DNA from: Thermoanaerobaculia bacterium
Lineage (GTDB): Bacteria; Acidobacteriota; Thermoanaerobaculia; UBA5066; Gp7-AA6
DNA: 64,000 nucleotides
Direction of reading: 5' to 3'
Assembly (NCBI GenBank): GCA_036505535.1
Contig: DASXTI010000062.1
Location: 39,249-103,248 of the forward strand
Under the pieces are notes generated by a model. That model did not search any database. It saw only the letters and a list, made by a program, of their open reading frames with translations, and had not been told where the DNA came from. The translations under genes and the position numbers were made by a program. Below, one piece after another: positions 1 through 64,000 of this stretch. The first letter of the stretch is position 1, and every line of letters starts with the position of its first letter.

Positions 1-1
1 C

Positions 2-997
2 GTTCTGCAGGACCGCCGCGAATTCTTCTTCGAGAAATCGCAGGAGATCCAGCCCCGCGTGTTCCTCGAGGCCTTCCTGCCCCAGTTCTATGACGCGAAT
101 CCGTTTCTGCCCGCCGAGGTCCACCTGCCGGTCGCGATTGCCGATGCCGGGCTCCTCGAAGACTTTCTCTCCGCGCGGCGCGGCACGAAAGTCACCGTGA
201 GAGTCCCCCAGCGCGGGGCGGCCGCCGACCGCCTTCGCTTAGCGGAGGTCAACGCGCGCGAGCGGCACCGGGTCCGCTTCCGGCGCACCGGCGGGGACGA
301 GGCCGTGGCGGTCGAGAGGCTGGCTCGCGCGATCGGGATGGGCCTTCCGCCGCATCGCATCGAGGCGTTCGATATCTCGCACCTTCAGGGCACCGACAGC
401 GTCGCATCGCTCGTGGTATTCGAAGACGGCAGGCCCAAGAAGTCCGACTACCGCCTCTTCAACATCACATCGCAGGATCTCCTTCAACCGGACGACTTCC
501 GCAGTATGGCGGAGGCCGTCGAGCGCCGGTACCGGCGTGTCCGGGACGAAGGAGGGTCCAGGCCCGATCTCGTTTTGGTCGACGGGGGACGGGGGCAGTT
601 GCAGGCCGCGCTCACCGCTCTGGACCGGCTGGGTGTGGAGCTGCCGGTTGTCGGCCTCGCGAAGAGAGAAGAGGAGATCTGGCTGGCGGATCGGCCCGAG
701 CCCGTCCGTCTCTCGCGCAAGGATCCCGCCCTCCAGCTCGTCCAGCGGGTGCGAGACGAGGCGCACCGGTTCGCCGTCTCGCGCCATCGCCGGCGGCGCG
801 GCAAGCGAATGCGTCAGACGGGCTTGACCGAGATACCCGGTGTCGGCCCCGTGCGCGCGCGCACGCTCCTGCGGCGGTTCGGATCGGTCAAGGGGCTCAA
901 GGGAGCCGACCCCCGCGAGATCGAGGCCGCGGTCGGCCCCTCGACGGCCCGGGCCGTCGTCGAATACCTCGGCCGTCAGAGCGCTCGCTCCGCATGA
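2..997 (+). CDS. uvrC: Excinuclease ABC subunit C (UvrC), C-terminal part; 5' end outside the window
   Basis: ORF track 59..997 with the frame open to the window edge. UvrC endonuclease-domain motifs (IEAFDISHLQG, LVLVDGGRGQL) and C-terminal helix-hairpin-helix (IPGVGPVRARTLLRRFGS). Confidence 0.9.
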   Translation, partial: VLQDRREFFFEKSQEIQPRVFLEAFLPQFYDANPFLPAEVHLPVAIADAGLLEDFLSARRGTKVTVRVPQRGAAADRLRLAEVNARERHRVRFRRTGGDEAVAVERLARAIGMGLPPHRIEAFDISHLQGTDSVASLVVFEDGRPKKSDYRLFNITSQDLLQPDDFRSMAEAVERRYRRVRDEGGSRPDLVLVDGGRGQLQAALTALDRLGVELPVVGLAKREEEIWLADRPEPVRLSRKDPALQLVQRVRDEAHRFAVSRHRRRRGKRMRQTGLTEIPGVGPVRARTLLRRFGSVKGLKGADPREIEAAVGPSTARAVVEYLGRQSARSA

Positions 998-2757
998 GAA
1001 CCGCGTTCGAGGCCGAAGGCGAGATCCGGAGCATGGATCTCCTCGCCGGTATCGTGACCTTCTGGCGCGAAGCACAGAGCGGGTCGCTGCATTTCCTTCG
1101 GCCCGGCGCGTCGGCCGGCTTTCAGCTCGTCGCCGGAGAGATCGTCGGCGTCTCCTCGTCGGATCCTCGCTTCGAGACCGCATCGATCCTGTTCCGCGCG
1201 GGAAAGCTCGACGCGGCGACGCTCGAGCGCCTCGCGACGCCGGAAGAAGGAGATCGCGCACAGGCGGCGATGCAGGCCGGCATCCTCACCAAGCGCGAGT
1301 GGCGGTGGGGCGAGAAGATTCGCGCGGTCGAGGTCCTCTCGGACCTGTTGACCTGGCTCGAGGGGGACTATCTTTTCGAGACGACGCCGCCGCCCGAGGC
1401 CGGCGAGTTTCGGCTCGCGATTCCGCGCCTGGTGCTCGAGCTCTTTCTGAGATCCCGCGACCGCGGCCTCGTTCTTCACTATCTCGGCGGCGCCGACGTC
1501 CCCCTGGCGCGGTCCCACGACTTCGACGCCGAGTTCGCAACCTTCGGATTGACCGCGGACGCCGAGTCCGTCGTCCGCCTCATCGACGGAAAGGCCACAG
1601 CCGCCGAGATCGCCAGCGAGGCGCCGGCCGAATCGTTCGCGGTCGAAAAGCTGCTCGCCGCCTTGGTGACGCTGGGGCTCATTCACCCGGAGTTCGCCGC
1701 TGGGGAACGGCGGCCGCAAGCCGTGCCCGCGGGGCAAACAGCGCCATCCGTTCTGGTGGAGCCGCCGACCGATGAAGGGAGCGGGAAGGAAGAGGGGGAG
1801 GAAGAACCGGAGTCTGCCGAGGAAGAGGAGGGCGGGGAGCAAGAGGAACCTTCCGAGGCCCTCGAGGAATCGGTGGAACTGCCCGAGGAGAGTGTCGCCG
1901 AAGGGACGCCCTCGCTCCCGGAAACCTTCGAGTCTTATGCAGACGCGGGAGAAGCGCCGTTGCGTTCCCGCGAACATGCCGCGCAACCGCCGTCGCTCGC
2001 GGACTTCGGACCCGGGGAACCTCTCGGGGGGGGTCTGGTCGGCGGTACACCGGAGGAGATCGCAGAGCGGGAAGTCTTCGAGATGCCGATCGGTGTGTCC
2101 GGCGAGCAGAACGAGGATCGCCCGGCGCGACGGAGCTCGGCCGCGTTTCTCTGGCTGCTCGGCTTTCTCGTTGCGGTTGTCGCCGCCATCATTCTGTTGC
2201 GCGGCCGCGGAGCGCCAATTCCGCGAACCCTCGTCCCCTTGAGAGGGAGTCCCACGGCGGCTCCATCCGGCACCGGCGTCTCCGCCGCGCCATCTCCCGA
2301 GCCGACCGCGCCACCGCAGACGCCGGGCGTCACGGCGATCTCGGCGAGGGTCCGTCCGACACCGGCCTCGCCCGCCCTGGCGCCGACCCGCGCGAGTGCG
2401 CCGCTGCCCATCGGTCCGACGGCGTCTGCCGTCCGCGAAACCGAGCGGGAAGGCTCCCGTGCGTACTGGCTCGACCGCGCCTCCCGCGACCGAAAGCGCG
2501 CGGGGGCGGACCGCAAAGCGCACTTCACGATTCAGCTCGAGCTCGCCTGCGAAGTCGGATCCCTCATCGACGCCTGGAAGCACGATCGGCCGGCGGGAAC
2601 GATGTGGCTGCTCGCCACTCCGTTCCAGGGCCGGACCTGCTTCCGGGTCCTCTGGGGCCGCTATCCGAATCGCGACGCGGCGCGCCGGGCGCTGTCGAGC
2701 GTACCCGCATTCTTCGCGACCCCGCGCAACCGGCCGATCGTGACGGCCATACACTGA
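994..2757 (+). CDS. Membrane-anchored DUF4388/PATAN-like protein with acidic linker and C-terminal SPOR-like domain
   Basis: 587-aa ORF with ATGA overlap on the uvrC stop. The N-terminus resembles the DUF4388 region of the next gene. It also has a Glu-rich tract, one hydrophobic helix (AAFLWLLGFLVAVVAAIILL), a Pro/Ala-rich spacer, and a last ~75 aa with a SPOR-like pattern (HFTIQLE...FRVLWGRYPNRDAARRAL). Confidence 0.6.
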   Translation: MRTAFEAEGEIRSMDLLAGIVTFWREAQSGSLHFLRPGASAGFQLVAGEIVGVSSSDPRFETASILFRAGKLDAATLERLATPEEGDRAQAAMQAGILTKREWRWGEKIRAVEVLSDLLTWLEGDYLFETTPPPEAGEFRLAIPRLVLELFLRSRDRGLVLHYLGGADVPLARSHDFDAEFATFGLTADAESVVRLIDGKATAAEIASEAPAESFAVEKLLAALVTLGLIHPEFAAGERRPQAVPAGQTAPSVLVEPPTDEGSGKEEGEEEPESAEEEEGGEQEEPSEALEESVELPEESVAEGTPSLPETFESYADAGEAPLRSREHAAQPPSLADFGPGEPLGGGLVGGTPEEIAEREVFEMPIGVSGEQNEDRPARRSSAAFLWLLGFLVAVVAAIILLRGRGAPIPRTLVPLRGSPTAAPSGTGVSAAPSPEPTAPPQTPGVTAISARVRPTPASPALAPTRASAPLPIGPTASAVRETEREGSRAYWLDRASRDRKRAGADRKAHFTIQLELACEVGSLIDAWKHDRPAGTMWLLATPFQGRTCFRVLWGRYPNRDAARRALSSVPAFFATPRNRPIVTAIH

Positions 2758-2802
2758 CGCTCCAGCTTCTGCTACCCTAGTGGCCAATCGCACGGACACC
2801 GA

Positions 2803-4416
2803 ATGACGACGCAGGCAGCGGCCGGCGGGTTTCGCGGCTCCCTCTCGGAGACTCCATTGCCGCAGGTGCTTCGGAGGATCTTCCTCGAGGGGCTCAAAGG
2901 AACCCTGACTCTCGTCCACGGGGATGAGACCCGGCACCTCTTCTTCGAGAAGGGGGAGCTGCGCACCGCCACCTCCTCGCGGGAAGGGCAGCGGATCGGC
3001 GCCTTCCTGAAGCGCCGGGGCTGGATCACCGAGACCGACCTCAACTGGGCACTCGACACGATCGCCAAGCAGGGGAGGGCACGACTCGGCAAGATCCTGG
3101 TCGATCGGGGGCTCGTCTCGCGGACGGTCCTGGACGCGGAGATGCGACGGCTCGTCGAAGAGATCGTCTTCTCGACCTTCGCCTGGGACTCCGGTGAATA
3201 CCGGTTTCAGGGCTCTTCCGGCATCCTCGATCCGGACGTGGCCCTCACCCTTTCGACGGCCGCGATCATCGTCGAGGGAATTCGCCGCCTGCCGGAGAGC
3301 GATGCATTCCGCGAACGGCTCGGCGATGGGCACCGTGTCCCGATTCTCGCCACCGATCCTATGTCGCGTTATCAGTACCTCCCGTTGACCCCGCAGGAGG
3401 CGTATCTTCTTTCGCGCATCGACGGCATCCTCGACGTCGACTCGCTCCTGAAGATCGGCGGCGCTTCGCGCGCCGCGACCGCGAAGATTCTCTACGGGCT
3501 GGTCTCCTGCGGCATCGTCGAGTGGAAGCAGGAGGGAACGGAACGTCCCGCGAGCGGCCGGGGCGGCTTCCACGGCTTGAACGTCGAGGTGGCCGCGGAT
3601 CCGACCGACCGTTCACCGGGACACGCCGAGCTCGTGAAGAACACCTACCGGCGGATCGACTGGCTGACCCACTACGAGCTGCTCGGCGTTCCGCGCGACG
3701 CGACGACCGAGAAGATCGCGGAGGCCTACTTCGAGCGAAGCCGCCTCTTCCATCCGGATCTGCGGCATCGCGAGGACCTCTCACGGTTCGAGAAGGAGCT
3801 CTCCGCGGTCTTCGAGCGAATGAAAGACGCCTACGAGACGCTTTCGGATCCCGAGAAGCGCGCTCTCTACGGTCAGAGCCTCGACGCCGCGCCGGTCTCT
3901 TTGCTGCTGGCCGACGGGGCCTCCGATCCGGAGATGCGCAAGAAGCAGGCCGCCCAAAGCTTTCGACGCGCCCGGCAGCTGATCGAAGAGAAGGACTATC
4001 ATCCGGCCGTCGAGATGCTGCGCGAGGCCGTCCGCTTCGTGCCCGACAACGCGGAGTATCGATTCGTTCTGTCGCAGGTCGAAATGAAGAATCCCAACTG
4101 GGTCGAGCAAGGGCTGGCCAATCTGAAGGAGGCCGCGCGCCTCGACAGCCGGCGCGTCGCGTTCTCGGTCGATGCGGCTCGACTCCTGCTCGAGCACAAG
4201 CATCCCCATGAGGCCGAGCCCTTCGCGCGGCGGGCCGTTTCGCTCGACCCGTCGGCGGAGAACGAAGACCTGCTGCAGAGGGTTCTGGCGCAAGCCGCGG
4301 CTACCCCGGGAGGGGCGATCGAGAAGAAAGCCGAAGCCGACAAGGCGGATACCGAGCCGGCCGCCGAGTCCCAGCCGACGAGCCTGCTATCGCGACTCTT
4401 CCGGCACCGCAGTTGA
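2803..4416 (+). CDS. DUF4388 + DnaJ J-domain + TPR-like repeat protein
   Basis: N-terminal LSETPLPQVLRRI...GTLTLVHGDETRHLFFEKGEL (DUF4388-like). J domain HYELLGVPRDAT...LFHPD...AYETLSDPEKRALYG. C-terminal TPR-like helical repeats. Confidence 0.8.
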   Translation: MTTQAAAGGFRGSLSETPLPQVLRRIFLEGLKGTLTLVHGDETRHLFFEKGELRTATSSREGQRIGAFLKRRGWITETDLNWALDTIAKQGRARLGKILVDRGLVSRTVLDAEMRRLVEEIVFSTFAWDSGEYRFQGSSGILDPDVALTLSTAAIIVEGIRRLPESDAFRERLGDGHRVPILATDPMSRYQYLPLTPQEAYLLSRIDGILDVDSLLKIGGASRAATAKILYGLVSCGIVEWKQEGTERPASGRGGFHGLNVEVAADPTDRSPGHAELVKNTYRRIDWLTHYELLGVPRDATTEKIAEAYFERSRLFHPDLRHREDLSRFEKELSAVFERMKDAYETLSDPEKRALYGQSLDAAPVSLLLADGASDPEMRKKQAAQSFRRARQLIEEKDYHPAVEMLREAVRFVPDNAEYRFVLSQVEMKNPNWVEQGLANLKEAARLDSRRVAFSVDAARLLLEHKHPHEAEPFARRAVSLDPSAENEDLLQRVLAQAAATPGGAIEKKAEADKADTEPAAESQPTSLLSRLFRHRS

Positions 4417-5012
4417 CGGCCGTCTTCACGGGGCTCGGCCTGTCGGCGGCGGCCGGCCTGAATGCCTGGGTGGTCCTGCTGTTGTTCAACGGTCTCTTTC
4501 TCGTCCTGCCGCAGGAGTTTCCGGGCGTAACCGCTGGCCTCCTGTCGAGCCATTTCGCCCTGACGGCCGCCATCGCGCTCTTTCTTGCGGAGTTCGTCGC
4601 CGACAAGATCCCCGTCGTCGATCACGTCTGGAACCTGGCTCAGACGGTTCTGCGGCCTCTCGTCGGTGCGCTGTTGATGCTGGCGGCGGTTCCCGAGAGC
4701 TCGCTGGCCGCGCGGGTGGCCCTGGGCGCCGCCGGCGCGCTCGCCACCTTGGCGACACACTTCGCCAAATCGACGACGCGCTTGACGTCGACGGCGGCCA
4801 CTCGAGGCCTGGCGCAGTTCGCGCTCTCCCTCGCGGAAGACGCCGTCGCTCTCGCGCTCGGGGCGCTCGTGTTCTTCGTCCCTTGGTTCACGGCGATCTT
4901 TCTCGGGGCACTCACAATCCTGCTCATCATCGAGCGTCGTCGGGTCTCGCATGGCCTCGCGGTTCTCTTCTTCCGGTTGAAGCATCCTCGGCGCGCGTTG
5001 CGGGAAACCTGA
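4413..5012 (+). CDS. DUF4126 family integral membrane protein
   Basis: 199-aa ORF with TTGA overlap on the upstream stop. Multi-pass hydrophobic protein; the N-terminus GLGLSAAAGLNAWVVLL is typical of DUF4126. Confidence 0.65.
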   Translation: MTAVFTGLGLSAAAGLNAWVVLLLFNGLFLVLPQEFPGVTAGLLSSHFALTAAIALFLAEFVADKIPVVDHVWNLAQTVLRPLVGALLMLAAVPESSLAARVALGAAGALATLATHFAKSTTRLTSTAATRGLAQFALSLAEDAVALALGALVFFVPWFTAIFLGALTILLIIERRRVSHGLAVLFFRLKHPRRALRET

Positions 5013-5015
5013 TCC

Positions 5016-5050
5016 CAATCGTCAATCGCCAATCGCCAATCGCCAATTCC
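5016..5050. repeat. Five tandem heptamers CAATCGT-CAATCGC-CAATCGC-CAATCGC-CAATTCC, ending 3 nt before the next start codon
   Basis: Read directly from the sequence. It fills the DUF4126 / NYN-gene spacer. Same heptad as the right arm of the 46121-46155 element. Confidence 0.9.
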
Positions 5051-5053
5051 CCC

Positions 5054-5509
5054 ATGCCTTATTTCCTCGACGGCAACAACCTGATCGGCATCGTGCGGCG
5101 GACCTCTCGCCCCACGGAGGAGGATCGCTCCGCGCTGATCGCCGAGATCGCGGAGCGCCTGCGGAGGACGCGGGCGAAAGCGACCATTTTCTTCGACGGC
5201 CCGGCCAGGCAACAGGCGACCTCGCTCGGCAGCCTCACGGTTCGGGCACCGTCCTCGGGGACCGCCGACGACGCGATTGTGCGGGATGTCGAACGGGCGC
5301 GTGCTCCCCGCGAGGCCGTCGTCGTGACCGCGGATAGGGGGCTGGCGCGCCGCGTTCGGGACGCCGGAGGGCGAGTCTGGTCGCCTGCCCAATTCTTCGA
5401 GCGCTTCGGAGGGGAGCATGGGCCTCGGGCGGAGCGCCAGGACGTCGGACGCGTGGACGTCGAAGCCTGGATGCGGTACTTCGAGGATGAGAGAAATCGG
5501 GGTGGCTAG
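5054..5509 (+). CDS. NYN/PIN-like domain protein (YacP/Rae1-like predicted RNase)
   Basis: Internal ATG of ORF 4172..5509. MPYFLDGNNLIG...ATIFFDG...GTADDAIV...VVVTADRGL matches the YacP-like NYN pattern (DG.N...FDG...ADD.I...V.T.D). Confidence 0.7.
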   Translation: MPYFLDGNNLIGIVRRTSRPTEEDRSALIAEIAERLRRTRAKATIFFDGPARQQATSLGSLTVRAPSSGTADDAIVRDVERARAPREAVVVTADRGLARRVRDAGGRVWSPAQFFERFGGEHGPRAERQDVGRVDVEAWMRYFEDERNRGG

Positions 5510-5586
5510 CAGCGGCAAACTCGGAGACGGGGTCAGATCTCTCGGGATGCCGGCTTGTCGCGGGAGGTATCGCGGGGAGGCCTGAC

Positions 5587-5646
5587 GGGGTCAGGTCTTT
5601 GGGTGGAAGCGTTCGAATCGGCGATATCGCCCTGAGACCTGACCCC
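5587..5646 (+). other. 12-bp-stem hairpin (GGGGTCAGGTCT ... AGACCTGACCCC) directly 5' of rnpB, with an inner palindrome GGCGATATCGCC in the loop
   Basis: Seen in sequence. A third direct copy, GGGGTCAGATCT, lies at 5529-5540. Confidence 0.5.
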
Positions 5647-5662
5647 ATGTTAGGCTATACAC

Positions 5663-6077
5663 GGCTCCGAGCGGGCCACGCGATCGCTCCGAGAAATCGG
5701 AGAGGAAAGTCCGAACTCCACACGGGCGGCATGCCGGGTAATCCCCGGTCGCGGCGACGCGAAGGAAAGTGCCACAGAGAAGAGACCGCCTTCCGGAAGG
5801 ACGGCAAGGGTGAAACGGTGCGGTAAGAGCGCACCGCTCCGCCGGCAACGGCGGGGGCACGGTAAACCCCATGCGGAGCAAGGCCAAATAGGGGGGCAGC
5901 GGGCGCCCGTCCCGCCTCACATTCCGTGAGCTGCCTCCGGGTCGGCTGCTCGAGCCCGAGGGCGACCTCGGGACCAGAGGAATGATCGCGACCCCGGCCA
6001 GGGGGAATGGGGGACCGCAAGGTCCGCCGCCAACCTGGCGGGGCACAGAATTCGGCTTACAGGCCCGCTCGGGGCTC
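5663..6077 (+). ncRNA. rnpB: RNase P RNA, bacterial type A
   Basis: Universal conserved blocks: GAGGAAAGTCCGAACTCCACA; GGTGAAACGGTGCGGTAAGAGCGCACC; CACGGTAAACCCCATGCGGAGCAAGGCCAAATAGGGG; ACAGAATTCGGCTTACAGGCCCGCTCGG. The P1 stem pairs 5667-5677 with 6062-6072, followed by a T-run at 6078-6083. Ends are approximate (+/- 5 nt). Confidence 0.95.
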
Positions 6078-6090
6078 TTTTTTGAGTTGT

Positions 6091-6164
6091 TAGTCTGTAG
6101 TCGGTAGGTAGTCTGTAGTCGAGAACCTTGTTACCACCGACTACCGGCTACTAACTACCGACTA
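6091..6164. repeat. Imperfect inverted repeat built of heptads (TAGTCTG TAGTCGG .. TAGTCTG TAGTCGA / CCGACTA CCGGCTA CTAACTA CCGACTA)
   Basis: Seen in sequence, between the rnpB T-run and the ldcA ATG (6168). Lower GC than the flanks. Confidence 0.85.
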
Positions 6165-6167
6165 TTC

Positions 6168-7079
6168 ATGACTCCTTTCACTCGTCCTCCCCGCCTGAAG
6201 CCCGGAGCCACGATCGGCATCGCGGCCATTTCCGGCCCTGTCGACGAGAAGCCTCTCGCTTCGGGCATTCGTGCGCTCGAAGGCCGGGGGTACACGATCG
6301 TGCCGGCGTCCAACATCGGAGAACGCGCCGGGTTTTTCGCGGGATCCGACGAGCGTCGCGCCGCCGGTTACCGTGAGCTCCTTCGCGATCCTCGCGTCGA
6401 CGCCATCTTCTTCGCCCGCGGCGGCTATGGCGCCTCCCGAATCCTGCCGCTGTTGTCTGCCGACGAGATCCGCTCGCGGCCGCGAATCCATCTGGGTGGT
6501 TCGGATCTGACCGTCCTTTTCGCCTTCCTGGCCACCCACGCCCGGCTCGTCTCCTTTTACGGCCCGATGGTCGCCGTCGGGCTGGCGGAGGAGGGGCTCG
6601 ATTGGGAAGGCGTCCTCGCCGGCGAGAGCCCTGCCCTGCATTGCGTCGCCGAGGAGGACGTTCTCGCCGGTGGAGTCGGCCAGGGACCTCTGACGGGAGG
6701 GTGCCTGTCGCTCGCGGCCTCCCTGGCCGGCACCTCCGAGGCGATGGACGGAAGAGGGAGGGTCTTTTTCTGGGAGGACGTGGGCGAAGAGCCTTACCGC
6801 CTCGATCGAATGTTGACCCAACTGGAGCGGTCGGGTACATTCGATCAACTGCAAGCCATGATCATCGGCTCGATTTCGCCCGGCGCGCGCGGCGGTGGGG
6901 AGTCCCAGCCATCCGTCGATGCCTGGCTGCGGGACCGCTTCGCGGGCTCCCCCTTTCCGGTCGTGCGGGGCTTTCCCGCCGGTCACCTCCGCCGTTGCCG
7001 GACTCTGCCGCTCGGCATGCCGGTCCTTGTCGATGCGGAGCATGGGATCGTCAAATTCGCCGGCCCGGCCGTCGCCTGA
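6168..7079 (+). CDS. ldcA: LD-carboxypeptidase (peptidase S66, muramoyltetrapeptide carboxypeptidase)
   Basis: 303-aa ORF. S66 pattern: IGIAAISGP..., nucleophile region HLGGSDLTVL, C-terminal GFPAGH. Confidence 0.8.
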   Translation: MTPFTRPPRLKPGATIGIAAISGPVDEKPLASGIRALEGRGYTIVPASNIGERAGFFAGSDERRAAGYRELLRDPRVDAIFFARGGYGASRILPLLSADEIRSRPRIHLGGSDLTVLFAFLATHARLVSFYGPMVAVGLAEEGLDWEGVLAGESPALHCVAEEDVLAGGVGQGPLTGGCLSLAASLAGTSEAMDGRGRVFFWEDVGEEPYRLDRMLTQLERSGTFDQLQAMIIGSISPGARGGGESQPSVDAWLRDRFAGSPFPVVRGFPAGHLRRCRTLPLGMPVLVDAEHGIVKFAGPAVA

Positions 7080-7086
7080 GGGACGC

Positions 7087-7884
7087 ATGCCATCCGTGAA
7101 GGCCGTCTTCAAGTCGGGTCCCGGAGGCAGCGGGAAGAACCCGTACGAGAAGTTCCTGGTCAACCACCTCATGGGCGAGATCATCTTTTCCGAAGGAGAC
7201 ATCGGAACCGAGATGTTCATCGTCCAGTCCGGTACGGTGGAACTGCTGAAGGCGATCGGCGGCGAGACCCGAGTCTTGGCGACGTTGGAGAAAGGGGACT
7301 TCTTCGGCGAGATGAGCGTCCTCGAGGACGTGCCCCGCACGGCCTCGGCTCGGGCCAAGACGGACGTGGAGCTCGTCCGGATCAACGGCGCGACCTTCGA
7401 CGCGATGCTCAAGAGCAACACGGAGATTGCCGTCCGGATGATGCGCAAGCTGTCACGGAGGCTGCGCGAGGTGACGGCGATGCTCGAGGAGGCTCTCGGC
7501 CGCCGTGTGGCGGAGGAAGAGAAGCCGGCGCAGCGGAAGGTCGCGCCCGAGCACAACGCCTGCCGCTTGATCGGCGAGGAACCTCCCGCCGAGTTCTTTC
7601 TCAACCGCGAAGGGGACACGCTCGTCGGCCGGGCCGACCCGGTCACGGGAATCACGCCAGACGTGGACTTGACCCCGCTCGACCCGCAGCGCTCCACCTC
7701 CCGGCGTCATGCCAAGCTCTATCAGATGGGGGAGACCTACTACCTCATGGAAGAGATCGGGGTCATGAACGGGACTTACGTCAACGGGAATCGGCTGGCG
7801 ACCGGTGTCCCGGTCGCCCTGGGCAACGGCGACGTTCTCAAGTTCGGGCTCGTGTCGCTGACCTTCCAGGCTCCCGAGACGTAA
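7087..7884 (+). CDS. Cyclic-nucleotide-binding domain + FHA domain protein
   Basis: Internal ATG of ORF 6895..7884. cNMP phosphate-binding cassette GDFFGEMSVL...RTASARA. C-terminal FHA pattern (TLVGRA...SRRHAKL...NGTYVNGNRL...GDVLKFG). Confidence 0.8.
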   Translation: MPSVKAVFKSGPGGSGKNPYEKFLVNHLMGEIIFSEGDIGTEMFIVQSGTVELLKAIGGETRVLATLEKGDFFGEMSVLEDVPRTASARAKTDVELVRINGATFDAMLKSNTEIAVRMMRKLSRRLREVTAMLEEALGRRVAEEEKPAQRKVAPEHNACRLIGEEPPAEFFLNREGDTLVGRADPVTGITPDVDLTPLDPQRSTSRRHAKLYQMGETYYLMEEIGVMNGTYVNGNRLATGVPVALGNGDVLKFGLVSLTFQAPET

Positions 7885-9957
7885 CTGATCCCACGCGCTG
7901 AGCCCCCACCGGGGCGACTCCACTTCCAGGATTCCGTCTCCCGCATTCCGGGTATCGGACCGGCGCGCGCGAGTCGGCTCGCCGCGGCGGGTCTGGCGAC
8001 CGTCGGAGACTTCCTGCTCGCCCTTCCCTTTCGCTACGAAGACCGCCGGCACTTCGCCACGGTCGCCGGCCTCGAGTGGGGAAAGCCGGCCACGATTCTC
8101 GCCCGTTTCCAGGGGGCCAAGGGGACGCGAATGCGCCGCGGGACACTGCGAATCGAAGCCGTGGCGGACGACGGGACCGGCGCCGTCCGTGTGGTCTGGC
8201 ACAACCGGTATCCCTCCTTCGTCAAGGCGCTCTCGGCGCATCGGGCCGCCCTGTACGGGACCCTGGTGGCCACTCCTCGGGGCGAAATGCGGATCGAGAA
8301 CCCGGAAACCGAGCTCTTCGACGAGGGAGAGGAGTCGGATCCGATCCACGTCGGACGCATCGTCGGCATCTATCATCGCGTCGCGGACATTCCCGCGCGC
8401 CGGTGGCGCTTTCTGGTCCGTCGCACGCTCGACTTGCTGACCTCCGAGTTTCGCTCGGCGACTCTGCCTCCGCTCGATCTCTTACGGGCTCTCGAGGAGG
8501 CGCACTTCCCGTCTCGGCCCGAGGCGGCCGAGGAGGCGCGTCGCGCGCTCGCGCGCGAAGAGCTTTTCGTTCTGGCCGCCGGCATCGAAGAGCGGCGGGC
8601 CCGCCTGCGGCAGCGCCGCGGCATCGTGCTGCAGCCCGAAGAGGCGATCCGGCAGCTCGCTCGCTACGTCTTGCCCTTTCCCTTGACCGGCGCCCAGAAA
8701 CGCGCCGTGCGAGAGATCGCCGCGGACCTGGCGTCGGGCCGTGCGATGGCCCGGCTCCTTCAGGGGGACGTCGGCTCGGGCAAGACGGTCGTGGCCGGGC
8801 TGGCGTTGATGCTCGCCGCCAAGAACGGGGTGCAGGGAGCATTAATGGCCCCGACCGAAATTCTCGCCGAGCAGCACGCGTCCAGCCTCGCTTCCTGGCT
8901 GACGGCGGCCGGAGTGCGGATTGCCCTTCTGACCGGTCGTGTGCGTGGCGCCGAACGGCGGCGGCTACTCGGTGAGCTTGCGGCGGGAGCGGTCGACGTC
9001 CTCGTTGGGACGCACGCGCTGGTCGAGGCGCCGGTGAAATTCCGCCGCCTGGGCCTCGTCGTCGTGGACGAGCAGCATCGGTTCGGCGTGGCGCATCGGG
9101 CGAAGCTGTTTCGCAAGGGGGATGCCCCTCACGTTCTCGTCATGACGGCCACCCCCATCCCGCGCTCACTCGCCTGGGCGATCTACGGCGAGCTCGACGT
9201 GTCGATTCTGGACGAGAAGCCCCCGGGGCGGTCTGATGTTCTCACCCGCGTTCGAGAGGAAGAGGGGCGCGAGCGAGTGTACCGCTTCGCCGGGGAACGG
9301 GTCGCGGCCGGCGAGCGGGTCTACGTCGTCGTGCCGGCGATCGACGAGCGCGAGCGGGAGCTCGCCGCCACCCGCGAGACCGCCGGCCGCATCGGCGAGA
9401 CGTTGCCGAATGTGCCGATCGGAATCCTTCATGGCCGAATGCCTGCCGCGGAGCGCGCGGCCGTGCTCGCGGATTTCGGAACCGGCAAGCGCCCGATCCT
9501 CGTCTCCACCACCGTCGTCGAGGTCGGCGTCGACGTGCCCGAGGCGACGCTGATGATCGTCGAGAACGCGGAAGTCTTCGGCCTGGCTCAACTCCATCAG
9601 TTGCGGGGGCGGGTCGGCCGCAGCGCGCGGCGGTCCTGGTGCGCCCTGATCGCCGGGAAGGGGGCGACCGAAGAGGCACGCAAACGGCTGTCGGTACTCG
9701 AGAGAACCGCCGACGGATTCGTCATCGCCGAAAGGGATCTCGAGGAACGCGGCCCCGGAGACCTCCTCGGCACGCGCCAGTCCGGGCTACCAGCCATGCG
9801 TGTCGCCAACCCGATTCGAGATCTCGGCGCCCTTTCCGAGGCCCGGCGACGTGTCGCGGCTCTCCGGGAGACGGGCGAGCCGATCGCCAGCGATCTATTC
9901 GCGTATCCCTCTGTTCGCACAGCCCCCGCCGGGAGGTCGGGACCGCGTGATACATAA
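7885..9957 (+). CDS. recG: ATP-dependent DNA helicase RecG (start codon unresolved; first ATG is at 8131)
   Basis: Helicase motifs GDVGSGKT and VVDEQHRFG. The conserved RecG N-terminus (IPGIGPARASRLAAAGLATVGDFLLALPFRYEDRR) is encoded at 7945-8050, upstream of the first ATG. Only CTG/ATC/ATT codons are available there. Confidence 0.85.
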   Translation: MIPRAEPPPGRLHFQDSVSRIPGIGPARASRLAAAGLATVGDFLLALPFRYEDRRHFATVAGLEWGKPATILARFQGAKGTRMRRGTLRIEAVADDGTGAVRVVWHNRYPSFVKALSAHRAALYGTLVATPRGEMRIENPETELFDEGEESDPIHVGRIVGIYHRVADIPARRWRFLVRRTLDLLTSEFRSATLPPLDLLRALEEAHFPSRPEAAEEARRALAREELFVLAAGIEERRARLRQRRGIVLQPEEAIRQLARYVLPFPLTGAQKRAVREIAADLASGRAMARLLQGDVGSGKTVVAGLALMLAAKNGVQGALMAPTEILAEQHASSLASWLTAAGVRIALLTGRVRGAERRRLLGELAAGAVDVLVGTHALVEAPVKFRRLGLVVVDEQHRFGVAHRAKLFRKGDAPHVLVMTATPIPRSLAWAIYGELDVSILDEKPPGRSDVLTRVREEEGRERVYRFAGERVAAGERVYVVVPAIDERERELAATRETAGRIGETLPNVPIGILHGRMPAAERAAVLADFGTGKRPILVSTTVVEVGVDVPEATLMIVENAEVFGLAQLHQLRGRVGRSARRSWCALIAGKGATEEARKRLSVLERTADGFVIAERDLEERGPGDLLGTRQSGLPAMRVANPIRDLGALSEARRRVAALRETGEPIASDLFAYPSVRTAPAGRSGPRDT

Positions 9958-9970
9958 CGGGCGCTAAGAG

Positions 9971-10960
9971 GTGAGCTTGCGAGTCATGGTTACCGGCGGT
10001 ACCGGTTTCGTGGGAACCCACGTGGTAAACGGGCTGCTACGTCGCGGCCACGCCGTCGCCGTCCTCGCGCGCGATCCGGGAAGGACACGCAACCGGTACA
10101 ACCGTTTAGTCGAGACGGTCGCCGGAAACGTGCTGGACCCCGACTCACTCGCGTGGGCCGCGACCGGAAGGGACTCGATCGTCCATATCGTAGGGATCAT
10201 CAACGAGAAGGAGGGCCAGACATTCGATCGCCTGCACCGGGTGGCCACCGAGAGCGTCGTCGCCGCGGCGAAAGGCGCCGGCGCGCTCCGGTACCTGCAC
10301 ATGAGCGCGATGGGCAGCGCCGAAGATGCGCCTTCCGAGTACGGCCGTACGAAGGCGGCGGGAGAGCGGGTCGTTCGCGCGTCCGGCCTCGATTGGACGA
10401 TCTTTCGTCCGTCCATCATCTTCGGGCCGGGGGACGGCTTCGTTTCGCTGCTCGCCACGATCGTGCGCCGCAATCCCGGTTTCATTCCGGTCATCGGTCC
10501 GGGCACGACGAAGTTTCAGCCGGTCTCCGTCTACGACGTCGCGCGTGTCTTCGCCGATGCCCTGGAGAAGCCGGCGACGATCGGGCGCACCTTCGAAGTC
10601 GGAGGACCCGAAGTCTTCACGATGAACGAGATCTACCGGGAAATCGCGGCGGCCGTCGGCAAGACGCGCAAGCCTCTGCTCCACCTCCCGCTCTGGTACG
10701 GCCGCATCCTCGCGCGCATCTTCGAGTGGCTCGCGCGAAGGGGGGTCTTCGCGGATCCCCCGCTGACCCGGGATCAGTTGAAGAGCTTGATGCGCGACAA
10801 TGTCGCGGATGTTTCCGAGACCGTGGCGGTCTTCGGAGAAGAGTGGCGGCGCTTTGGACCCGGAATCCGCGACTACCTCTACAACGGGCGCCATGATCCC
10901 CGCCAGGGCACGGGGGAGGAGATCGAGCTCGAGCCGAGGAAGGTGGTGCGGATACGGTAG
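9971..10960 (+). CDS. NAD(P)-binding SDR-family protein (complex I NDUFA9-like / NmrA-like epimerase family)
   Basis: Rossmann motif VTGGTGFVGTHVV. 329-aa ORF. The start may be the ATG at 9986 rather than the GTG at 9971. Confidence 0.75.
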   Translation: MSLRVMVTGGTGFVGTHVVNGLLRRGHAVAVLARDPGRTRNRYNRLVETVAGNVLDPDSLAWAATGRDSIVHIVGIINEKEGQTFDRLHRVATESVVAAAKGAGALRYLHMSAMGSAEDAPSEYGRTKAAGERVVRASGLDWTIFRPSIIFGPGDGFVSLLATIVRRNPGFIPVIGPGTTKFQPVSVYDVARVFADALEKPATIGRTFEVGGPEVFTMNEIYREIAAAVGKTRKPLLHLPLWYGRILARIFEWLARRGVFADPPLTRDQLKSLMRDNVADVSETVAVFGEEWRRFGPGIRDYLYNGRHDPRQGTGEEIELEPRKVVRIR

Positions 10961-10981
10961 GGGCGGGGCTTGCCCCCGCCC
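10960..10981. terminator. GC-rich hairpin between convergent genes (GGGGCGGGGC-TT-GCCCCCGCCC, one bulge)
   Basis: Seen in sequence immediately after the stop at 10960. No T-run, so terminator function is inferred. Confidence 0.4.
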
Positions 10982-11003
10982 GTCAAGCGTCGACAGTCAA
11001 CCG

Positions 11004-13040
11004 TCAATTCTTCTTCAGCCTTATCGTCCCCGAAGACGTCCGCACGACGACCTTCTCCCCGCCGCCGTTCAAGGAGAGGGTCGCCCGCTGATGACCCGAG
11101 TTCTTGGAAATCGCGAGGTTGGCGAAGTCCGACCGGATCGCCGACTCACTTTCGTCCGCGCCGGTAACGATGAGCTCCACATCCGCCTTACAGTCGGCGG
11201 GGAGAACCAGCGAGACGTCCCCCCCCGAATTGTGGATCGTGACGCCGCCCTTGATCTCGCGCGATGTTACGCCGATGCGAATGTCGCCGCCGGCCGTAAC
11301 GGCGTGGACGCTTCCGCCTACATGAGGCGCGATGATGTCGCCGCCGGCGGTCTTCGCGTCCAAGCTTCCACCCACTCGCTCGATACGGAGGTCGCCTCCC
11401 GCCGTGTCCAAGAGAGCCGACCCGGAGACGCCGTCGGCGCGAATGTCGCCGGCCATCGTGATGGCCTTCAGATCGCCGGTGATCGCTCCGACGACGATGT
11501 CGCCGCCGAAGGACTTCAGGTCGGCGCCCGCGCCCACGCTTCCTACTCGGATCTCTCCGGAATGCGTCAGGATCCTCACGCGCCCCGACACGTTGCCGAC
11601 GCGGTAGTTTCCGCCGCTGGAAGTGGACAAGAAGTCGCCTGAGACCTCCCCTCGAACGACCTCCCCGTCGAAGACGGGCGGGGCCGGGGCCGGCATGATC
11701 AGGGGAGCCCCAGGCACACGAGCGACCGGGGGAGCGGGCGGGGCCGGGGCCACCGGCGCCGTGGGGGCCGTCGGTGGCATACGGATCACCACCCTGGGGT
11801 GAGGGACCCGAACTTCAACGCGCGGAATCGTCACCACGAAGGATCGGCGGCCAGAGATCAGCGGCTTGGCATCGGCTTCCTTCGTTCCCGCCGCGAGCAG
11901 CAGAACCGTGCCGTTCAGAGTCTCGAGCCGGATCTGGGCTCCCCCCCTTCCGATCGAGCCGGCGTAGTCCTGGCGCGGGTCGTCGATCCGGATGCGGCCA
12001 AGCTCCTTCTCGACCTCCCGCATGCCCTTCTCGGCATCGCGCATGCCCTCTTCGATCTGAGCCCCGACCTCCTTCATGGACTCGGACAGCTCCTGCTCGA
12101 GCTCGCGCAAGTCGACGATCGTCGTCTCCCCCTCCCCGTCTTGCACGACGACACGCTTGCCGTGATCCGCCTTCGGAGGATTCGGCGCCTTGGAAGGCTT
12201 CGGCGTCTTCGGCTCCTTGCGGATGGGCTCTTCGAGGGGCGTTTCCGGGATGCGCGGGGGGAGCGGGAAGGTCGAAGCGATCGTTCCGTTCATCGTCGAC
12301 GCGGTGAGATCGAACTTCGCATCCTTGGGCAGGGTCAGCGTCACCGAACCGTTGACCGACTGCAGCTCCACCGCGGTGCCCGGGAGCAACGCGGAAGCCG
12401 CGGCGTCGATCTTTCCGTTGACTGTCTGGGCCTCGACCGCCTTGCGGACGCCGCGGGCTTCGATGGAACCATTGACGCTCTCGAGCTCGAGGTCTCCGTC
12501 GCAATCCTTCACGCGCACGTCGCCGTTGACGGTCTTCAGTTCTGCCGTGACGCCGGGCGGCACCACGATGTCGTAACGCACCACGATCCGGCAATTGGGG
12601 CAGCCCGATCCGTGGCGGCCCTCGCGCCCGCGGGAGTTCCGCATGCCGGGCCAGCGTGTCTCCAGCGACCAACCGTCGTCGTCGCGGTTGCCCGCGACTT
12701 TCGTCTTCTCCAGGATCTCTTCGGCCCTCTTCTGCGTCGGCGCGAAGACTGTGACCGTGACGACGGCCGCGAACTCCTTTCCCGGGGCGGCGACGATGTC
12801 GCCCGAGATGTTCTCGATCTGGACCGACTGCCCGGGCGTCATCGGGCCTCGGAATCGGTCGACCCGGTTGGCCGAGGGCTGCTCGGCCTTCGCGACGCCG
12901 ACGAGCATCAGCAGCAGCCCAATCGCGAGAAGAATCCAGACGGCGAGTCGGCCGGCGCGAGCGGAGGCTCCCTCCGGCGCACTGGCGGATTTCGCAAGCT
13001 TGAAGGTATTCATCATCAGGGAGAGACGTTCTGTGGTCAT
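11004..13040 (-). CDS. Large DUF4097 (putative adhesin / beta-helix) protein with two DUF4097-like halves
   Basis: ATG at 13040 (MTTERLSL...) preceded by GGAGG. N-terminal hydrophobic helix. Repeated GD[IV]xV / NG[ST]I strands in both halves and a Pro-rich central linker. The upstream extension of ORF 11004..13379 overlaps the anti-sigma gene and was discarded. Confidence 0.75.
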   Translation of the reverse strand: MTTERLSLMMNTFKLAKSASAPEGASARAGRLAVWILLAIGLLLMLVGVAKAEQPSANRVDRFRGPMTPGQSVQIENISGDIVAAPGKEFAAVVTVTVFAPTQKRAEEILEKTKVAGNRDDDGWSLETRWPGMRNSRGREGRHGSGCPNCRIVVRYDIVVPPGVTAELKTVNGDVRVKDCDGDLELESVNGSIEARGVRKAVEAQTVNGKIDAAASALLPGTAVELQSVNGSVTLTLPKDAKFDLTASTMNGTIASTFPLPPRIPETPLEEPIRKEPKTPKPSKAPNPPKADHGKRVVVQDGEGETTIVDLRELEQELSESMKEVGAQIEEGMRDAEKGMREVEKELGRIRIDDPRQDYAGSIGRGGAQIRLETLNGTVLLLAAGTKEADAKPLISGRRSFVVTIPRVEVRVPHPRVVIRMPPTAPTAPVAPAPPAPPVARVPGAPLIMPAPAPPVFDGEVVRGEVSGDFLSTSSGGNYRVGNVSGRVRILTHSGEIRVGSVGAGADLKSFGGDIVVGAITGDLKAITMAGDIRADGVSGSALLDTAGGDLRIERVGGSLDAKTAGGDIIAPHVGGSVHAVTAGGDIRIGVTSREIKGGVTIHNSGGDVSLVLPADCKADVELIVTGADESESAIRSDFANLAISKNSGHQRATLSLNGGGEKVVVRTSSGTIRLKKN

Positions 13041-13056
13041 GCGGGTTACGCCTCCG

Positions 13057-14004
13057 TCAGAAGGAGATCGCCTTGAGCGCCGAGGCCGCCTTGGCGCGGA
13101 CGAATCCGTTCTCCTGCGGGTCGACCGCCTTTTCGCGGAGCGACTCGATGGTGCTCGCGTCGGGGGACTGTTTGGCGGCGGCGGCGAGCGCGTCCACGGC
13201 GGCGAGCCGTACGGCCGGATTCTTGTCGGACCGCAGCGCTTCCAGAAAGACCGTCCGGATGTCGGGCGTGATCGGGAAAGAGGCGAGGGCGTCCGCCGCC
13301 TTCTTTCTGACCCCCGGGTTCGCGTCCCGGCGCAGCGTGTTGGAAAGCGCCGCGACGATCTCGGGGGACGCGGGCGCATTGTTCACGCCATAGTGTTCGG
13401 AGACGAGCTCGATCGCCCGCGACCTCTCTCCCGCCGTCTCGGCGTTGTGCGATACGAGATAGGCGAGCAGCTTGGCGACCTGCGGATCGCTCGGCCGCCC
13501 CGCGAGCTCGTGGCGTGTCGTCACGTCGAAGCCGATGCCAATCCGGCCGTTCGGATCCGCCGGCTTGTACGAGACGTTCGAGAGCCTCGGGTTGGATCCG
13601 AGGTCCGGCAGAGCGGAAGCGGCCCGCCCGGAGGCGGGGGAGAGGGAGCGTGTCGGCGAGGAGGGAGCCGCGCCCCTTGCGGCAAGGAACCCAACTCCGG
13701 CGGCAAACAGGAGGGCCGCCGCCTGCAGCAGTGGCCGCATCAGCCGCGGCCTCCGCTTGAACGAACGGACACGGCGCCGCATCGCCTCCTCCTCCAGGAG
13801 CTCGAGCGTGCGCTGGCGGAACTCGCGCGTGACCGTGGGGTCGGGGTCGAGGCCGAGGGTCGTCCAGACATTCTCGAGCCGGGCCACCTCCTGGCGGCAA
13901 TTCTCGCAAGCGGCCAGATGCGCAGCGAGCTCTCGCCGGGAGGTCTCGCCGGCCTCTCCGGCGAGCCGGTCGATCGCAAAGGTGGTTACGTCGCGGCAGT
14001 CCAT
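13057..14004 (-). CDS. Anti-sigma factor (zf-HC2) with transmembrane helix and C-terminal HEAT-like repeats
   Basis: N-terminal HLAACENCRQEV zinc-finger anti-sigma motif. Hydrophobic segment LLQAAALLFAAGVGFLAA. Repeated xxNPxVRxxAxxAL HEAT-like units. Overlaps the sigma gene by 19 nt. Confidence 0.75.
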   Translation of the reverse strand: MDCRDVTTFAIDRLAGEAGETSRRELAAHLAACENCRQEVARLENVWTTLGLDPDPTVTREFRQRTLELLEEEAMRRRVRSFKRRPRLMRPLLQAAALLFAAGVGFLAARGAAPSSPTRSLSPASGRAASALPDLGSNPRLSNVSYKPADPNGRIGIGFDVTTRHELAGRPSDPQVAKLLAYLVSHNAETAGERSRAIELVSEHYGVNNAPASPEIVAALSNTLRRDANPGVRKKAADALASFPITPDIRTVFLEALRSDKNPAVRLAAVDALAAAAKQSPDASTIESLREKAVDPQENGFVRAKAASALKAISF

Positions 14005-14561
14005 GAGCTTTCTCCCTCCGAAAAATGGGCCTTTAGGGTTTCGACGGCCCGGAAGATACGAGTCTTCACGGCGCCCACGGAGATCCCCAGCGTCTGCGCG
14101 ATCTCGGCATAGGGCATACCGTGGTATCGGGCGAGGACGAGGGCTTCGCGCTGCTCCTCGGACAGATCCGCGAGAGCGCGCCGGACGGCCTGACGCCGTT
14201 CATTCGAAGTCATCGCCGACTCCACGCCCTCCCCCTTCGCGCGCGGCTCCGGGATGGCTTCCAGCGGGACCACCGAGGCCCTCCGGTCGCGGCGGCGCCG
14301 GTCCCGGCAGGCATTGGCCGCGATGGCGAAGAGCCAGGAAGCCACGCCGGCCCGGCCGTCGTATTGATGGGCGCGCGAGATCACCTTGACGAACACCTCC
14401 TGGGTCACTTCTTCGGCCGAAGCCCGATCGGAAAGCATCCGGTCGGTGAATCGAAGGAGAGCCGGAGCGTAACGCTCGAAAAGCTCGGCGGCACCGTCCG
14501 TGTCGCCACGGCGGATTCGTTCGAGCAGTCTTAAGTCGTCGCTCGCTCCTGACATCGCCAT
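13986..14561 (-). CDS. RNA polymerase ECF-type sigma-70 factor
   Basis: Region 2 (EEVTQEVFVKV...WLFAIAANACRDRRRR) and region 4 HTH (ALVLARYHGMPYAEIAQTLGISVGAVKTRIFRA). Confidence 0.9.
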   Translation of the reverse strand: MAMSGASDDLRLLERIRRGDTDGAAELFERYAPALLRFTDRMLSDRASAEEVTQEVFVKVISRAHQYDGRAGVASWLFAIAANACRDRRRRDRRASVVPLEAIPEPRAKGEGVESAMTSNERRQAVRRALADLSEEQREALVLARYHGMPYAEIAQTLGISVGAVKTRIFRAVETLKAHFSEGESSWTAAT

Positions 14562-14580
14562 TCGGCCCGGCCATCCAGAG

Positions 14581-14607
14581 AGACGTTGCCGGACCGGGAA
14601 GGTTTCT
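14581..14607 (-). promoter_or_regulatory. Candidate ECF-type promoter AGAAAC-N16-CGTCT upstream of the ECF sigma gene
   Basis: The minus strand reads GAAAC CTTCCCGGTCCGGCAA CGTCT, ending ~20 nt before the ATG at 14561. This resembles the generic ECF GAAC-N16/17-CGT architecture. Inferred only. Confidence 0.4.
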
Positions 14608-14749
14608 GTCTTCCGGGGTCAGGGTCGGCGACTCTTCCGATGCGGGAAAAGAACCGACCGGAGCCGCCGCTCGTGCCATCACGGGGTTGCCGCGGAGGGC
14701 AGGCACCTTCGGACTGATATCTTAGGCGGAATTTCCCGGGGGAGGGGCC

Positions 14750-16021
14750 ATGTCGTCTAGTTCGACCCAGAGGTCCTCCGTCGTCTCGCGTCGCGCGGCG
14801 GCCCTCGAACGCACGCGAAAACGGATGGGGAAGTTCTTTCGCGAGAACCAGGTGCTCGGCCGCCGCAGCGCCATCGGATGCGTGGCCCTGGAGATCACGC
14901 AGCGCTGCAACCTCGACTGCACGCTCTGCTATCTCTCCGCGAATTCGGAGGCGGTCAAGGACACGCCCCTGCCGGCGCTGATCCGCCGTCTCGAGGCAAT
15001 CCGCGACCGGTTCGGAGCGCCGACGACGGTCCAGATCACCGGCGGCGAGCCGACGCTTCGGGAACGCGGAGAGCTGACGGAGATCGTCCGCCGGGCGCGC
15101 GGGCTGGGGCTGCTGCCCGCTCTCGTGACGAATGGCATCAAGGCCACCCGCGATCTTCTGAAAGAGCTTGCCTCCGCGGGTCTGAGCGAAGTCGCCTTTC
15201 ATGTGGATGTGACGCAGGAGCGCGTTGGATATGCCTCCGAGAGAGATCTCAACGCCGTCCGAGAGGAATACCTCGAGCGCGCTCGAGGTATTCCGATCGC
15301 CGTCGGCGTCAGCGCTACGGTCTGCCGCGAAAACTTCGGCGAGATTCCGGATCTGGTTCGCTTCTTCCGGAAGCATGCGGACGTGGTCAGGCTGGTTTCC
15401 TTCCAGCTCCAGGCGGACACGGGCCGCGGCGTCCTTCGGGAGCGCGATCCGATCATTTCGCTCGAGAGCGTGAGAGAACAGATCGACCGGGGGGCGGGAA
15501 CGCGCATTTCCTGGGACACGATTCTGATCGGGCATCCCGCCTGCCACCGGATCGGTGTCACGCTGGAAGTCAACGGAAACCTGTACGATTGGAACGACGA
15601 CCCTCACTTCTTCAACCGTTCCCTCGCGAATCTCGAGGATGTCAAGCTCGACCGCCGCCATCCCGGGAGGATGGTCCTCGCGCTGGCGCGCGAGGCCACG
15701 CATCGGCCCGGCTTCCTTCTCGAGGGAGCGCGATTCCTCGGTCCGAAAATCTGGCAGATGCGGCGGGATCTGGTGGCCGCGCGCGGCCGCATCCACAAGC
15801 TCTCCTTCTTCTTGGAGAACTTCATGGACGCCTCGACCCTGGACGCCGAGCGGATTCACGCCTGCTCGTTCATGGTCCAGACGGCCGATGGCCCGATCTC
15901 CATGTGCGAGCACAACGCGAAACGGGACGAGTTCATCCTGAAACCGTTCGAGGCCGCCGACGACGGCAGCGGCCTCTGGGATCCTCGGACCGGAAAGGTG
16001 ATGCTTCCGGTCGTGCATTGA
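14750..16021 (+). CDS. Radical SAM protein of unknown function
   Basis: CX3CX2C cluster motif (ITQRCNLDCTLCY) and GGEPTL SAM-binding motif. C-terminal Cys pair (HACSF...SMCEHN). A G-rich SD (GGGGGAGGGG) precedes the ATG. Confidence 0.8.
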   Translation: MSSSSTQRSSVVSRRAAALERTRKRMGKFFRENQVLGRRSAIGCVALEITQRCNLDCTLCYLSANSEAVKDTPLPALIRRLEAIRDRFGAPTTVQITGGEPTLRERGELTEIVRRARGLGLLPALVTNGIKATRDLLKELASAGLSEVAFHVDVTQERVGYASERDLNAVREEYLERARGIPIAVGVSATVCRENFGEIPDLVRFFRKHADVVRLVSFQLQADTGRGVLRERDPIISLESVREQIDRGAGTRISWDTILIGHPACHRIGVTLEVNGNLYDWNDDPHFFNRSLANLEDVKLDRRHPGRMVLALAREATHRPGFLLEGARFLGPKIWQMRRDLVAARGRIHKLSFFLENFMDASTLDAERIHACSFMVQTADGPISMCEHNAKRDEFILKPFEAADDGSGLWDPRTGKVMLPVVH

Positions 16022-16073
16022 GGCGTCTCGTCGGAGTTCGGGCCCGCTCGCGGATTCCTTCCCGGCGTCTTCT

Positions 16074-16101
16074 CGACTCCCGGCTTACGACTCCCATATA
16101 G
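16074..16101. repeat. Tandem 14-nt (2 x 7) repeat CGACTCCCGGCTTA / CGACTCCCATATAG just upstream of the M50 gene start
   Basis: Seen in sequence. Shares GACTCCCGGCT with 23965-23975 and, with one mismatch, with 6139-6149. Confidence 0.8.
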
Positions 16102-16110
16102 TCGCGCTGC

Positions 16111-16797
16111 TTGGAACACAAGATCGTCGATTTCGCCATTCAACTGGCGGTCATTCTCTTTGCCATCTCGTTCCACGAATCGGCGCATGCGTATGCCGCC
16201 CTCCGCTTCGGGGACACGACCGCGCGAGACCTGGGCCGAATCAGCCTGAACCCGATCCGGCACCTGGACCCGTTCGGCAGCGTCATCCTTCCCATCCTGC
16301 TCTACTTCCTCTCCGCCGGACGATTCATCTTCGGCGCGGCCAAGCCCACGCCGGTCGACCTTCGCAACACGCGCAATCCCCGACTGGCGAACCTGATCGT
16401 GTCGGCGGCCGGACCCGTTTCGAACTTCTTTCTGGCTTCACTGGCGATTGTGCTGCTGGTCCTCATTCGGACGAGCTCGCCTCAGTCGATTTCCGACCTG
16501 CTCGACGCCCTTCAGGGCAACCGCTTCGCCTCCGGCGCGCTCGCGCCCGTGACTTACGTTCTCTTCCGTTTCGCCATGGTCAACGTGGCCCTCGCGGTGT
16601 TCAACCTGATTCCGATCCCGCCGCTCGACGGCAGCGGGGTCATCCTGTCAGTCTTCGGCGCTCCCGTGGCCAGGATCTACGCGACGATCGCGCCCTTCGG
16701 ATTCCTCATTCTGATCCTGCTCATTTCGACGCCGTTTCTGGGGTGGCTGTTCACCCCCTTTCAGCGCCTCGTGCTGCGGTTGGTGTTCGGTGGCTGA
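16111..16797 (+). CDS. Site-2 protease family (peptidase M50) membrane metalloprotease
   Basis: HExxH (FHESAHAYAA) and the second M50 motif NLIPIPPLDG. Polytopic hydrophobic protein with a TTG start. Confidence 0.85.
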   Translation: MEHKIVDFAIQLAVILFAISFHESAHAYAALRFGDTTARDLGRISLNPIRHLDPFGSVILPILLYFLSAGRFIFGAAKPTPVDLRNTRNPRLANLIVSAAGPVSNFFLASLAIVLLVLIRTSSPQSISDLLDALQGNRFASGALAPVTYVLFRFAMVNVALAVFNLIPIPPLDGSGVILSVFGAPVARIYATIAPFGFLILILLISTPFLGWLFTPFQRLVLRLVFGG

Positions 16798-17803
16798 GGC
16801 GGGACTCCCGGTCGTGCTCTCCGGCCTGCGGCCCACAGGGCGCGTGCACCTCGGCAACTACTTTGGGGCGGTCAAGAACTGGGTCGATCTGGAGGAGAGC
16901 CGAAAGTATCGCTGCTTCTTCTTCGTCGCGGACCTACACGCGCTGACGACCGACTACGCGGACACGGAGGCACTCGCCGCAAACACCCGGGAGGCGGTGC
17001 TCGACTGGCTGGCCGTGGGGCTGAATCCCGAGGGAGCCACCGTCTTCCTCCAATCCCGAGTCCCCGAGCATGCCGAGCTCGCGCTCTACTTTTCGATGAT
17101 CACGCCGCTCGGGTGGCTCGAGCGAGTGCCTTCGTACAAGGATCAGATCGAACAGCTTCGATCCCGAGACCTCGGGACGCACGGTTTTCTGGGCTATCCG
17201 GTCCTGATGACGGCCGACATCGCGCTGTATCGCGCGAATCTCGTCCCCGTCGGGGAGGACCAGGCCAGTCACCTCGAGATCTGCCGGGAGATCGTGCGGC
17301 GATTCAACGGGCTCTACGGAGAGGTCTTCCCGGAGCCCAAGGCGCTCTACACCCCGACGCCCCGAGTCAACGGCATCGACGGCCGGAAGATGTCGAAGTC
17401 CTACAACAACACGATCGGCATCACCGAGTCCGCCGAAGGGGTCTCCGAAAAGGTCATGGCGATGGTCACCGACCCCGCCCGCGTCCGCCGGCGGGATCCG
17501 GGCAATCCCGACAACTGCAATCTCTTTCCGTTCCACCAGCTCTTCTCGCCCCCCAACGAAGTCGAGGTCGTCGACGTGGAGTGCCGGACCGCGGCCCGAG
17601 GCTGCGTCGACTGCAAGCTCCATCTGATTGGGAACTTGAACGCGGCGCTCGAGCCCTTCCGCCGTAAACGCGAGGAGCTTCTCTCGGCTCCGGGGGACGT
17701 CGTGCGCGACGTGCTCCACGCCGGCGATCGAAAGGCGCGTGCGGTGGCCAAGGAGACGATGGAAAACGTGCGAGCGGCAGTGAAGCTGTCACCGGAGCCG
17801 TGA
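16790..17803 (+). CDS. trpS: Tryptophan--tRNA ligase
   Basis: Class I aaRS signatures: GLRPTGRVHLGNYFG (HIGH-like) and KMSKS. Length is typical of TrpRS. Confidence 0.9.
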   Translation: MAEAGLPVVLSGLRPTGRVHLGNYFGAVKNWVDLEESRKYRCFFFVADLHALTTDYADTEALAANTREAVLDWLAVGLNPEGATVFLQSRVPEHAELALYFSMITPLGWLERVPSYKDQIEQLRSRDLGTHGFLGYPVLMTADIALYRANLVPVGEDQASHLEICREIVRRFNGLYGEVFPEPKALYTPTPRVNGIDGRKMSKSYNNTIGITESAEGVSEKVMAMVTDPARVRRRDPGNPDNCNLFPFHQLFSPPNEVEVVDVECRTAARGCVDCKLHLIGNLNAALEPFRRKREELLSAPGDVVRDVLHAGDRKARAVAKETMENVRAAVKLSPEP

Positions 17804-17812
17804 GCCTCGACG

Positions 17813-18577
17813 ATGGCCGACGAAACCACGCAGAGCCCCCTTCCACCGGTCGCGATCGCGGCCTTCAGCGGCCCTCTCGACTTACTCCTGCACTTGATCC
17901 GAATCAACGAGGTCTCGATCACCGACATCCCGATCGCCGAGATCACCGAGCAGTACACCGGGCACCTCGACGCCATGCGCGAGCTCGATCTAGACGTGGC
18001 CTCCGAGTACATAGCGCTGGCGGCCGAGCTCATCTACATCAAGTCTCGGATGCTGCTGCCGCGCATTCCCGGGGTCGAAGAGGCGGACCCTCGCGCCGAG
18101 CTCGCCCAACGCCTGCTCGACTACGAAAAGTTCAAGAAGTCTGCCGAGACACTCCATGCGATCGACACGTTGCGCGGGGGTCTCTGGCCGCGCCCGGAGC
18201 CGGAGATCCCTGCGGGGGATTCCGCGGAGACCCTCGAGGTCTCACTCTTTGATCTCATCGAGACGTTCCGCAAAGTCACCGACCAGTACCGTCTGGCGCA
18301 TCCCCCGGCTCTCGCGATCCATCATCTCCGTTTCTCGGTGGGGGACAAGATGCGAGAACTGCTCGAGCGTCTGGACGAGGCGCGTACTCTACCACTGCTG
18401 GAATTGCTCGGCCAGATGCGGTACCGCGCGGAAGCGGTGACGGCGTTTCTTGCCTGCCTCGAGCTCATCCGTCTCGGGGTGGTCCGCGTCTTTCAGGCGC
18501 GACCCTTTTCCGAGATCCGCGCCAGCCGCACGGATCTTGCGTTTTCGGCCGAGCAGATACGCGATAATTACGCGTGA
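17813..18577 (+). CDS. scpA: Segregation and condensation protein A
   Basis: N-terminal FSGPLDLLLHLIRINEVSITDIPIAEITEQY is typical of ScpA. Followed by scpB with a GTGA overlap. Confidence 0.9.
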   Translation: MADETTQSPLPPVAIAAFSGPLDLLLHLIRINEVSITDIPIAEITEQYTGHLDAMRELDLDVASEYIALAAELIYIKSRMLLPRIPGVEEADPRAELAQRLLDYEKFKKSAETLHAIDTLRGGLWPRPEPEIPAGDSAETLEVSLFDLIETFRKVTDQYRLAHPPALAIHHLRFSVGDKMRELLERLDEARTLPLLELLGQMRYRAEAVTAFLACLELIRLGVVRVFQARPFSEIRASRTDLAFSAEQIRDNYA

Positions 18578-19263
18578 CGGAAACGATGGCCGATGAACCT
18601 CCCGCCGCGGCTCTTGCGCGAGAGACCTCCCGCTCGCAGATCCTTCCGGCGGTGGAGGCCGTGCTCTTCTCCTCGCCGCGCCCGGTGCGCGAGAAGGAGC
18701 TGGCCGAGTTGCTCGAGGCGGAGCCCGCGGCGGTGGCGGAGGCGCTGGAGATCCTCGCGTCTCGGAGCGAGCGAGCCGACCGCGGCGTCCTCCTCGAGAA
18801 GGTCGCCGGCGGGTGGCGCTTCGTGACCCGAGCCGAGTTCGACTCGTTGCTGCGGAAGTTTCACGAGGTCACCGAGCGAAGCCGGCTCTCGCTCGCGGCC
18901 TTGGAAACGCTCGCGATCATTGCTTACCGCCAGCCCATCACGCTTCCGGAGATCCAGGATATTCGGGGGGTGAACTCCGCGAGCGTCGTGAAGACACTTT
19001 TCGAGAAGAAGCTGATCACCACGTCCGGAAAGAAGCCCGTCGTTGGCACGCCGTTTCTCTACAGAACGACCCAGGATTTCCTGGTGCGCTTCGGATTGAA
19101 CGATCTGTCCGAGCTGCCGCGCCCCGAAGACCTCGACGCGGACCTGGCTGCGACCATTGAGGCCCGCGAAATCGCGGCTCCGACGGCGGAGCCTCCCTCC
19201 ATCCACATCGAGTCCGATCGGGATTTCGAGTCGGAGGCCAACGCGTCCGAAGCGGAGGATTGA
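18574..19263 (+). CDS. scpB: Segregation and condensation protein B
   Basis: AVEAVLFSSPRPV...GGWRFVTRAEF...LETLAIIAYRQPITLPEIQDIRGV winged-helix ScpB pattern. Confidence 0.9.
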   Translation: MTETMADEPPAAALARETSRSQILPAVEAVLFSSPRPVREKELAELLEAEPAAVAEALEILASRSERADRGVLLEKVAGGWRFVTRAEFDSLLRKFHEVTERSRLSLAALETLAIIAYRQPITLPEIQDIRGVNSASVVKTLFEKKLITTSGKKPVVGTPFLYRTTQDFLVRFGLNDLSELPRPEDLDADLAATIEAREIAAPTAEPPSIHIESDRDFESEANASEAED

Positions 19264-20015
19264 ATCTGGCGCTCGTCCGGGTTCAAAAGATCATCGCCAC
19301 CGCCGGGCTGGCCTCCCGACGCGCGGCGGAAGAGTGGATCCGGGAAGGGCGCGTGCGCGTCAACGGGCGGGTTGCTGCGCTCGGAGATCGTGCCGACCCG
19401 CAGACCGACTCGATCAAAGTCGATGACCGACGGGTTCGCCTCGATTGCAGCCCGCGTACCTACATCCTGCTGAACAAACCGCGAGGCTATGTCACGACGG
19501 TCTCCGACCCGGAAGGGCGCGACACGGTGCTCCAGCTGATTCCAGGGAGGCTGCGACGCGGCGTCAAACCGGTCGGACGGCTCGATGTCCAGACCGAAGG
19601 GCTCCTCCTTCTGACCGACGACGGCGATCTGGCACGCCGGATCACCCATCCCTCGACCGGCTGTCCCAAAGAGTACATGGTCAAGGTGGCGGGGGAGCCT
19701 CCCCCGGCTCGTCTCCAGAGGCTCCAGCGCGGGATCCGCTTGGACGACGAGACGACACGGCCCTGCGAGATCGAACGCGTTTCGGGCACCCCGCGAAGAG
19801 GGGGGGAGGAAGGCAATACCTGGCTTCGGGTCACGCTGCGGGAGGGACGGACGAGGCAGATTCGCCGGATGTTCGCCGTCGTCGGCCATCCCGTTTCGAA
19901 ATTGAAGCGGGTCGCGATCGGCCCCGTGCGCGATCCGAAACTTCCGCCCGGCGCTTATCGCCGGCTCTCCGCGTCCGAGGTCGCCGCCTTGAAGCGCCTC
20001 GGCGAGTCGCGTTGA
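19260..20015 (+). CDS. rluB: rRNA pseudouridine synthase (RsuA/RluB family)
   Basis: N-terminal S4 domain (RVQKIIATAGLASRRAAEEWI) and catalytic GRLDVQTEGLLLLTDDG motif. TTGA overlap start. Confidence 0.85.
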   Translation: MNLALVRVQKIIATAGLASRRAAEEWIREGRVRVNGRVAALGDRADPQTDSIKVDDRRVRLDCSPRTYILLNKPRGYVTTVSDPEGRDTVLQLIPGRLRRGVKPVGRLDVQTEGLLLLTDDGDLARRITHPSTGCPKEYMVKVAGEPPPARLQRLQRGIRLDDETTRPCEIERVSGTPRRGGEEGNTWLRVTLREGRTRQIRRMFAVVGHPVSKLKRVAIGPVRDPKLPPGAYRRLSASEVAALKRLGESR

Positions 20016-20689
20016 GAAGGCCTCTCATCGTCGCGATCGACGGCCCTTCGGGCGCCGGAAAATCGACCGTCGCCCGGGCGCTCGCCGCGCGGCTCGGCGT
20101 TCCCTACATCGACACCGGCGCCATGTATCGGGCGGTTGGTCTCGCGGCGGCGGAGCGCGGCATCGCACTGCCGATCGACTCCCCCGAGGCCGTGACCGCC
20201 GTCGCCGGCTCGGTTTCGATCGAGCTTCGTCCGTCGCCCGAGGGGACCCGCGTCTTCCTCGACGGCCGGGACGTCTCGGAGAAGATCCGACGCCCCGAAA
20301 TCTCCCGTTACGCCTCGGCGGTCTCCGCCATTCCGGCGGTGCGCCGGGTTCTCGTGCGGGAGCAGCAACGTCTCGGCCGGGAGCGCGGCGGCGTGCTGGA
20401 GGGCAGGGACATCGGCACGAAGGTCTTTCCGGAAACACCCTTCAAGTTCTTCCTGACGGCCGAGCCCGCCGTACGCGCCGAGCGGCGGGTCCGCGAGCTC
20501 GCCGGCCTCGGGACGCCCCAGCGCTTCGACGAGGTGCTGCGGGAGATGGAAAAACGCGACCGGGACGACGGTTCCCGCGCCGATTCACCGCTGACGCTCG
20601 ATGGTCGGTATGTCCTGATCGATTCCAGCCGCAGGCCGGTCGAGGAGGTCGTGTCGGAGATCGAGCAGCGCGTGCGCGAAGGCATTTGA
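20012..20689 (+). CDS. cmk: Cytidylate kinase
   Basis: TTG at 20012 within ORF 19445..20689. P-loop IAIDGPSGAGKST followed by YIDTGAMYRA. Confidence 0.9.
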   Translation: MRRPLIVAIDGPSGAGKSTVARALAARLGVPYIDTGAMYRAVGLAAAERGIALPIDSPEAVTAVAGSVSIELRPSPEGTRVFLDGRDVSEKIRRPEISRYASAVSAIPAVRRVLVREQQRLGRERGGVLEGRDIGTKVFPETPFKFFLTAEPAVRAERRVRELAGLGTPQRFDEVLREMEKRDRDDGSRADSPLTLDGRYVLIDSSRRPVEEVVSEIEQRVREGI

Positions 20690-20714
20690 CTCCGCTCGAC
20701 TCGGCACATAGGAT
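20686..20714 (+). promoter_or_regulatory. Candidate sigma-70 promoter TTGACT-N17-TAGGAT upstream of rpsA
   Basis: Seen in sequence, overlapping the cmk stop. Assignment is by consensus resemblance only. Confidence 0.4.
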
Positions 20715-20759
20715 ATTGCTTTGCGTCTCAGCGACTTATGAGAGGGGACCCCTTGTTCC

Positions 20760-22520
20760 ATGGCGGCTGAAAAGCGTAAAGGAGGTCGGGAAACCGAACC
20801 GATGGAAACCGAACAGGAACTCACGCCTCAGGAGTACGAACACCTCCTGGCTCAGTACGAGAACTCGTTCAAGAACTTGCAGGAGGGACAGATCATCCGA
20901 GGCCGAGTTCTGGCGATCACCCCGTCGGAAGTGATCGTCGACATCGGCTACAAGTCGGAGGGCATCATTTCCCTCTCCGAGTTCACCGACTTCTCCGGCC
21001 AGGTCACCATCAAGCAGGGCGACCCGGTCGACGTTCTCCTCGAACGGACGGAAGACCAGAACGGCTACGTCGTCTTATCGAAGGACAAGGCCGAGAAGAT
21101 GAAGGTCTGGGACGAGGTCGAGAAATCCTACCGTTCGGGCTCCACCGTTCGGGGGCGCGTCATCGATCGGATCAAGGGGGGCCTCGCCGTCGACATCGGC
21201 GTGAAGGCCTTCCTGCCCGGCTCGCTGGTGGACGTGAAGCCGGTCAAGAACCTCGAGGCGCTCCGCGGCAAGGACCTCGATTTCAAAGTCATCTCCGTGG
21301 ACAAGAAGCGGGGCAACATCGTCCTATCGCGCAAGGCCGTGGTCGAAGTGGAGCAGGAGGCGCGCAAGAAGGAGACTCTGCAATTGCTCGAGGAGGGGCG
21401 AGTTCTTCGCGGCACCGTCAAGAACTTGACCGACTACGGCGCCTTCGTCGATCTCGGCGGGCTCGACGGTCTGCTTCACGTGACCGACATGTCCTGGGGG
21501 CGCGTCAACCACCCCTCCGATCTGGTGAAGGTGGGGGATGAGATCGAGGTCGTCGTTTTGAAGTTCGACCGCGAGACCGAGCGTGTCTCGCTCGGGACAA
21601 AGCAACTGACCGAGGATCCGTGGGCCCATGTGCCCGAGAAGTACCCGGCGGGCTCCCGGGTGACCGGCCGTGTGACGAACGTGACGGACTACGGCGCCTT
21701 CGTGGAGCTCGAAGGCGGTGTCGAGGGGTTGGTCCACGTCTCCGAGATGTCCTGGTCGAAGAAGATCAAGAATCCGTCCAAGGTCGTCTCGCCCGGCGAC
21801 ACCGTCGAGGCTGTCGTTTCGGACGTCAACCCCGAGGCGCGCCGGATCTCCCTCTCGCTGAAGGACACGCTTCCGGACCCGTGGGAAACCGTCATGCAAA
21901 AGTACAGGGTCGGCAGCCGCGTCTCGGGCAAGGTACGCAACCTCACGGATTTCGGCGCCTTCGTCGAGATCGAGGAGGGGGTCGACGGGCTCGTGCACGT
22001 TTCCGACATGTCGTGGACGCGGCGTGTCAAACATCCCTCCGAGGTCCTCAAGAAGGGGGATGACGTCGAGGCGATCATCACCTCCATCGACCAGGACAAC
22101 CGCCGGATTTCCCTCTCGATCAAGGAATTCCAGCCCAATGACTGGCAAACCTTCAAAGAAAAGCACCAGCCCGGCGACATCGTCGACGGTGTCGTGACCC
22201 GCGTGGCGGACTTCGGGGTCTTCGTTCAGATCGAAGGGCTCGTCGAGGGGCTCATGCACGTATCCGAGACGCCGCTCGCCCGCGGCCAAAAACCTCAGGA
22301 TCACTACAAAGAGGGGGAGGCGGTCCGCGCCCGGATCCTGCGGATCGAGGACGCGGAAATGAAGGTGGGTCTCTCGGGCCTCCATCTCGATGAAGCCGCC
22401 CCGGCCGCTGCGGAACCGACCGCCCCCGCCCCGGAACCGGTCCCGGCGGAAGAGAAAGGCGCCGCTCCCAAGAAGAAGCGGACCCGCAAGAAGGCCGACG
22501 AGGCGGCGACCAAGGAGTAA
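20760..22520 (+). CDS. rpsA: 30S ribosomal protein S1
   Basis: Six S1/OB repeats (G.V...T.FGAFV...G..GL.H.S). The start could instead be the ATG at 20801 (METEQ...). Confidence 0.95.
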   Translation: MAAEKRKGGRETEPMETEQELTPQEYEHLLAQYENSFKNLQEGQIIRGRVLAITPSEVIVDIGYKSEGIISLSEFTDFSGQVTIKQGDPVDVLLERTEDQNGYVVLSKDKAEKMKVWDEVEKSYRSGSTVRGRVIDRIKGGLAVDIGVKAFLPGSLVDVKPVKNLEALRGKDLDFKVISVDKKRGNIVLSRKAVVEVEQEARKKETLQLLEEGRVLRGTVKNLTDYGAFVDLGGLDGLLHVTDMSWGRVNHPSDLVKVGDEIEVVVLKFDRETERVSLGTKQLTEDPWAHVPEKYPAGSRVTGRVTNVTDYGAFVELEGGVEGLVHVSEMSWSKKIKNPSKVVSPGDTVEAVVSDVNPEARRISLSLKDTLPDPWETVMQKYRVGSRVSGKVRNLTDFGAFVEIEEGVDGLVHVSDMSWTRRVKHPSEVLKKGDDVEAIITSIDQDNRRISLSIKEFQPNDWQTFKEKHQPGDIVDGVVTRVADFGVFVQIEGLVEGLMHVSETPLARGQKPQDHYKEGEAVRARILRIEDAEMKVGLSGLHLDEAAPAAAEPTAPAPEPVPAEEKGAAPKKKRTRKKADEAATKE

Positions 22521-22573
22521 CGCGTTTCCCGCCGGACGGGATCTTCCCGTCGGTTCGCCAGGAGACACGGGCG

Positions 22574-22849
22574 ATGACGAAGGCCGAACTGATCGAGCGC
22601 GTGGCGGTCGCGACGGACGTGACCAAGAAGCAGGCAGAGGCGATCGTCGACACCGTATTCGAAGCCATCGTGCGTTCGTTGAAGGAGGGGCAGAAGATCG
22701 AGCTGCGAGGCTTCGGCTCCTTCCGCCTGAGGGAGCGGGGGGCGCGGATGGGCCGGAACCCGAAGACCGGTGTCAAGGTTTCCGTCCCCGCAAAGAAGAT
22801 CCCCTATTTCAAGCCGGGCAAGGAGCTGAAGGAACTGATTAACCGGTAA
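22574..22849 (+). CDS. HU/IHF family DNA-binding protein (IHF-beta-like)
   Basis: 91 aa. MTKAELIERVA...GFGSFRLRERGARMGRNPKTG..V.VPAKKIPYFKPGKELK. AGGAG SD 8 nt upstream. Confidence 0.9.
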   Translation: MTKAELIERVAVATDVTKKQAEAIVDTVFEAIVRSLKEGQKIELRGFGSFRLRERGARMGRNPKTGVKVSVPAKKIPYFKPGKELKELINR

Positions 22850-23340
22850 TGCCGGACGTTCTCTTCGCCCCCTGGCGCTACGAGTACCTCGTGTCGGAAA
22901 AGCAGAACGGTTGCATTTTCTGCGAGGCGGCGGCCTCGGACGACGACGACCGATCCCTCGTCATCTACCGCGGAAAGAGGGTGTTCGTGCTTCTGAACCG
23001 ATACCCCTACACCAACGGACATGTGATGGTGGCGCCGTTGGCGCACGAGGCCTGGTTCTCGGATTCGAGCGCCGATACCCTTTCGGAACTGATCACGACG
23101 GTCGCTCGCGCCGAAAGGATTCTGGTCTCTGCATACAGGACCGACGGATTAAACGTCGGCGTCAATTTCGGATCCGCGGCGGGTGCCGGCGTTGCGAGCC
23201 ATTACCACGTGCACGTCGTGCCGCGCTGGGCCGGCGACACCAATTTCATGACCGTCGCCGCGGGCGTCCGTGTCGTTCCCGAGGATCTTTCGGCGACGCG
23301 CCGGCGGCTGATTCCCCTTTTCGCCGAGGAAGGCGCTTGA
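22849..23340 (+). CDS. HIT family hydrolase/phosphorylase
   Basis: Histidine-triad motif HYHVHVVPR. CIFC near the N-terminus. Confidence 0.85.
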   Translation: MPDVLFAPWRYEYLVSEKQNGCIFCEAAASDDDDRSLVIYRGKRVFVLLNRYPYTNGHVMVAPLAHEAWFSDSSADTLSELITTVARAERILVSAYRTDGLNVGVNFGSAAGAGVASHYHVHVVPRWAGDTNFMTVAAGVRVVPEDLSATRRRLIPLFAEEGA

Positions 23341-23732
23341 ACGAAACGGCCGCCGCTGCCTCTCGGCGTCCGCTCGTCGTCGCCATGATCCTGGCCTGGC
23401 TCTTCCCCGGCCTCGGCCACTTTTACCTGGGCCGCCGCACGACCGCCGTGGCATATGCCGTGATCGTGACGGCCACCTTTCTCGCGGGCGTTTCCTTCCA
23501 GGGGCGGCTGTATACGGTCGAGGCGGGCCAGCCGCTGACGATCCTCGCCACGTTCGCGGTATACGGGGCGGGTCTTCTCAACATCGCGGCCCGCCTGCTC
23601 TCCGACAATCCGGCCGGCACGATCCTCGCCGCCACGTACGAATACGGCTGCGCGTATCTGCTGACGGCGGGGCTCATGAATCTGCTTCTCATCCTCGACG
23701 CGCATGACATCGCCGCGGGCCGCAAGCGATGA
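23337..23732 (+). CDS. Small integral membrane protein (unknown function)
   Basis: TTG at 23337 (TTGA overlap) within ORF 22911..23732. About four hydrophobic helices (AMILAWLFPGLGHFYLG...). Start uncertain. Confidence 0.55.
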   Translation: MNETAAAASRRPLVVAMILAWLFPGLGHFYLGRRTTAVAYAVIVTATFLAGVSFQGRLYTVEAGQPLTILATFAVYGAGLLNIAARLLSDNPAGTILAATYEYGCAYLLTAGLMNLLLILDAHDIAAGRKR

Positions 23733-23917
23733 TCGCGATCATCCCGACGGATCACTTCCTCATCATGACGCTCTATGCGTTGCTGGTGTCGGCGTTCTTT
23801 GCGCTTCTCTGGCGGGAGACCCGGCGGGAGAGGTTGAGGCTGTTTGGAATCCTCCTCGCGTCGCTCGTGCTGGGCGGACTGGCCGTGGCATGGCTGATGT
23901 ATCCGTTTCCGAGTTAG
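23729..23917 (+). CDS. Hypothetical 62-aa two-helix membrane protein
   Basis: ATGA overlap with the upstream gene and two hydrophobic segments. No recognisable family. Confidence 0.45.
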   Translation: MIAIIPTDHFLIMTLYALLVSAFFALLWRETRRERLRLFGILLASLVLGGLAVAWLMYPFPS

Positions 23918-23978
23918 GGGTCAGGAGTCAGCAGTCAGGAGAAAGATGAGACTCCCGACTCGCAGACTCCCGGCTAAG
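23917..23978. repeat. Imperfect inverted heptad element (GGGGTCA GGAGTCA GCAGTCA GGAG / GAGACTC CCGACTC GCAGACTC CCGGCTAAG)
   Basis: Seen in sequence. It starts on the upstream TAG stop and ends 9 nt before the lpxB GTG. Confidence 0.85.
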
Positions 23979-23986
23979 CTATTCCC

Positions 23987-25135
23987 GTGAACCTTCTCAT
24001 CTCGGCCGGCGAGGCGTCGGGCGACCTCCACGGTGCCCGCCTCCTGCAGGCTCTGAAGGCGGCCCGGCCGACGCTCTCCGCATTCGGCATGGGAGGCACG
24101 AGACTCGAGAGCGCAGGGCTCGAGCGGATCATCAAGTCGGAGGCGCTGTCGGTCGTCGGAATATCCGAAGTCCTCGAGAAGCTGCCCGCTCTCCTTCGTG
24201 CGCTGCACGCGTTGAAAGCGGCGGCCCGGAGTCGGCGGCCCGAAGCGGCGGTCCTCGTCGACTTTCCCGATTTTCACGGGCTTCTGGCGCGGAGGCTCCG
24301 GCGGGAGGGGGTTCCGTTGATCTATTACGTGAGCCCGCAGGTCTGGGCCTGGCGGCGCTGGAGGGCGCGTGTCATCGCGGAGCGCGCGCGGCGGATCATC
24401 ACGCTGTTTCCTTTCGAAGCCGAGATCTACAGAGAGCTCGGCGCCGACGCGGTCTGTGCCGGACATCCTCTCGTCGAGGACGTCCGGGAAGGATTGACCC
24501 TGCCGTCGCCGTTGCCGATCAAAACGCGGCGGCGTCTGGTCTTGCTTCCCGGCAGCCGCGGCGCCGAGTTGCACCGTCATTGGGAAACGATCGCCTCGGC
24601 CGCCTCGCGCCTCGCCGAGCGTTTCGACCTGGAGGTCGTCGCGATCCGGGCCACGGCGTTGCCTGAATCGCTCTTCGCCGGCGCCGCCGAGCGGGGTATC
24701 CGGGTCGTCGCGACGGGTGCGCATTCGATTCTGGCCTCCGCCGACCTTGCGTTCGTCGCTTCCGGATCGGCGACGCTCGAGGCGGCGCTCTGCGGAGCCC
24801 CGATGGTCGTCGTCTACCGGACTTCGGCCTTCAGCCACGCGATCGCAAAGTCTCTGGTCAGACTCCGCTGGATCTCGCTCGTCAACATCGTGGCGGGAGA
24901 GGAAATCGTGCCGGAGCTCATCCAGGAGAAGCTGACCGTGGAGAACCTGGAGCGGGCCGGCGAGGATCTGCTGCGTTCTCCGGGTCGCGCGGAGGCCATG
25001 AAGAGAGGCCTCTCACGGGTGGCTCGGGAGCTCGGCCCCCCTGGCGCCAGCGCTCGGGCCGCCGAGTACGTTCTTTCGGCCCTCGACCCCTCCGCCTCCC
25101 GCCTCCCGCCGGCCGCCTCCCGACTCGCCTTATGA
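23987..25135 (+). CDS. lpxB: Lipid-A-disaccharide synthase
   Basis: N-terminal LLISAGEASGDLHGARLL and overall LpxB-like length. GTG start. Confidence 0.9.
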   Translation: MNLLISAGEASGDLHGARLLQALKAARPTLSAFGMGGTRLESAGLERIIKSEALSVVGISEVLEKLPALLRALHALKAAARSRRPEAAVLVDFPDFHGLLARRLRREGVPLIYYVSPQVWAWRRWRARVIAERARRIITLFPFEAEIYRELGADAVCAGHPLVEDVREGLTLPSPLPIKTRRRLVLLPGSRGAELHRHWETIASAASRLAERFDLEVVAIRATALPESLFAGAAERGIRVVATGAHSILASADLAFVASGSATLEAALCGAPMVVVYRTSAFSHAIAKSLVRLRWISLVNIVAGEEIVPELIQEKLTVENLERAGEDLLRSPGRAEAMKRGLSRVARELGPPGASARAAEYVLSALDPSASRLPPAASRLAL

Positions 25136-27000
25136 GACCGCTCCCGCGGCTTCTGCGCTACTTCGGCCGCTACAAGTGGCGGGCGGTCCTGGCCCTGGCG
25201 GCCATGGGCATCGTCTCGGTGGCGACCGTCGCCCTGCTCTTCCTGCTCAAGCAGGTCATCGACGAGGTTCTGGGCGCGGGCGCCTCGAGCACGCTGTCGG
25301 GCCTGGGATCTTCGGCCGCCTCCCCGCGGGTCGCGCCTCTGCTCGCCTGGCTCCAATCCGCTTATGCCGCCGGCCGGGACGCGGCCGTGGCCGCTGGGCT
25401 GGACACTCGCTTCGCGATCCCGCTCCTGCTGCTGGCGGCGCTCGTCGTCAAGAACGTCTTTGCCTATCTCTCCGAGTTCGCTCTCAACTCGATCGGCCTC
25501 GGGATGGTCCGAGACCTTCGGCGCGACGCCTACCGTGCGCTGCTCGATCAGTCGACGCGGTACTCTTCGGACAGCTCTTCGGGGGACCTCATGAGCCGTC
25601 TGCTCTCGGACGCCGAGCAAGTCCAGACGGCTTTTGGCTCCCGTCTGGCCGACTTCGTACAGGGAAGCCTGACGATGGTCCTCGTCCTTCTCTACGTCTT
25701 CTCGCTGAATTTCCGGCTGGCAATCGCCGTGCTCGTCGTGGCGCCGGTCGTGGTCGTCCCCATCGTCGCCAACTTTCGCAAGCTCCGGCGTGCCGGTCTC
25801 TCGGCGCGGGAGCGAATCGGGGAGATGGGGTCAATCCTGGGGGAAACGCTGCGCGGTCATCGGCTGATCAAGACGTACGCGATGGAGGACTTCGAGGCCG
25901 AGCGGTTCCGTCGCGCCAACGCGCGCTACTTCCGAGCCAGTCGCCAGACCGTCCGCCTGCAGGCGCTCAACTCCCCCCTGATGGAGATCCTGGCCGGTAT
26001 CGGCCTCGCTTCGATCTTCATCTACGCCGCCGGGCAGATTCGCGCCGGACAGATGACGGTTGGCGGCCTGCTCTCCTTCCTGGCCGCGCTTCTGATGATG
26101 TACAAACCGCTCAAGGACGTCACGCGGACCAACATCGTGCTCCAGGTCGCGCTCGCTTCCGCGAGCCGGGTCTTCGAGATCATCGACTCGCCCAATGACA
26201 TCCTGGAGAAGCCCGGCGCGAGAGAGCTGCCGCGGTTTTCCTCCCTTCTTCGATACGACGGCGTCGCCTTCGCGTACGGCGCCGAGCTCGTGCTGCGGGA
26301 GATCAACCTCTCCATTCGCCGGGGCGAGACGGTGGCGCTCGTCGGGCCGTCGGGAGCGGGAAAGACGACGCTCGTCAACCTGCTCCCGCGTCTCTACGAT
26401 CCGACAAGAGGCCGCGTCAGTTTCGACGGCGTCGACCTTCGCGATGCCACGCTGGCGTCGTTGCGGCGCCAGATCGGCCTCGTGACGCAGGACACGATCC
26501 TCTTCGACGCGAGCGTACGGGAAAACATCGCCTACGGAGCGCCCGACCCCCCCGAGGAGAAGGTGCGTGAGGCAGCCCAGGCGGCCTGCGCTGACGAGTT
26601 CATCTCGCGCCTTCCCCAGGGCTACGACACGGCAGTGGGGGAGGGGGCGTCGCGCCTCTCGGGCGGTCAGCGCCAGCGACTCGCGATTGCCCGGGCGATC
26701 TACAAGGACGCGCCGATCTTGATCCTCGATGAGGCGACCTCCCAGCTGGATACCGAGTCCGAGGCGCTGATCGCGCGGGCGCTCGCAAACCTGATGAAGG
26801 GGAGGACGACTCTCGTCATCGCCCACCGGATGTCGACCGTGCGCCGGGCGGATCGCATCCTCGTTCTGGACGAAGGGCGTATCACGGAGGAGGGAACGCA
26901 TCAGGAGCTCTTGACTCGGCGCGGCCTCTATCGCAGGCTGCACGACATGCAGTACTTCGCCGAGAGCGAAGCCGCGCTCTCGACGCCCGCATCACCGTGA
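25132..27000 (+). CDS. msbA: ABC transporter permease/ATPase, MsbA-like lipid A flippase
   Basis: Six-TM ABC exporter domain plus Walker A GPSGAGKTT, signature LSGGQRQR and Walker B ILILDEATS. Sits directly after lpxB (ATGA overlap). Confidence 0.85.
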   Translation: MRPLPRLLRYFGRYKWRAVLALAAMGIVSVATVALLFLLKQVIDEVLGAGASSTLSGLGSSAASPRVAPLLAWLQSAYAAGRDAAVAAGLDTRFAIPLLLLAALVVKNVFAYLSEFALNSIGLGMVRDLRRDAYRALLDQSTRYSSDSSSGDLMSRLLSDAEQVQTAFGSRLADFVQGSLTMVLVLLYVFSLNFRLAIAVLVVAPVVVVPIVANFRKLRRAGLSARERIGEMGSILGETLRGHRLIKTYAMEDFEAERFRRANARYFRASRQTVRLQALNSPLMEILAGIGLASIFIYAAGQIRAGQMTVGGLLSFLAALLMMYKPLKDVTRTNIVLQVALASASRVFEIIDSPNDILEKPGARELPRFSSLLRYDGVAFAYGAELVLREINLSIRRGETVALVGPSGAGKTTLVNLLPRLYDPTRGRVSFDGVDLRDATLASLRRQIGLVTQDTILFDASVRENIAYGAPDPPEEKVREAAQAACADEFISRLPQGYDTAVGEGASRLSGGQRQRLAIARAIYKDAPILILDEATSQLDTESEALIARALANLMKGRTTLVIAHRMSTVRRADRILVLDEGRITEEGTHQELLTRRGLYRRLHDMQYFAESEAALSTPASP

Positions 27001-27887
27001 ACCTTCGCAGCATGACCGGCTTCGGCCGGGCGCGCGGCTCCGTCGGACGGGACTGGACGGGGGAGGTCGTCGCTCGCTCGGTCAACAGCCGCTTCCTCGA
27101 CTTCACTTTTAAGACGAAGGAATCGGAGGTCTCCCTCGAGCCGGTCCTGCGGCGGGTCTTCAGCCGGCACATCTCCCGTGGCAAAGTCGAGGTGGTCTTG
27201 CGCCTGAAGCGCACCGTCTTCTCGGAACAGGAGATCCACGTTGACGAGGGTCTCCTGCGGGCCTTTCTTTCGCGTCTGGCGCTCCTCTCGCGCGAATACC
27301 CGATCGAAGCAAGACTGACTCCCCACGACGTTCTGGCCATCCCGCAGGTCGTCACCGTCGAGGCTGCCGCGGATTCGTTCTCACCCGCGGAGATCGCCGC
27401 CGTCGAGGCGCTCGCCGAAGAAGCCGCGCGCGCTCTCGTCGCGATGCGCGAGGCCGAGGGCGCGGCAATCGTGGCGGAGATTGCCCCGCGGGTCGCTTCG
27501 ATCGGCCGGAAGGCCATGACTCTCGCGTCGCGCCGGGAAGAGATCGTTCGCAATCTCGCCGCCGGGCTGCGCGAACGGGTGCGGGCGCTCTTTCCCGACA
27601 TGGCGCTCGATCCCGGTCGGGTGGAGCAGGAAGCAGCGCTCGCGGCGGATCGCGCCGACATCGCCGAGGAGCTTCAGCGGTTGCAGGGACACCTCCAGCA
27701 GTTTGCGAGCCTCTTGCAGGCTCCACCGGACGCCGTCGGAAAGACGCTCGACTTCCTGGCACAGGAGATTCTTCGCGAGCTCAACACGCTCGCGTCCAAG
27801 AGTCGCGACCTGCCTTCGACTCGTGAGGTCCTGGATATGAAGGCCGAGACCGAAAAGATCCGCGAGCAGGTGCAGAACGTCGAATGA
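26997..27887 (+). CDS. yicC: YicC family stress-induced protein
   Basis: N-terminal SMTGFGRA and C-terminal DISEELQRLQGH...EILRELNTL...KIREQVQNVE are typical of YicC. Confidence 0.85.
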   Translation: MNLRSMTGFGRARGSVGRDWTGEVVARSVNSRFLDFTFKTKESEVSLEPVLRRVFSRHISRGKVEVVLRLKRTVFSEQEIHVDEGLLRAFLSRLALLSREYPIEARLTPHDVLAIPQVVTVEAAADSFSPAEIAAVEALAEEAARALVAMREAEGAAIVAEIAPRVASIGRKAMTLASRREEIVRNLAAGLRERVRALFPDMALDPGRVEQEAALAADRADIAEELQRLQGHLQQFASLLQAPPDAVGKTLDFLAQEILRELNTLASKSRDLPSTREVLDMKAETEKIREQVQNVE

Positions 27888-28507
27888 GCGGCCCCCGCGG
27901 CTTCCTGTTCATCGTGTCGTCCCCCTCCGGCGGCGGAAAGACGACGTTGATCCGCCGGCTGCTCGCCAATCCTCCCGGCGAATCGATTCGGTTCTCCGTC
28001 TCTCACACGACCCGGCCCCGGCGGGAGGGGGAGGTCGATGGACGCGAGTATCACTTCGTGACGGCCGCCGAGTTCGAGAACATGGCTCGACACGGGGAGT
28101 TTCTCGAGCACAACGAAGTGCATGGCAACTTCTACGGAACCGCGAAGTCCGAGGTGCTGCCGAGGCTGGCCGGCGGGGAAGACGTCGTGCTCGACATCGA
28201 CGTGCAGGGCGCCCGTGACATCCGAGCCGCCTATCCCGAGGCCATCTCGATATTCATCGTTCCCTCGTCGGTCGCCGAGCTCGAACATCGGCTGCGCGAG
28301 CGCGGTTTGGACGGCGAGGACGCGATCCGCAAACGGCTCATCAATGCGGCCAAGGAAGTGGCGCAAGCCGAAGAGTTTCAATATGTTATCGTCAACGATG
28401 ACCTCCCGCGTGCCGTTCTTGAGTTAGAATCAGTGGTTCGTGCCTCGAGGTTGACCCCGGCCCGGCAGGCCAGGGCCCTCGAGCGACTTCGCAAAGACTT
28501 CCGTTAG
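27884..28507 (+). CDS. gmk: Guanylate kinase
   Basis: P-loop SSPSGGGKTT and SVSHTTRPRREGEVDGREYHF. Confidence 0.95.
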   Translation: MSGPRGFLFIVSSPSGGGKTTLIRRLLANPPGESIRFSVSHTTRPRREGEVDGREYHFVTAAEFENMARHGEFLEHNEVHGNFYGTAKSEVLPRLAGGEDVVLDIDVQGARDIRAAYPEAISIFIVPSSVAELEHRLRERGLDGEDAIRKRLINAAKEVAQAEEFQYVIVNDDLPRAVLELESVVRASRLTPARQARALERLRKDFR

Positions 28508-28522
28508 AAGGGATTAAGAGAA

Positions 28523-28780
28523 ATGATTCAGTCGATGCCCGAAGGTGTGGACAGCAAGTTCCGGCTGGTGCTCTTGATTGCGCGGCGGGCCGAGCAGCTC
28601 ATGCGCGGCGCCCGCCCGAAGCTCGAGAGCGATCGGCCATTGAAACCGACGCGGCTGGCGGCGGCCGAATTCGACCAGAATCAGATCCGCTGGGGCCATG
28701 GCGAAGAGGGAGGCGTCCTCGAGGCGGCGGCGGAAGGCGCCGGCGAGGAAGAGCTGGTGGAGGAAGAAGCGGCCCGCTGA
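28523..28780 (+). CDS. rpoZ: DNA-directed RNA polymerase subunit omega
   Basis: 85 aa with SKFRLVLLIARRAEQL. The gmk-rpoZ order is conserved. Confidence 0.85.
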   Translation: MIQSMPEGVDSKFRLVLLIARRAEQLMRGARPKLESDRPLKPTRLAAAEFDQNQIRWGHGEEGGVLEAAAEGAGEEELVEEEAAR

Positions 28781-28805
28781 TTCCCCGGGCCTCTTGCCGA
28801 AACCC

Positions 28806-30050
28806 ATGAACCGCGCCCCGCGGATACTCCTCGGTGTCAGCGGGGGAATCGCCGCCTACAAGGCTGCGGAGGTCGTTCGGGGCTTGGTCCAGCGCGGCGC
28901 GGACGTCCACGTGGCCATGACTCGGGGGGCTCGCGAGTTCGTCGCGCCGCTGACCTTTGCCGCTCTCTCGAAGCACGAGGTATACACGGAGGTCTGGACC
29001 GACGGCGCCGCCGTCGACCACGTCTTGCTCGCCGAGGGATGCGATCTGCTGCTGGTCGCCCCGGCCACGGCTCACACGATCGCCAAGCTCGCCAACGGCT
29101 TCGCCGACGATTTCCTCTCGACGTATTTTCTGGCGCATCGGGGCGCCGTGCTCCTCGCGCCCGCGATGGAATCGGCCATGTGGGCCCACGAGGCGGTTCG
29201 GGCAAACGTAGAGCAACTTTCCGCGCGGGGCGTGCGGATGATCGGGCCGGACAGCGGATTCCTGGCCTCCGGCCACGAAGGAGTCGGCCGGATGGCCGAA
29301 CCGCCGTCGATCATCGAAGAGGCCTGGCGGATCGCGACCGGCGATCTCCGCGACTTGGCCGGGCTCCGCATCCTGGTGACGGCGGGGCCAACGCGTGAGC
29401 CCATCGATCCGATCCGGTTCCTGTCCAACCGCTCGAGCGGAAGGATGGGCTTTGCCCTCGCCGCGGCGGCCCGTGACCGAGGCGGCATCGTGACCCTGCT
29501 CTCCGGTCCGACCGATCTTCCGTACCCCCTGGGGGTTCGCGTTCTCGCCTTCGAGACCGCCGATGAGCTCCACGCGCATCTCGTGCGCGAATTCCCCGAA
29601 TGCGACGGCCTCGTGATGGCGGCGGCGGTCGCGGACTTCATCCCGGAGCGCCGCCCTCGCCGCCTTCATCGCGAAGAGGGGGGACAGTCGTTGCGTCTGG
29701 ATCCGGGTCGCGACCTTCTCGCGAGTCTCCAGCCTCTTAAGCGCAGGCAGACGGTCGTCGCCTTCGCGGCGGAGACCGAGGACTTCGAGCGACGCGGTCG
29801 GCAGAAGATGAAAGAGAAGGGGGCCGATCTCGTCGTCGTCAACGATGTCGGCCGCCAGGGCATCGGTTTCGATTCGGGAGACAACGAGGTCTTGATTCTC
29901 GGTCGGACAGGCAGCCGCGAAGCGATCTCGAGGCGCACGAAACGCGAGATCGCGGATCGAATCTGGGACGCGTTCCTCTCGGTGCGAGCCGCTCAGGGGC
30001 CGGACTTCTCCGCCAGCACCGTCCATTTGTCCGACAACCAGCCCAGGTAG
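28806..30050 (+). CDS. coaBC: Bifunctional phosphopantothenoylcysteine decarboxylase / phosphopantothenate--cysteine ligase
   Basis: ATG at 28806 within ORF 28698..30050. Flavoprotein motif ILLGVSGGIAAYKA, then the CoaB half (ILVTAGPTREPIDPIRFLSNRSSGRMG). Confidence 0.9.
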   Translation: MNRAPRILLGVSGGIAAYKAAEVVRGLVQRGADVHVAMTRGAREFVAPLTFAALSKHEVYTEVWTDGAAVDHVLLAEGCDLLLVAPATAHTIAKLANGFADDFLSTYFLAHRGAVLLAPAMESAMWAHEAVRANVEQLSARGVRMIGPDSGFLASGHEGVGRMAEPPSIIEEAWRIATGDLRDLAGLRILVTAGPTREPIDPIRFLSNRSSGRMGFALAAAARDRGGIVTLLSGPTDLPYPLGVRVLAFETADELHAHLVREFPECDGLVMAAAVADFIPERRPRRLHREEGGQSLRLDPGRDLLASLQPLKRRQTVVAFAAETEDFERRGRQKMKEKGADLVVVNDVGRQGIGFDSGDNEVLILGRTGSREAISRRTKREIADRIWDAFLSVRAAQGPDFSASTVHLSDNQPR

Positions 30051-30667
30051 CGGCGGGACGGGTAGATCCCGGCGAGCCGGAGTCCGGCCTCGGCGAGCTC
30101 CTCTCGAAGTATCCGCCGCGAAAACCGAAACTGCACCCGCGCCAGGAGTCCCAACTCGTGACGGATGCGCCAGCCGATGTATCGAAAGTTATACCGGTGA
30201 CGGAAATCGACAACGAGCCACCGGCGGCTGACCCGACGCATCTCCATGAGGATCCTCCGGCGGCCCTCGCGATCCAGATGGAACATGAAGCGGATCGCGA
30301 ACACGCAGTCGACCGAGGCATCACGGTACGGAATGGCGTCGGCGTCGCACTGCAAGAGCGGAAGCGTCGCGCCGAGTTTCTGGCGCGCCACGCGCATCAT
30401 TTCGAGCGAGATGTCCGCGGCGACCGCCGCGATCCCCCGCTTTCGCAAAAGCGGAACGAGCCGTCCGGTCCCGCAGGGCAAATCGAGCGCGCTGCCGATC
30501 GGCCACCCGCGCCGGGACGCCTCATCCAGCGCGTGGGCAATCGCCGCGAGGTCCCGGCGATTGCGCCGACGGCCGCGCGCCGTCTCGTATCGCCAGGAGT
30601 CGTAGCCATCGGCGACCGCGACATCCTGGTAGCGGGCCCTGGCTCGTTCGGAGGAGGAAGCGGCCAC
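29993..30667 (-). CDS. Class I SAM-dependent methyltransferase
   Basis: Motif I LDLPCGTGRL. 224-aa ORF. Its 3' end overlaps the coaBC 3' end by 58 nt (convergent). Confidence 0.7.
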   Translation of the reverse strand: MAASSSERARARYQDVAVADGYDSWRYETARGRRRNRRDLAAIAHALDEASRRGWPIGSALDLPCGTGRLVPLLRKRGIAAVAADISLEMMRVARQKLGATLPLLQCDADAIPYRDASVDCVFAIRFMFHLDREGRRRILMEMRRVSRRWLVVDFRHRYNFRYIGWRIRHELGLLARVQFRFSRRILREELAEAGLRLAGIYPSRRYLGWLSDKWTVLAEKSGP

Positions 30668-30723
30668 CGTGACGGGATTCTACCGGGCGGCCGTCGGCCG
30701 CCCACGGGCGTAGACTTCCGGGA

Positions 30724-31392
30724 ATGGCCGGCGGTGGCTCTTCGCGCGAGCAGCTCGAGTATTTTCGAGACCTGGGCATCCGGGACTTCTTTGTCCCGAT
30801 GGCCCCGGCGCGCCGCGTGCCCGCGCTCGTCCCCGGGTCGATCCCGGATCTGGCATCGCTCAACCGATTTCTGGAGGGCTGTCCGCGCTGCAAGCTCTCG
30901 AAGGGACGCACACACGTCGTGTTCGGACAGGGAAATCCGACGGCCGAGCTGATGTTCGTGGGAGAGGGCCCAGGGCGGGAGGAGGACGAGCTAGGGCTCG
31001 CCTTCGTCGGCCGCGCCGGACAGCTCTTGACCCGGATCATCGAGGCGATCGGCAGGAGGAGGGAGGACGTCTACATCACGAACGTCGTGAAGTGCCGGCC
31101 GCCCAACAACCGAAATCCGGAGGCCGATGAGGTCGAATCCTGCCGTCCCTTTCTCGAGGAACAGATTCGGTTGATCTCCCCGAAGGTGATCGTAACGCTC
31201 GGGACCTTCGCCGCACAGGCGATCCTCGAGACCGACGAGCCCATCGGGCGACTGCGAGGCCGATGGCGAACGGCGCGCGGGGTCCGGATCATGCCGACTT
31301 TCCACCCGGCCTTCTTGCTCCGCTCGCCGGAGCGCAAGAAAGACGTCTGGGAAGACATGAAGCTGGTTCGGGATTTCCTGGCGGCGAAATGA
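30724..31392 (+). CDS. Uracil-DNA glycosylase, family 4
   Basis: Motif A GEGPGREEDELGLAFVGRAGQLL and C-terminal HPAFLLR motif. Confidence 0.9.
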   Translation: MAGGGSSREQLEYFRDLGIRDFFVPMAPARRVPALVPGSIPDLASLNRFLEGCPRCKLSKGRTHVVFGQGNPTAELMFVGEGPGREEDELGLAFVGRAGQLLTRIIEAIGRRREDVYITNVVKCRPPNNRNPEADEVESCRPFLEEQIRLISPKVIVTLGTFAAQAILETDEPIGRLRGRWRTARGVRIMPTFHPAFLLRSPERKKDVWEDMKLVRDFLAAK

Positions 31393-31393
31393 G

Positions 31394-31417
31394 ATGGGCG
31401 GCCTTTCGGCCGCCCAT
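31394..31417. terminator. Perfect 10-bp stem-loop ATGGGCGGCC-TTTC-GGCCGCCCAT between convergent genes
   Basis: Seen in sequence 2 nt after the UDG stop codon. Possibly bidirectional. Confidence 0.6.
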
Positions 31418-31491
31418 TCGCTCGATCCTCGAATCCCCCGGCGCCGGCGCGCCTCGGGATGACGCGAAGGGCGCCTAGCGGCCCCTTCGCG

Positions 31492-32226
31492 TCACTTCGT
31501 CAGCGTGTTGAAGATCGGGAAGTGGCTCGCGGCACCCATGAAGAAGAGCATCGGGATCGAAAGCCACGCGTTGGTGCGCGAGGCGAGAAACGCGCGGCGC
31601 GCCCACCGCGGCTGATCGGCGGGCGCCGGGGCGCCGGCTTCGGCTGTCGCTCGGGTCGCGGCGATGATCTTCTTTTGAAGCGGCCAGATGATCATCCAGA
31701 CGTTCATGAACATGACGGTGCCAATGCCGCCGCCCACGAGGATCGAGGAGGCGCGGTTGCTCGCGCCCCATCCGTGAGCGAGCGAAGTGACAATCCAGCT
31801 GGCCACGATCACGACGATCGCGACGATGAGCGCAACGACTCGACCGTCCTTGAGGGAGCCGCCGCCGACCGAAGCGCGGTAGACCCCGGCGAGAATCGCG
31901 AAGGCGACCGCCCAGACGACCAAAACAACGAGGATCGCGACTCCGGCGTTTTGCGGGATCTCCTTGCCTGCCGTGGCGAAATAGCCGAGATAGAGGAAAC
32001 CCGACAGCCAGGTCACCACGGCTCCCCAGCGGAACCACCAGAGCGAGCGGGAAAGCAGCGGCGGGTTGGTCTTCAGCTTCGTGGCGGCGTCGATCTCCTT
32101 CTGGAATTGCACGTTGACGAGGTTGAAAAAGTAGAGCATGCCGATCCACGCGATGCCTGACAGGAAATGCAGCCAGCGGAGGAAGAACTGGAAATTTGTC
32201 GCGAAATCCTGAGGCCAAGTGATCAT
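31492..32226 (-). CDS. Polytopic membrane protein (resembles the N-terminal transmembrane domain of PuuD-type proteins; function unknown)
   Basis: 244-aa ORF with ~6 hydrophobic helices and FFLRWLHFLSGIAWIGMLYFFNLVN near the N-terminus. The family assignment is from memory and tentative. Confidence 0.6.
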   Translation of the reverse strand: MITWPQDFATNFQFFLRWLHFLSGIAWIGMLYFFNLVNVQFQKEIDAATKLKTNPPLLSRSLWWFRWGAVVTWLSGFLYLGYFATAGKEIPQNAGVAILVVLVVWAVAFAILAGVYRASVGGGSLKDGRVVALIVAIVVIVASWIVTSLAHGWGASNRASSILVGGGIGTVMFMNVWMIIWPLQKKIIAATRATAEAGAPAPADQPRWARRAFLASRTNAWLSIPMLFFMGAASHFPIFNTLTK

Positions 32227-32319
32227 CGAAACCTCCTCTCGACGCGAAGCGCGGCAATCTTCTCACAGGCCTCGCCGGTGGGCTTAGAATGCTCCTCGGA
32301 TCGCCGACTCTCGAGCACC

Positions 32320-32970
32320 ATGACGTCACGCCCGCCATCGCTCCGTCGCAACTCCGCCTCCCGCCGGTTTCTGGCGGTCGCGGGTCTCGTCTTCGCCTCG
32401 GTCCTTGCGCCGAACTGCCGGCCGCGAACAACGCTCGCCGTCCGTACGGAGGCGACGCCTGCGCCATCCGCGGACCGCGGGCCGGCGCGCGTCGAGGCCG
32501 TGGGCTACGAGTTTCGGCCCGCCGAGAAGAAGGCCGTCGAGGAATTCCTACGAATGAATCCGGACCTGCGCGCAGCCTCCGACGGGGATCGCCGGAAGGG
32601 CGACGACGACGTCGAAAGCCTCTATGGCGTCTACCATCCTTACTTCGTGCGTGGCGACGTCAACGACGACGGGCTTCTGGATTTCGTGCTCGCGTTCGTG
32701 CGCCGGGACTCCGATCCGGACTCGCCGTGGTTCTCCATCGTCGTCTTCGCGGGACGAGGCGACGGGAGCTTTTCGACGGGAGCTTCGCTCGAGCGCGACA
32801 TCTCGCTTGCGGACGGAGACCTGGCGATCGACCGCGACTCGATCGTCGTCACGCCCGACGTTTCCCAAGACGCGGCGCGCCGTTACCGCTGGGATCCCGG
32901 AAAGCAGCGTCACGTCTTCGTGCGAGATGCCCCCGAGGAACCGTCGTCGCCTCCGCCGGCCCAGACTTGA
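32320..32970 (+). CDS. Hypothetical secreted/lipoprotein with FG-GAP/VCBS-like segment
   Basis: ATG at 32320 within ORF 32167..32970. Signal-like RRFLAVAGLVFASVLAPNC. GDVNDDGLLDFVL motif. Confidence 0.55.
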   Translation: MTSRPPSLRRNSASRRFLAVAGLVFASVLAPNCRPRTTLAVRTEATPAPSADRGPARVEAVGYEFRPAEKKAVEEFLRMNPDLRAASDGDRRKGDDDVESLYGVYHPYFVRGDVNDDGLLDFVLAFVRRDSDPDSPWFSIVVFAGRGDGSFSTGASLERDISLADGDLAIDRDSIVVTPDVSQDAARRYRWDPGKQRHVFVRDAPEEPSSPPPAQT

Positions 32971-32984
32971 ACGGCGCCGCGCGC

Positions 32985-35378
32985 ATGGTCGCGGTCGCTC
33001 TGCCCCTGCCACTCCGCCGAAGCTTCACCTACGCCGTCCCGGAAACTTGGGGGATGCCGACTCCCGGGGTCCGCGTTCGCGTTCCCTTTGGCGAGCGCGT
33101 ACTCACCGGTGTCGTTCTGCCGGACGCGCCGGTCGAGGCGCCCGGGCCGGCGCGACAGATCCTCGAGGTTCTCGAGGAGGGACCCGTGTGTTCGGCCGAG
33201 CTCCTGGCGACGGCCGCTCGGATCGCCGAGCGTTTCTTCGCGTCGACCGGAGAGGTTCTCAAGGGCGCTCTGCCGGCCCGCCTGGCCGCTTCGGGCTCCG
33301 TCCGGTACCGGTTGACCGAGAAGGGAGCCGTCGGGCGCGCGTCGGCTATTGAGATCGAGCGCCCGATCCTGGATTGTCTTGCCACCGGCGAGGCGGTCCG
33401 CGTCGTCGACCTTCCCGGCGCGGGAAAGGAACGGCACGAACGGCTTCGATCGCTCGAGGAGCGCGGGTGGGTCCGAGCCGTCTCCGTCGCCAAACCGCGC
33501 ACCCCCCGACCGGAGATCGCCTATACGCTGGGCCCGGCGTCCGACCTGCAGCATGAGTCGGCTCTCGGTCGAAGCCGTCGAGGTCGCGAGGTTCTGGACT
33601 TCCTGAGTACCCTCGGGAGGCCCGCCACCGCGCTCGAGATCCGTTTGGGCACCGGCTGCGGGCCCTCGGTACTGCGCTCGCTCGTAACGAAGGGCCTTCT
33701 CCGTTCCTTCGAGCAGACGCGGCGCCTGGAGTCCCCGGCACTCGCGGGAAGAGCGGGATCCGTCATCGAGCCGACGCGCGAGCAAGCCAGCGCCGTCGAG
33801 GCGATCGTCGCGGCGATTGCCGAGCGGCGCTACTTTCCGGCGCTCCTCCGGGGCGTGACGGGAAGCGGCAAGACCGAAGTCTATTTGCGCGCGATCCGGG
33901 CCGCCCTGGACCGCGGCCGCGGCGCCGTCTGGCTCGTTCCCGAGATCGCACTGACCCCCGTCTTCGCGCGCGAGTTGAAGCGCCAGTTTCCGGAGCAGGC
34001 TGCCGTCCTCCACTCCGCACTCTCCGAACGGGAGAGGGCCGAGGCCTGGAATCGCGTGCGCTCGGGAGAGGCCCGCGCCGTCATCGGTCCGCGCTCGGCC
34101 GCCTTCGCGCCCATCGCGGATCCGGGTCTCTTCGTCGTCGACGAGGAGCACGACGCGTCCTACAAGCAGCGGGAGGCGCCACGCTACGACGCGCGCGAGG
34201 TCGTCGCACTCCGTGCGAAGGAGAACAAGGCCGCGCTCGTCTTTGGGTCGGCCACCCCGTCGATCGAGGCGTGCTACGCCGCCGAGCGCGGCCGTCTCGC
34301 TCTCCTATCCCTGTCCGAGAGAGTGGCCGCGCGTCCGCTCCCGGAGGTTCGGATCGTGGATCTCCGCAAGGAGCCCTCCCGGCCCGATGAGAAGGGCGTG
34401 CCCCTCTTTTCTCATCCCCTTCTCGAGCGGTTGCGGGAGGTCTTCGGACGAGGAGAACAGGCGATTCTTCTGCAGCCGCGGCGTGGGTTCGCGCCGTTTC
34501 TGCTGTGCCGGGAGTGCGGCTTCGACTTTCGATGCAGCCGCTGCAGCGTTGCGCGCACGGTCCACAACCGCGGACGCTCCCTGCTTTGCCACTATTGCGG
34601 AGAGCGGGTGCCGCGGCCATCGCGATGCCCCGATTGCGCCGGCACGGTGCTCGAGGCGATCGGAGCAGGAACCGAACGAGTCGCCGACCGCTTCGCGGAG
34701 CTCTTTCCGGGCGTCGCCCATGCCGTTCTCGACCGGGACGCGGTGCGGCGGCGCGGCGCCGGCGCCGTCATCGAGGAAATGCAGTCCGGCAGGATTTCCT
34801 GCCTGATCGGTACGCAGATGGTCGCCAAGGGGCACGATTTCCCGAACGTGACCGCCATCGGCGTTCTCTCCGCCGACACGCTCCTGCACTTCCCCGACTT
34901 CCGGTCCGGCGAGAAGACGTTCCAGCTCCTCGCGCAGGTGGCCGGCCGAGCGGGGCGGGGAAAAGCGGCGGGAACGGTGCACGTTCAGACTTTTCACCCC
35001 GCGCATCCAGCGATCCGTCGCGCCGCCGACCACGATGTCGCGGGCTTCGCCCGGGCGGAGCTCGAGTTCCGCCGTACGTTCTTTTATCCGCCGTTCTCCG
35101 AGATGGCCTCGATCCTCGTCGCGTCTGCCGGCCGCGAGAAGGCCGAGATGGCCGCCGTGGAGATCGGCCGCGCATTCCGAAGTCAAGGCACTCGGCTACG
35201 GATCTCCGGTCCGGCTCCCGCGCCACTCGAGCGGCTCCAGGGAAGATGGCGCTTCCAGATCCTGCTCCGCGCTTCGGACCGGCACGCGATTCTCGCGGCG
35301 CTGGAGGAGGGCGTTCCGGAGCGCCCCCCGGCCGGCGTCCAGATCGCCGTCGATGTGGACCCGCAGGATCTGATGTAG
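32985..35378 (+). CDS. priA: Primosomal protein N' (replication restart helicase PriA)
   Basis: ATG at 32985 within ORF 32289..35378. MVAVALPLPLRRSFTYAVP, Walker A GVTGSGKTEVY, VVDEEHD, and a Cys-rich zinc region CRECGF..CSRCS...CHYCG...CPDC. Confidence 0.9.
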   Translation: MVAVALPLPLRRSFTYAVPETWGMPTPGVRVRVPFGERVLTGVVLPDAPVEAPGPARQILEVLEEGPVCSAELLATAARIAERFFASTGEVLKGALPARLAASGSVRYRLTEKGAVGRASAIEIERPILDCLATGEAVRVVDLPGAGKERHERLRSLEERGWVRAVSVAKPRTPRPEIAYTLGPASDLQHESALGRSRRGREVLDFLSTLGRPATALEIRLGTGCGPSVLRSLVTKGLLRSFEQTRRLESPALAGRAGSVIEPTREQASAVEAIVAAIAERRYFPALLRGVTGSGKTEVYLRAIRAALDRGRGAVWLVPEIALTPVFARELKRQFPEQAAVLHSALSERERAEAWNRVRSGEARAVIGPRSAAFAPIADPGLFVVDEEHDASYKQREAPRYDAREVVALRAKENKAALVFGSATPSIEACYAAERGRLALLSLSERVAARPLPEVRIVDLRKEPSRPDEKGVPLFSHPLLERLREVFGRGEQAILLQPRRGFAPFLLCRECGFDFRCSRCSVARTVHNRGRSLLCHYCGERVPRPSRCPDCAGTVLEAIGAGTERVADRFAELFPGVAHAVLDRDAVRRRGAGAVIEEMQSGRISCLIGTQMVAKGHDFPNVTAIGVLSADTLLHFPDFRSGEKTFQLLAQVAGRAGRGKAAGTVHVQTFHPAHPAIRRAADHDVAGFARAELEFRRTFFYPPFSEMASILVASAGREKAEMAAVEIGRAFRSQGTRLRISGPAPAPLERLQGRWRFQILLRASDRHAILAALEEGVPERPPAGVQIAVDVDPQDLM

Positions 35379-35446
35379 TCGTGAATCGTGAGCCATCAGA
35401 CGGCTCGTCGAGCCCGCTCCGGACTCATGACTCACGACTCATGACC
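35379..35446. repeat. Heptad inverted element (GTGAATC GTGAGCC ATCAGAC / GACTCAT GACTCAC GACTCAT GACC) flanking a small GC hairpin GGCTC-GTC-GAGCC
   Basis: Seen in sequence. It starts right after the priA TAG and lies upstream of accA (GTG 35479). Confidence 0.8.
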
Positions 35447-35478
35447 GCCTCTGGCGTCAACCCCGGTACAATCGTTTC

Positions 35479-36441
35479 GTGAACGGCGAAAATGGCAACT
35501 TCGAGGAGCCGATCCTCCGGCTCCGGCGGCGGATCGAGGAGCTGTCCGCGTTGCCCGACGATGCCGCCCACCGCCGAGAGATCGAGAAGCTTCACGAGAA
35601 GCTCGACCGCGTCTCGCGTGAGATCTATCACGGGTTGACACCCTGGCAAAAGACGCTCGTGGCCCGCCATCCGGCACGCCCCTATACGCTCGACTACGTT
35701 CAGAACCTGATGGCGGATTTCGTGGAAGTTCACGGCGACCGAAAGTTTTCCGACGACGCCGCGATCGTGGCGGGGTTCGCCGAGTTTCGGGGCCGTCCGA
35801 TCGCAATCGTCGGACATCAAAAGGGGCGCGATACCAAGGAAAAGATTCGCCGCAACTTCGGCATGCCGCGGCCCGAGGGATTCCGCAAGGCGCTGCGGGT
35901 CATGCAACTCGCGGAGAAGTTCGGTCGGCCCATCCTCTCCTTCGTCGACACGGCGGGTGCCTATCCCGGAATCGACGCGGAGGAGCGAGGCCAGGCCGAA
36001 GCGATCGCCGTAAATCTGCGGGAGATGGCCCGCTTCCACGTCCCGATCATCGTCACGGTGACGGGGGAGGGGGGCTCGGGAGGGGCGCTCGCCCTCGGGA
36101 TCGGCGACCGCATCCTGATGCTCGAGCATGCGGTGTATTCGGTCATCACGCCCGAGGGCTGCGCGGCCATCCTGTGGAAGGACGCCGCCCGAAAGAAGGA
36201 GGCCGCCGAGGCGATGAAGATGACCGCGGGTGATCTTCGCGCGCTCGACGTCATCGATGAGATCGTGCCGGAGCCGCCCGGGGGTGCGCACGCCGATCCA
36301 GGAGGGGCCGCCGCCGCCGTGGGAGAGGCCGTCGAGAGACACCTGCGCGAGATTGCCCAGCTGACCCCGGAGGAGCGCCGGGAGAGACGCTACCGCCGGT
36401 TTCGGGCGCTCGGCCAGTTCGAGACCGTCGATAAGCCGTGA
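35479..36441 (+). CDS. accA: Acetyl-CoA carboxylase carboxyltransferase subunit alpha
   Basis: [10 protein letters not shown]... and [60 protein letters not shown]. Confidence 0.95.
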
Positions 36442-38225
36442 CCTTCCCGGCGGCGGAGCCCGTGTCGGCCTCTCGGCGCGGACACGATTTGTCCGACCCG
36501 ACGGGGAAACTATCGCTCGTGAGCCCGCAGTGGCGTTTGGCGCCGTCGGATCCGGCCCCCACACGGCGGCTGGCCCGCGAGGCCGGCCTCTCCGACCTCG
36601 TGGCGCACCTGCTCTGGCGCCGCGGGGTCGCGAACGCCGAAGGCGCAAGGCTCTTTCTGAATCCACGCGGGGGCCCCCTGCACGACCCGTCCCTCCTGCT
36701 TGGAGCGGAGGAGGCCGCGGATCTGCTCGTCTCGGCCGCGCGCTCTGGCAAGCGAATCGTCGTTTTCGGCGATTACGATGTCGATGGCGTGACGGCGGTC
36801 GCTCAGCTGCGCGCCGCTCTCCGGCGCATTGGCGGGGATTCGGCGGCGTTCATTCCGCACAGGCTCCGCGACGGTTACGGTTTGAAGCCCGGGACCGTCA
36901 AGAGGGTGCTCCAGGAGCTCTCTCCGGCCGTCATCGTCACGGTGGATTGCGGAATTACCGCGGTCGAGGGGGTCGCGTGCGCGCGCGCGGCCGGTGTGGA
37001 CGTGGTCGTCACGGACCATCACCTGGTTCCCGATGCGCTGCCGGCCGGCGCCATCGTCGTCAACCCGAGGCAGCCCGGATGTCGCTATCCGGACAAGGAG
37101 CTCGCGGCCTCCGCGATCGCCCTGAAGATTGCCGAGTCCGTGGCGCGTCGCGCCGCGGTCACCCTGTCGCGCGAGTCGCTGCTGCGCGCCGCATGCCTCG
37201 GAACGATCGCCGACCTCGTACCACTGACCGGAGAGAATCGAGCGATCGCTGCCATGGGTCTTGCGGCACTGGCCTCCTGCCGCGCCCCGGGGCTTCGAGC
37301 CTTGCTCGCGGAAGCGGGCGTCGCTCCCGGCGCCGCGCCCACCGCCGAGGAGGTTGCCTTTCGAATCGCTCCACGTTTGAACGCTGCCGGCCGGCTCGAT
37401 ACCGCCGAGCTCGCCTTGACGCTCTTCGAGGAACGTGACGCCGCACGGGCGTCGCGGGTCGCCCGGGAGCTCTCGGCGCGCAACGCCGAGCGACAGAGCC
37501 TGGAACGGCGCGTCGTTTCGGAGGCCTCCGAGCGGCTCGAAAAGGATCCAGAGGCGGGCGCGGCGGCGCTGATCGTCGAGGCCGACTCCGGCTGGCACCG
37601 GGGCGTGCTCGGCATCGCCGCTTCCCGCCTGGCGCGGGAATATCACCGGCCCGTTCTACTCTTCGGTCTGGATGGAGACAAAGCGAGCGGTTCCGGCCGG
37701 AGCATTCCCGGGGTCTCGCTGTACGGCATCTTGAAAGAGCTCGCGGACCACTTCATCGATTTCGGCGGACACGACCAGGCCGTGGGCGCCACGCTCTCCT
37801 TGACCCGCTTCAAGACGTTTCGCGCGGAGGCGCGTGCCCTGTTTGCAGAGCGGGTTCCGGCCGAGACGCTTACACGATTCGAGGAGGCGGAGTCGGAGCT
37901 GCCCATCGAAATGATCTCCGAAGGACTTCCGGGCGAACTTTCCCGGCTCGAGCCGCACGGCGCCGGCAATCCGCGGCCCGTCTTTCTCGCGCGCGCCGTG
38001 CGTTCGAGCGGCGCACTCCTCCCCGTCGGCGAGCGCGGGCTCCGCGGGCGGCTGCGGCGGGCCCGCGGGGAGATTCGGTGCATCGCGTGGCAACCGGGGC
38101 CAGCTCTGGGGAGCCTCGCCGCCGACGGAGGACCTTTCGACATCCACTACCGCCTCGCTCCCGACCGCGGCTTCGGTCCGGAGGTAGAGATCATCGCGGC
38201 TCGCCCGGCGGGGGATGCTCCATGA
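36438..38225 (+). CDS. recJ: Single-stranded-DNA-specific exonuclease RecJ
   Basis: DHH motifs [25 protein letters not shown]. The true start may be a downstream GTG (near VSPQWRL). Confidence 0.9.
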
Positions 38226-40198
38226 GGATCCGCCGCCTCGAGCTTCTCGTCGTCGTCGCCATGGGGCTCTTCGTGCTGCTTCTTGCGTTCTCGTTTCGGC
38301 CCGGCCATCGGCCGGCCTCCAGCCACCGACAAGAGATTCCCCCGGCGCCGGCGTCTCAGGCCGCCGGGGAGCCGACGACGCTTCTCGATGGCTTCGACTT
38401 CACCGAATCCGTCGGCGGCAAGCCGCTTCTCCGGATCAAGGCCGATCGGACGATCGGTTACGGCCCCGGCGCAGGATTGGCGCCGAATCTGTATGCCGGC
38501 GAGAAGGTAACGCTCACCGTCTACCCGGAAGACGGCGCGCCAGTGACCGTCCATGCGGACCGGGCCGACTACGACGAGCGCAGCCGGGAATCCAAGCTCT
38601 TGGGGAATGTCCGATGGACGGACGGGGAAGGCTCCCTCGCCGAGACGGCGGAAGTGCTGTTCCATCCCGCCAATCGGACACTCGATGCTCCGAAGACCGT
38701 CCACTTTACGAAGGGCTCCATCGACCTGATGGCCCCGTCGGCTCGCTACGACCTTCGGGAGCGAGTCGTGCAGCTCAGCGGTCCCCTCGTGGGATCGGGA
38801 AGCGGAGAGGAGAGCGGCGGCCTTTCGCACTTGACCGCTCGCGAGGGACTCTACCGGCGAGAGCAGGGCGTGCTGGAGCTCGAGTTCGTCGAAGGCCAGT
38901 CGAGAACGGGAGATCGGCTCGCGGCCGACCACCTCATCGTGAAGATGGGGCCGACGGGAGGGGGCGCCGAGTGGGTACGGGCGACCGGAAGCGTGCGGGG
39001 CACGCTTTCTCCCCGAGAGGATTCCGGCACGCCGGCCGTCGAGAAGATCGTGCGGCACTACGCGGGAGATCAGAGCATGCTCTCCTTCGACTCCGACGGA
39101 AAGGCGCGGGCGTTTTCGCTTCTCGGCGCGCCCGCGGTTCTCTGGGAGGTGAAGCGACGCTTGGCGGCACGGCAGATCGACGTGGCGTTCTCCGACGGAC
39201 GCGCCACGTCCGCCCGGTTTGCCGGCGAGGTTCGCATTGAAGCTGAGGGTAACCGCGCATCCGCGGAGCGCGGAAGCCTCGGATTCGCCAAGGATGGCGC
39301 AGCCGACAACGTCGCGCTCGACGGGAACGTCAAGATCGACGCCGACGGACGGCGCGGCGAGGCCGCGCGCGCAGTGCAAGTCGGCGAGCAGGAGACCTGG
39401 GTGCTTCTGGGCGAGGCAGGGCGCTCGGCGCGCGCTGAAAGCGCGGGATCCCGTCTATCGGCCGACCGGATAGAGATCGAGAAGACGCGCCGCCAGGTCC
39501 GAGGCCAGGGGAAGGCACGAGCCGTCTTCGCTCCCGACCCGGGCAAGCCCGAAAGGACGATGACTCTCGTCGGGAATCCAAAGCGCCCGACCTACGCCAA
39601 GGCCGATCGGATCGTGCTCGATGACGCGAATCATCTCGCCACGCTGTCGGGCGGTGCCACCGTTTGGCAGGACAACTCTTCGCTCTTCGCCGACGACATG
39701 ACACTCGCCGACGTCGAGAAGACCTTGACCGCCGTGAACAATGTGCGCGCCGTTCTGACCCCCGCTGGTGACCAGGCCGCGAAGCCCGGGGATCGGGCCG
39801 CGTCGGTCATTGCGGCCAAACACCTGCTCTATCGCGAGAGCGACCGGACCGCACGCTTCGAGGGGGGAGTGACGATGACGCGCGGCGGGTTGCGGACGAC
39901 CGGCGGTGAGTCCACGGCCTGGCTCGGCAAGAACCAGGACGTCGACTGTGTCGAGATGTCGGGGCAGGTCAACCTCGTGGATCGGACCGCCGGCCGGACA
40001 GGCAGAGCCGAGAAGGCTCTGGACTACCCCAAGCAGGGCAAGACGATCCTCTGGGGCAATCCCGCGCGTCTGACCGATGCCGGGGGCAACCAGGTCGCCG
40101 GGGCCATCTTGACGATCCTCGACCGGGGGCGTAGCGTCGAGGTCACGGCGCCCGAAGGCGGCAAGACCGAAACGATTCACCGGACACCGAACGATTGA
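38222..40198 (+). CDS. LptC/LptA (OstA)-like LPS transport protein, long multi-repeat form with N-terminal anchor
   Basis: ATG at 38222 within ORF 38078..40198. N-terminal [20 protein letters not shown]. Repeated OstA-like beta-jellyroll segments. Immediately upstream of lptB (TTGA overlap). Confidence 0.65.
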
Positions 40199-40950
40199 GC
40201 GACAGCGCATCGAGATCCGGAGACCGGCCGGTTCTCTCGGCCGAAGGTCTTCTTAAAACCTACGGCGGACGGACCGTCGTTCGCGAGATCTCGCTTGAGA
40301 TCGCCTCCAGCGAGATCGTTGGGCTCCTGGGCCCCAACGGCGCCGGGAAGACCACCATCTTCTCGATCGTGGTCGGTCTCGTGCGTCCGGACGCGGGCGT
40401 GGTGCGACTGGGGGATCGCGACTTGACGGAGCTTCCGATGTACCGGCGGGCGCGGGCCGGCATCTCGTATCTGCCTCAGGAGCCGTCGGTCTTCCGAAAG
40501 ATGACCGTGGAGGAAAACCTCCTCGCCATCCTCGAGACTCTCGAGCTGTCCCCCTCGCAGCGCAACGATCGATGCGACGCTCTTCTCGAGGAGTTCGGCC
40601 TCCAGCCGCTTCGGCGCAACCGCGCCTACACGCTGTCCGGCGGGGAACGCCGAAGGGTGGAGATTGCGCGAAGTCTGGTTCTCTCCCCTTACTTTCTCCT
40701 CTTGGACGAGCCGTTTGCCGGGATCGACCCGATTGCCGTCCTCGATATCCAGCAGATCGTGCGTCGCCTGGCGTCTTCGGGCATCGGCGTGCTCGTGACG
40801 GACCATAACGTGCGCGAGACTTTGAGCATCGTCGACCGGGCTTATATAATCAGCGGGGGAGAGATTCTCCGTTCGGGCACGCCGCTTGCCCTGTCGAGCG
40901 ACGCCGTCGTAAAGAAGATCTATCTCGGGGAGGGTTTCCGGCTCCATTGA
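40195..40950 (+). CDS. lptB: LPS export ABC transporter ATP-binding protein LptB
   Basis: Walker [10 protein letters not shown], signature [13 protein letters not shown], Walker [10 protein letters not shown]. The position before rpoN is conserved. Confidence 0.9.
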
Positions 40951-40964
40951 GCCCCGCTGTCGTC

Positions 40965-42413
40965 ATGGCTTTGGAACAAAAGCTCAACTTGCGGCTCTCC
41001 CAGCGACTGGTCATGACGCCGTCGCTCCAGCAGGCGATCAAGCTGCTGCAGATGTCCCGCCTCGAGCTCCAGGAAGTCCTCACCCAGGAGATGGTCGAGA
41101 ACCCTATCCTCGAGGAGCAGGAGGAGACGACGGAAGCCGAACGTGCCGAAGCGGCGCGGGACAGCGAGGACGCCGCGACTCCGCCCGAGGCGCCGCCTCC
41201 CGCCGAAAAGGAGCGCGACTCCTTCGAGGAGATCGACTTCAATTCCTATTTCGAGGACTATCTCGATGCTGCCTACAATCCCCGGCAATACGAGGAACAG
41301 CCCGAGGAGTACTCACTCGAGAACGTCTTAACGCGCCCGGAGGGTCTCGCGGAGTACCTGAACTGGCAGCTGTCGATGTCCGAGGCGGGGCCGGCGGTCC
41401 GCGAAATCGCGGCCTATCTGATCGGGAACATCGACGAGGACGGCTACCTCCGCGTCTCGCGCGAGGAAATCCGGCTGGCTCATTACGAGAATGATGCGGA
41501 CGTCGAGGCGGCGATCGCGCTGGTCCGCTCCTTCGATCCTCCGGGCGTGTGCGCGTTCGACTTACCCGACTGTCTCATGCTCCAGCTCGCCTCTCTTGGC
41601 ATCGAGAACGAGCTCATCGAGAGGATCATCCGGCATCACTGGCCGGAGTTTCTGAATCGGCAGTTCGCGGCACTCGCCAAGACGCTCGGCGTCGGAATGT
41701 CCGAAATCCAGGCGGCCGTCGAGATCGTGAAGAATCTCGAGCCGCGGCCCGGACGTAAGTACTCGAGCGAGCGCACGATATACGTCGAGCCGGACGTCTT
41801 CGTGCGAAAGATCGGAGACGACTACGTCATCCAGCTTTCCGAGGACGGCCTACCGAGGCTCCGCATCTCGGCGGCATATCGCCGGCTCCTTCGGGGCGGG
41901 GACGGGGCGATCGGTGCGGAGGCGGCCAACTACCTCAAGGACAAGATGCGGTCGGCCGTCTGGCTGATCAAGAGTCTCGATCAACGGCAGCGGACCATCT
42001 ACAAGGTGGCCGACTCCATCGTCCGCCACCAGCGCGCCTTTCTCGATCACGGAATCGAGCACTTGCGGCCGCTCGTACTGCGCGACGTGGCCAACGACAT
42101 CGGCATGCACGAGTCCACGGTCTCCCGCGTCGTGTCGAACAAGTACATCCATACCCCGCGCGGCCTCCTTCCGATGAAATACTTCTTCCACAGCGGGATC
42201 GACTCGACCACCGGCGACGACGTTTCGTCGCTGTCGATCAAGAACAAGATCGCCCGGATCGTGCAAGATGAAGATTCCCGCCATCCCTACTCCGATGCGC
42301 GCATCATGCAGAAGCTCCGGGCCGAGGGAATTCAGATCGCTCGCCGTACGGTCGCCAAGTATCGCGAGGAGCTGCGGATTCCCTCCTCCTCTCAAAGGAA
42401 ACAGAGCTTTTAG
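40965..42413 (+). CDS. rpoN: RNA polymerase sigma-54 factor
   Basis: N-terminal MALEQKLNLRLSQRLVMTPSLQQAIKLLQM. RpoN box ARRTVAKYR near the C-terminus. Confidence 0.95.
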   Translation: MALEQKLNLRLSQRLVMTPSLQQAIKLLQMSRLELQEVLTQEMVENPILEEQEETTEAERAEAARDSEDAATPPEAPPPAEKERDSFEEIDFNSYFEDYLDAAYNPRQYEEQPEEYSLENVLTRPEGLAEYLNWQLSMSEAGPAVREIAAYLIGNIDEDGYLRVSREEIRLAHYENDADVEAAIALVRSFDPPGVCAFDLPDCLMLQLASLGIENELIERIIRHHWPEFLNRQFAALAKTLGVGMSEIQAAVEIVKNLEPRPGRKYSSERTIYVEPDVFVRKIGDDYVIQLSEDGLPRLRISAAYRRLLRGGDGAIGAEAANYLKDKMRSAVWLIKSLDQRQRTIYKVADSIVRHQRAFLDHGIEHLRPLVLRDVANDIGMHESTVSRVVSNKYIHTPRGLLPMKYFFHSGIDSTTGDDVSSLSIKNKIARIVQDEDSRHPYSDARIMQKLRAEGIQIARRTVAKYREELRIPSSSQRKQSF

Positions 42414-42424
42414 GAGGAAGCAAC

Positions 42425-42970
42425 ATGGCCGTGGAATGCACCGGACGCAACGTCGAAGTCACACCGTCTCTGAGGGAGCTCGCCGAGGATCGGGCCCAAA
42501 GACTGGAGAGGCACCTGGGGGGCCCGGCCGATGTGCGCATCGTTCTTTCTCACGAAAAGCACCGGTTTGGCGCGGAGATCATCGCGATCCACCGACGCCG
42601 CCGGTGGAAGGCGCAAGAAGAGACGGCAGACCCCCGCGCGGCCGTGGCTCTGGCTTTCGAGAAGATCGACGCGCAGGCGAAGCGCGACTCGAAGAAGCGC
42701 CGGAATCGAAAGCATCGCGGCTGGGCGCGTTTCCTCCCGAAACGCTGGCGGAGCGAACCCGCGGCGCCGCGGCCTGCCGCCCGCGCGGTCGCGCGGGTTG
42801 TCCGCATGATGCCGCCGGCCGTCAAGCCGATGGGGGTGGACGAGGCCGCCCTCGCCATGGAATCCTCGGGAGAAGAAGTGCTCGTCTTTCGCGACTCCTC
42901 GAACGACAAGGTCTCGGTTCTTTACCGCCAACGCGATGGAGACTTCGGACTGATCGTGCCCGAATGCTGA
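42425..42970 (+). CDS. hpf: Ribosome hibernation promoting factor (long HPF)
   Basis: Sigma-54 modulation protein fold at the N-terminus and a C-terminal dimerisation domain (KPMGVDEAALAM...VLVFRD...VSVLYRQRDGDFGLI). Strong AGGAGGA SD. Confidence 0.9.
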   Translation: MAVECTGRNVEVTPSLRELAEDRAQRLERHLGGPADVRIVLSHEKHRFGAEIIAIHRRRRWKAQEETADPRAAVALAFEKIDAQAKRDSKKRRNRKHRGWARFLPKRWRSEPAAPRPAARAVARVVRMMPPAVKPMGVDEAALAMESSGEEVLVFRDSSNDKVSVLYRQRDGDFGLIVPEC

Positions 42971-43473
42971 TGGGCGTCGAAGAGGAGGATCGCGCCGCGG
43001 TACGCCGAGAGAGACTTCTCGATCCCGCTCTCGTCTTCCACGGCCTTCCCGGGCGCACCCGCGACGAAGTTCTCGAGGAGCTCGCCTCTCATCTCGCCGA
43101 GCGCGGTCGCGTCAGCGCGCCGGGGGAGCTCGTCGACCGTCTTCTGGAGCGGGAGAAACTGGGCTGCACGGGGCTCGGCGGAGGAGTCGCGATCCCGCAC
43201 TGCAAGTGGAAGGACCTCGACGAAGTGGTCGTCGCCGTGGCATCGACCGAGCACCCTGTCGATTTCGCAGCGGCCGACGGAGTTCCGGTGAGTCTCGTCT
43301 TCCTCGTTGTATCCCCGGCGCAAGCGCCGGCCGCGCACCTGCAAACCCTGGCCCGCATTTCCCGTCTTCTCCGCACGCCCCGAGTCGTCGAGGGCCTCCG
43401 GCGTGCCGAGTCCTCCGAGAAGATGCTCGAGGTGCTACGCGAAGCCGAGGCGGGGCTTCCGGTGGCTCCGTGA
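42964..43473 (+). CDS. ptsN: PTS EIIA-Ntr nitrogen regulatory protein
   Basis: Within ORF 42268..43473. Active-site region GLGGGVAIPHCK. Start is the ATG at 42964 or at 42970. Confidence 0.85.
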   Translation: MLMGVEEEDRAAVRRERLLDPALVFHGLPGRTRDEVLEELASHLAERGRVSAPGELVDRLLEREKLGCTGLGGGVAIPHCKWKDLDEVVVAVASTEHPVDFAAADGVPVSLVFLVVSPAQAPAAHLQTLARISRLLRTPRVVEGLRRAESSEKMLEVLREAEAGLPVAP

Positions 43474-44453
43474 ACGGACCGCCGGGAAGCCGCAGCGCCA
43501 CACTTACCGCCGAAATCCTGCGGTCGCCGGCGCTCGAGGACCTCGAGTTACGCATCATCGCGGGAGAGGCCGGCTTCCAGCGCCCGATCTCCTGGGGGCG
43601 TATCCAGCGACCGGGCCTCGCGCTCGCCGGCTTTCTGCCGTACATCAAGCCGGGACGCATCCAGATCCTCGGCGAGAGCGAGCTCAACTACCTCGAGACG
43701 ATGCCTCCCGAGGTGCGACGTGAGCGGATAAGCTCGATTTGCGCGCTTCCCGTCGCGGCTTTCGTAATCACGAAAGGGCAGAGCCCGCCAGAAGACATCG
43801 CGCGCGAGTGCCGGTTGCGGAAGATCCCGCTCCTCGTCTCGGATCAGACGACCTCCGTCGTGATCCAGTCGATCACGCGTGTGCTCGAGGACGAGCTCGC
43901 GCCCTCGACCACGCTCCACGGCGTGCTCGTCGACGTCTACGGGATGGGCGTTCTTCTCCTCGGCGAGTCGGGTATCGGCAAGAGCGAGTGTGCGCTCGAC
44001 CTGGTTCACCGCGGCCATCGCCTCGTCGCCGATGACGCCGTCGAGATCCGCCGGTATCCGAACGGGGCGCTCGTGGGCCGCGCCGCGGAGATGATCCGAT
44101 ATCACATGGAGCTGCGCGGCATCGGGATCATCAACATCAAGCACCTCTTCGGAGTTTCCGCGGTGCGCTCGTCGAAGTCGATAGAGCTCGTCATCGAGCT
44201 CGAACGCTGGGACCCTGCCAAGAAGTACGACCGGCTGGGGTTGGATGGTGAGACCTACACGATCCTCGAGCGCGAGCGTCCGCGCCTGCGGCTTCCCGTC
44301 GCCTCCGGGCGCAACCTCGCGCTGCTGATCGAGATCGCGGCCCGCAACGAGCTCCTGAAGACGCAGGGCTACGACGCGGCCAAGGAGTTCTCGCGCCGCG
44401 TCGACGAGGAGATCGCCAAGAATGCGCACGCGGAGGGTGGGAGACGTCGGTGA
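43470..44453 (+). CDS. hprK: HPr kinase/phosphorylase
   Basis: GTG at 43470 within ORF 43206..44453. LHGVLVDVYGMGVLLLGESGIGKSECALDLVHRGHRLVADD. Confidence 0.9.
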   Translation: MNGPPGSRSATLTAEILRSPALEDLELRIIAGEAGFQRPISWGRIQRPGLALAGFLPYIKPGRIQILGESELNYLETMPPEVRRERISSICALPVAAFVITKGQSPPEDIARECRLRKIPLLVSDQTTSVVIQSITRVLEDELAPSTTLHGVLVDVYGMGVLLLGESGIGKSECALDLVHRGHRLVADDAVEIRRYPNGALVGRAAEMIRYHMELRGIGIINIKHLFGVSAVRSSKSIELVIELERWDPAKKYDRLGLDGETYTILERERPRLRLPVASGRNLALLIEIAARNELLKTQGYDAAKEFSRRVDEEIAKNAHAEGGRRR

Positions 44454-45331
44454 CGGCGGCGTCCGCCCCGGCGCATCCCGCGGCGCCCGAGAGCCTCGTT
44501 ATCGTGACCGGTCTCTCAGGCTCGGGCAAGAGCTACGTGAACAAGTGCCTCGAGGACATGGGATACTTTTGTGTCGACAACCTGCCTCTCGAGCTCGTCG
44601 AGCCGCTGCTCGATCGGGTCACCTCCAAACGCGTGGGCATCATCCTCGACGTGCGGAATCCCGATTTTGCGGCCCGCTTTCCGGGAATTCTCGACCGGGT
44701 CCGGCGGCGCGTGCCGGGCGCGCGGTTGCTTTTCCTCGACGCGACGGAAGAGTCTCTCATTCGGCGCTTCTCGGAGACGCGGCGGCCGCATCCGCTCGCC
44801 GGAAGAGTCTCCCTGCTCGAGGCACTGCGGAAGGAGCGCGAGATGCTCGAAGAAGTGCGCGCCGTTTCCGACGTCGTCGTGGATACGTCGGCCATGACGG
44901 TTCACGAACTGCGCTCCTTCATGCAAAAGACTTTCGTCGGGGACCCGGAAAGCCCCGGAATGGTGATCTCGGCCACCTCTTTCGGCTACAAGTTCGGGAC
45001 TCCGCACGACGTCGACCTTCTGTTCGACGTGCGGTTCCTCGCCAATCCTCACTTCGTGCCGGAGCTGAAGGGAAAAACGGGCACGGACCCGGCGGTGGCT
45101 GCTTACATCGAGAAGGATCCGGAGACCGCCGTATTCCTCGGCCAGCTTGTGCAGTTCCTCGATTATCTCCTCCCGCGATTCGACAAGGAACGCAAGAGTT
45201 ACCTTTCGATCGGCATCGGGTGCACGGGGGGGAAGCACCGTTCGGTCTACATCGCCGAAGAGCTCGCCCGGCTCCTGAAGGAGAAGGGCTATCCGGTCAG
45301 GGTGTCCCACCGAGACGCGACGCGCGAGTGA
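44450..45331 (+). CDS. rapZ: RNase adapter protein RapZ (P-loop NTPase)
   Basis: P-loop VIVTGLSGSGKS. C-terminal GCTGGKHRSV motif. Confidence 0.9.
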   Translation: MTAASAPAHPAAPESLVIVTGLSGSGKSYVNKCLEDMGYFCVDNLPLELVEPLLDRVTSKRVGIILDVRNPDFAARFPGILDRVRRRVPGARLLFLDATEESLIRRFSETRRPHPLAGRVSLLEALRKEREMLEEVRAVSDVVVDTSAMTVHELRSFMQKTFVGDPESPGMVISATSFGYKFGTPHDVDLLFDVRFLANPHFVPELKGKTGTDPAVAAYIEKDPETAVFLGQLVQFLDYLLPRFDKERKSYLSIGIGCTGGKHRSVYIAEELARLLKEKGYPVRVSHRDATRE

Positions 45332-45348
45332 GATAATGAGCGGCTTCG

Positions 45349-45789
45349 ATGATTGGAATTCTCCTCGTCACACACGGCAGACTCGCCGAAGAGCTCCGCG
45401 CAGCCGCCCTCACCATCCAGCCCGGCTTGGAGCGCGTCGTCGCCCTGGCGCTCGAGTGGAGCGAGACGGGTGAGGATGCGCGCGAGAAAATTCGCAGGGC
45501 TCTCGAGCAGGCCGACGAGGGAGATGGCGTCGTCATTCTGACCGACATGTTCGGAGGCACACCGACCAACCTCACGTTGCCGTTCCTCCGAAAGGAGCGG
45601 GTGGAGATCGTGACGGGGGTCAATCTCCCGATGATCCTCAAGTGTGCGTCCCTCCAGAGGAGTGGCCGCCCTGTCACCGAAGTCGCCCACGTGGCCAAGG
45701 ATCGCGGCCAGAGGTCGATCTACGTGGCGTCGGATCTGCTCGCCGAAGAAGGGGCGCCGGAGGTGGTGTCGGAGAAACAGGAATCGTGA
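45349..45789 (+). CDS. PTS EIIA component, mannose/fructose family (ManX-like, stand-alone)
   Basis: MIGILLVTHGRLAEEL with the conserved His, and DMFGGTP. Confidence 0.85.
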   Translation: MIGILLVTHGRLAEELRAAALTIQPGLERVVALALEWSETGEDAREKIRRALEQADEGDGVVILTDMFGGTPTNLTLPFLRKERVEIVTGVNLPMILKCASLQRSGRPVTEVAHVAKDRGQRSIYVASDLLAEEGAPEVVSEKQES

Positions 45790-46055
45790 TCGAGCGCGAG
45801 CTCGCCATTCGAAACCGACTCGGCCTCCACGCCCGCGCGGCCGCGAAGTTCGTTCAGACGGCCAGCCGCTTCCGGTCGGAGGTCAAAATCCGTAAGAACG
45901 GGGAAGAGGTGGACGGTAAGAGCATTCTCGGCATTCTTCTGCTCGCCGCCTCGCAGGGAACTCGGATCACGCTCGCCGTATCGGGCCCGGATGAAGCCGC
46001 CGCGTTCGCGGCGGTCGAGGAACTGATCGCCCGCAGCTTCGACGAGGAAGAGTAG
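45786..46055 (+). CDS. ptsH: Phosphocarrier protein HPr/NPr
   Basis: GTG at 45786 within ORF 45642..46055. GLHARAAA (His-15 region) and GKSILGIL (Ser-46 region). Confidence 0.9.
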   Translation: MIERELAIRNRLGLHARAAAKFVQTASRFRSEVKIRKNGEEVDGKSILGILLLAASQGTRITLAVSGPDEAAAFAAVEELIARSFDEEE

Positions 46056-46060
46056 GAGGA

Positions 46061-46155
46061 ATTGACGATTGAAGATTGGCGATTGATGATTGGGTGCGGC
46101 CGCCTCGCCTCTTTCCATCTTTCAATCGGCAATCATCAATCGTCAATCTCCAATG
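46061..46155. repeat. 5 + 5 inverted heptads: ATTGACG ATTGAAG ATTGGCG ATTGATG ATTGGGT ... TTCAATC GGCAATC ATCAATC GTCAATC TCCAATG
   Basis: Seen in sequence. It fills the ptsH-ptsI spacer, and the last heptad contains the ptsI ATG (46153). Confidence 0.9.
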
Positions 46156-47841
46156 CTCCAGGGCCTCTCGGTCTCGCCAGGCGTCGCCGTCGGCCGAGCC
46201 GTCATCATTCGGTTCGGAGGGCTCCCGGCGTTTCGCCGAGCGGTTTCCGCCGACGAGCTCGACAAAGAGGAGCGCCGGCTGCGCCGGGCGGCCGCGCGGG
46301 CGGCCGAGGATCTCGAGCGGCACTCGCGCGAAGCCCACGGCGACATCGGAACCGAGCTCGCCGCGATTCTGGAGGCCCACAGCTTGATCGCCACCGACGA
46401 GACCTATCTCGGCGCGATCGTGTCGTGCATGCGGCGAGACCGGGTCAACGCCGAGTGGGCATTGGCAGAGGTAACACGCGAACTCGGCGAGCGCCTGGCC
46501 GCGGCCGATTCCGCGGCCATGCGGGAGCGCGAGGCCGACATCTCCGATGTGGCCCGCGAGATCGCGCGGCATCTCTCGGGCGGCGCACGTCCGCTGCCGG
46601 GCGAGCTTCCTCGCGGCTCGATTCTGGTGGCCGACGAGCTATCCCCGGTCGATGCGGCGCGGTTGGATCCCCGGCGCGTGCGAGCCCTTGCGCTGGAGCG
46701 CGGCGGCCCGACGTCGCACGCATCGATCATTGCGCGCTCCTTCGGGCTTCCCGCGGTCGTCGGCATCGCGGGACTCTGCGAGGCGGTTTCGCCGGAGCGT
46801 CCGATCATCGTGGATGGCAATCGGGGCGTCGTGGAGCTGGATCCCTCCAAGGAGCAAATTCGCCAGAGCTTTTCTCGCGCGCGCGAGGAGAAGGAACACA
46901 GTCGCCGCCTGCAGGGCCTTGCGGCACGGGTCGCAACGACGAAAGACGGGGTCCGAATCGCCGTGCGCGCCAATCTCGAGCTGCCCGAGGAGATTCCGGC
47001 TCTGGATCGCTCGCGTGCCGAGGGGGTGGGACTCTTCCGCTCCGAATTCCTGTATCTTCGGGCTCTGCCGCGCTCGCCCGGAATCGAGGAGCAGCGCGAG
47101 GCGTACGAGACCCTCTTGACCGCCGCGGCGCCGCATCCGGTGGTCGTGCGAACCTACGACCTCGGAGGGGAGAAGGGGATCGGCCCGGCGCCCGGTGAGA
47201 ACCCCGCACTCGGGCTGCGGGGACTGCGGTACTGTCTGGCGCACCCGGAGCTCTTCGACGAGCAGCTGACCGCCCTTTGCCTGGCCTCGCGTCGCGGCGA
47301 CCTGCGGATTCTGCTCCCGATGGTGACGTCGCTCTCGGAGCTCGCAGCGGCTCGGCAGGCTCTCGAGCGCGCCGTCCGGCGCACGGGAATCACGCAGACG
47401 CCCAGGCTCGGCGTGATGATCGAGATTCCCTCCGCGGCCCTGCTGGCCGAACGTCTCGCGGCTGCCGCCGACTTCTTCTCGATCGGCACCAACGATCTGG
47501 CGCAATACGGCTTAGCCGTCGACCGCTCCAATCCCGACGTGTCAGCGCTCTATCGCCCGCTCCATCCGGCGATTCTCCGGATGATAAAATTTGTCGTGGA
47601 CGCGGGACGCAACTTCGAGCGGCCGGTGGCCGTGTGCGGCGAAATGGCAGCGGATCCTCTCGGAGCCGCGGTTCTGGTGGGCCTCGGTATCACGGATCTC
47701 TCCGTGACGCCCGTAGCTATACCGGGCATCAAAGAGAATCTCTCATCGATCGACTCATCGCGCGTCCGCGTTCTGGCGGAGCGGGCGCTCGAAGCCGCGG
47801 AGGCCGCCGAGGTTGAGCGCATCTTTGGAGGAGAGTTGTGA
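46153..47841 (+). CDS. ptsI: Phosphoenolpyruvate--protein phosphotransferase (PTS Enzyme I)
   Basis: ATG at 46153 within ORF 46090..47841. MLQGLSVSPGVAVGRA, active-site GGPTSHASIIARS, and FFSIGTNDLAQY. Confidence 0.95.
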   Translation: MLQGLSVSPGVAVGRAVIIRFGGLPAFRRAVSADELDKEERRLRRAAARAAEDLERHSREAHGDIGTELAAILEAHSLIATDETYLGAIVSCMRRDRVNAEWALAEVTRELGERLAAADSAAMREREADISDVAREIARHLSGGARPLPGELPRGSILVADELSPVDAARLDPRRVRALALERGGPTSHASIIARSFGLPAVVGIAGLCEAVSPERPIIVDGNRGVVELDPSKEQIRQSFSRAREEKEHSRRLQGLAARVATTKDGVRIAVRANLELPEEIPALDRSRAEGVGLFRSEFLYLRALPRSPGIEEQREAYETLLTAAAPHPVVVRTYDLGGEKGIGPAPGENPALGLRGLRYCLAHPELFDEQLTALCLASRRGDLRILLPMVTSLSELAAARQALERAVRRTGITQTPRLGVMIEIPSAALLAERLAAAADFFSIGTNDLAQYGLAVDRSNPDVSALYRPLHPAILRMIKFVVDAGRNFERPVAVCGEMAADPLGAAVLVGLGITDLSVTPVAIPGIKENLSSIDSSRVRVLAERALEAAEAAEVERIFGGEL

Positions 47842-48191
47842 GGACCGTGCCAAAGCCCTGGGGCAGAGAGTTGATCTTCGCGGAGAACGAGCGATATGCC
47901 GGCAAGATCCTGCACCTGGAAGCGGGCCACAGTCTTTCCCTGCAGTACCATGAAAGAAAGGACGAGACGCTTTTCGTTCTGGAGGGAGAGATGCAGCTTT
48001 CCGTGCAAGTCGATGGAACGATGCAGGAACTGACCTTGCGCGCGGGCGAGGCCTACCGGATTCGTCCGGGCATACGCCACCGGATGCATGCGGAGCGCCC
48101 CTGCGTGCTCGTCGAGGTGTCTTCCCCCGAGCTCGACGACGTCGTCCGTCTCGAGGACGCCTACGGGCGGGCGGGCACAACGGCGCCATGA
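47838..48191 (+). CDS. Cupin domain protein (mannose-6-phosphate isomerase type II C-terminal-like)
   Basis: VPKPWGRE...GHSLSLQYHERKDE cupin motif. GTGA overlap with ptsI. Confidence 0.8.
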   Translation: MRTVPKPWGRELIFAENERYAGKILHLEAGHSLSLQYHERKDETLFVLEGEMQLSVQVDGTMQELTLRAGEAYRIRPGIRHRMHAERPCVLVEVSSPELDDVVRLEDAYGRAGTTAP

Positions 48192-48823
48192 AATACCTCT
48201 TTCCCGCAGCCGCGCTGCTCTCGGCCGCGGGCGTGATGACCGCCGTGACCCCCACGCCGACCCCGGTGCCGCGGTTGACCGGCGGATTCGGCCGTCCACG
48301 CGCCACGCCGCTGCCGTCGGTTGCGGGCAGCGGCCAGAGCCAGAGCTCCGAGCGTGGAAAGGCCGGGCTGACGATCAATAACCGCTCTCTCGTGACCAAT
48401 CCCGAAAAAGGGCGGGTGTCGACCAGCAAGGTCGCTCCCCCAAAGACCGCCACGCCTCGGGCGCCCTCGCCTTCGTCCGCAGCGGGCGACGACGGTCCCT
48501 CCGCGCACTCGCCGGTTCCCTCCGGCGGTTCGGCGGGCAACGAGGCGGAGTGGCGCGAAGCCGTGCACCGGGCGCGTCAGCGGGTCGAGGACGCCAGAGC
48601 GCGCGTTGCCGAGCTGGATGCCGCGACGCGCAAGCTCGAGAACGACTTCTATTCGTGGGACGACGGGCAATATCGCGACCGCGTCATCAAGCCCGCCTGG
48701 GACCGTACGCGCGAGCAGCTCGAGGAGGCCCGGCGCGAGCTCGCCGCGGCGGAAAGGGACCTCGCCGACCTGCCCGAGAAGGCGCGGAAGGCCGGGGCCC
48801 TTCCGGGATGGTTGCGAGAATGA
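48188..48823 (+). CDS. Hypothetical secreted protein with disordered Pro/Ser-rich region and C-terminal coiled coil
   Basis: Signal-like MKYLFPAAALLSAAGVMTA. ATGA overlaps at both ends. No family recognised. Confidence 0.55.
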   Translation: MKYLFPAAALLSAAGVMTAVTPTPTPVPRLTGGFGRPRATPLPSVAGSGQSQSSERGKAGLTINNRSLVTNPEKGRVSTSKVAPPKTATPRAPSPSSAAGDDGPSAHSPVPSGGSAGNEAEWREAVHRARQRVEDARARVAELDAATRKLENDFYSWDDGQYRDRVIKPAWDRTREQLEEARRELAAAERDLADLPEKARKAGALPGWLRE

Positions 48824-50196
48824 ACGCTCGGCCCGGCGGCTCCAACCGTGCAAACGAGGGCTCTCTGCCCGCTCGACGGACGGCGTTTCGCGTTGAGACG
48901 TGGGGCTGTCAGATGAACGTGCTCGATGGGCAACGCATGGCCGGCCAGCTGGAAGCCCTCGGGTTGACGCGCGCGGCGGAAGGAGAGCGTCCCGGGGTCG
49001 TGGTGCTCAATACCTGCGCGGTCCGAGAAAAGGCGGAGGCCAAGGTCTTCAGCGAGCTGGGAACCCTTGCCCGGCGGAAACAAGAAGACCCCGGCCTCAT
49101 CGTTGGCGTTACGGGATGCGTCGCTCAGGTCTCCGGCGATGAGATTCTGGAGCGCGCCCCGTGGGTCGACTTCGTCGCCGGCACGGGGCAGGTCGAGAGA
49201 ATCGGGGAGCTCGTCGACGAGGTCCGAAGGGAGCGCCAGCGCGCAATCCGATTGGACTTTCCCGAGGAGGATCCCGTCTATCAGTTTCGCAAGATCTCCC
49301 GCGAGTCCGCCTTCCAGGCCTACGTCACCGTCATCGAGGGCTGTGACCAGTTCTGCACCTTCTGCATCGTCCCCTTCACGCGCGGACGGGAGCGCTGCCG
49401 GTCAGCCGCCGAGATCGTGGACGAGGTCCGGCACCTCGCCTCCTGCGGCTTTACCGAGGTCACGCTTCTCGGGCAGACTGTCAACGCCTACCGGGATCCC
49501 ACAGCGGGCTTTGGTCTCGGAGAGATGCTGCGCCGCGCCTCTGGCGTCCAGGGCATTCGGCGGCTGCGGTTCCTGACCTCCCATCCCGGGCTCGTGGACT
49601 CCGACCTGATCGCCGCCCTCGCCGAGGGGGGGACGATCGCTCCTTATCTCCACCTGCCGGCTCAGTCGGGCTCGGACCGGATTCTGAACCGGATGAAGCG
49701 CCGTTACACCGCGGCGCAGTACCGCGAAACGGTCGCTCGCATTCGGCGGGCCGTTCCCCGGCTCGCGATGTCCTCGGACTTCATCGTGGGTTTCCCGGGC
49801 GAGACCGAGGAGGATTTCGAGGCGACCCTGGACCTCGTTCGCCAGACGGGCTTCGCAAGCCTCTTCGCGTTTCGCTACTCGCCGCGGCCCGGCACGGCCT
49901 CGGCGCGATGGGGCAGGGGCTCCGAGGTCTCGGAGCAAATCGCAGCCGATCGGTTGAGGCGCCTGCTGGGTCTCCAGGCGGATCTGCAGAGGGAACTCAA
50001 CCGAAGCCTAGTCGGCAGCGAGTTCGAAGTGCTGATCGAAGGATGGGACCGCCGCGGCCAGAGCACGGGCCGCACGGCGTGTAACCGAATCGTGCACCTG
50101 GAAAGAGAGGGCGCCGGCGCGGCGCCCGGGCAGTACCTCCGCGTGCGGATCACGCGGGGTCTTCCCAACTCGTTGATTGGCACGCCGGCGGCATAA
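48820..50196 (+). CDS. miaB: tRNA-i6A37 methylthiotransferase MiaB
   Basis: Within ORF 48550..50196. N-terminal VETWGCQMN, radical SAM motif EGCDQFCTFCIVP, C-terminal TRAM domain. Start is the ATG at 48820 or at 48808. Confidence 0.9.
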   Translation: MNARPGGSNRANEGSLPARRTAFRVETWGCQMNVLDGQRMAGQLEALGLTRAAEGERPGVVVLNTCAVREKAEAKVFSELGTLARRKQEDPGLIVGVTGCVAQVSGDEILERAPWVDFVAGTGQVERIGELVDEVRRERQRAIRLDFPEEDPVYQFRKISRESAFQAYVTVIEGCDQFCTFCIVPFTRGRERCRSAAEIVDEVRHLASCGFTEVTLLGQTVNAYRDPTAGFGLGEMLRRASGVQGIRRLRFLTSHPGLVDSDLIAALAEGGTIAPYLHLPAQSGSDRILNRMKRRYTAAQYRETVARIRRAVPRLAMSSDFIVGFPGETEEDFEATLDLVRQTGFASLFAFRYSPRPGTASARWGRGSEVSEQIAADRLRRLLGLQADLQRELNRSLVGSEFEVLIEGWDRRGQSTGRTACNRIVHLEREGAGAAPGQYLRVRITRGLPNSLIGTPAA

Positions 50197-50213
50197 GGAA
50201 AGGACGGGGCGCG

Positions 50214-50699
50214 ATGGTCAAGATGGAAATCAAAGGCTTGCTGATGGACCCGGTATCCAACATGCCGGTCGTCATCCTGCGGGACACCACCGAAAAGGGC
50301 CTCTTTCTGCCGATCTGGGTCGGCGTCTTCGAGGCCAACGCGATCGCTCTCGAAATGGAGAAGGTGTCGACCCCCCGGCCGATGACCCACGATCTCTTGA
50401 AGAACCTGCTGACGGAGCTCGAGGCCCGGGTCGAGCGGATCGTTATCAATGACCTCCGTGAGAACACCTTTTTTGCCCAGATCCACTTGACGCGGGGGGA
50501 CTCGAGCCTGTCGGTCGATAGCCGACCGAGCGACGCCATCGCGCTGGCGCTGCGCTCGCACGCCGACATCTTCGTCGAGGAAGACGTGCTCGAGAAAAGC
50601 CGCAGCCTTCGGTCGGAAGGCTCCGAGCAGGATCCCGACCGCCTCCGCAAATGGCTCGAGGAAGCCAGCCCGGACGAGCTCGGAAAGTATCGAATGTAG
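50214..50699 (+). CDS. Bifunctional nuclease domain (BFN/DUF151) protein
   Basis: PVVILRD...LPIWVGVFEANAIAL...PRPMTHDL...ARPSDAIALALR pattern of the BFN family. Confidence 0.8.
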   Translation: MVKMEIKGLLMDPVSNMPVVILRDTTEKGLFLPIWVGVFEANAIALEMEKVSTPRPMTHDLLKNLLTELEARVERIVINDLRENTFFAQIHLTRGDSSLSVDSRPSDAIALALRSHADIFVEEDVLEKSRSLRSEGSEQDPDRLRKWLEEASPDELGKYRM

Positions 50700-50720
50700 C
50701 GATTACGAATGTAGCGATCA
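50691..50720 (+). repeat. Tandem 15-nt duplication CGAATGTAGCGATTA / CGAATGTAGCGATCA spanning the stop codon of the BFN gene
   Basis: Seen in sequence. The first copy holds the last two codons plus the TAG. Confidence 0.85.
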
Positions 50721-50796
50721 CTCGGTCCCGCTCTTCCGATCTCTCTTCTCGCCCGCCGCTCCTCCGAAAAAACTTCTGCGTTGTACACTGCGATTC

Positions 50797-51552
50797 GTGA
50801 TCATCTCGATTACGAATCAGAAGGGGGGAGTCGGCAAGACGACGACCGCCATCAATCTTGCGGCGGCCATGGCCCAGAAAGGGATGAGGACGCTTCTTAT
50901 AGATCTCGACCCCCAGGCCAACAGCACGATGTCCTACGTCGATCGGCGCTCAGTGGAGAAGTCCATGTTCGACGTCATGGTGGACTCCAACACGCCTCTG
51001 TCGGACGTCATTCGCCCGTCGGGCTTGAACAACCTCGACATCGCGCCGGCGCGGATCTCGCTGGCCAAGATCGAGTCCAAGCTCCTCGGCGAGCTCGACG
51101 GCCATTTCCGTCTCCGAGACAAGCTCGATCCCTCACGGCAGGCCTACGACGTGATCTTGATCGACACGCCCCCTACGCTCGGGATGATCACCGTCAACGC
51201 GATGGTCGCCTCTACCCACATTCTGATCCCGATTCAGTCCTCGTACTTTGCCCTCGAAGGAACCGACGACCTTCTCGAGACGATCGACAAGATCAAGGCT
51301 CGGCCGAATCCCAATCTCCGGATCCTCGGGGTCGTGATCACCCTCCACGACAAACGAACCGTAATTGGCAAGGACGTCTCCGAGCAGATCGTCTCGGTCT
51401 TTGGCGACAAGGTCTTCAAGACGACGATCTCAAAGAGCGTGCGGCTGGAGGAGAGCCCGGCCCACCGCGAGTCTATCTTTACCTTCGCGCCGCGCTCGAG
51501 CGGCGCGGCCGAGTACTACTCGCTTTCCGAGGAGGTACTATCCCGTGTCTAA
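50797..51552 (+). CDS. parA: Chromosome partitioning ATPase ParA/Soj
   Basis: Deviant Walker A NQKGGVGKTT. GTG start. Confidence 0.9.
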   Translation: MIISITNQKGGVGKTTTAINLAAAMAQKGMRTLLIDLDPQANSTMSYVDRRSVEKSMFDVMVDSNTPLSDVIRPSGLNNLDIAPARISLAKIESKLLGELDGHFRLRDKLDPSRQAYDVILIDTPPTLGMITVNAMVASTHILIPIQSSYFALEGTDDLLETIDKIKARPNPNLRILGVVITLHDKRTVIGKDVSEQIVSVFGDKVFKTTISKSVRLEESPAHRESIFTFAPRSSGAAEYYSLSEEVLSRV

Positions 51553-52396
51553 GCGCCGTGGCCTTCCGTTGGAATCCCGGATGCGGCACGACTCGCACTT
51601 CGTCGAGTCCCTCTCGGAGCGCTTCGGCGCTTCGCTCGGCCGCCTGATCGCGATCGAGGAGATCGAGACCAATCCCGAACAGCCGAGACGAAGCGTCGGC
51701 GATCTCTCGGAGCTGCGGGCGTCGATCGAATCCAAGGGGGTCCTCGAGCCGCTTCTGGTCCGACCTCTTCCCGACGGACGTTTCCGGATCATCGCGGGGG
51801 AGCGCCGTTTTCGGGCCGCGATGGAGGCCGGGTTGGCGGAGGTTCCCTGCATCGAGCTCGATGTGCCGGACAACGAGGTGATGGAAATCGCGCTCATCGA
51901 GAACCTCCACCGGCGCGACCTGCATCCTTTCGAGGAGGCTACCGGATACGCATCGCTCGCCGACCGCCACGGTTATACACAGCAGCAGATCGCCGACGCG
52001 GTCGGAAAGTCCCGCGTCTCCATTACCGAGGCGATGTCGCTTCTGGAGATTCCGGAGGATCTCCGCGAGAGATGTCGGCGCGCCGACATCGATGCGCGTT
52101 CGGTCCTGCTGGAGATCGCGCGCCTCGGCGACCGCGAGAAGATGGTCGATGCGATAGCCCTGGTAGCCGGCGGGTCGACCCGCGACGACCTGCGCGACCG
52201 AAAGAAGCAGGTTTCCGCCTCGGGAAAAAAGAAGGCGGGCGCCTACAGTTTCGTCTACAAGGCGAAGGACAGTCCCTTTCGTCTGAACATCTCCTTCGAG
52301 AGGTCGCGGGTCGGCCGCGCCGATCTGATCGACGCGCTCCGCACGGTGCTGCGCCAGCTCGAGTCGGGAAGCCTTCCGGTCTCCAAGACGAAGTAG
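51545..52396 (+). CDS. parB: Chromosome partitioning protein ParB/Spo0J
   Basis: GTG at 51545 within ORF 51365..52396. ParB box GERRFRAA and IENLHRRDLHPFEEA, plus an HTH region. Confidence 0.9.
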   Translation: MSKRRGLPLESRMRHDSHFVESLSERFGASLGRLIAIEEIETNPEQPRRSVGDLSELRASIESKGVLEPLLVRPLPDGRFRIIAGERRFRAAMEAGLAEVPCIELDVPDNEVMEIALIENLHRRDLHPFEEATGYASLADRHGYTQQQIADAVGKSRVSITEAMSLLEIPEDLRERCRRADIDARSVLLEIARLGDREKMVDAIALVAGGSTRDDLRDRKKQVSASGKKKAGAYSFVYKAKDSPFRLNISFERSRVGRADLIDALRTVLRQLESGSLPVSKTK

Positions 52397-52455
52397 CGGC
52401 TGGCCTCCCGGCGGCCTCCGAGGCGACAAAGATATGAAGCTGTCGGTCGGGCTCG

Positions 52456-52483
52456 GCGTCCGATAATATATATTATGTTAAAT
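52456..52483. other. dif: dif site (XerC/XerD chromosome-dimer resolution site): GCGTCCGATAA-TATATA-TTATGTTAAAT
   Basis: Compared with E. coli dif GGTGCGCATAA-TGTATA-TTATGTTAAAT: XerD arm 11/11, central hexamer 5/6, inner ATAA of the XerC arm conserved. It is non-coding, in the only AT-rich island of the window. Confidence 0.8.
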
Positions 52484-52492
52484 AAGGTCGGT

Positions 52493-52549
52493 TATGTAAA
52501 GCGCCCTGCTCTCTCTCCGCGACAGTCTCAGCCGGGCGCGCTTTACATA
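52493..52549. repeat. Perfect 12-bp inverted repeat TATGTAAAGCGC ... GCGCTTTACATA (33-nt spacer) between dif and lptFG
   Basis: Seen in sequence. The left arm (TTATGTAAAG) resembles the XerD half-site TTATGTTAAAT. Confidence 0.85.
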
Positions 52550-52577
52550 GCCCTTTCTGCTCGGCAGTATCGAGTCT

Positions 52578-54863
52578 GTGCGTCTCATCTCCCGGTCGGT
52601 CCTTCGTGAGATCTGGCCTCCGTTCCTTCTGGGCTTCGCGGCATATACGTTCGTCCTGCTGATCCGGACGGTTCTCTTCCTCGCGGACTTCGCCGTAAGG
52701 CGGAGTGCCCCGATCCTCGAGGTAGCGAATCTGGTCGTCCTGTCGCTGCCTTGGATCGTAGTCCTGACGCTGCCGATGGCCTTTCTGCTCGGGGTGTTGA
52801 TCGGCCTCGGCCGCCTGGGGGTCGACTCGGAGCTGACCGCTCTTCGTTCCTGCGGCGCGGGCCCCGCGGCCCTGTACCGGCCGGTCCTCGGCGCCGCTGC
52901 GGCGCTCTCGGTATTCGTCCTGGCCCTTTACAATCTGGTGCTGCCGCCGGCCAACGCCGCGTTGGAACGATCGATGGCTCGCGCCGCCGCAACTTCCATC
53001 GTCAACGTCGTTGCCCCGCGGACTTTTCGCGAGCCTCGTCCCGGAATTACGTTCTTCTTTGACCGCGTGGCCGCCGACGGCCGTTCCTTCGAGGGGGTCT
53101 TCTTAAAGTTAGGGGACGAGAGCGAGCCGCCGAAGCGAGTCATCGTCGCGCGACGCGGCGGGCTGACCCTGGAGGGAGACCATCTTTGGCTGGATCTCTA
53201 TGGCTCGACGGTCCACGAGGTCGACCCCGCAGACCCATCACGCTACCGCACCAGCCGTAACGCATCACAGCGCCTCCTGCTCGCCGGCGATCTCGCCAAC
53301 AGTCCGGGCGCGCGCGTCACGTCCGAACGGGGGTTGCGTTCCCAGTCCTTGTCGGAGCTCTGGCGGTCGGCCCATCGCAAAGAGACTTCGGATGTCGGGC
53401 GTCGGCTCGCGTGGGTCGAGATCCACAAGAAGTTCGCGATCCCCTTCGCCTGTTTCGCCTTCGCTCTCGTCGGCATTCCGCTCGCCGAGTCCTTTCGGCG
53501 CGGTGGCCGCGGTGGCGGTTTTGCGCTTTCGCTTCTGGTCATCATCGTTTACTACGTGCTGCTGACGAGCGGCGAGACATGGGCCCAGGAGGGCCGGCTG
53601 TCTTCAGGCCTCGCGATGTGGCTTCCCAACATCTTGCTGCTCCTCCTCGGCGCCGCCGCAGCCTTCGGAAAAGCGACGGCTCGGCCGCCCCATCCCCCAC
53701 GCCCTCTCCCCGAACCTTCCCCGGCGGCCAGCGCCCGGTCTCTCCATCCCGGCCCCAGACCGCGAAGCGCTCCGGCGAGAATGCTCTCGCTCCTGGATCG
53801 CAACGTTCTGAAGCGCTTCTTCTTCGCTCTGGCTCTCGTGCTGGCGTCGGCAATTCTTCTCGCGGTGGTGGTCGACTATGCGGACAAGATCGACGAGGTC
53901 GCCGAGCACCATCCTCCGGCGAGCGCGATCGCCGGTTACTACCGCTACTTTCTCATCTCGATCACTTTGCAGATTGCCCCCTTCGCCGTCCTCTTTTCGA
54001 CCCTCGTGGGTCTCGGCATTCTCTCGAAGAACAATGAGGACACGGCCTTCAAGGCATCGGGAGTGTCCCTGTGGCGCCTGGCGGCGCCGGTGCTCGTGCT
54101 GGCCTGTCTCGGCGCGGCCGTGTGTTTCGCCGTTGGCGAGTACATCCTTCCCTTCGCCGAACAGCGCGAGGCCCGGTACCGCAACGTGATTTACGGGCGG
54201 CCCCCGGACTTCGGAACGAAAAGCGAGGGCTCGCGCAACTGGTATCTCGCGGGCAATGGAGAGATCTGGCACCGGGAGGAAGCCGACCCCGCGCGCGATG
54301 TCCTCTATGCCGTGTCGATCTTCGACTTCGACCCGGATTTTCAGCTCGTTCAACGAACGGCCGCCCGCGAGGCGGTCTGGAAAGATGGAGGCTGGCTTCT
54401 GCGTCAGGGGTGGACGCGGGAATTCGCCGCCTCCGCACCGACGCCCTATCGGACCTTTCTCGAGGAAAGAGTCGCCGGAGATGCCCCCCAAGCGTTCGCA
54501 GCCACCCGGCGCCGTCCCGAAGAGATGCGGTTTCGCGAGCTCGAGAGGCTCATTCGACGCCTGCGCCGGAGCGGTTACGCGACGGCGAGCCTGGAGACGG
54601 CGCTTCAGACCAAGCTTGCTCAGCCCGCGCTGCTACCCGTCATGGCTCTTCTGGCCGTTCCCTTCGCCTTCCGCATCGGACGACGCGGGGCTCTGGCTGG
54701 AATCGGTGTCGGCGTCGCTCTCGGAATCCTGGCCTTGATCGCGGCCGCATTTCTCACAAAGCTCGGCGAGGTGGGGGCGCTTCCTCCGATCCTGGCCGCC
54801 TGGTCTCCGAATATTCTTTTCGGTCTGGCGGCGACCTTTCTCGTGCTCCGCATGTCGACCTGA
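52578..54863 (+). CDS. Fused LptF-LptG LPS export permease (two YjgP/YjgQ domains in one ORF)
   Basis: 761-aa ORF. The N-terminal half starts MRLISRSVLREIWPPFLLGF. After a Pro-rich linker, the second half starts MLSLLDRNVLKRFFFALALVL (ATG 53781, same frame, no intervening stop). Confidence 0.8.
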   Translation: MRLISRSVLREIWPPFLLGFAAYTFVLLIRTVLFLADFAVRRSAPILEVANLVVLSLPWIVVLTLPMAFLLGVLIGLGRLGVDSELTALRSCGAGPAALYRPVLGAAAALSVFVLALYNLVLPPANAALERSMARAAATSIVNVVAPRTFREPRPGITFFFDRVAADGRSFEGVFLKLGDESEPPKRVIVARRGGLTLEGDHLWLDLYGSTVHEVDPADPSRYRTSRNASQRLLLAGDLANSPGARVTSERGLRSQSLSELWRSAHRKETSDVGRRLAWVEIHKKFAIPFACFAFALVGIPLAESFRRGGRGGGFALSLLVIIVYYVLLTSGETWAQEGRLSSGLAMWLPNILLLLLGAAAAFGKATARPPHPPRPLPEPSPAASARSLHPGPRPRSAPARMLSLLDRNVLKRFFFALALVLASAILLAVVVDYADKIDEVAEHHPPASAIAGYYRYFLISITLQIAPFAVLFSTLVGLGILSKNNEDTAFKASGVSLWRLAAPVLVLACLGAAVCFAVGEYILPFAEQREARYRNVIYGRPPDFGTKSEGSRNWYLAGNGEIWHREEADPARDVLYAVSIFDFDPDFQLVQRTAAREAVWKDGGWLLRQGWTREFAASAPTPYRTFLEERVAGDAPQAFAATRRRPEEMRFRELERLIRRLRRSGYATASLETALQTKLAQPALLPVMALLAVPFAFRIGRRGALAGIGVGVALGILALIAAAFLTKLGEVGALPPILAAWSPNILFGLAATFLVLRMST

Positions 54864-55750
54864 TGAAAATTCTCACGGTTCTCCCCCCGATCGCCAGCCT
54901 CCTTTTCGCGGCCACGATGTGCCAAGCGCAGACGGCTCCGGGGGCGGAGGCCGACGGGTGCGCCCCAAACGACGCCCCCTTCCCTTTCGTCGAATCGAGT
55001 CCGGAGTCTCGAGGGTTCCCGGCCGTCGCCGTGCGGGATGTTTTCGAGGAGGCGAAGCGCTACATTGGCGACGCCGGCGCGCTGATCACGAACCCCATCC
55101 ATTGGGATTCATCGGATCTGAAAAAGGCGGCGGTCTTCGGAGCCTCGCTCGGGATCCTGTTTCTGGCCGACGAGAGCATCGCCGCGGCGTCGCAGCGCAC
55201 GCGCTCCCACTTTACCGACGAGGTGTCCCGGGCGACGAGCGACTTCGGCGCGTCCTACGCCTGGTACATTTCCGGCGCGCTCTTCGTCGGCGGCCTCGTC
55301 GCGAGGGAGCCCGGATTGCGCGACACCGGGCGGGAGGCCGTCGAGGCGGCCGTGTTCGCCGGGCTCATTACCGACGGCTTGAAGTCCGCCCTCGGCCGCG
55401 AGCGGCCGAACTCGGGCAACGACGAAACGGTTTTCCACCCGTTCTCGGGCAACAAGTCGTTTCCCTCGGGGCATGCGACGACCGCCTTCGCCGTCGCCTC
55501 CGTCATCGCGATGCGGACCGATGGTTGGATCATCCCAACGCTCGCGTACGCGACCGCATTCACCGTCGCGATGGACCGCATCAACGATCGGGCTCATTTC
55601 GCGAGCGACGTTTTCACGGGGGCGGCGATCGGGTTGACGACGGGGCGATTTCTCGTCAACCGGCATCGGGCGGCGGACGACGAGACGCCGCGGGTCCGGG
55701 TCGACCTTTTCCCCATCCGCGACGGGCTCTCGGCCTATGTCACGTTCTGA
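54863..55750 (+). CDS. Secreted/periplasmic PAP2 family phosphatase
   Basis: TGATG overlap start within ORF 54071..55750. Signal peptide MKILTVLPPIASLLFAATMCQA. PAP2 motifs KSALGRERPN, PSGHAT, NDRAHFASDV. Confidence 0.85.
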   Translation: MKILTVLPPIASLLFAATMCQAQTAPGAEADGCAPNDAPFPFVESSPESRGFPAVAVRDVFEEAKRYIGDAGALITNPIHWDSSDLKKAAVFGASLGILFLADESIAAASQRTRSHFTDEVSRATSDFGASYAWYISGALFVGGLVAREPGLRDTGREAVEAAVFAGLITDGLKSALGRERPNSGNDETVFHPFSGNKSFPSGHATTAFAVASVIAMRTDGWIIPTLAYATAFTVAMDRINDRAHFASDVFTGAAIGLTTGRFLVNRHRAADDETPRVRVDLFPIRDGLSAYVTF

Positions 55751-56639
55751 CAGCGGGAGCCAGCGGAATCCCGGCCAGCCTCTCGAGGATCGCCACGGGC
55801 GCCTTCTCCGGAGCGGTCAGGGCCTCCCGTCCCACGATCACCGTCTGCTCGAGGGCGTACTGCCCCGCCAGGACGGCATGGCTGACCATGTCGGTCAAGA
55901 CGATCCAGCTCGACCCCGGTGGAAAGGAGAACCGCTCGACGGGCGAAGCCTGGACTTCCGAGCTCTGCTTGAGAAAGTCGTGAAACCGGAGCATGAAGAG
56001 GTCGTAAGGAGATGGGACCGACCGCCGCAGGCCGACCGCTCGGAGGGCCCGGGCGGTGAAGCCGGGCGCCCCGCGCCGCGCGGCATCGGAAAGAAGCCCG
56101 GAGGAGACGGCATAGCGCTCGGCGAGACGATCGAAGGTCCCTCCGGAAATCCATTCCCGGGGGCGCTTCCGGTGAATGTTCGTGAAGAAGCGGAGGATTC
56201 GCGCGCCGTTGCTCGGGCGCGTGGGAAAGGCGTCGACGTGGATCAAGTCGTTGCGCGCTTTAAGCGGAAGCGGTCGCCGCTCCTCTTCGATCGGACGAAA
56301 GCTCGCGTAGTCGACCTGCCAGGAGCGCGCGTAAGTCGGGAAAATGCGGGCGAGCGCATCGAGGGCCGAGCGCGAATAATCGCGGAGGATTCGCCGCAGC
56401 CGCTCGCCATCGGCGCCGGGGCCCGAAAACCCGGTCACCCGATCGCTCGCCGGGCGGTACGCGATGTTCTTGTGGAATGGCCCGCGGCTTTGCCGCTGCG
56501 CGAGGAGGAAATCACGGTCCGCCTCGGGAATGGAAAAGGAGGTCTCCCGGAGGAGCAGAATGTTCCCCTCCTCGAGCAGCCGCGCGAGCCATTCACGGCG
56601 GACGGGCTCGCTTACGATGTCAACATCGACCAGAGGCAT
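55740..56639 (-). CDS. Kdo hydroxylase (KdoO)-like Fe(II)/2-oxoglutarate dioxygenase family protein
   Basis: 299-aa ORF. LIHVDAFPTRPSNGARILRFFTNIH (HxD facial-triad context) matches my recollection of the Kdo_hydroxy family. Tentative. Confidence 0.55.
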   Translation of the reverse strand: MPLVDVDIVSEPVRREWLARLLEEGNILLLRETSFSIPEADRDFLLAQRQSRGPFHKNIAYRPASDRVTGFSGPGADGERLRRILRDYSRSALDALARIFPTYARSWQVDYASFRPIEEERRPLPLKARNDLIHVDAFPTRPSNGARILRFFTNIHRKRPREWISGGTFDRLAERYAVSSGLLSDAARRGAPGFTARALRAVGLRRSVPSPYDLFMLRFHDFLKQSSEVQASPVERFSFPPGSSWIVLTDMVSHAVLAGQYALEQTVIVGREALTAPEKAPVAILERLAGIPLAPAVRT

Positions 56640-56699
56640 GGCCGCCCTCCTCCGGCGACAGTGTACGACGGGCGCTCTCGGGCTTTCCCCGGACCGAGG

Positions 56700-58283
56700 T
56701 CAGAAGGCCTGGCCACTCGAGAAGGACACCAGCCAGCCCTTCTTGCCGAGCGGATCGGAGTCGAACGCGTAGGCGCAATCCAGGCGCAGAATCGTGCTGT
56801 GCGCGGCGCGTGCGATGCCGATACGCAGGCCCACGCCCGCGTCCGTCTTGAGCGACGCGAAACGAAGCGGCGCGCCGGCTGGCACCGCCGTCCCCGTGTC
56901 GAGAAACGCCGCTCCCCCGAAGGAGAAGAGCTGCAGAACTTCGAAGCCGGAGAAGACACGGTGCTCGACGTTGAGGACGAGCCGACGGTTGCCCTCGAAC
57001 GCATAGAGACGATAGCCGCGCAGACCGTGATCGCCGTCCGCGAAGAACTGGACGTCGCGGTCGAGATTCCACCCCTGCTGGAACTGGATCTGCGCCACCG
57101 TCGTCTGGCGTAGGACCGTCGAATGCGGCACGACCACGAGGCCCGTTGCCGAGAGAATGGCGTTCTGCACTCCTCCGTTGAGCCGCGTCTCGAAGGCGAC
57201 GAGGGCGCGGGCGAAAGAGCTTCGGCCGAGTCGCCACCCCCGTTCTGCGGACCCGCGCACCGCGACCGAGGTGACGGGCGCCCCAAACGCCCGAGGCGAG
57301 AGCGCCACCGTCGCCGTAAAGCGCGGACCCAGATTGAAGTCTTCGAAGCGCAGATCCTGATTGACATACTGCAGCGTGACATAGTCGCTGACGAAGTCCT
57401 CATAGCCGACGAAGACGTAGCGGAAGTCGCGTTCCTCCGGAAGCACAGCGTCGGTTCGGCCGGAGAGGTTGTGAAACTCATCGCGGAAGAAATGGATCCC
57501 CGCCAGGACGCGACGCGCCCGCAGCGACTCCGCCTCCAGGGGCGTTCCTCCCGCCAGGCGCAGGCCCCTGTGACGCAGACCGTACTCCGAGGCCACCTCT
57601 CCGTCCGCGTAGAATCGATCTTCCTGACGCCGGCTGTCCCAGAGCGCACCCACGGTAAGGCGGTCGAGCGGGGAGGAGAAGGGCTTGTCGATCCGCACCT
57701 GGCGCTCTCCCCCGTCGGAGTTGTCCGCGTAGCGAAGCGCGGTCGACCAGTAGCCCCCAAAGAGGGCGGTATCCTTGAACTCGATCAAGCGATTCGTTCG
57801 CTGGACCCCCTCGTCGTAGGAGAGGCCGATCTCCTTCCCGGCGCCGAGGAAGTTGCGTTCCGTCAGACCCGTCGCCCACCGCGTCTCTCCGCCGCTTGAG
57901 CCGAGGTTCACGGAGATCTCGGTCGTCCAGGCGTCCTGGGTGACGACATCCACGTCGACGATTCCATCGTGCGGCGCCGAGGGAATCACGCGGGCTGATT
58001 TCAGGAAGGGTAAGGCGCGAAGGTTCCTTTCGGTCTGTGCCAGAAGCGCCTCGTCGTATGGGTCCCCCTCGTCGAATAGCAGGAACTTGCGGATCGTGTC
58101 GGGGCGCGTCGTGACGTGCAGCAGGTCGGCCGCCCGATAGATCCAGCCCCGTTCGGCTTCCTCCGGAGCGAAGACGTCGAGGCTCCGCACCGCGACGGTG
58201 CCGACCCGAAGCGGCATCTCCTGGGCCCCCGCGAGGGAAGCCGCCAGGATCCCGGCCAGGACGACCGGCGACGGCCGCGTCAT
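56700..58283 (-). CDS. Omp85 (BamA/TamA) family outer-membrane protein with POTRA-like N-terminus
   Basis: ATG at 58283 within ORF 56700..58397. Signal peptide MTRPSPVVLAGILAASLAGA. Beta-barrel-like alternating pattern ending ...SFSSGQAF (terminal aromatic). Confidence 0.75.
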   Translation of the reverse strand: MTRPSPVVLAGILAASLAGAQEMPLRVGTVAVRSLDVFAPEEAERGWIYRAADLLHVTTRPDTIRKFLLFDEGDPYDEALLAQTERNLRALPFLKSARVIPSAPHDGIVDVDVVTQDAWTTEISVNLGSSGGETRWATGLTERNFLGAGKEIGLSYDEGVQRTNRLIEFKDTALFGGYWSTALRYADNSDGGERQVRIDKPFSSPLDRLTVGALWDSRRQEDRFYADGEVASEYGLRHRGLRLAGGTPLEAESLRARRVLAGIHFFRDEFHNLSGRTDAVLPEERDFRYVFVGYEDFVSDYVTLQYVNQDLRFEDFNLGPRFTATVALSPRAFGAPVTSVAVRGSAERGWRLGRSSFARALVAFETRLNGGVQNAILSATGLVVVPHSTVLRQTTVAQIQFQQGWNLDRDVQFFADGDHGLRGYRLYAFEGNRRLVLNVEHRVFSGFEVLQLFSFGGAAFLDTGTAVPAGAPLRFASLKTDAGVGLRIGIARAAHSTILRLDCAYAFDSDPLGKKGWLVSFSSGQAF

Positions 58284-58341
58284 TCCGGGAACTCTACGCC
58301 GGTTCCGTACCGGCGGGAACAGCCGACACGGCGCCGGAGGT

Positions 58342-60868
<2,527 letters not shown>

Positions 60869-60939
60869 GGATCGAACTCCTTCAATGGCGTTGGGAATTC
60901 CGTCAGAACCGCGAAGGCTAGCATTTCTCAGCCGCCCCG

Positions 60940-61503
60940 TCAAAGCATCCCGAAGAAATAGAAGACGTTACGCCCGTATTCACGATGCCGCAAGAGCCGG
61001 AGGCCCGCCACCTCGGGCGGGGCCTCCGTTGTGCCGTCTCGCTGAAAGACGAAGATCCCTTCCGGAGTCATCAGCCGTGCCACACGGCCGACGCCGGCGT
61101 CTTTCGGAGACAGATCATAGGGCGGATCGGCAAACACGATGTCGAATCCCTCGCCTTCTCGTATCAGATCGTCGATCGCGGCCGCCGCGCCGCGCTCGAT
61201 GACACGAACCTCTTCACCGGAGGCTCCGACTCGGGCGACCGTCCGTCGCAGAGCCGCCGCCTCGGACTCTACGAGGACGGCCCGGGATGCGCCGCGCGAG
61301 ACGGCCTCCAGACCCACCGCCCCGCTGCCCGCGTAGAGATCGAGCACTCTGGAGCCTTCGATACGGTTGCCCAGAAGATCGAAGAGAGCCTCGCGCGCTC
61401 GTGCGGACGTGGGTCGGGAGGCCGGCGGCGCATCCAGTCTCCGTCCTTTCCATCGCCCCGCCAGAATCCGAACGCCGGAATTCCCTCCGCGACGCGAGCT
61501 CAC
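60940..61503 (-). CDS. rsmD: 16S rRNA (guanine966-N2)-methyltransferase RsmD
   Basis: [12 protein letters not shown]...[13 protein letters not shown]...[19 protein letters not shown]...ADPPY. Confidence 0.85.
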
Positions 61504-62138
61504 GGAGCTTTCTCGGGCGGAGAGAACTGGAACCGCAGCTCGTCGATCCTCAAGAACTGCGCATAGGGCTGGGTCACCCCCACGATCTCGACGAAACCCG
61601 TCTCCTTCTCCAGGCGACGCACGCGGAAGACTGCTCCGTCGAAGCGTTTCAGCAGCGTACCCGGCGTTAGGACGTCGGGCGTGAACCGGGAAGCGGGTGC
61701 CAGCGGGTTCACGAACAGGCCCTTCAACCCCTCCAACGCGGATCGAAGGGCCGCAGACTCCGCCGTGTTCGTCGAGAGATCGTCGAAGCGGATCGTCTTG
61801 CGGGTGCCGTCCGGCCGCGCCAGCGTCACCGCGGATTGGGAGGTGAACTCCCCGGCGAGCCCGGTTCGAAGGTCGGGGCGAAGCGACCAGAAATCGTCGC
61901 GCGCGAAAAAGGCGCAGTAGTACTGGAGTTCGGACGCGTCGAGCGTCTTGCGCCGCACCTCGTCCTGGGCGCCGAAGTGCGTCTTCCAGACGAGAGCCCG
62001 ATCTCGAAAGAGCGTGAGGCGGTCATAGCCTTCGCTCGACTGGCGGACCCACTCCGCGCAGAATGTCGGATCGCGCGCACCCGGAGTCGCCATCGAGGCC
62101 GAGGCGAGCGCCGCCACGAGAGTGAGGAGCTTCATCAT
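61500..62138 (-). CDS. Hypothetical secreted protein
   Basis: ATG at 62138 (MMKLLTLVAALASASMA signal peptide). ATGATGA overlap with the upstream gene's stop. No family recognised. Confidence 0.55.
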   Translation of the reverse strand: MMKLLTLVAALASASMATPGARDPTFCAEWVRQSSEGYDRLTLFRDRALVWKTHFGAQDEVRRKTLDASELQYYCAFFARDDFWSLRPDLRTGLAGEFTSQSAVTLARPDGTRKTIRFDDLSTNTAESAALRSALEGLKGLFVNPLAPASRFTPDVLTPGTLLKRFDGAVFRVRRLEKETGFVEIVGVTQPYAQFLRIDELRFQFSPPEKAP

Positions 62139-63373
62139 TCTCTGGCGCCCTCGGCCGCGGCGCGCACGGCGAAGGACAGCTCCTCCCGGCGCGTAATTCT
62201 TCCGTCCTCCCGGGCGGCCAGCGTGCGGGCGAGGGCCGCGCCGATCGCTTCGCCGGCCGGGATACCGGCTTGCAGAAGATCGGCGCCTCGGATGGCGAGT
62301 GAGACTCGCCGGCCGGCATGGCGGAGAAGAGCGCGACGGTCCGCCGGAGGGAGTGCCGCCGCGGCGGCGACGATCTCGTCCTCCGAGAGGCCGCGCATTC
62401 GAAGGCTGACCTCCGAGGGGGGCCGTTTCGCGAGGCCGGGAGCCAATCGCCGAAGCGTCCGCGGCCAGGCCTCGATCCGCCCGCGCTCCCGCCCCGAAAT
62501 CGCGAGGCGGCTCGTGACGCGATGCAGCTCGCCTGTTCCCGCCGGCGCCATCCACGCGAGTAAGCCGCAGAGCCAGCTGGTTCGCGCTCCGTGATGCCTC
62601 GCGAGCTCTTCGGCGGTCCGGACGCGCCGGGCGGCGCTCGGGACAACGAGCGCGGGCTCGATCGCGGCGTCCAGACCCAGCCGATGCATTCTCCTCACGG
62701 CCGCGCCACGGTTCTCCTCGGTCAGAACGGAGGCCAGCTCCCGGCGAAGCCGGTCCCCCGACACCGCGTCGAAGGCCTTTGCCTGGATCGCGCGCCGGAT
62801 TGCCTTCCGCGATGGCCGGGCGATGCGGAATCCGAGCCGATGGGCATAGCGGACGGCGCGAAAGGCACGTGTCGGATCGTCCAGAGCGGAATCTTCATGA
62901 AGCATTCGGATCACGCCACGCGAGAGATCCGACCGGCCCCCGAACGGATCGATGATTCGCGCGCGATACGTGATCTCGATCGCCATCGCATTGACCGTGA
63001 AGTCGCGCCTCCGGAGATCCTCCTCGATCGAGGCTCCGAGGGTTACCGTCGGAAGAGCGCCGGGCCGATCGTAGGTCTCGCGGCGCGTCGCGGCCACATC
63101 GAGCCGGGTGCCATCGGGCAGCAGAACGGTCGCGGTGCCGAATCGTCCGTGCGACCGAACCTGACCGCCGAGCAGATCCGCGAGGCGTCGGACGAATCGG
63201 GCCGCATCGGCCTCGACGACGAAGTCCAGGTCCTTGACCGGTCGCTGGAGCAACAGGTCTCGCACCACCCCCCCCGCGAGATACGCCCGGGCATCCTGTT
63301 CCGCGGCCACCTTGCGCGCCGCGCGGACCGGCCGGTGAAGCCGGCGCGGAAGGCGCGCCAGCATGGAGCCCAC
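62135..63373 (-). CDS. cca: CCA-adding enzyme / poly(A) polymerase family tRNA nucleotidyltransferase
   Basis: NTase head motif YLAGGVVRDLLL..PVKDLDFVV, followed by RRDFTVNAMA. Confidence 0.8.
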   Translation of the reverse strand: MGSMLARLPRRLHRPVRAARKVAAEQDARAYLAGGVVRDLLLQRPVKDLDFVVEADAARFVRRLADLLGGQVRSHGRFGTATVLLPDGTRLDVAATRRETYDRPGALPTVTLGASIEEDLRRRDFTVNAMAIEITYRARIIDPFGGRSDLSRGVIRMLHEDSALDDPTRAFRAVRYAHRLGFRIARPSRKAIRRAIQAKAFDAVSGDRLRRELASVLTEENRGAAVRRMHRLGLDAAIEPALVVPSAARRVRTAEELARHHGARTSWLCGLLAWMAPAGTGELHRVTSRLAISGRERGRIEAWPRTLRRLAPGLAKRPPSEVSLRMRGLSEDEIVAAAAALPPADRRALLRHAGRRVSLAIRGADLLQAGIPAGEAIGAALARTLAAREDGRITRREELSFAVRAAAEGARE

Positions 63374-63398
63374 GCTTCGCGTCGCGCGCGCCGAAGAG

Positions 63399-64000
63399 CT
63401 AGAAGACGTACTCGACCGACCCCTCCCCCGCCAGGGCCTGGATCTCGCTCGTGAGCCGCGGCGAGGGCGCGATCCGCATCGAATCGGCGGCCTTCAGCGT
63501 GGCTTCGAACTCGCCCGGCCGCACCAGCCGGATGGAGACGGGGGTCGTCCCCGGATGGGAGCGGAGCCGCTCCTGGAGGCGCGCGAGCACGCTTTCATCG
63601 GCATAGGCGAGGTTGACCCGAATCGCGAGCTCACGGGCGCGCCGCTCGCGAATGCCCTCGAGCGGCGTGATGTCCTGCACCGTCAGCTCCAGCGCGCCCC
63701 CCGATTCCCGGACGGTCGCGGTCACCAGAACGGGCAGGTCGTCGCGCACCCAGGCCTGCACCTTCTCGTAGAGACTCGCGAAGACCGCCGCGGGAATGCT
63801 GCCGCTCGTGTCCTCCAGGCAGGCCTTGAGCATCGTCTTGCCTTCGTTGACCCCCTTCTTGATCTTCTGCTTCTTCAGGTTGGCGAGCACTCCGGCGATC
63901 CGGACCGATTGCTCGACGCGGCTTCCCAGATCCGCGACGCGCGCCTCGGCGAAGCGTTCGATCTCCTCGGAAAAACGCGCCAGCGGATGACCCGTCACGT
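63399..64000 (-). CDS. dnaE: DNA polymerase III alpha subunit, C-terminal end (5' part outside the window)
   Basis: Frame open to the window edge. C-terminal OB-fold/tau-binding region pattern (GHPLA...VRIAGVLANLKKQKIKKG...MLKACLEDTSGSIPAAVF). Confidence 0.8.
   Translation of the reverse strand, partial: VTGHPLARFSEEIERFAEARVADLGSRVEQSVRIAGVLANLKKQKIKKGVNEGKTMLKACLEDTSGSIPAAVFASLYEKVQAWVRDDLPVLVTATVRESGGALELTVQDITPLEGIRERRARELAIRVNLAYADESVLARLQERLRSHPGTTPVSIRLVRPGEFEATLKAADSMRIAPSPRLTSEIQALAGEGSVEYVF

Follow-up and report, generated by a model that had tools for sequence, protein, structure and literature searches.

What are the sequences of seven-nucleotide periodicity that fill several intergenic spacers in this stretch of DNA, how did they arise, and do they serve the genes beside them? 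We analyzed the whole stretch (64,000 nucleotides, hereafter the window), whose host is a Thermoanaerobaculia-like soil acidobacterium. An initial annotation had listed six spacers (5016, 6091, 16074, 23917, 35379 and 46061, here E1 to E6) as tandem 7-nt units. Five of these were found to be genuine arrays (5016, 6091, 23917, 35379, 46061), while a promoter was a better fit at 16074, and a further array was found at 10981.

Arrays were called with Tandem Repeats Finder, which returned period-7 arrays at 5015-5047, 6091-6120, 6136-6164, 23920-23938, 35422-35445, 46061-46092 and 46122-46148, and self-similarity was scored in 21-nt windows at a threshold of at least 18 of 21 matches. Across the whole window, 12 windows of 21 nt reached this threshold at period 7 and none did at periods 4-6 and 8-12; seven is the only enriched short period. 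By gene calls, five of six period-7 arrays were intergenic (approximately 2.9 kb) and one fell within approximately 61 kb of coding DNA, with no arrays of periods 8-11 in the same count. The ldcA relatives showed the same bias, with 25 arrays in 46 kb of intergenic DNA and 2 in 334 kb of coding DNA, and loci of other phyla contained three period-7 arrays in 1.18 Mb. The proposed intergenic enrichment of the 7-nt period was therefore borne out both in the window and in the loci of relatives, as was the lower G+C: spacers that contain arrays have 0.48-0.60, compared with 0.66 across the window.

Most elements consist of two inverted arms, the G-rich one leading and the C-rich one following, and four such pairs lie in the window (6091, 23917, 35379 and 46061; all coordinates refer to the + strand). 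Arm 1 of E2 (6091-6121; TAGTCTG TAGTCGG, an inserted GTAG, TAGTCTG TAGTCGA) begins 16 nt past the 3' end of the RNase P RNA (6075) and the T-run of that RNA, and the complementary arm 2 (6136-6164; ACCGACT ACCGGCT ACTAACT ACCGACT A) has its last base 3 nt before the ldcA ATG (6168). E4 arm 1 (23917-23941; GGGGTCAGGAGTCAGCAGTCAGGAG) opens on the final G of the upstream stop TAG (23915-23917); arm 2 (23950-23971; GACTCCC GACTCGC AGACTCCC) is followed by a -10-like TAAGCT box (23975-23980) and, after 6 nt, by the lpxB GTG (23987). E5 arm 1 (35375-35394; GTAGTCG TGAATCG TGAGCC) includes the priA stop TAG (35376-35378), and 3' of arm 2 (35421-35446; GGACTCAT GACTCAC GACTCAT GACC) come a TACAAT box (35467-35472), which is conserved, and then the accA GTG (35479). 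E6 arm 1 (46061-46095; ATTGACG ATTGAAG ATTGGCG ATTGATG ATTGGGT) begins 5 nt past the stop TAG (46053-46055) of ptsH (HPr), and arm 2 (46123-46152; CAATCGG CAATCAT CAATCGT CAATCTC CA) directly abuts the ptsI ATG (46153). Across the four pairs, arm 1 begins between 3 nt ahead of and 16 nt past the stop codon or RNA end on its upstream side, and 0-32 nt separate arm 2 from the start that follows, in agreement with the four complementary pairs first described.

The remaining two arrays, E1 and 10981, lack a partner arm. E1 (5016-5050; CAATCGT CAATCGC CAATCGC CAATCGC CAATTCC), scored by Tandem Repeats Finder as period 7 with 4.7 copies and 92% matches, occupies a 41-nt spacer between the stop of a DUF4126 gene (5010-5012) and the ATG of a NYN/YacP-like gene (5054). 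The array at 10981-11007 (CGTCAAG CGTCGAC AGTCAAC CGTCAA), overlooked initially, lies between convergent genes after a G+C-rich hairpin and overlaps the stop of a minus-strand DUF4097 gene. Also overlooked was an additional GTAGTCN inverted pair approximately 1.5 kb upstream of the window start, observed in the same population (contig L082).

The listed site E3 (16073-16102) holds two copies of GACTCCC 14 nt apart, has a weak predicted fold (z -1.4), and lies in a spacer whose period-7 score is not raised. A sigma-70-like promoter match (TCGACT-18-TATAGT) coincides with it and is placed for a leaderless start. With only two copies and a weak fold, E3 was rejected as a heptad array; the site is better read as the promoter of the M50 peptidase gene, which starts at 16111.

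A missing Shine-Dalgarno (SD) sequence had also been proposed as a hallmark of the downstream genes. Using GGAG, GAGG or AGGA at -18 to -5 as the criterion, we found an SD in 16 of 60 called genes, leaving 44 (73%) without. A TAnnnT box was observed 6-7 nt before the start in 7 of 28 genes with an upstream gap, among them three of the six listed downstream genes, and in three downstream genes a leaderless-type promoter follows the element. The lineage is SD-poor and several genes look leaderless, so the missing SD does not set these genes apart. Placement between + strand gene pairs proved equally uninformative, as 20 of the 24 spacers in the window are co-directional; elements in the window and relatives are also found where genes converge and downstream of an RNA gene. 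Housekeeping genes, not contingency loci, flank the elements.

The genome of the window carries two main unit families, CAATCGN (E1, E6 and 10981) and NAGTCNN/GACTCNN (E2, E4, E5 and one more copy shortly before the window start). Arrays contain 4-6 contiguous units (median 4). The tandem units were confirmed, but the "invariant" core exceeds positions 5-7 in constancy by a margin only weakly above chance (P ~0.02). A single clade showed at least 10 unrelated cores, and a single genome at least two. One unit recurs at 3-4 separate loci within approximately 68 kb, and other recurrences were found between E2 and L082, at two GTAGTCN loci in L126 and at two GAATGCN loci in L142. The two L126 copies have a non-repeat junction in common, GGTAGTCCAGA. 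Loci L143 and L144 carry unrelated cores at one site even though their flanks are 94.5% identical, and L141 and L145 have arms identical at 62 of 63 positions (98%) with flanks only 86% identical.

Strain contigs with at least 99.8% identity across 7-11 kb differed from the window by only two indels, both within arrays, and by 2-10 substitutions in the compared 11 kb. In E1 the L082 contig is short by exactly one CAATCGC unit (7 nt), and in E2 the window has an extra 4-nt GTAG relative to strain contigs L081-L083 and L093, with a third E2 allele possible at the L093 contig edge. This confinement of strain indels to the arrays indicates that the arrays slip.

Comparison of orthologous spacers showed that the elements are present in some relatives and absent from others. 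The DUF4126-NYN spacer is approximately 8-10 nt in most relatives and has no array. The RNase P-ldcA spacer is minimal in 7 distinct sequences, holds a different G+C-rich hairpin in approximately 12, and carries heptad pairs in 6, with six different cores; the view that the elements share an architecture rather than a sequence is upheld. At ptsH-ptsI, six relatives (L155-L160; PtsI identity 80-84%) have an array-free spacer of 18-21 nt, whereas the more distant L008 has the same CAATC core as the window (approximately 7+7 units). At priA-accA, L001-L008 lack the E5 element and L155 has a spacer of 29 nt; the TACAAT box is conserved. Array density ranged from 9 per 14 kb in L126 and approximately 8 per 64 kb here to approximately 1 per 100 kb in L155-L160. 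Because orthologous spacers are 8-30 nt and array-free in many close relatives, the elements are insertions and dispensable; some lineages have many, their sister lineages almost none. Absence from close relatives had been named in advance as one part of a refutation; it disfavors a conserved essential role, since relatives manage with such short spacers, but leaves the phenomenon itself unaffected.

The paired arms can form a long hairpin with regular mismatches, reaching from the stop or RNA end on the upstream side as far as the promoter or start of the next gene. Predicted folds were -33.7 kcal/mol (z -4.2) for E2, -29.1 kcal/mol (z -2.5) for E4, -35 kcal/mol (z -3.8) for E5 and -52.7 kcal/mol (z -6.9) for E6, supporting the hairpin capacity suggested earlier for paired elements; the E6 orthologue in L008 is predicted to fold with z -6.2. 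In the predicted E6 stem base, GAGUAGGAG from the stop region pairs with CUCC..UGCUC from the start region, and in both E6 and L008 the base joins the ptsH stop region to the ptsI start region despite unequal copy numbers. Re-dealing the variable positions of 15 inverted pairs weakened the fold (mean z ~-1.8 over all 15, with 12 negative), and the G-rich arm leads in 13-14 of the 15. E1 and 10981, with one arm each, are exceptions to the hairpin reading, and the prediction for E1, which adjoins an SD-less start, is less structure than in shuffled controls (z +1.2). None of the hairpins examined is followed by a T-run, which rules out canonical intrinsic terminators. The stems contain 40 G-U pairs against 14 A-C mismatches, an excess that would favor the sense strand, but the sense fold is more stable than the antisense in just 10 of 16 elements, and a coding-strand C-to-T mutation bias could be another source of the G-U excess.

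We put at about an even chance the reading that these are slippage-built, lineage-specific heptanucleotide REP-like intergenic hairpins. Slipped-strand mispairing would have grown and shrunk the arrays inside formerly very short spacers, and the elements would then behave like REP-type palindromes, dispensable, quickly gained and lost, and probably acting just as generic stem-loops in transcripts. Hairpin formation in RNA, effects on RNA stability, termination and translation, and a route by which one unit sequence reaches several loci are what we infer from the sequences. The stem-loops could set the upstream RNA's 3' end or protect it, and could insulate that RNA from the next gene. At ptsH-ptsI, which has no intervening promoter, the hairpin would hide the ptsI start codon until the stem is opened by a ribosome that ends translation at the stop codon within it.

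A possible but clearly less probable explanation is that the elements are functionless by-products, with slippage favoring 7-nt units, arrays expanding in tolerant spacers, and an occasional fold-back or template switch copying the inverted partner. The unit-sized and sub-unit indels between near-identical strains, the numerous unrelated cores, the core constancy barely above chance, and the many close relatives with the same housekeeping genes and no element in the orthologous spacer all fit this account. Flush contact with stop and start codons is also trivial given insertion into spacers of 8-30 nt, and no gene-regulatory role was identified for Xanthomonas repeats (PMC4692102). Slippage alone leaves unexplained the recurrence of one unit across loci of a genome (E1/E6/10981, E2/L082, L126, L142), the inverted pairs of one handedness, the L143/L144 core swap and the near-identical L141/L145 arms; complementarity of the variable positions above shuffled controls is a further point against it. 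Several of these observations would suit non-autonomous mobile or cassette-like palindromes (REP/MITE-like), which a dedicated enzyme or a templated process recognizing the heptad would install and replace at gene 3' ends: presence or absence at precise sites, same-core families within a genome, the common L126 junction, the L143/L144 replacement and the burst-like abundance in some lineages. A conserved GTAG is a feature of the REP elements to which RAYT transposases bind, and the E2 family unit, GTAGTCN, contains it. We nevertheless consider such mobility unlikely, as transposase, RAYT and integrase genes were not found in the window or among the called genes of related loci, no target-site duplications were seen, and loops and flanks differ between copies. 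The CAATC pair at ptsH-ptsI in the window and distant L008, absent from six closer relatives, would also suit mobility but could equally be explained by loss from those six.

We consider it quite improbable that the arrays are binding sites for a sequence-specific protein, whether on DNA (ribbon-helix-helix, at least four contiguous 7-bp heptads, direct or inverted) or on RNA (cold-shock or S1-type domains, 6-7 nt). The unit number matches the four-heptad minimum at the pSM19035 centromere (PMC9499535), direct and inverted arrangements are both present, the core is the more constant part, each genome has a preferred unit set, and like proposals exist for Geobacter (IHF/HU; PMC2700814) and Beggiatoaceae (S1, Csp, CsrA; PMC4679880). 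Yet one protein would be needed for each of the many unrelated cores in a clade or genome, close relatives differ in core at one and the same site, the core constancy is statistically weak, and no ribbon-helix-helix candidate gene was found in the window, only housekeeping S1 and HU genes. Least probable of all is a G-poor arm serving as an SD-independent translation enhancer (an unstructured C/A-rich leader) or a copy-number phase-variation switch for the downstream gene. E1 would suit it, being weakly structured against an SD-less start and varying in copy number among co-occurring strains, and Beggiatoaceae TAACTGA repeats are similarly placed (PMC4679880). Against it, SD-less starts are the norm here, the stem sequesters the G-poor arm in paired elements, a leaderless-type promoter of its own stands between the element and each of three downstream genes, and elements also lie between convergent genes, after an RNA gene and beside housekeeping rather than contingency loci.

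The preferred reading, slippage-built REP-like hairpins, is set among known systems as follows. REP/BIME elements are short imperfect intergenic palindromes between co-directional or convergent genes, strain-variable and dispensable, and can form stem-loops at mRNA 3' ends. They are a functional analogue, with the same kind of placement and stem-loop capacity, but a REP is a single conserved palindrome linked to RAYT transposases, whereas the window elements are tandem heptads and no RAYT was seen in the window or related loci. The pSM19035 centromere/operator, where the ribbon-helix-helix protein omega binds, likewise has at least four adjoining 7-bp units, both direct and inverted (PMC9499535); it is plasmid-borne, with one unit sequence and a known cognate protein and partition function, unlike the many cores here, which lie in chromosomal housekeeping spacers and for which no cognate protein was identified.

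Contrary to the initial view that no known family matched, the window elements belong to a known class of intergenic heptanucleotide repeats, and their architecture matches those of Xanthomonas, Geobacter metallireducens, cyanobacteria and Beggiatoaceae. Beggiatoaceae/cyanobacterial TAACTGA repeats occur in 2-6 copies ending a few nt before starts without canonical ribosome-binding sites, almost all as direct repeats (1 inverted in 170) (MacGregor 2015, PMC4679880), and cyanobacterial STRR, as cited within PMC4692102, comprise several genome-specific intergenic heptanucleotide families. The TAACTGA placement resembles E1 and E6 arm 2, and an L126 arm (AAACTGA TAACCGA CAACTGA) is close in sequence, although units and taxa otherwise differ and inverted pairs predominate here. 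Geobacter metallireducens class 3 elements have five tandem heptanucleotides MTYCTGA paired on opposite strands, and four-copy GGACCGG elements were also described; the authors read these as binding sites for a global regulator (IHF/HU) (Aklujkar et al. 2009, PMC2700814). Like those in the window, they fall into families particular to a species, with 4-5 units of 7-9 nt in tandem, absent from the sister species and mostly in inverted pairs at variable distance between housekeeping genes (e.g. proB-proA), but the unit sequences differ and some families are 8-9 nt or intragenic. Xanthomonas GGGAATC/(GGGANTN)n heptamers have conserved and variable positions, mostly in approximately four units; they are approximately 90% intergenic, mostly between co-directional genes and nearer the upstream gene's 3' end, differ in length and sequence among close species, and had no function found (Rehm et al. 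2015, PMC4692102). Each genome has 70-75 convergent inverted pairs, G-rich on the plus and then the minus strand and capable of forming stem-loops (PMC4692102). The window elements differ in phylum (Acidobacteriota), in often filling the spacer from stop to start, in the number of unit families per genome (at least two, against one), and in lacking a G-tract, so that a G-quadruplex is unavailable to them; they share with Xanthomonas the convergent arrangement with the G-rich arm first and the proximity to gene 3' ends.

Tandem units of seven nucleotides were observed at five of the six intergenic sites listed in the initial annotation. The sixth, at 16074, held just two copies of GACTCCC, coincident with a promoter-like match (TCGACT-18-TATAGT) 8 nt upstream of the start, and was rejected as a heptad array. 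Tandem Repeats Finder returned period-7 arrays at every listed site but this one, and a self-match scan established the periodicity, with 12 scan windows of at least 18/21 at period 7 and none at periods 4-6 or 8-12. Using a gene map based on codon bias, on which the split between intergenic and coding DNA rests, we counted 5 period-7 arrays in ~2.9 kb of intergenic DNA vs 1 in ~61 kb of coding DNA, while the same count found no arrays at periods 8-11 in the window. The units are contiguous and without spacers, as opposed to the 23-50-nt repeats with unique spacers of similar length found in CRISPR, so the earlier exclusion of CRISPR stands. The initial description was largely borne out, apart from the site at 16074, its argument from Shine-Dalgarno (SD) sequences and its claim that the repeats have no known counterpart.

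The units observed in the window arrays were CAATCGN, TAGTCNG, GTCAGNA and GACTCNN. Element E1 (5016-5050) consists of a single arm of five CAATCGN units, while the remaining four are pairs of inverted arms: E2 (6091-6121 and 6136-6164), with TAGTCNG units and a complementary arm; E4 (23917-23941 and 23950-23971); E5 (35375-35394 and 35421-35446); and E6 (46061-46095 and 46123-46152), in which ATTGNNG faces CAATCNN with five units per arm. An unlisted array of approximately four CGTCAAN copies was observed between convergent genes (10981-11007). A GTAGTCN / NGACTAC inverted pair was found on a contig from the same population (L082, 2757-2866), ~1.5 kb before the first base of the window and starting at the uvrB stop codon; its 30-nt loop is A+T-rich and itself palindromic (GAATATATTAGTAATTGCTAATATGTTCC). 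Within ~68 kb we counted 3 loci with CAATCGN and 4-5 with the AGTC/GACTC type. The sole period-7 array within a gene, approximately five CCGCCTC units at the lpxB 3' end (25086-25128), just precedes the start of an overlapping ABC transporter gene at 25132. We also observed an octamer, GGGGTCAG (for example at 5529-5536), present in 9 copies in the window vs 2.4 expected, 5 of them intergenic and one opening E4.

The window has a G+C content of 66%, and its AccA is 80-85% identical to proteins of metagenome-assembled genomes labelled Thermoanaerobaculia or Acidobacteriota; contigs 99.6-100% identical to the window came from soil metagenomes. All of its genes were housekeeping genes, including uvrC, ldcA, recG, a trpS/tyrS-type synthetase, scpAB, cmk, rpsA, HU, lpxB, msbA-like, gmk, rpoZ, coaBC, priA, accA, recJ, lptC/A/B, rpoN, hpf, PTS genes, parAB, lptFG, ahcY and metK. 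A class A RNase P RNA (5668-6075) was the sole Rfam 15 match at the gathering threshold in the window, with no family matching the heptad elements, and a tRNA scan of the window found none. For annotation, the heptad elements explain oddly long spacers of lower G+C in an otherwise compact genome. An rpoZ-like ORF (RNA_pol_Rpb6, 28523-28780) overlaps the called coaBC start (28698-30050) by ~80 nt, and coaBC probably begins downstream of the position called. Two other spacers contained further structures. In the 181-nt parB-lptF/G spacer (52397-52577) we observed a stretch (GATAATATATATTATGTTAAATAAGG) that is partly palindromic and of unusually high A+T content. Upstream of the RNase P RNA, after the stop of the NYN gene, a perfect inverted repeat of 12 bp (GGGGTCAGGTCT / AGACCTGACCCC; 5586-5650) folds as a long hairpin (z -4.6, z being fold stability relative to shuffled controls).

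As originally described, the arms begin at or adjoining the upstream stop codon or RNA end, and finish 0-32 nt upstream of the next start. Co-directional flanking genes had also been proposed as a special feature, but these are the background state here (20/24 spacers), and the same applies to the absence of an SD, given that just 16 of 60 genes (27%) carry an SD-like tetramer at -18 to -5. A TAnnnT box was observed ~6-9 nt upstream of the start codon in 7 of the 28 genes having an upstream gap, including the M50 peptidase gene, lpxB and accA. Five of these boxes lie on the + strand (TATAGT at 16097-16102, TAAGCT at 23975-23980, TAGACT at 30710-30715, TACAAT of accA at 35467-35472 and TACACT at 50783-50788) and two on the - strand (TAGAAT and TAGAGT, for the genes starting at 30667 and 58283). 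The accA box was kept in relatives L001-L008, L155 and L159, which points to leaderless transcripts, and the sequence suggests that the genes with such boxes may be transcribed this way. The heptads themselves were rejected as a general source of -35/-10 boxes, with only 16074 giving a convincing promoter match, and their units do not supply the A that a -10 box has as its second base. A promoter match within E6 (TTGACG-17-GATGAT) arises because TTGANG is repeated there.

The paired elements have the potential to form long imperfect hairpins, with z of -4.2 (E2), -2.5 (E4), -3.8 (E5) and -6.9 (E6), while the single-armed E1 was less structured than shuffled sequence (z +1.2). When the variable positions of 15 inverted pairs (window and relatives) were re-dealt with the core kept, the fold became weaker in 12 (mean z ~-1.8), and arm complementarity therefore extends past the core. 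The G-rich arm came first and the C-rich arm second in 13-14 of these 15 pairs (E2, E4, E5, E6 and 11 in related loci), a handedness that is unchanged whichever strand is read. The stems contained 40 G-U pairs vs 14 A-C mismatches, which favours sense RNA; sense folds were more stable than antisense in just 10 of 16 elements. No T-run was observed 3' of the heptad hairpins, and none of them was among the terminator-like sites, arguing against intrinsic (Rho-independent) terminators, whereas the RNase P RNA end (6062-6076 followed by TTTTTT) does appear as such a site. A barrier of stop codons in three frames (TAG/TGA in the heptads) was also rejected, as stops occurred in just as many frames as expected from shuffling. 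In the predicted fold of E6, the stem closes at its base between GAGUAGGAG, a segment containing an SD-like GGAG as well as the ptsH stop codon, and CUCC..UGCUC, which surrounds the ptsI AUG. The orthologous element in relative L008 has ~7+7 units vs 5+5, and its stop region is again predicted to pair with start-flanking sequence. At ptsH-ptsI, the hairpin would occlude the start until a terminating ribosome opens the stem.

We compared the window with 62 metagenomic loci (ldcA relatives), 80 genomic loci (accA) and six loci (ptsI relatives). The ldcA clade contained 25 period-7 arrays in 46 kb of intergenic DNA vs 2 in 334 kb of coding DNA. The arrays are restricted by lineage, being scarce in loci from other phyla (3 in 1.18 Mb) and nearly absent (~1 in 100 kb) from six relatives with 80-84% PtsI identity. 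The matching spacers are short in many relatives: the DUF4126-NYN spacer is 41 nt in the window (E1) and ~8-10 nt in most relatives, ptsH-ptsI is 97 nt (E6) vs 18-21 nt in the six ptsI relatives, priA-accA is 100 nt (E5) vs 29 nt in L155, and RNase P-ldcA is ~92 nt (E2) vs near zero in several relatives. It follows that the elements are dispensable and represent insertions into, or expansions within, compact spacers. Their distribution is not one of simple decay, and the CAATC pair at ptsH-ptsI, absent from closer relatives, is shared by the window with L008, a more distant relative. Six different heptad-pair cores were observed across relatives at the RNase P-ldcA spacer; in one pair of loci (L143, L144) the flanks are 94.5% identical with unrelated cores at the same site, and in another (L141, L145) the flanks are 86% identical with 62/63 identical arms. 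A single unit also recurred at separate loci within a genome, as in E1, E6 and the array at 10981, in E2 and the uvrB element, and at two loci each in L126 and L142.

A further feature of the RNase P-ldcA spacer is a G+C-rich hairpin, CAGCCGCGGCGGTCGC-TTCG-GCGACCGGCGGCTG followed by AGAGAG, conserved in about a dozen relatives (L097, L098, L105, L109-L112, L114, L116, L123, L124, L129, L131). It lies directly 3' of the RNase P RNA end, its stem changes appear compensatory by eye, and it could function as a terminator or as a small regulatory RNA. Its presence at that single spacer alone excludes a dispersed REP-like repeat. Two otherwise unrelated loci (L159, 12046-12080; L118, 1715-1750) have a GGATTTN / TCGGATT heptad array in common, which in L159 sits at the start of a called gene.

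Polymorphism at the level of single units was observed within the population. The near-identical strain contigs L081-L083 differed from the window by 2-10 substitutions across 7-11 kb (at least 99.8% identical), and all of their indels fell within the elements: one CAATCGC unit absent from E1 in L082, and a 4-nt GTAG in E2, extra in the window. A fourth strain contig (L093) may carry a longer E2 allele, located at the contig edge. Orthologous arrays in L143, L144 and L145 also varied in copy number. No strain variation was observed at E4, E6 or 16074, where the recovered contigs were identical; for E5, no record of an exactly matching AccA protein was found.

We consider it about an even proposition that the heptad elements are REP-like intergenic hairpins built by slippage. 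Such hairpins would form in RNA, where they could shield or mark the 3' ends of upstream transcripts. A mobile or templated origin is unlikely, but is kept alive by features for which slippage alone does not account, namely the recurrence of units at several loci, the handedness and the core swaps; no transposase, RAYT or ribbon-helix-helix genes were among the window genes, and no RAYT (Y1 transposase) was among these or the called genes of related loci. In a distinctly improbable form of the idea, some Thermoanaerobaculia-like lineages would have a dedicated sequence-specific process, either enzyme-driven or proceeding via template switching, by which heptad hairpin 'cassettes' are inserted, exchanged and made uniform at the 3' ends of genes. 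Such a process would jointly cover the families sharing a core across several loci, the uniform handedness of the pairs, the core swap at 94.5% flank identity and the burst-like differences in abundance between sister lineages, and the hairpins might then join a stop and the next start, with translational coupling across ~100 nt, as suggested by the fold at ptsH-ptsI.

Arrays of sites for a sequence-specific protein are disfavoured because of the many unrelated cores. A common core of GANTC methylation sites does not accommodate CAATC or TAGTC. Seeding of the arrays from a common single-copy motif found no support, as CAATCG, TAGTC and GTAGTC were not enriched singly in intergenic DNA outside arrays; single-copy GACTC was approximately two-fold enriched there, in small numbers. 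In annotation, the heptad spacers should not be read as regulatory elements of conserved function.

Records of intergenic heptanucleotide repeats date back to 1990 and span several phyla, and we know of no case in which either a function or a mechanism of origin has been established. The initial claim of no known counterpart was wrong, with heptad repeats known in Xanthomonas, Geobacter metallireducens and Beggiatoaceae. We found no literature report of such repeats for Acidobacteriota, and the window elements are a real feature that adds a new lineage to a known but unexplained repeat class. The general excess of bacterial heptanucleotide repeats and the idea that polymerase slippage underlies it are summarised in PMC4692102, PMC2700814 and PMC4679880. 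In Geobacter metallireducens, paired arrays of five heptanucleotides that are specific to the species were interpreted by the authors as regulator sites (PMC2700814). In Beggiatoaceae, runs of TAACTGA finish just upstream of starts without ribosome-binding sites (PMC4679880). The TAACTGA unit, also found in cyanobacteria and Bacteroidetes, was in no window array, and one arm in L126 (3407-3450; AAACTGA TAACCGA CAACTGA) approaches it. REP/BIME copies have a palindromic consensus in common, whereas copies of the window type share just a 4-5 nt core, with differing loops and flanks.

A further comparison is with the GGGAATC heptamers of Xanthomonas, which are variable, mostly of four units, ~90% intergenic and nearer the 3' end of the upstream gene, with 70-75 convergent inverted pairs per genome and no gene-regulatory role that could be identified (PMC4692102). 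The Xanthomonas (GGGANTN)n repeats have a run of at least three G in every unit, and four units would allow a quadruplex; the window units lack G-tracts, and the quadruplex idea therefore does not carry over, although among relatives one G-rich arm (L142, 7158-7192) does have runs of at least three G. The window elements resemble those of Xanthomonas in forming convergent inverted pairs near the upstream 3' end with the same handedness. The acidobacterial clade offers a natural experiment, with close relatives with and without elements at matching spacers, in which comparative genomics and metatranscriptomics can directly test why the unit is 7 bases and why inverted pairs lie beside 3' ends, and to this it adds unit-level polymorphism inside one population together with the handedness seen in Xanthomonas.

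What the first reader, a model, noticed from the sequence alone, without database searches (positions are those of the whole stretch)
46061..46155. Five-plus-five inverted GATTGNN / NNCAATC heptads fill the ptsH-ptsI spacer and include the ptsI start codon
This is the cleanest member of the family. ATTGACG ATTGAAG ATTGGCG ATTGATG ATTGGGT is followed by a 25-nt GC-rich centre and then TTCAATC GGCAATC ATCAATC GTCAATC TCCAATG, the final ATG being the ptsI start. The invariant GATTG/CAATC cores can pair in several registers, so the stem could slip by multiples of 7 nt. Pairing would sequester the ptsI initiation region. An RBS-like GAGGA lies at the 5' edge (46055-46060), far from the ATG unless the hairpin brings them together. 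This is a plausible translational control or coupling device between HPr and EI.
Basis: partly seen in the sequence, partly recalled or inferred. Interest (0 to 1): 0.6.

Follow-up and report, generated by a model that had tools for sequence, protein, structure and literature searches.

The report
Heptamer-repeat hairpin filling ptsH-ptsI spacer
The 97-base gap between two sugar-signalling genes is filled by a strong hairpin made of seven-base repeats, but it is one recent copy of a repeat type that litters this genome and comes and goes between sister species, not a dedicated switch for the downstream gene.

Summary
Between the HPr stop (TAG 46053-46055) and the EI start (ATG 46153) lie five GATTGNN heptads, a GC-rich centre and five to six NNCAATC heptads. 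The last heptad holds the ATG. As RNA the region folds at -62 kcal/mol (z = -5.8).

The interpretation as a ptsI-specific control device is not supported.
- The genome carries 473 heptad arrays and at least 135 inverted pairs with many core sequences. Almost all begin 0-6 nt after a stop codon.
- Of 35 congeneric species, 23 have a plain 14-28 nt ptsH-ptsI spacer. Twelve have heptad hairpins with at least four core types.
- In the two sister families sampled the spacer is about 3 nt (f3) or roughly 17-30 nt (f2), with no heptads.
- The same gain and loss occurs at gyrB-gyrA and fabH-fabD.
- The SD-like GGAGGA edge is a generic feature of these hairpins. It is no commoner where a start codon follows.
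- Register slippage costs at least 11 kcal/mol.
- Stem mismatches show no G·U over A·C bias on the sense strand.

My best reading is a recent member of the known but unexplained heptamer-repeat hairpin class. It is probably tolerated because it folds the stop and start together, so that ribosomes finishing ptsH open the ptsI start. That last step is inferred, not shown.

The parts
45786..46055 (+). ptsH (HPr). GTG start, TAG stop at 46053-46055. The tail DEEE (GAC GAG GAA GAG) is conserved in all congeners.
   Evidence: Pfam PTS-HPr, E = 4e-30. Orthologous tails.
46055..46060 (+). SD-like GGAGGA at the 5' base of the hairpin, overlapping the last base of the stop codon. It is paired with CUCC at 46148-46151 in the minimum-energy fold.
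   Evidence: A purine-rich or SD-like 5' edge is generic to the hairpin family.
46060..46094 (+). 5' (G-rich) arm: five GATTGNN heptads.
46095..46113 (+). GC-rich centre, the apical loop region (TGCGGCCGCCTCGCCTCTT). It weakly resembles the short native spacer of congeners.
   Evidence: Local alignment CGGCCGCC-CGCC, p = 0.04 uncorrected. The effect was not replicated at other loci.
46114..46155 (+). 3' (C-rich) arm: one degenerate heptad (TTTCCATC) plus five NNCAATC heptads. The last one, TCCAATG, contains the ptsI ATG.
   Evidence: SNP 46116 C>A in a sister assembly restores CAATC.
46153..47841 (+). ptsI (Enzyme I), 562 aa. The start is conserved across the genus.
   Evidence: Pfam PEP-utilisers_N, PEP-utilizers and PEP-utilizers_C. 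Orthologues align from residue 1.
46062..46090 (+). Sigma-70-like promoter match TTGACG-17-GATGAT inside the 5' arm. This is a consensus match only.
   Evidence: 9 of 12 positions match, with 0.1 such matches expected in shuffles.

Best explanation
The element is one locus-specific, evolutionarily recent copy of the paired heptamer-repeat hairpins that pervade this Thermoanaerobaculia-like genome. The layout is a G-rich tandem 7-mer array directly after a stop codon, a unique loop, and the complementary C-rich array. In this species it has replaced a short 14-28 nt ptsH-ptsI spacer.

It is not a conserved regulator of ptsI. Its GGAGGA edge, its position flush with the stop codon and its inverted layout are all properties of the family.

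It lies inside the hprK-rapZ-EIIA-ptsH-ptsI gene string, so it is presumably transcribed. It would then fold in a single register into a hairpin of about -48 kcal/mol (core) to -62 kcal/mol (with flanks). The base of that hairpin places the ptsH stop next to the ptsI AUG and buries positions -12..-1.

Inferred step: ptsI has no usable linear SD. It is therefore most likely translated when ribosomes finishing ptsH melt the base of the stem, which is RNA-unfolding-type translational coupling. On this view the hairpin is tolerated as a folded spacer rather than selected as a switch.
For: Family membership:
- The genome has 473 period-7 arrays, and 135 inverted pairs were detected. Of those pairs, 127 have the G-rich arm first.
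- Pairs begin 0-6 nt after stop codons. They are enriched between convergent and co-directional genes and depleted between divergent ones, 6 of 129.
- Loops are locus-specific; only 5 of 69 are repeated.

Not conserved at this locus:
- The ptsH-ptsI spacer is 14-28 nt with no heptads in 23 of 35 congeners.
- It is 66-97 nt with hairpins in 12 congeners. Core types are GATTGNN, GATTKGT, GTGATTC, GGTGACA and one degenerate form.
- In family f3 it is about 3 nt (TAGgacATG in two genomes; read as a GTG start 3 nt after the stop in two more; no HPr found upstream in the fifth).
- In family f2 the start was read by eye as GTG about 17-30 nt after the stop, with one 224-nt exception. None of the 15 outgroup genomes has heptads.

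Same turnover elsewhere:
- gyrB-gyrA has a native spacer of 4 nt, and fabH-fabD has a native TGAATG overlap. Both show the same gain and loss.

Other tests:
- The SD-like edge is generic, not start-linked.
- Folding is in a single register.
- The start region is buried.
- Sense-strand G·U versus A·C appositions are 112 versus 113 in 81 co-directional hairpins, so there is no sign of sense-RNA-specific selection.
- There is no Rfam family match.
- Essential downstream genes (gyrA, fabD) also start flush with such hairpins, so the arrangement is compatible with translation.
- The RNA-unfolding model of coupling is established in the literature (PMC12548453).
Against: - No expression, structure-probing or ribosome data exist. 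Transcription through the hairpin and coupling are both inferred.
- A ribosome stopped at UAG would melt only about 10 bp of a stem of about 30 bp, so it is uncertain that this exposes enough mRNA for initiation.
- Twelve of 35 congeners carry a hairpin in this one spacer, always flush with the ATG. That could reflect selection for something rather than mere tolerance.
- The mechanism that creates such arrays is unknown.
- My pair detector missed this very hairpin because of its variable NN positions. The family statistics are therefore conservative and approximate.
- Gene starts come from my own simple caller.
Confidence: 0.6

Rival explanations
1. One reading: a dedicated translational control or coupling device. 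The hairpin brings the GGAGGA at its 5' base next to the ptsI AUG as a split SD, or sequesters the start region, in order to set EI relative to HPr.
For: - The geometry fits: SD-like GGAGGA directly 5' of the stem and the AUG directly 3' of it.
- All 12 hairpin-bearing congeners have a purine-rich run right after the stop and end flush with the ATG. Short spacers mostly lack such a run.
- A precedent from memory, not checked here, is the phage T4 gene 38 hairpin between SD and AUG.
Against: - Absent from 23 of 35 congeners and from both sister families.
- The SD-like edge is equally frequent at hairpins with no start codon behind them: 53% versus 50%, p = 0.85.
- GGAG is paired with CUCC in the minimum-energy fold.
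- The unpaired probability of the 5' run varies from 0.22 to 0.78 among orthologous hairpins.
- The same elements sit at gyrB-gyrA and fabH-fabD.
- There is no sense-strand G·U bias.
Confidence: 0.12
2. REP-like 3'-end element. The hairpin directly after the ptsH stop protects the upstream mRNA segment from 3' exonucleases or modulates termination. It would thereby raise HPr relative to EI, as REP/BIME elements do in enterobacterial operons.
For: - Genome-wide, the hairpins hug stop codons at 0-6 nt even when the next start is hundreds of bases away.
- They are enriched between convergent genes and rare between divergent ones.
- The same positional rule was reported for Xanthomonas and Nostoc heptamer repeats (PMC4692102).
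Against: - No U-tract follows the stem, so it is not an intrinsic terminator.
- There is no G·U over A·C bias on the sense strand.
- There are no expression data.
- This does not explain why the 3' arm ends flush with start codons.
Confidence: 0.15
3. Internal promoter. GATTGAC heptads create a -35-like TTGACG. With GATGAT 17 nt downstream this could start a ptsI transcript in the loop. The leader would then be only the G-poor CAAUC array, unstructured and SD-independent, as proposed for TAACTGA repeats in Beggiatoaceae.
For: - One sigma-70-like match at 46062-46090, with 0.1 expected.
- C-rich arrays without a partner abut start codons elsewhere, for example 5015-5047 before ATG 5055.
- Heptamer repeats replacing SD sites next to start codons were described in PMC4679880.
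Against: - The -10 match is weak (4 of 6 positions).
- The promoter consensus of this phylum is untested.
- Most heptad cores in the genome contain no TTGAC.
- Solo arrays at gene 5' ends show no strong strand bias: 34 C-rich versus 26 G-rich.
Confidence: 0.05
4. Contingency (phase-variable) repeat. Gain or loss of heptads by slipped-strand mispairing changes hairpin length and switches ptsI expression within populations.
For: - Heptad number differs between species. G028 has one more CAATC unit next to the ATG than G000.
- Indels in 7-nt steps between cyanobacterial strains are reported in PMC4679880.
Against: - The units are not identical because the NN positions vary, which suppresses slippage.
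- Four assemblies of the same population from different runs carry the same 97-nt spacer, with only one SNP.
- Rehm et al. found no association of such repeats with phase-variable gene classes.
Confidence: 0.05

Closest known systems
Paired (convergent) heptamer repeats of Xanthomonas (GGGAATC) and Nostoc (GGGGAYT), Rehm et al. 2015, PMC4692102
   Same: - Tandem 7-nt units, typically 4-6 copies, dispersed and mostly intergenic.
- Many occur as two arrays in convergent orientation that can form a stem-loop.
- The G-rich version lies on the coding strand within 50 bp after a stop codon, and the C-rich version lies before the next ORF.
- They are rare between divergent genes.
- No function is known.
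   Different: - The unit here (GATTGNN) has no G-tract, so the G-quadruplex explanation does not apply.
- This genome uses well over ten unrelated cores rather than one.
- Two positions per unit are free, yet they are complementary between arms in one register.
- The host phylum (Acidobacteriota) and the GC content (66%) differ.
Cyanobacterial STRR heptanucleotide repeats and the TAACTGA direct repeats of marine Beggiatoaceae (MacGregor 2015, PMC4679880)
   Same: - Heptamer arrays lie within a few nucleotides of start codons, overlapping or replacing the SD site.
- Strain-specific gain and loss occurs, with differences in 7-nt steps.
- A translational role has been proposed but is unproven.
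   Different: - Those are almost always direct repeats with no inverted partner (169 direct sets and 1 inverted).
- They have a single core sequence.
- Here the primary association is with the upstream stop codon.
Translational coupling by RNA unfolding (for example phage f1 genes VII/IX and MS2 coat/lysis; review PMC12548453)
   Same: The downstream start is buried in a structure that begins at the end of the upstream ORF. A terminating ribosome would open it.
   Different: - In known cases the structure is conserved and shown to be required.
- Here it is a recent, dispensable repeat insertion.
- The stem is far longer than a ribosome can melt at once.
- Coupling has not been tested.
REP/BIME extragenic palindromes of enterobacteria
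   Same: Dispersed hairpin-forming elements lie in transcribed spacers just after stop codons, inside operons and between convergent genes. They are variable between close relatives.
   Different: - REPs have one conserved sequence of about 35 nt with a GTAG head and are mobilised by RAYT (Y1) transposases.
- The heptad hairpins have many cores, internal 7-nt periodicity and unique loops.
- A separate GTAG-headed GC-rich REP-like family does exist in this genome, alongside Y1_Tnp genes.

Membership tests
Paired heptamer-repeat hairpins (Xanthomonas/Nostoc/STRR-type) | Tandem array of a 7-nt unit, at least 4 copies | tested here: met
   TRF finds period 7, with 4.6 and 3.9 copies. The pattern search gives 9 hits against 0 expected.
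Paired heptamer-repeat hairpins (Xanthomonas/Nostoc/STRR-type) | A second array of the complementary unit in convergent orientation close by, able to form a stem-loop | tested here: met
   Arms lie at 46060-46094 and 46114-46155. Fold energy is -61.8 kcal/mol, z = -5.8.
Paired heptamer-repeat hairpins (Xanthomonas/Nostoc/STRR-type) | G-rich array on the coding strand within 50 bp after a stop codon; rare between divergent genes | tested here: met
   The array starts 5 nt after TAG. Genome-wide, pairs lie 0-6 nt after stops, and only 6 of 129 are between divergent genes. The criterion is taken from PMC4692102.
Paired heptamer-repeat hairpins (Xanthomonas/Nostoc/STRR-type) | Dispersed, multi-copy in the genome | tested here: met
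   473 arrays and 135 pairs in 3.6 Mb.
G-quadruplex-forming GGGNATC repeats (Rehm et al. sub-class) | A G-tract of at least 3 G in each unit, four units giving a G4 | tested here: not met
   The GATTGNN units have isolated G residues only.
Conserved cis-regulatory RNA of ptsI (leader, thermometer or riboswitch type) | Conserved at the orthologous locus in relatives | tested here: not met
   23 of 35 congeners and all 15 genomes sampled from two sister families lack it.
Conserved cis-regulatory RNA of ptsI (leader, thermometer or riboswitch type) | Evidence of selection on RNA pairing (wobble-tolerant, strand-specific) | tested here: not met
   For the family, sense-strand G·U is 112 and A·C is 113. 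This copy is too clean to test alone: 25 Watson-Crick pairs and 2 transversion mismatches.
Conserved cis-regulatory RNA of ptsI (leader, thermometer or riboswitch type) | Match to a curated RNA family | tested here: not met
   Only spurious miRNA-hairpin hits, far below the gathering scores.
Translational coupling by RNA unfolding | The downstream start region is base-paired with sequence at or next to the end of the upstream ORF | tested here: met
   This is an in-silico result only. Unpaired probability is 0.13 for -10..-1 and 0.41 for the AUG. GAGUA (stop region) pairs with UGCUC (start region).
Translational coupling by RNA unfolding | Downstream translation depends on upstream translation | not testable with these tools
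   This needs reporter fusions or ribosome profiling.
Intrinsic terminator | GC-rich stem followed by a U-tract | tested here: not met
   No terminator-like site at the hairpin on either strand. The stem is followed by AUGCUCCAGGG.
MITE / REP (transposed copies of a master element) | Copies share the whole sequence, including the loop, with target-site duplication or a GTAG head | tested here: not met
   Loops are locus-specific; only 5 of 69 recur. Cores are diverse. There is no duplication at the borders.
Phase-variable simple sequence repeat | Identical units and length polymorphism within a population | tested here: inconclusive
   The units differ at the NN positions. Four assemblies of one population have the same length. 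Read-level data were unavailable.

The most novel reading that the evidence does not exclude
The hairpins may be functional folded spacers. [quoted passage not shown] Tight translational coupling, ancestrally a 3-4 nt gap or a TGAATG overlap, would then survive repeated invasion of operon junctions (ptsH-ptsI, gyrB-gyrA, fabH-fabD) by a repeat-generating process with a 7-nt step.
Probability: 0.2. Interest if true: 0.6.

Novelty: new member of a known kind. Interest (0 to 1): 0.3.

Why it matters
As a ptsI regulator it does not hold up, so nothing new follows for PTS biology.

The locus is nevertheless a clean natural experiment. In one genus the same three operon junctions exist both as tight spacers of -1 to 28 nt and as hairpins of 66-103 nt built from different heptads. 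In each case the downstream gene (EI, GyrA, FabD) stays intact and starts flush with the stem, without an SD.

That makes two open questions testable. First, how do bacteria initiate translation at a start codon lying at the base of a hairpin of -50 kcal/mol? Second, what process makes inverted heptamer arrays directly behind stop codons in several phyla?

Tried and rejected
1. Alternative registers. Constrained folds of shifts of one to two heptads either side of the stable register give -28.6 to -36.8 kcal/mol, against -47.8 for the stable register. Ensemble pairs in other registers are about 0. Slippage of the RNA stem is rejected.

2. A conserved small hairpin in the short spacers of relatives that might do the same job. 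The z-scores are about 0 (-2.0 to +2.1). Rejected.

3. The loop as the retained native spacer, with arms added on both sides. The result was suggestive at ptsH-ptsI (p = 0.04 for G000 and p = 0.007 for G028, uncorrected for 12 tests). It was not replicated in 7 tests at gyrB-gyrA and fabH-fabD, all with p > 0.2. Left as unproven.

4. A relay mini-ORF across the hairpin, as noted by an earlier agent at tolQ-tolR. By reading the sequence, no short frame starts near the ptsH stop and ends near the ptsI ATG. The in-frame TTG at 46090 would give a 21-codon extension that relatives lack.

5. Rfam search gave no real match.

6. Population variation:
- Two metagenome pattern scans and one genome-contig pattern scan found nothing.
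- Exact-protein look-up found three contigs of the same population with an identical hairpin.

7. Start-linked SD enrichment: none.

8. Sense-strand G·U bias: none.

Full report
**1. Observation**

- The HPr gene (45786-46055; Pfam PTS-HPr) ends with GAC GAG GAA GAG TAG.
- GGAGGA lies at 46055-46060.
- Five GATTGNN heptads occupy 46060-46094, followed by a GC-rich centre.
- A degenerate heptad (TTTCCATC) is followed by TTTCAATC GGCAATC ATCAATC GTCAATC TCCAATG.
- The final ATG (46153) opens Enzyme I (Pfam PEP-utilisers N, mobile and C domains).

All congeneric orthologues align from residue 1 (MLQGLSVSPG), so this ATG is the true start.

The heptad pattern gives 9 hits in the window against 0.00 expected. 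TRF calls period-7 arrays on both arms. The RNA fold of 46040-46175 is -61.8 kcal/mol, z = -5.8. Upstream lie hprK, rapZ and an EIIA-Man gene, so this is a regulatory PTS gene string.

**2. It is one of hundreds**

I laid the whole genome (3.6 Mb, 66% GC, 258 contigs) in the Python box.
- There are 270 arrays with an exact 5-mer core repeated at least 4 times at period 7. The cores are many, including GATTG, GTAGT, GATTT, AGACG, GGAAC, ACAGT and GTTTC.
- A tolerant detector finds 473 period-7 arrays, against 1-5 for periods 8-9.
- 135 form inverted pairs, and 127 of these have the G-rich arm first.

I built a simple codon-usage gene caller. It calls 3078 genes covering 89.5% of the genome and reproduces the ptsH and ptsI coordinates. 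With it, pairs lie between co-directional genes (81), convergent genes (42) and only rarely divergent genes (6). The G-rich arm starts 0-6 nt after a stop codon even when the next start is hundreds of bases away.

Solo G-rich arrays also follow stop codons on the sense strand (86 versus 34). Loops are locus-specific, with only 5 of 69 recurring. The hairpins are therefore not transposed copies of a master element.

These features match the heptamer repeats of Xanthomonas and Nostoc (Rehm et al. 2015, PMC4692102). The difference is that GATTGNN has no G-tract. Earlier notes of this scan reached the same family assignment. I re-derived the G-rich-first rule, the stop-codon proximity and the gain/loss behaviour independently.

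**3. The orthologous spacer in relatives**

I searched 60 relatives with EI and read the junction in 35 congeners and 15 genomes of two sister families.
- 23 congeners have a 14-28 nt GC-rich spacer without heptads and without a recognisable SD, for example TAAccgggccgggcgcccgccATG.
- 12 congeners have hairpins of 66-97 nt. They are built from GATTGNN (G000, G028), GATTKGT (seven species), GTGATTC (G021), GGTGACA (G012) or a degenerate unit (G015).
- In sister family f3, two genomes read TAGgacATG and TAGgccATG (3 nt). Two more read as a GTG start 3 nt after the stop, by eye. In the fifth no HPr was found upstream.
- In f2 I read the start by eye as a GTG about 17-30 nt after the stop, with one genome at 224 nt. 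No heptads were seen in any outgroup genome.

On a ptsH+ptsI tree the hairpin-bearing species are scattered. One species (G033) looks like a loss that left a heptad remnant (with spacers).

The short spacers have no significant structure (z about 0), whereas the hairpins have z of -3 to -6.

The hairpin is thus a lineage-specific gain, not a conserved device.

Three Logan contigs from other runs of the same population carry the identical 97-nt spacer. The only difference in 3 kb is 46116 C>A, which restores a sixth CAATC core.

**4. The same turnover at other operon junctions**

- gyrB-gyrA is 4 nt in many congeners (TGAgccgATG). It is a 103-nt TAGTCGG hairpin in G000 and a GTCGAGT or TTCGGAT hairpin in others. 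In several it is instead a GC-rich GTAG-headed palindrome.
- fabH-fabD is a TGAATG overlap or 0-28 nt in most congeners. It is a 97-nt GGATTTT hairpin in G000 and a TAGATTT or GTCGACA hairpin elsewhere.

In each case the 3' arm ends 0-6 nt before the start codon of an intact and presumably essential gene.

**5.

(a) Registers. The stable register pairs 5' heptad 1 with the fourth CAATC core, at -47.8 kcal/mol for 46056-46155. The other registers tested, one to two heptads either side, give -28.6 to -36.8 kcal/mol, and the ensemble has about 0 expected pairs in them. The NN positions are complementary in one register only.

(b) Sequestration. Positions -10..-1 have an unpaired probability of 0.13 and the AUG has 0.41. 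With flanks, GAGUA (stop region) pairs with UGCUC (start region), and GGAG pairs with CUCC.

(c) SD at the 5' edge. SD-like 4-mers occur at the 5' edge of 51% of hairpin edges, against 26% of ordinary gene ends (p = 3e-11). They are not more frequent when a start codon abuts the 3' arm (50%) than when it is far away or absent (53%; p = 0.85). The GGAGGA is therefore a family trait. The genome does use SD sites, with a peak at -12..-9. By a 4-mer criterion only about 32% of called genes have one.

(d) RNA-level selection. In 81 co-directional hairpins, transition-type mismatches on the sense strand are G·U 112 versus A·C 113. There is no sign that pairing is maintained specifically in the sense transcript.

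(e) Other checks. No Rfam family matches. There is no terminator-like U-tract. One weak promoter-like match, TTGACG-17-GATGAT, lies inside the 5' arm.

**6. Most likely mechanism**

Shown:
- The element is a young, clean copy of a dispersed repeat class: 25 Watson-Crick pairs and 2 mismatches.
- It is dispensable in the genus.
- It is compatible with intact downstream genes.

Inferred:
- It is transcribed within the operon and folds.
- ptsI has no linear SD, either here or in the short-spacer congeners. In sister family f3 the SD is the GAGGAAGAG at the end of ptsH, 7-10 nt from the ATG. EI synthesis in this clade therefore probably depends on ribosomes arriving from ptsH.
- With the hairpin present, the terminating ribosome would melt the stem base and free the AUG held next to it. 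This is the RNA-unfolding model of coupling (PMC12548453).

I rate this step at roughly 40-45%. The family assignment and the verdict 'not a dedicated regulator' I rate at over 85%.

Rivals are a split SD, a REP-like mRNA stabiliser, an internal promoter and phase variation. They are listed with their evidence in the rival explanations.

**7. Novelty and verdict**

This is a new member of a known but unexplained kind. Its regulatory reading is only supported in the weak sense that the start region is buried.

The added value lies in four results:
- the three-junction comparison across one genus;
- the negative SD test;
- the negative register test;
- the negative G·U test.

**8. Limits**

- The pattern scans of public contigs found nothing.
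- The gene calls and the array and pair detectors are my own approximations. The pair detector missed the ptsH-ptsI hairpin itself.
- The taxonomic label (Thermoanaerobaculia, Acidobacteriota) comes from earlier notes. I did not verify it.

Noticed in passing
window 5015-5047 (ATG at 5055): A solo C-rich array, CCAATCG x4.7, with no inverted partner. It ends 7 nt before a start codon, and no SD lies between them.
   Followed up: partly
window 6085-6165 (ATG at 6168): A second heptad hairpin with a different core (TAGTCNG / CNGACTA). It ends 2 nt before a start codon and is preceded by a terminator-like GC stem with a T-run at about 6062-6084.
   Followed up: no
window 10958-10985, then 10980-11007: A GTAG-headed GC-rich palindrome, GTAGGGGCGGGGCTTGCCCCCGCCC. 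This is a second, REP-like repeat family with about 22 strand-hits in the genome. It also fills gyrB-gyrA spacers in several congeners. Here it is followed directly by a CCGTCAA heptad array. The genome holds two Y1_Tnp (RAYT/IS200-type) genes above the cut-off.
   Followed up: partly
window 25092-25126 (ATG at 25133) and 35422-35445: Further period-7 arrays, CCGCCTC (anti-SD-like) and GACTCAT, lie just upstream of candidate start codons.
   Followed up: no
window 46116: This is the only difference in 3 kb between the window and a contig from run SRR11743025. C>A turns the degenerate heptad CCATC into the consensus CAATC. That is either homogenisation among units or the ancestral state.
   Followed up: partly
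L010 (G033) ptsH-ptsI spacer; L092 (G020) fabH-fabD spacer: These look like intermediate states. One is a 22-nt spacer ending in ttcacacacc, which looks like the remnant of a lost GTGATT-type hairpin. The other is a 44-nt spacer with only the G-rich array (GATTTCG x4) and no C-rich partner.
   Followed up: no
genome-wide (G000): The GATTKGT / ATCACMA heptads resemble the extended SD and the 16S 3' tail (GGUGAUC / GAUCACC). This may be coincidence, because most other cores show no such likeness. The comparison is from memory of the E. coli 16S 3' end and was not checked against this genome's rRNA.
   Followed up: no
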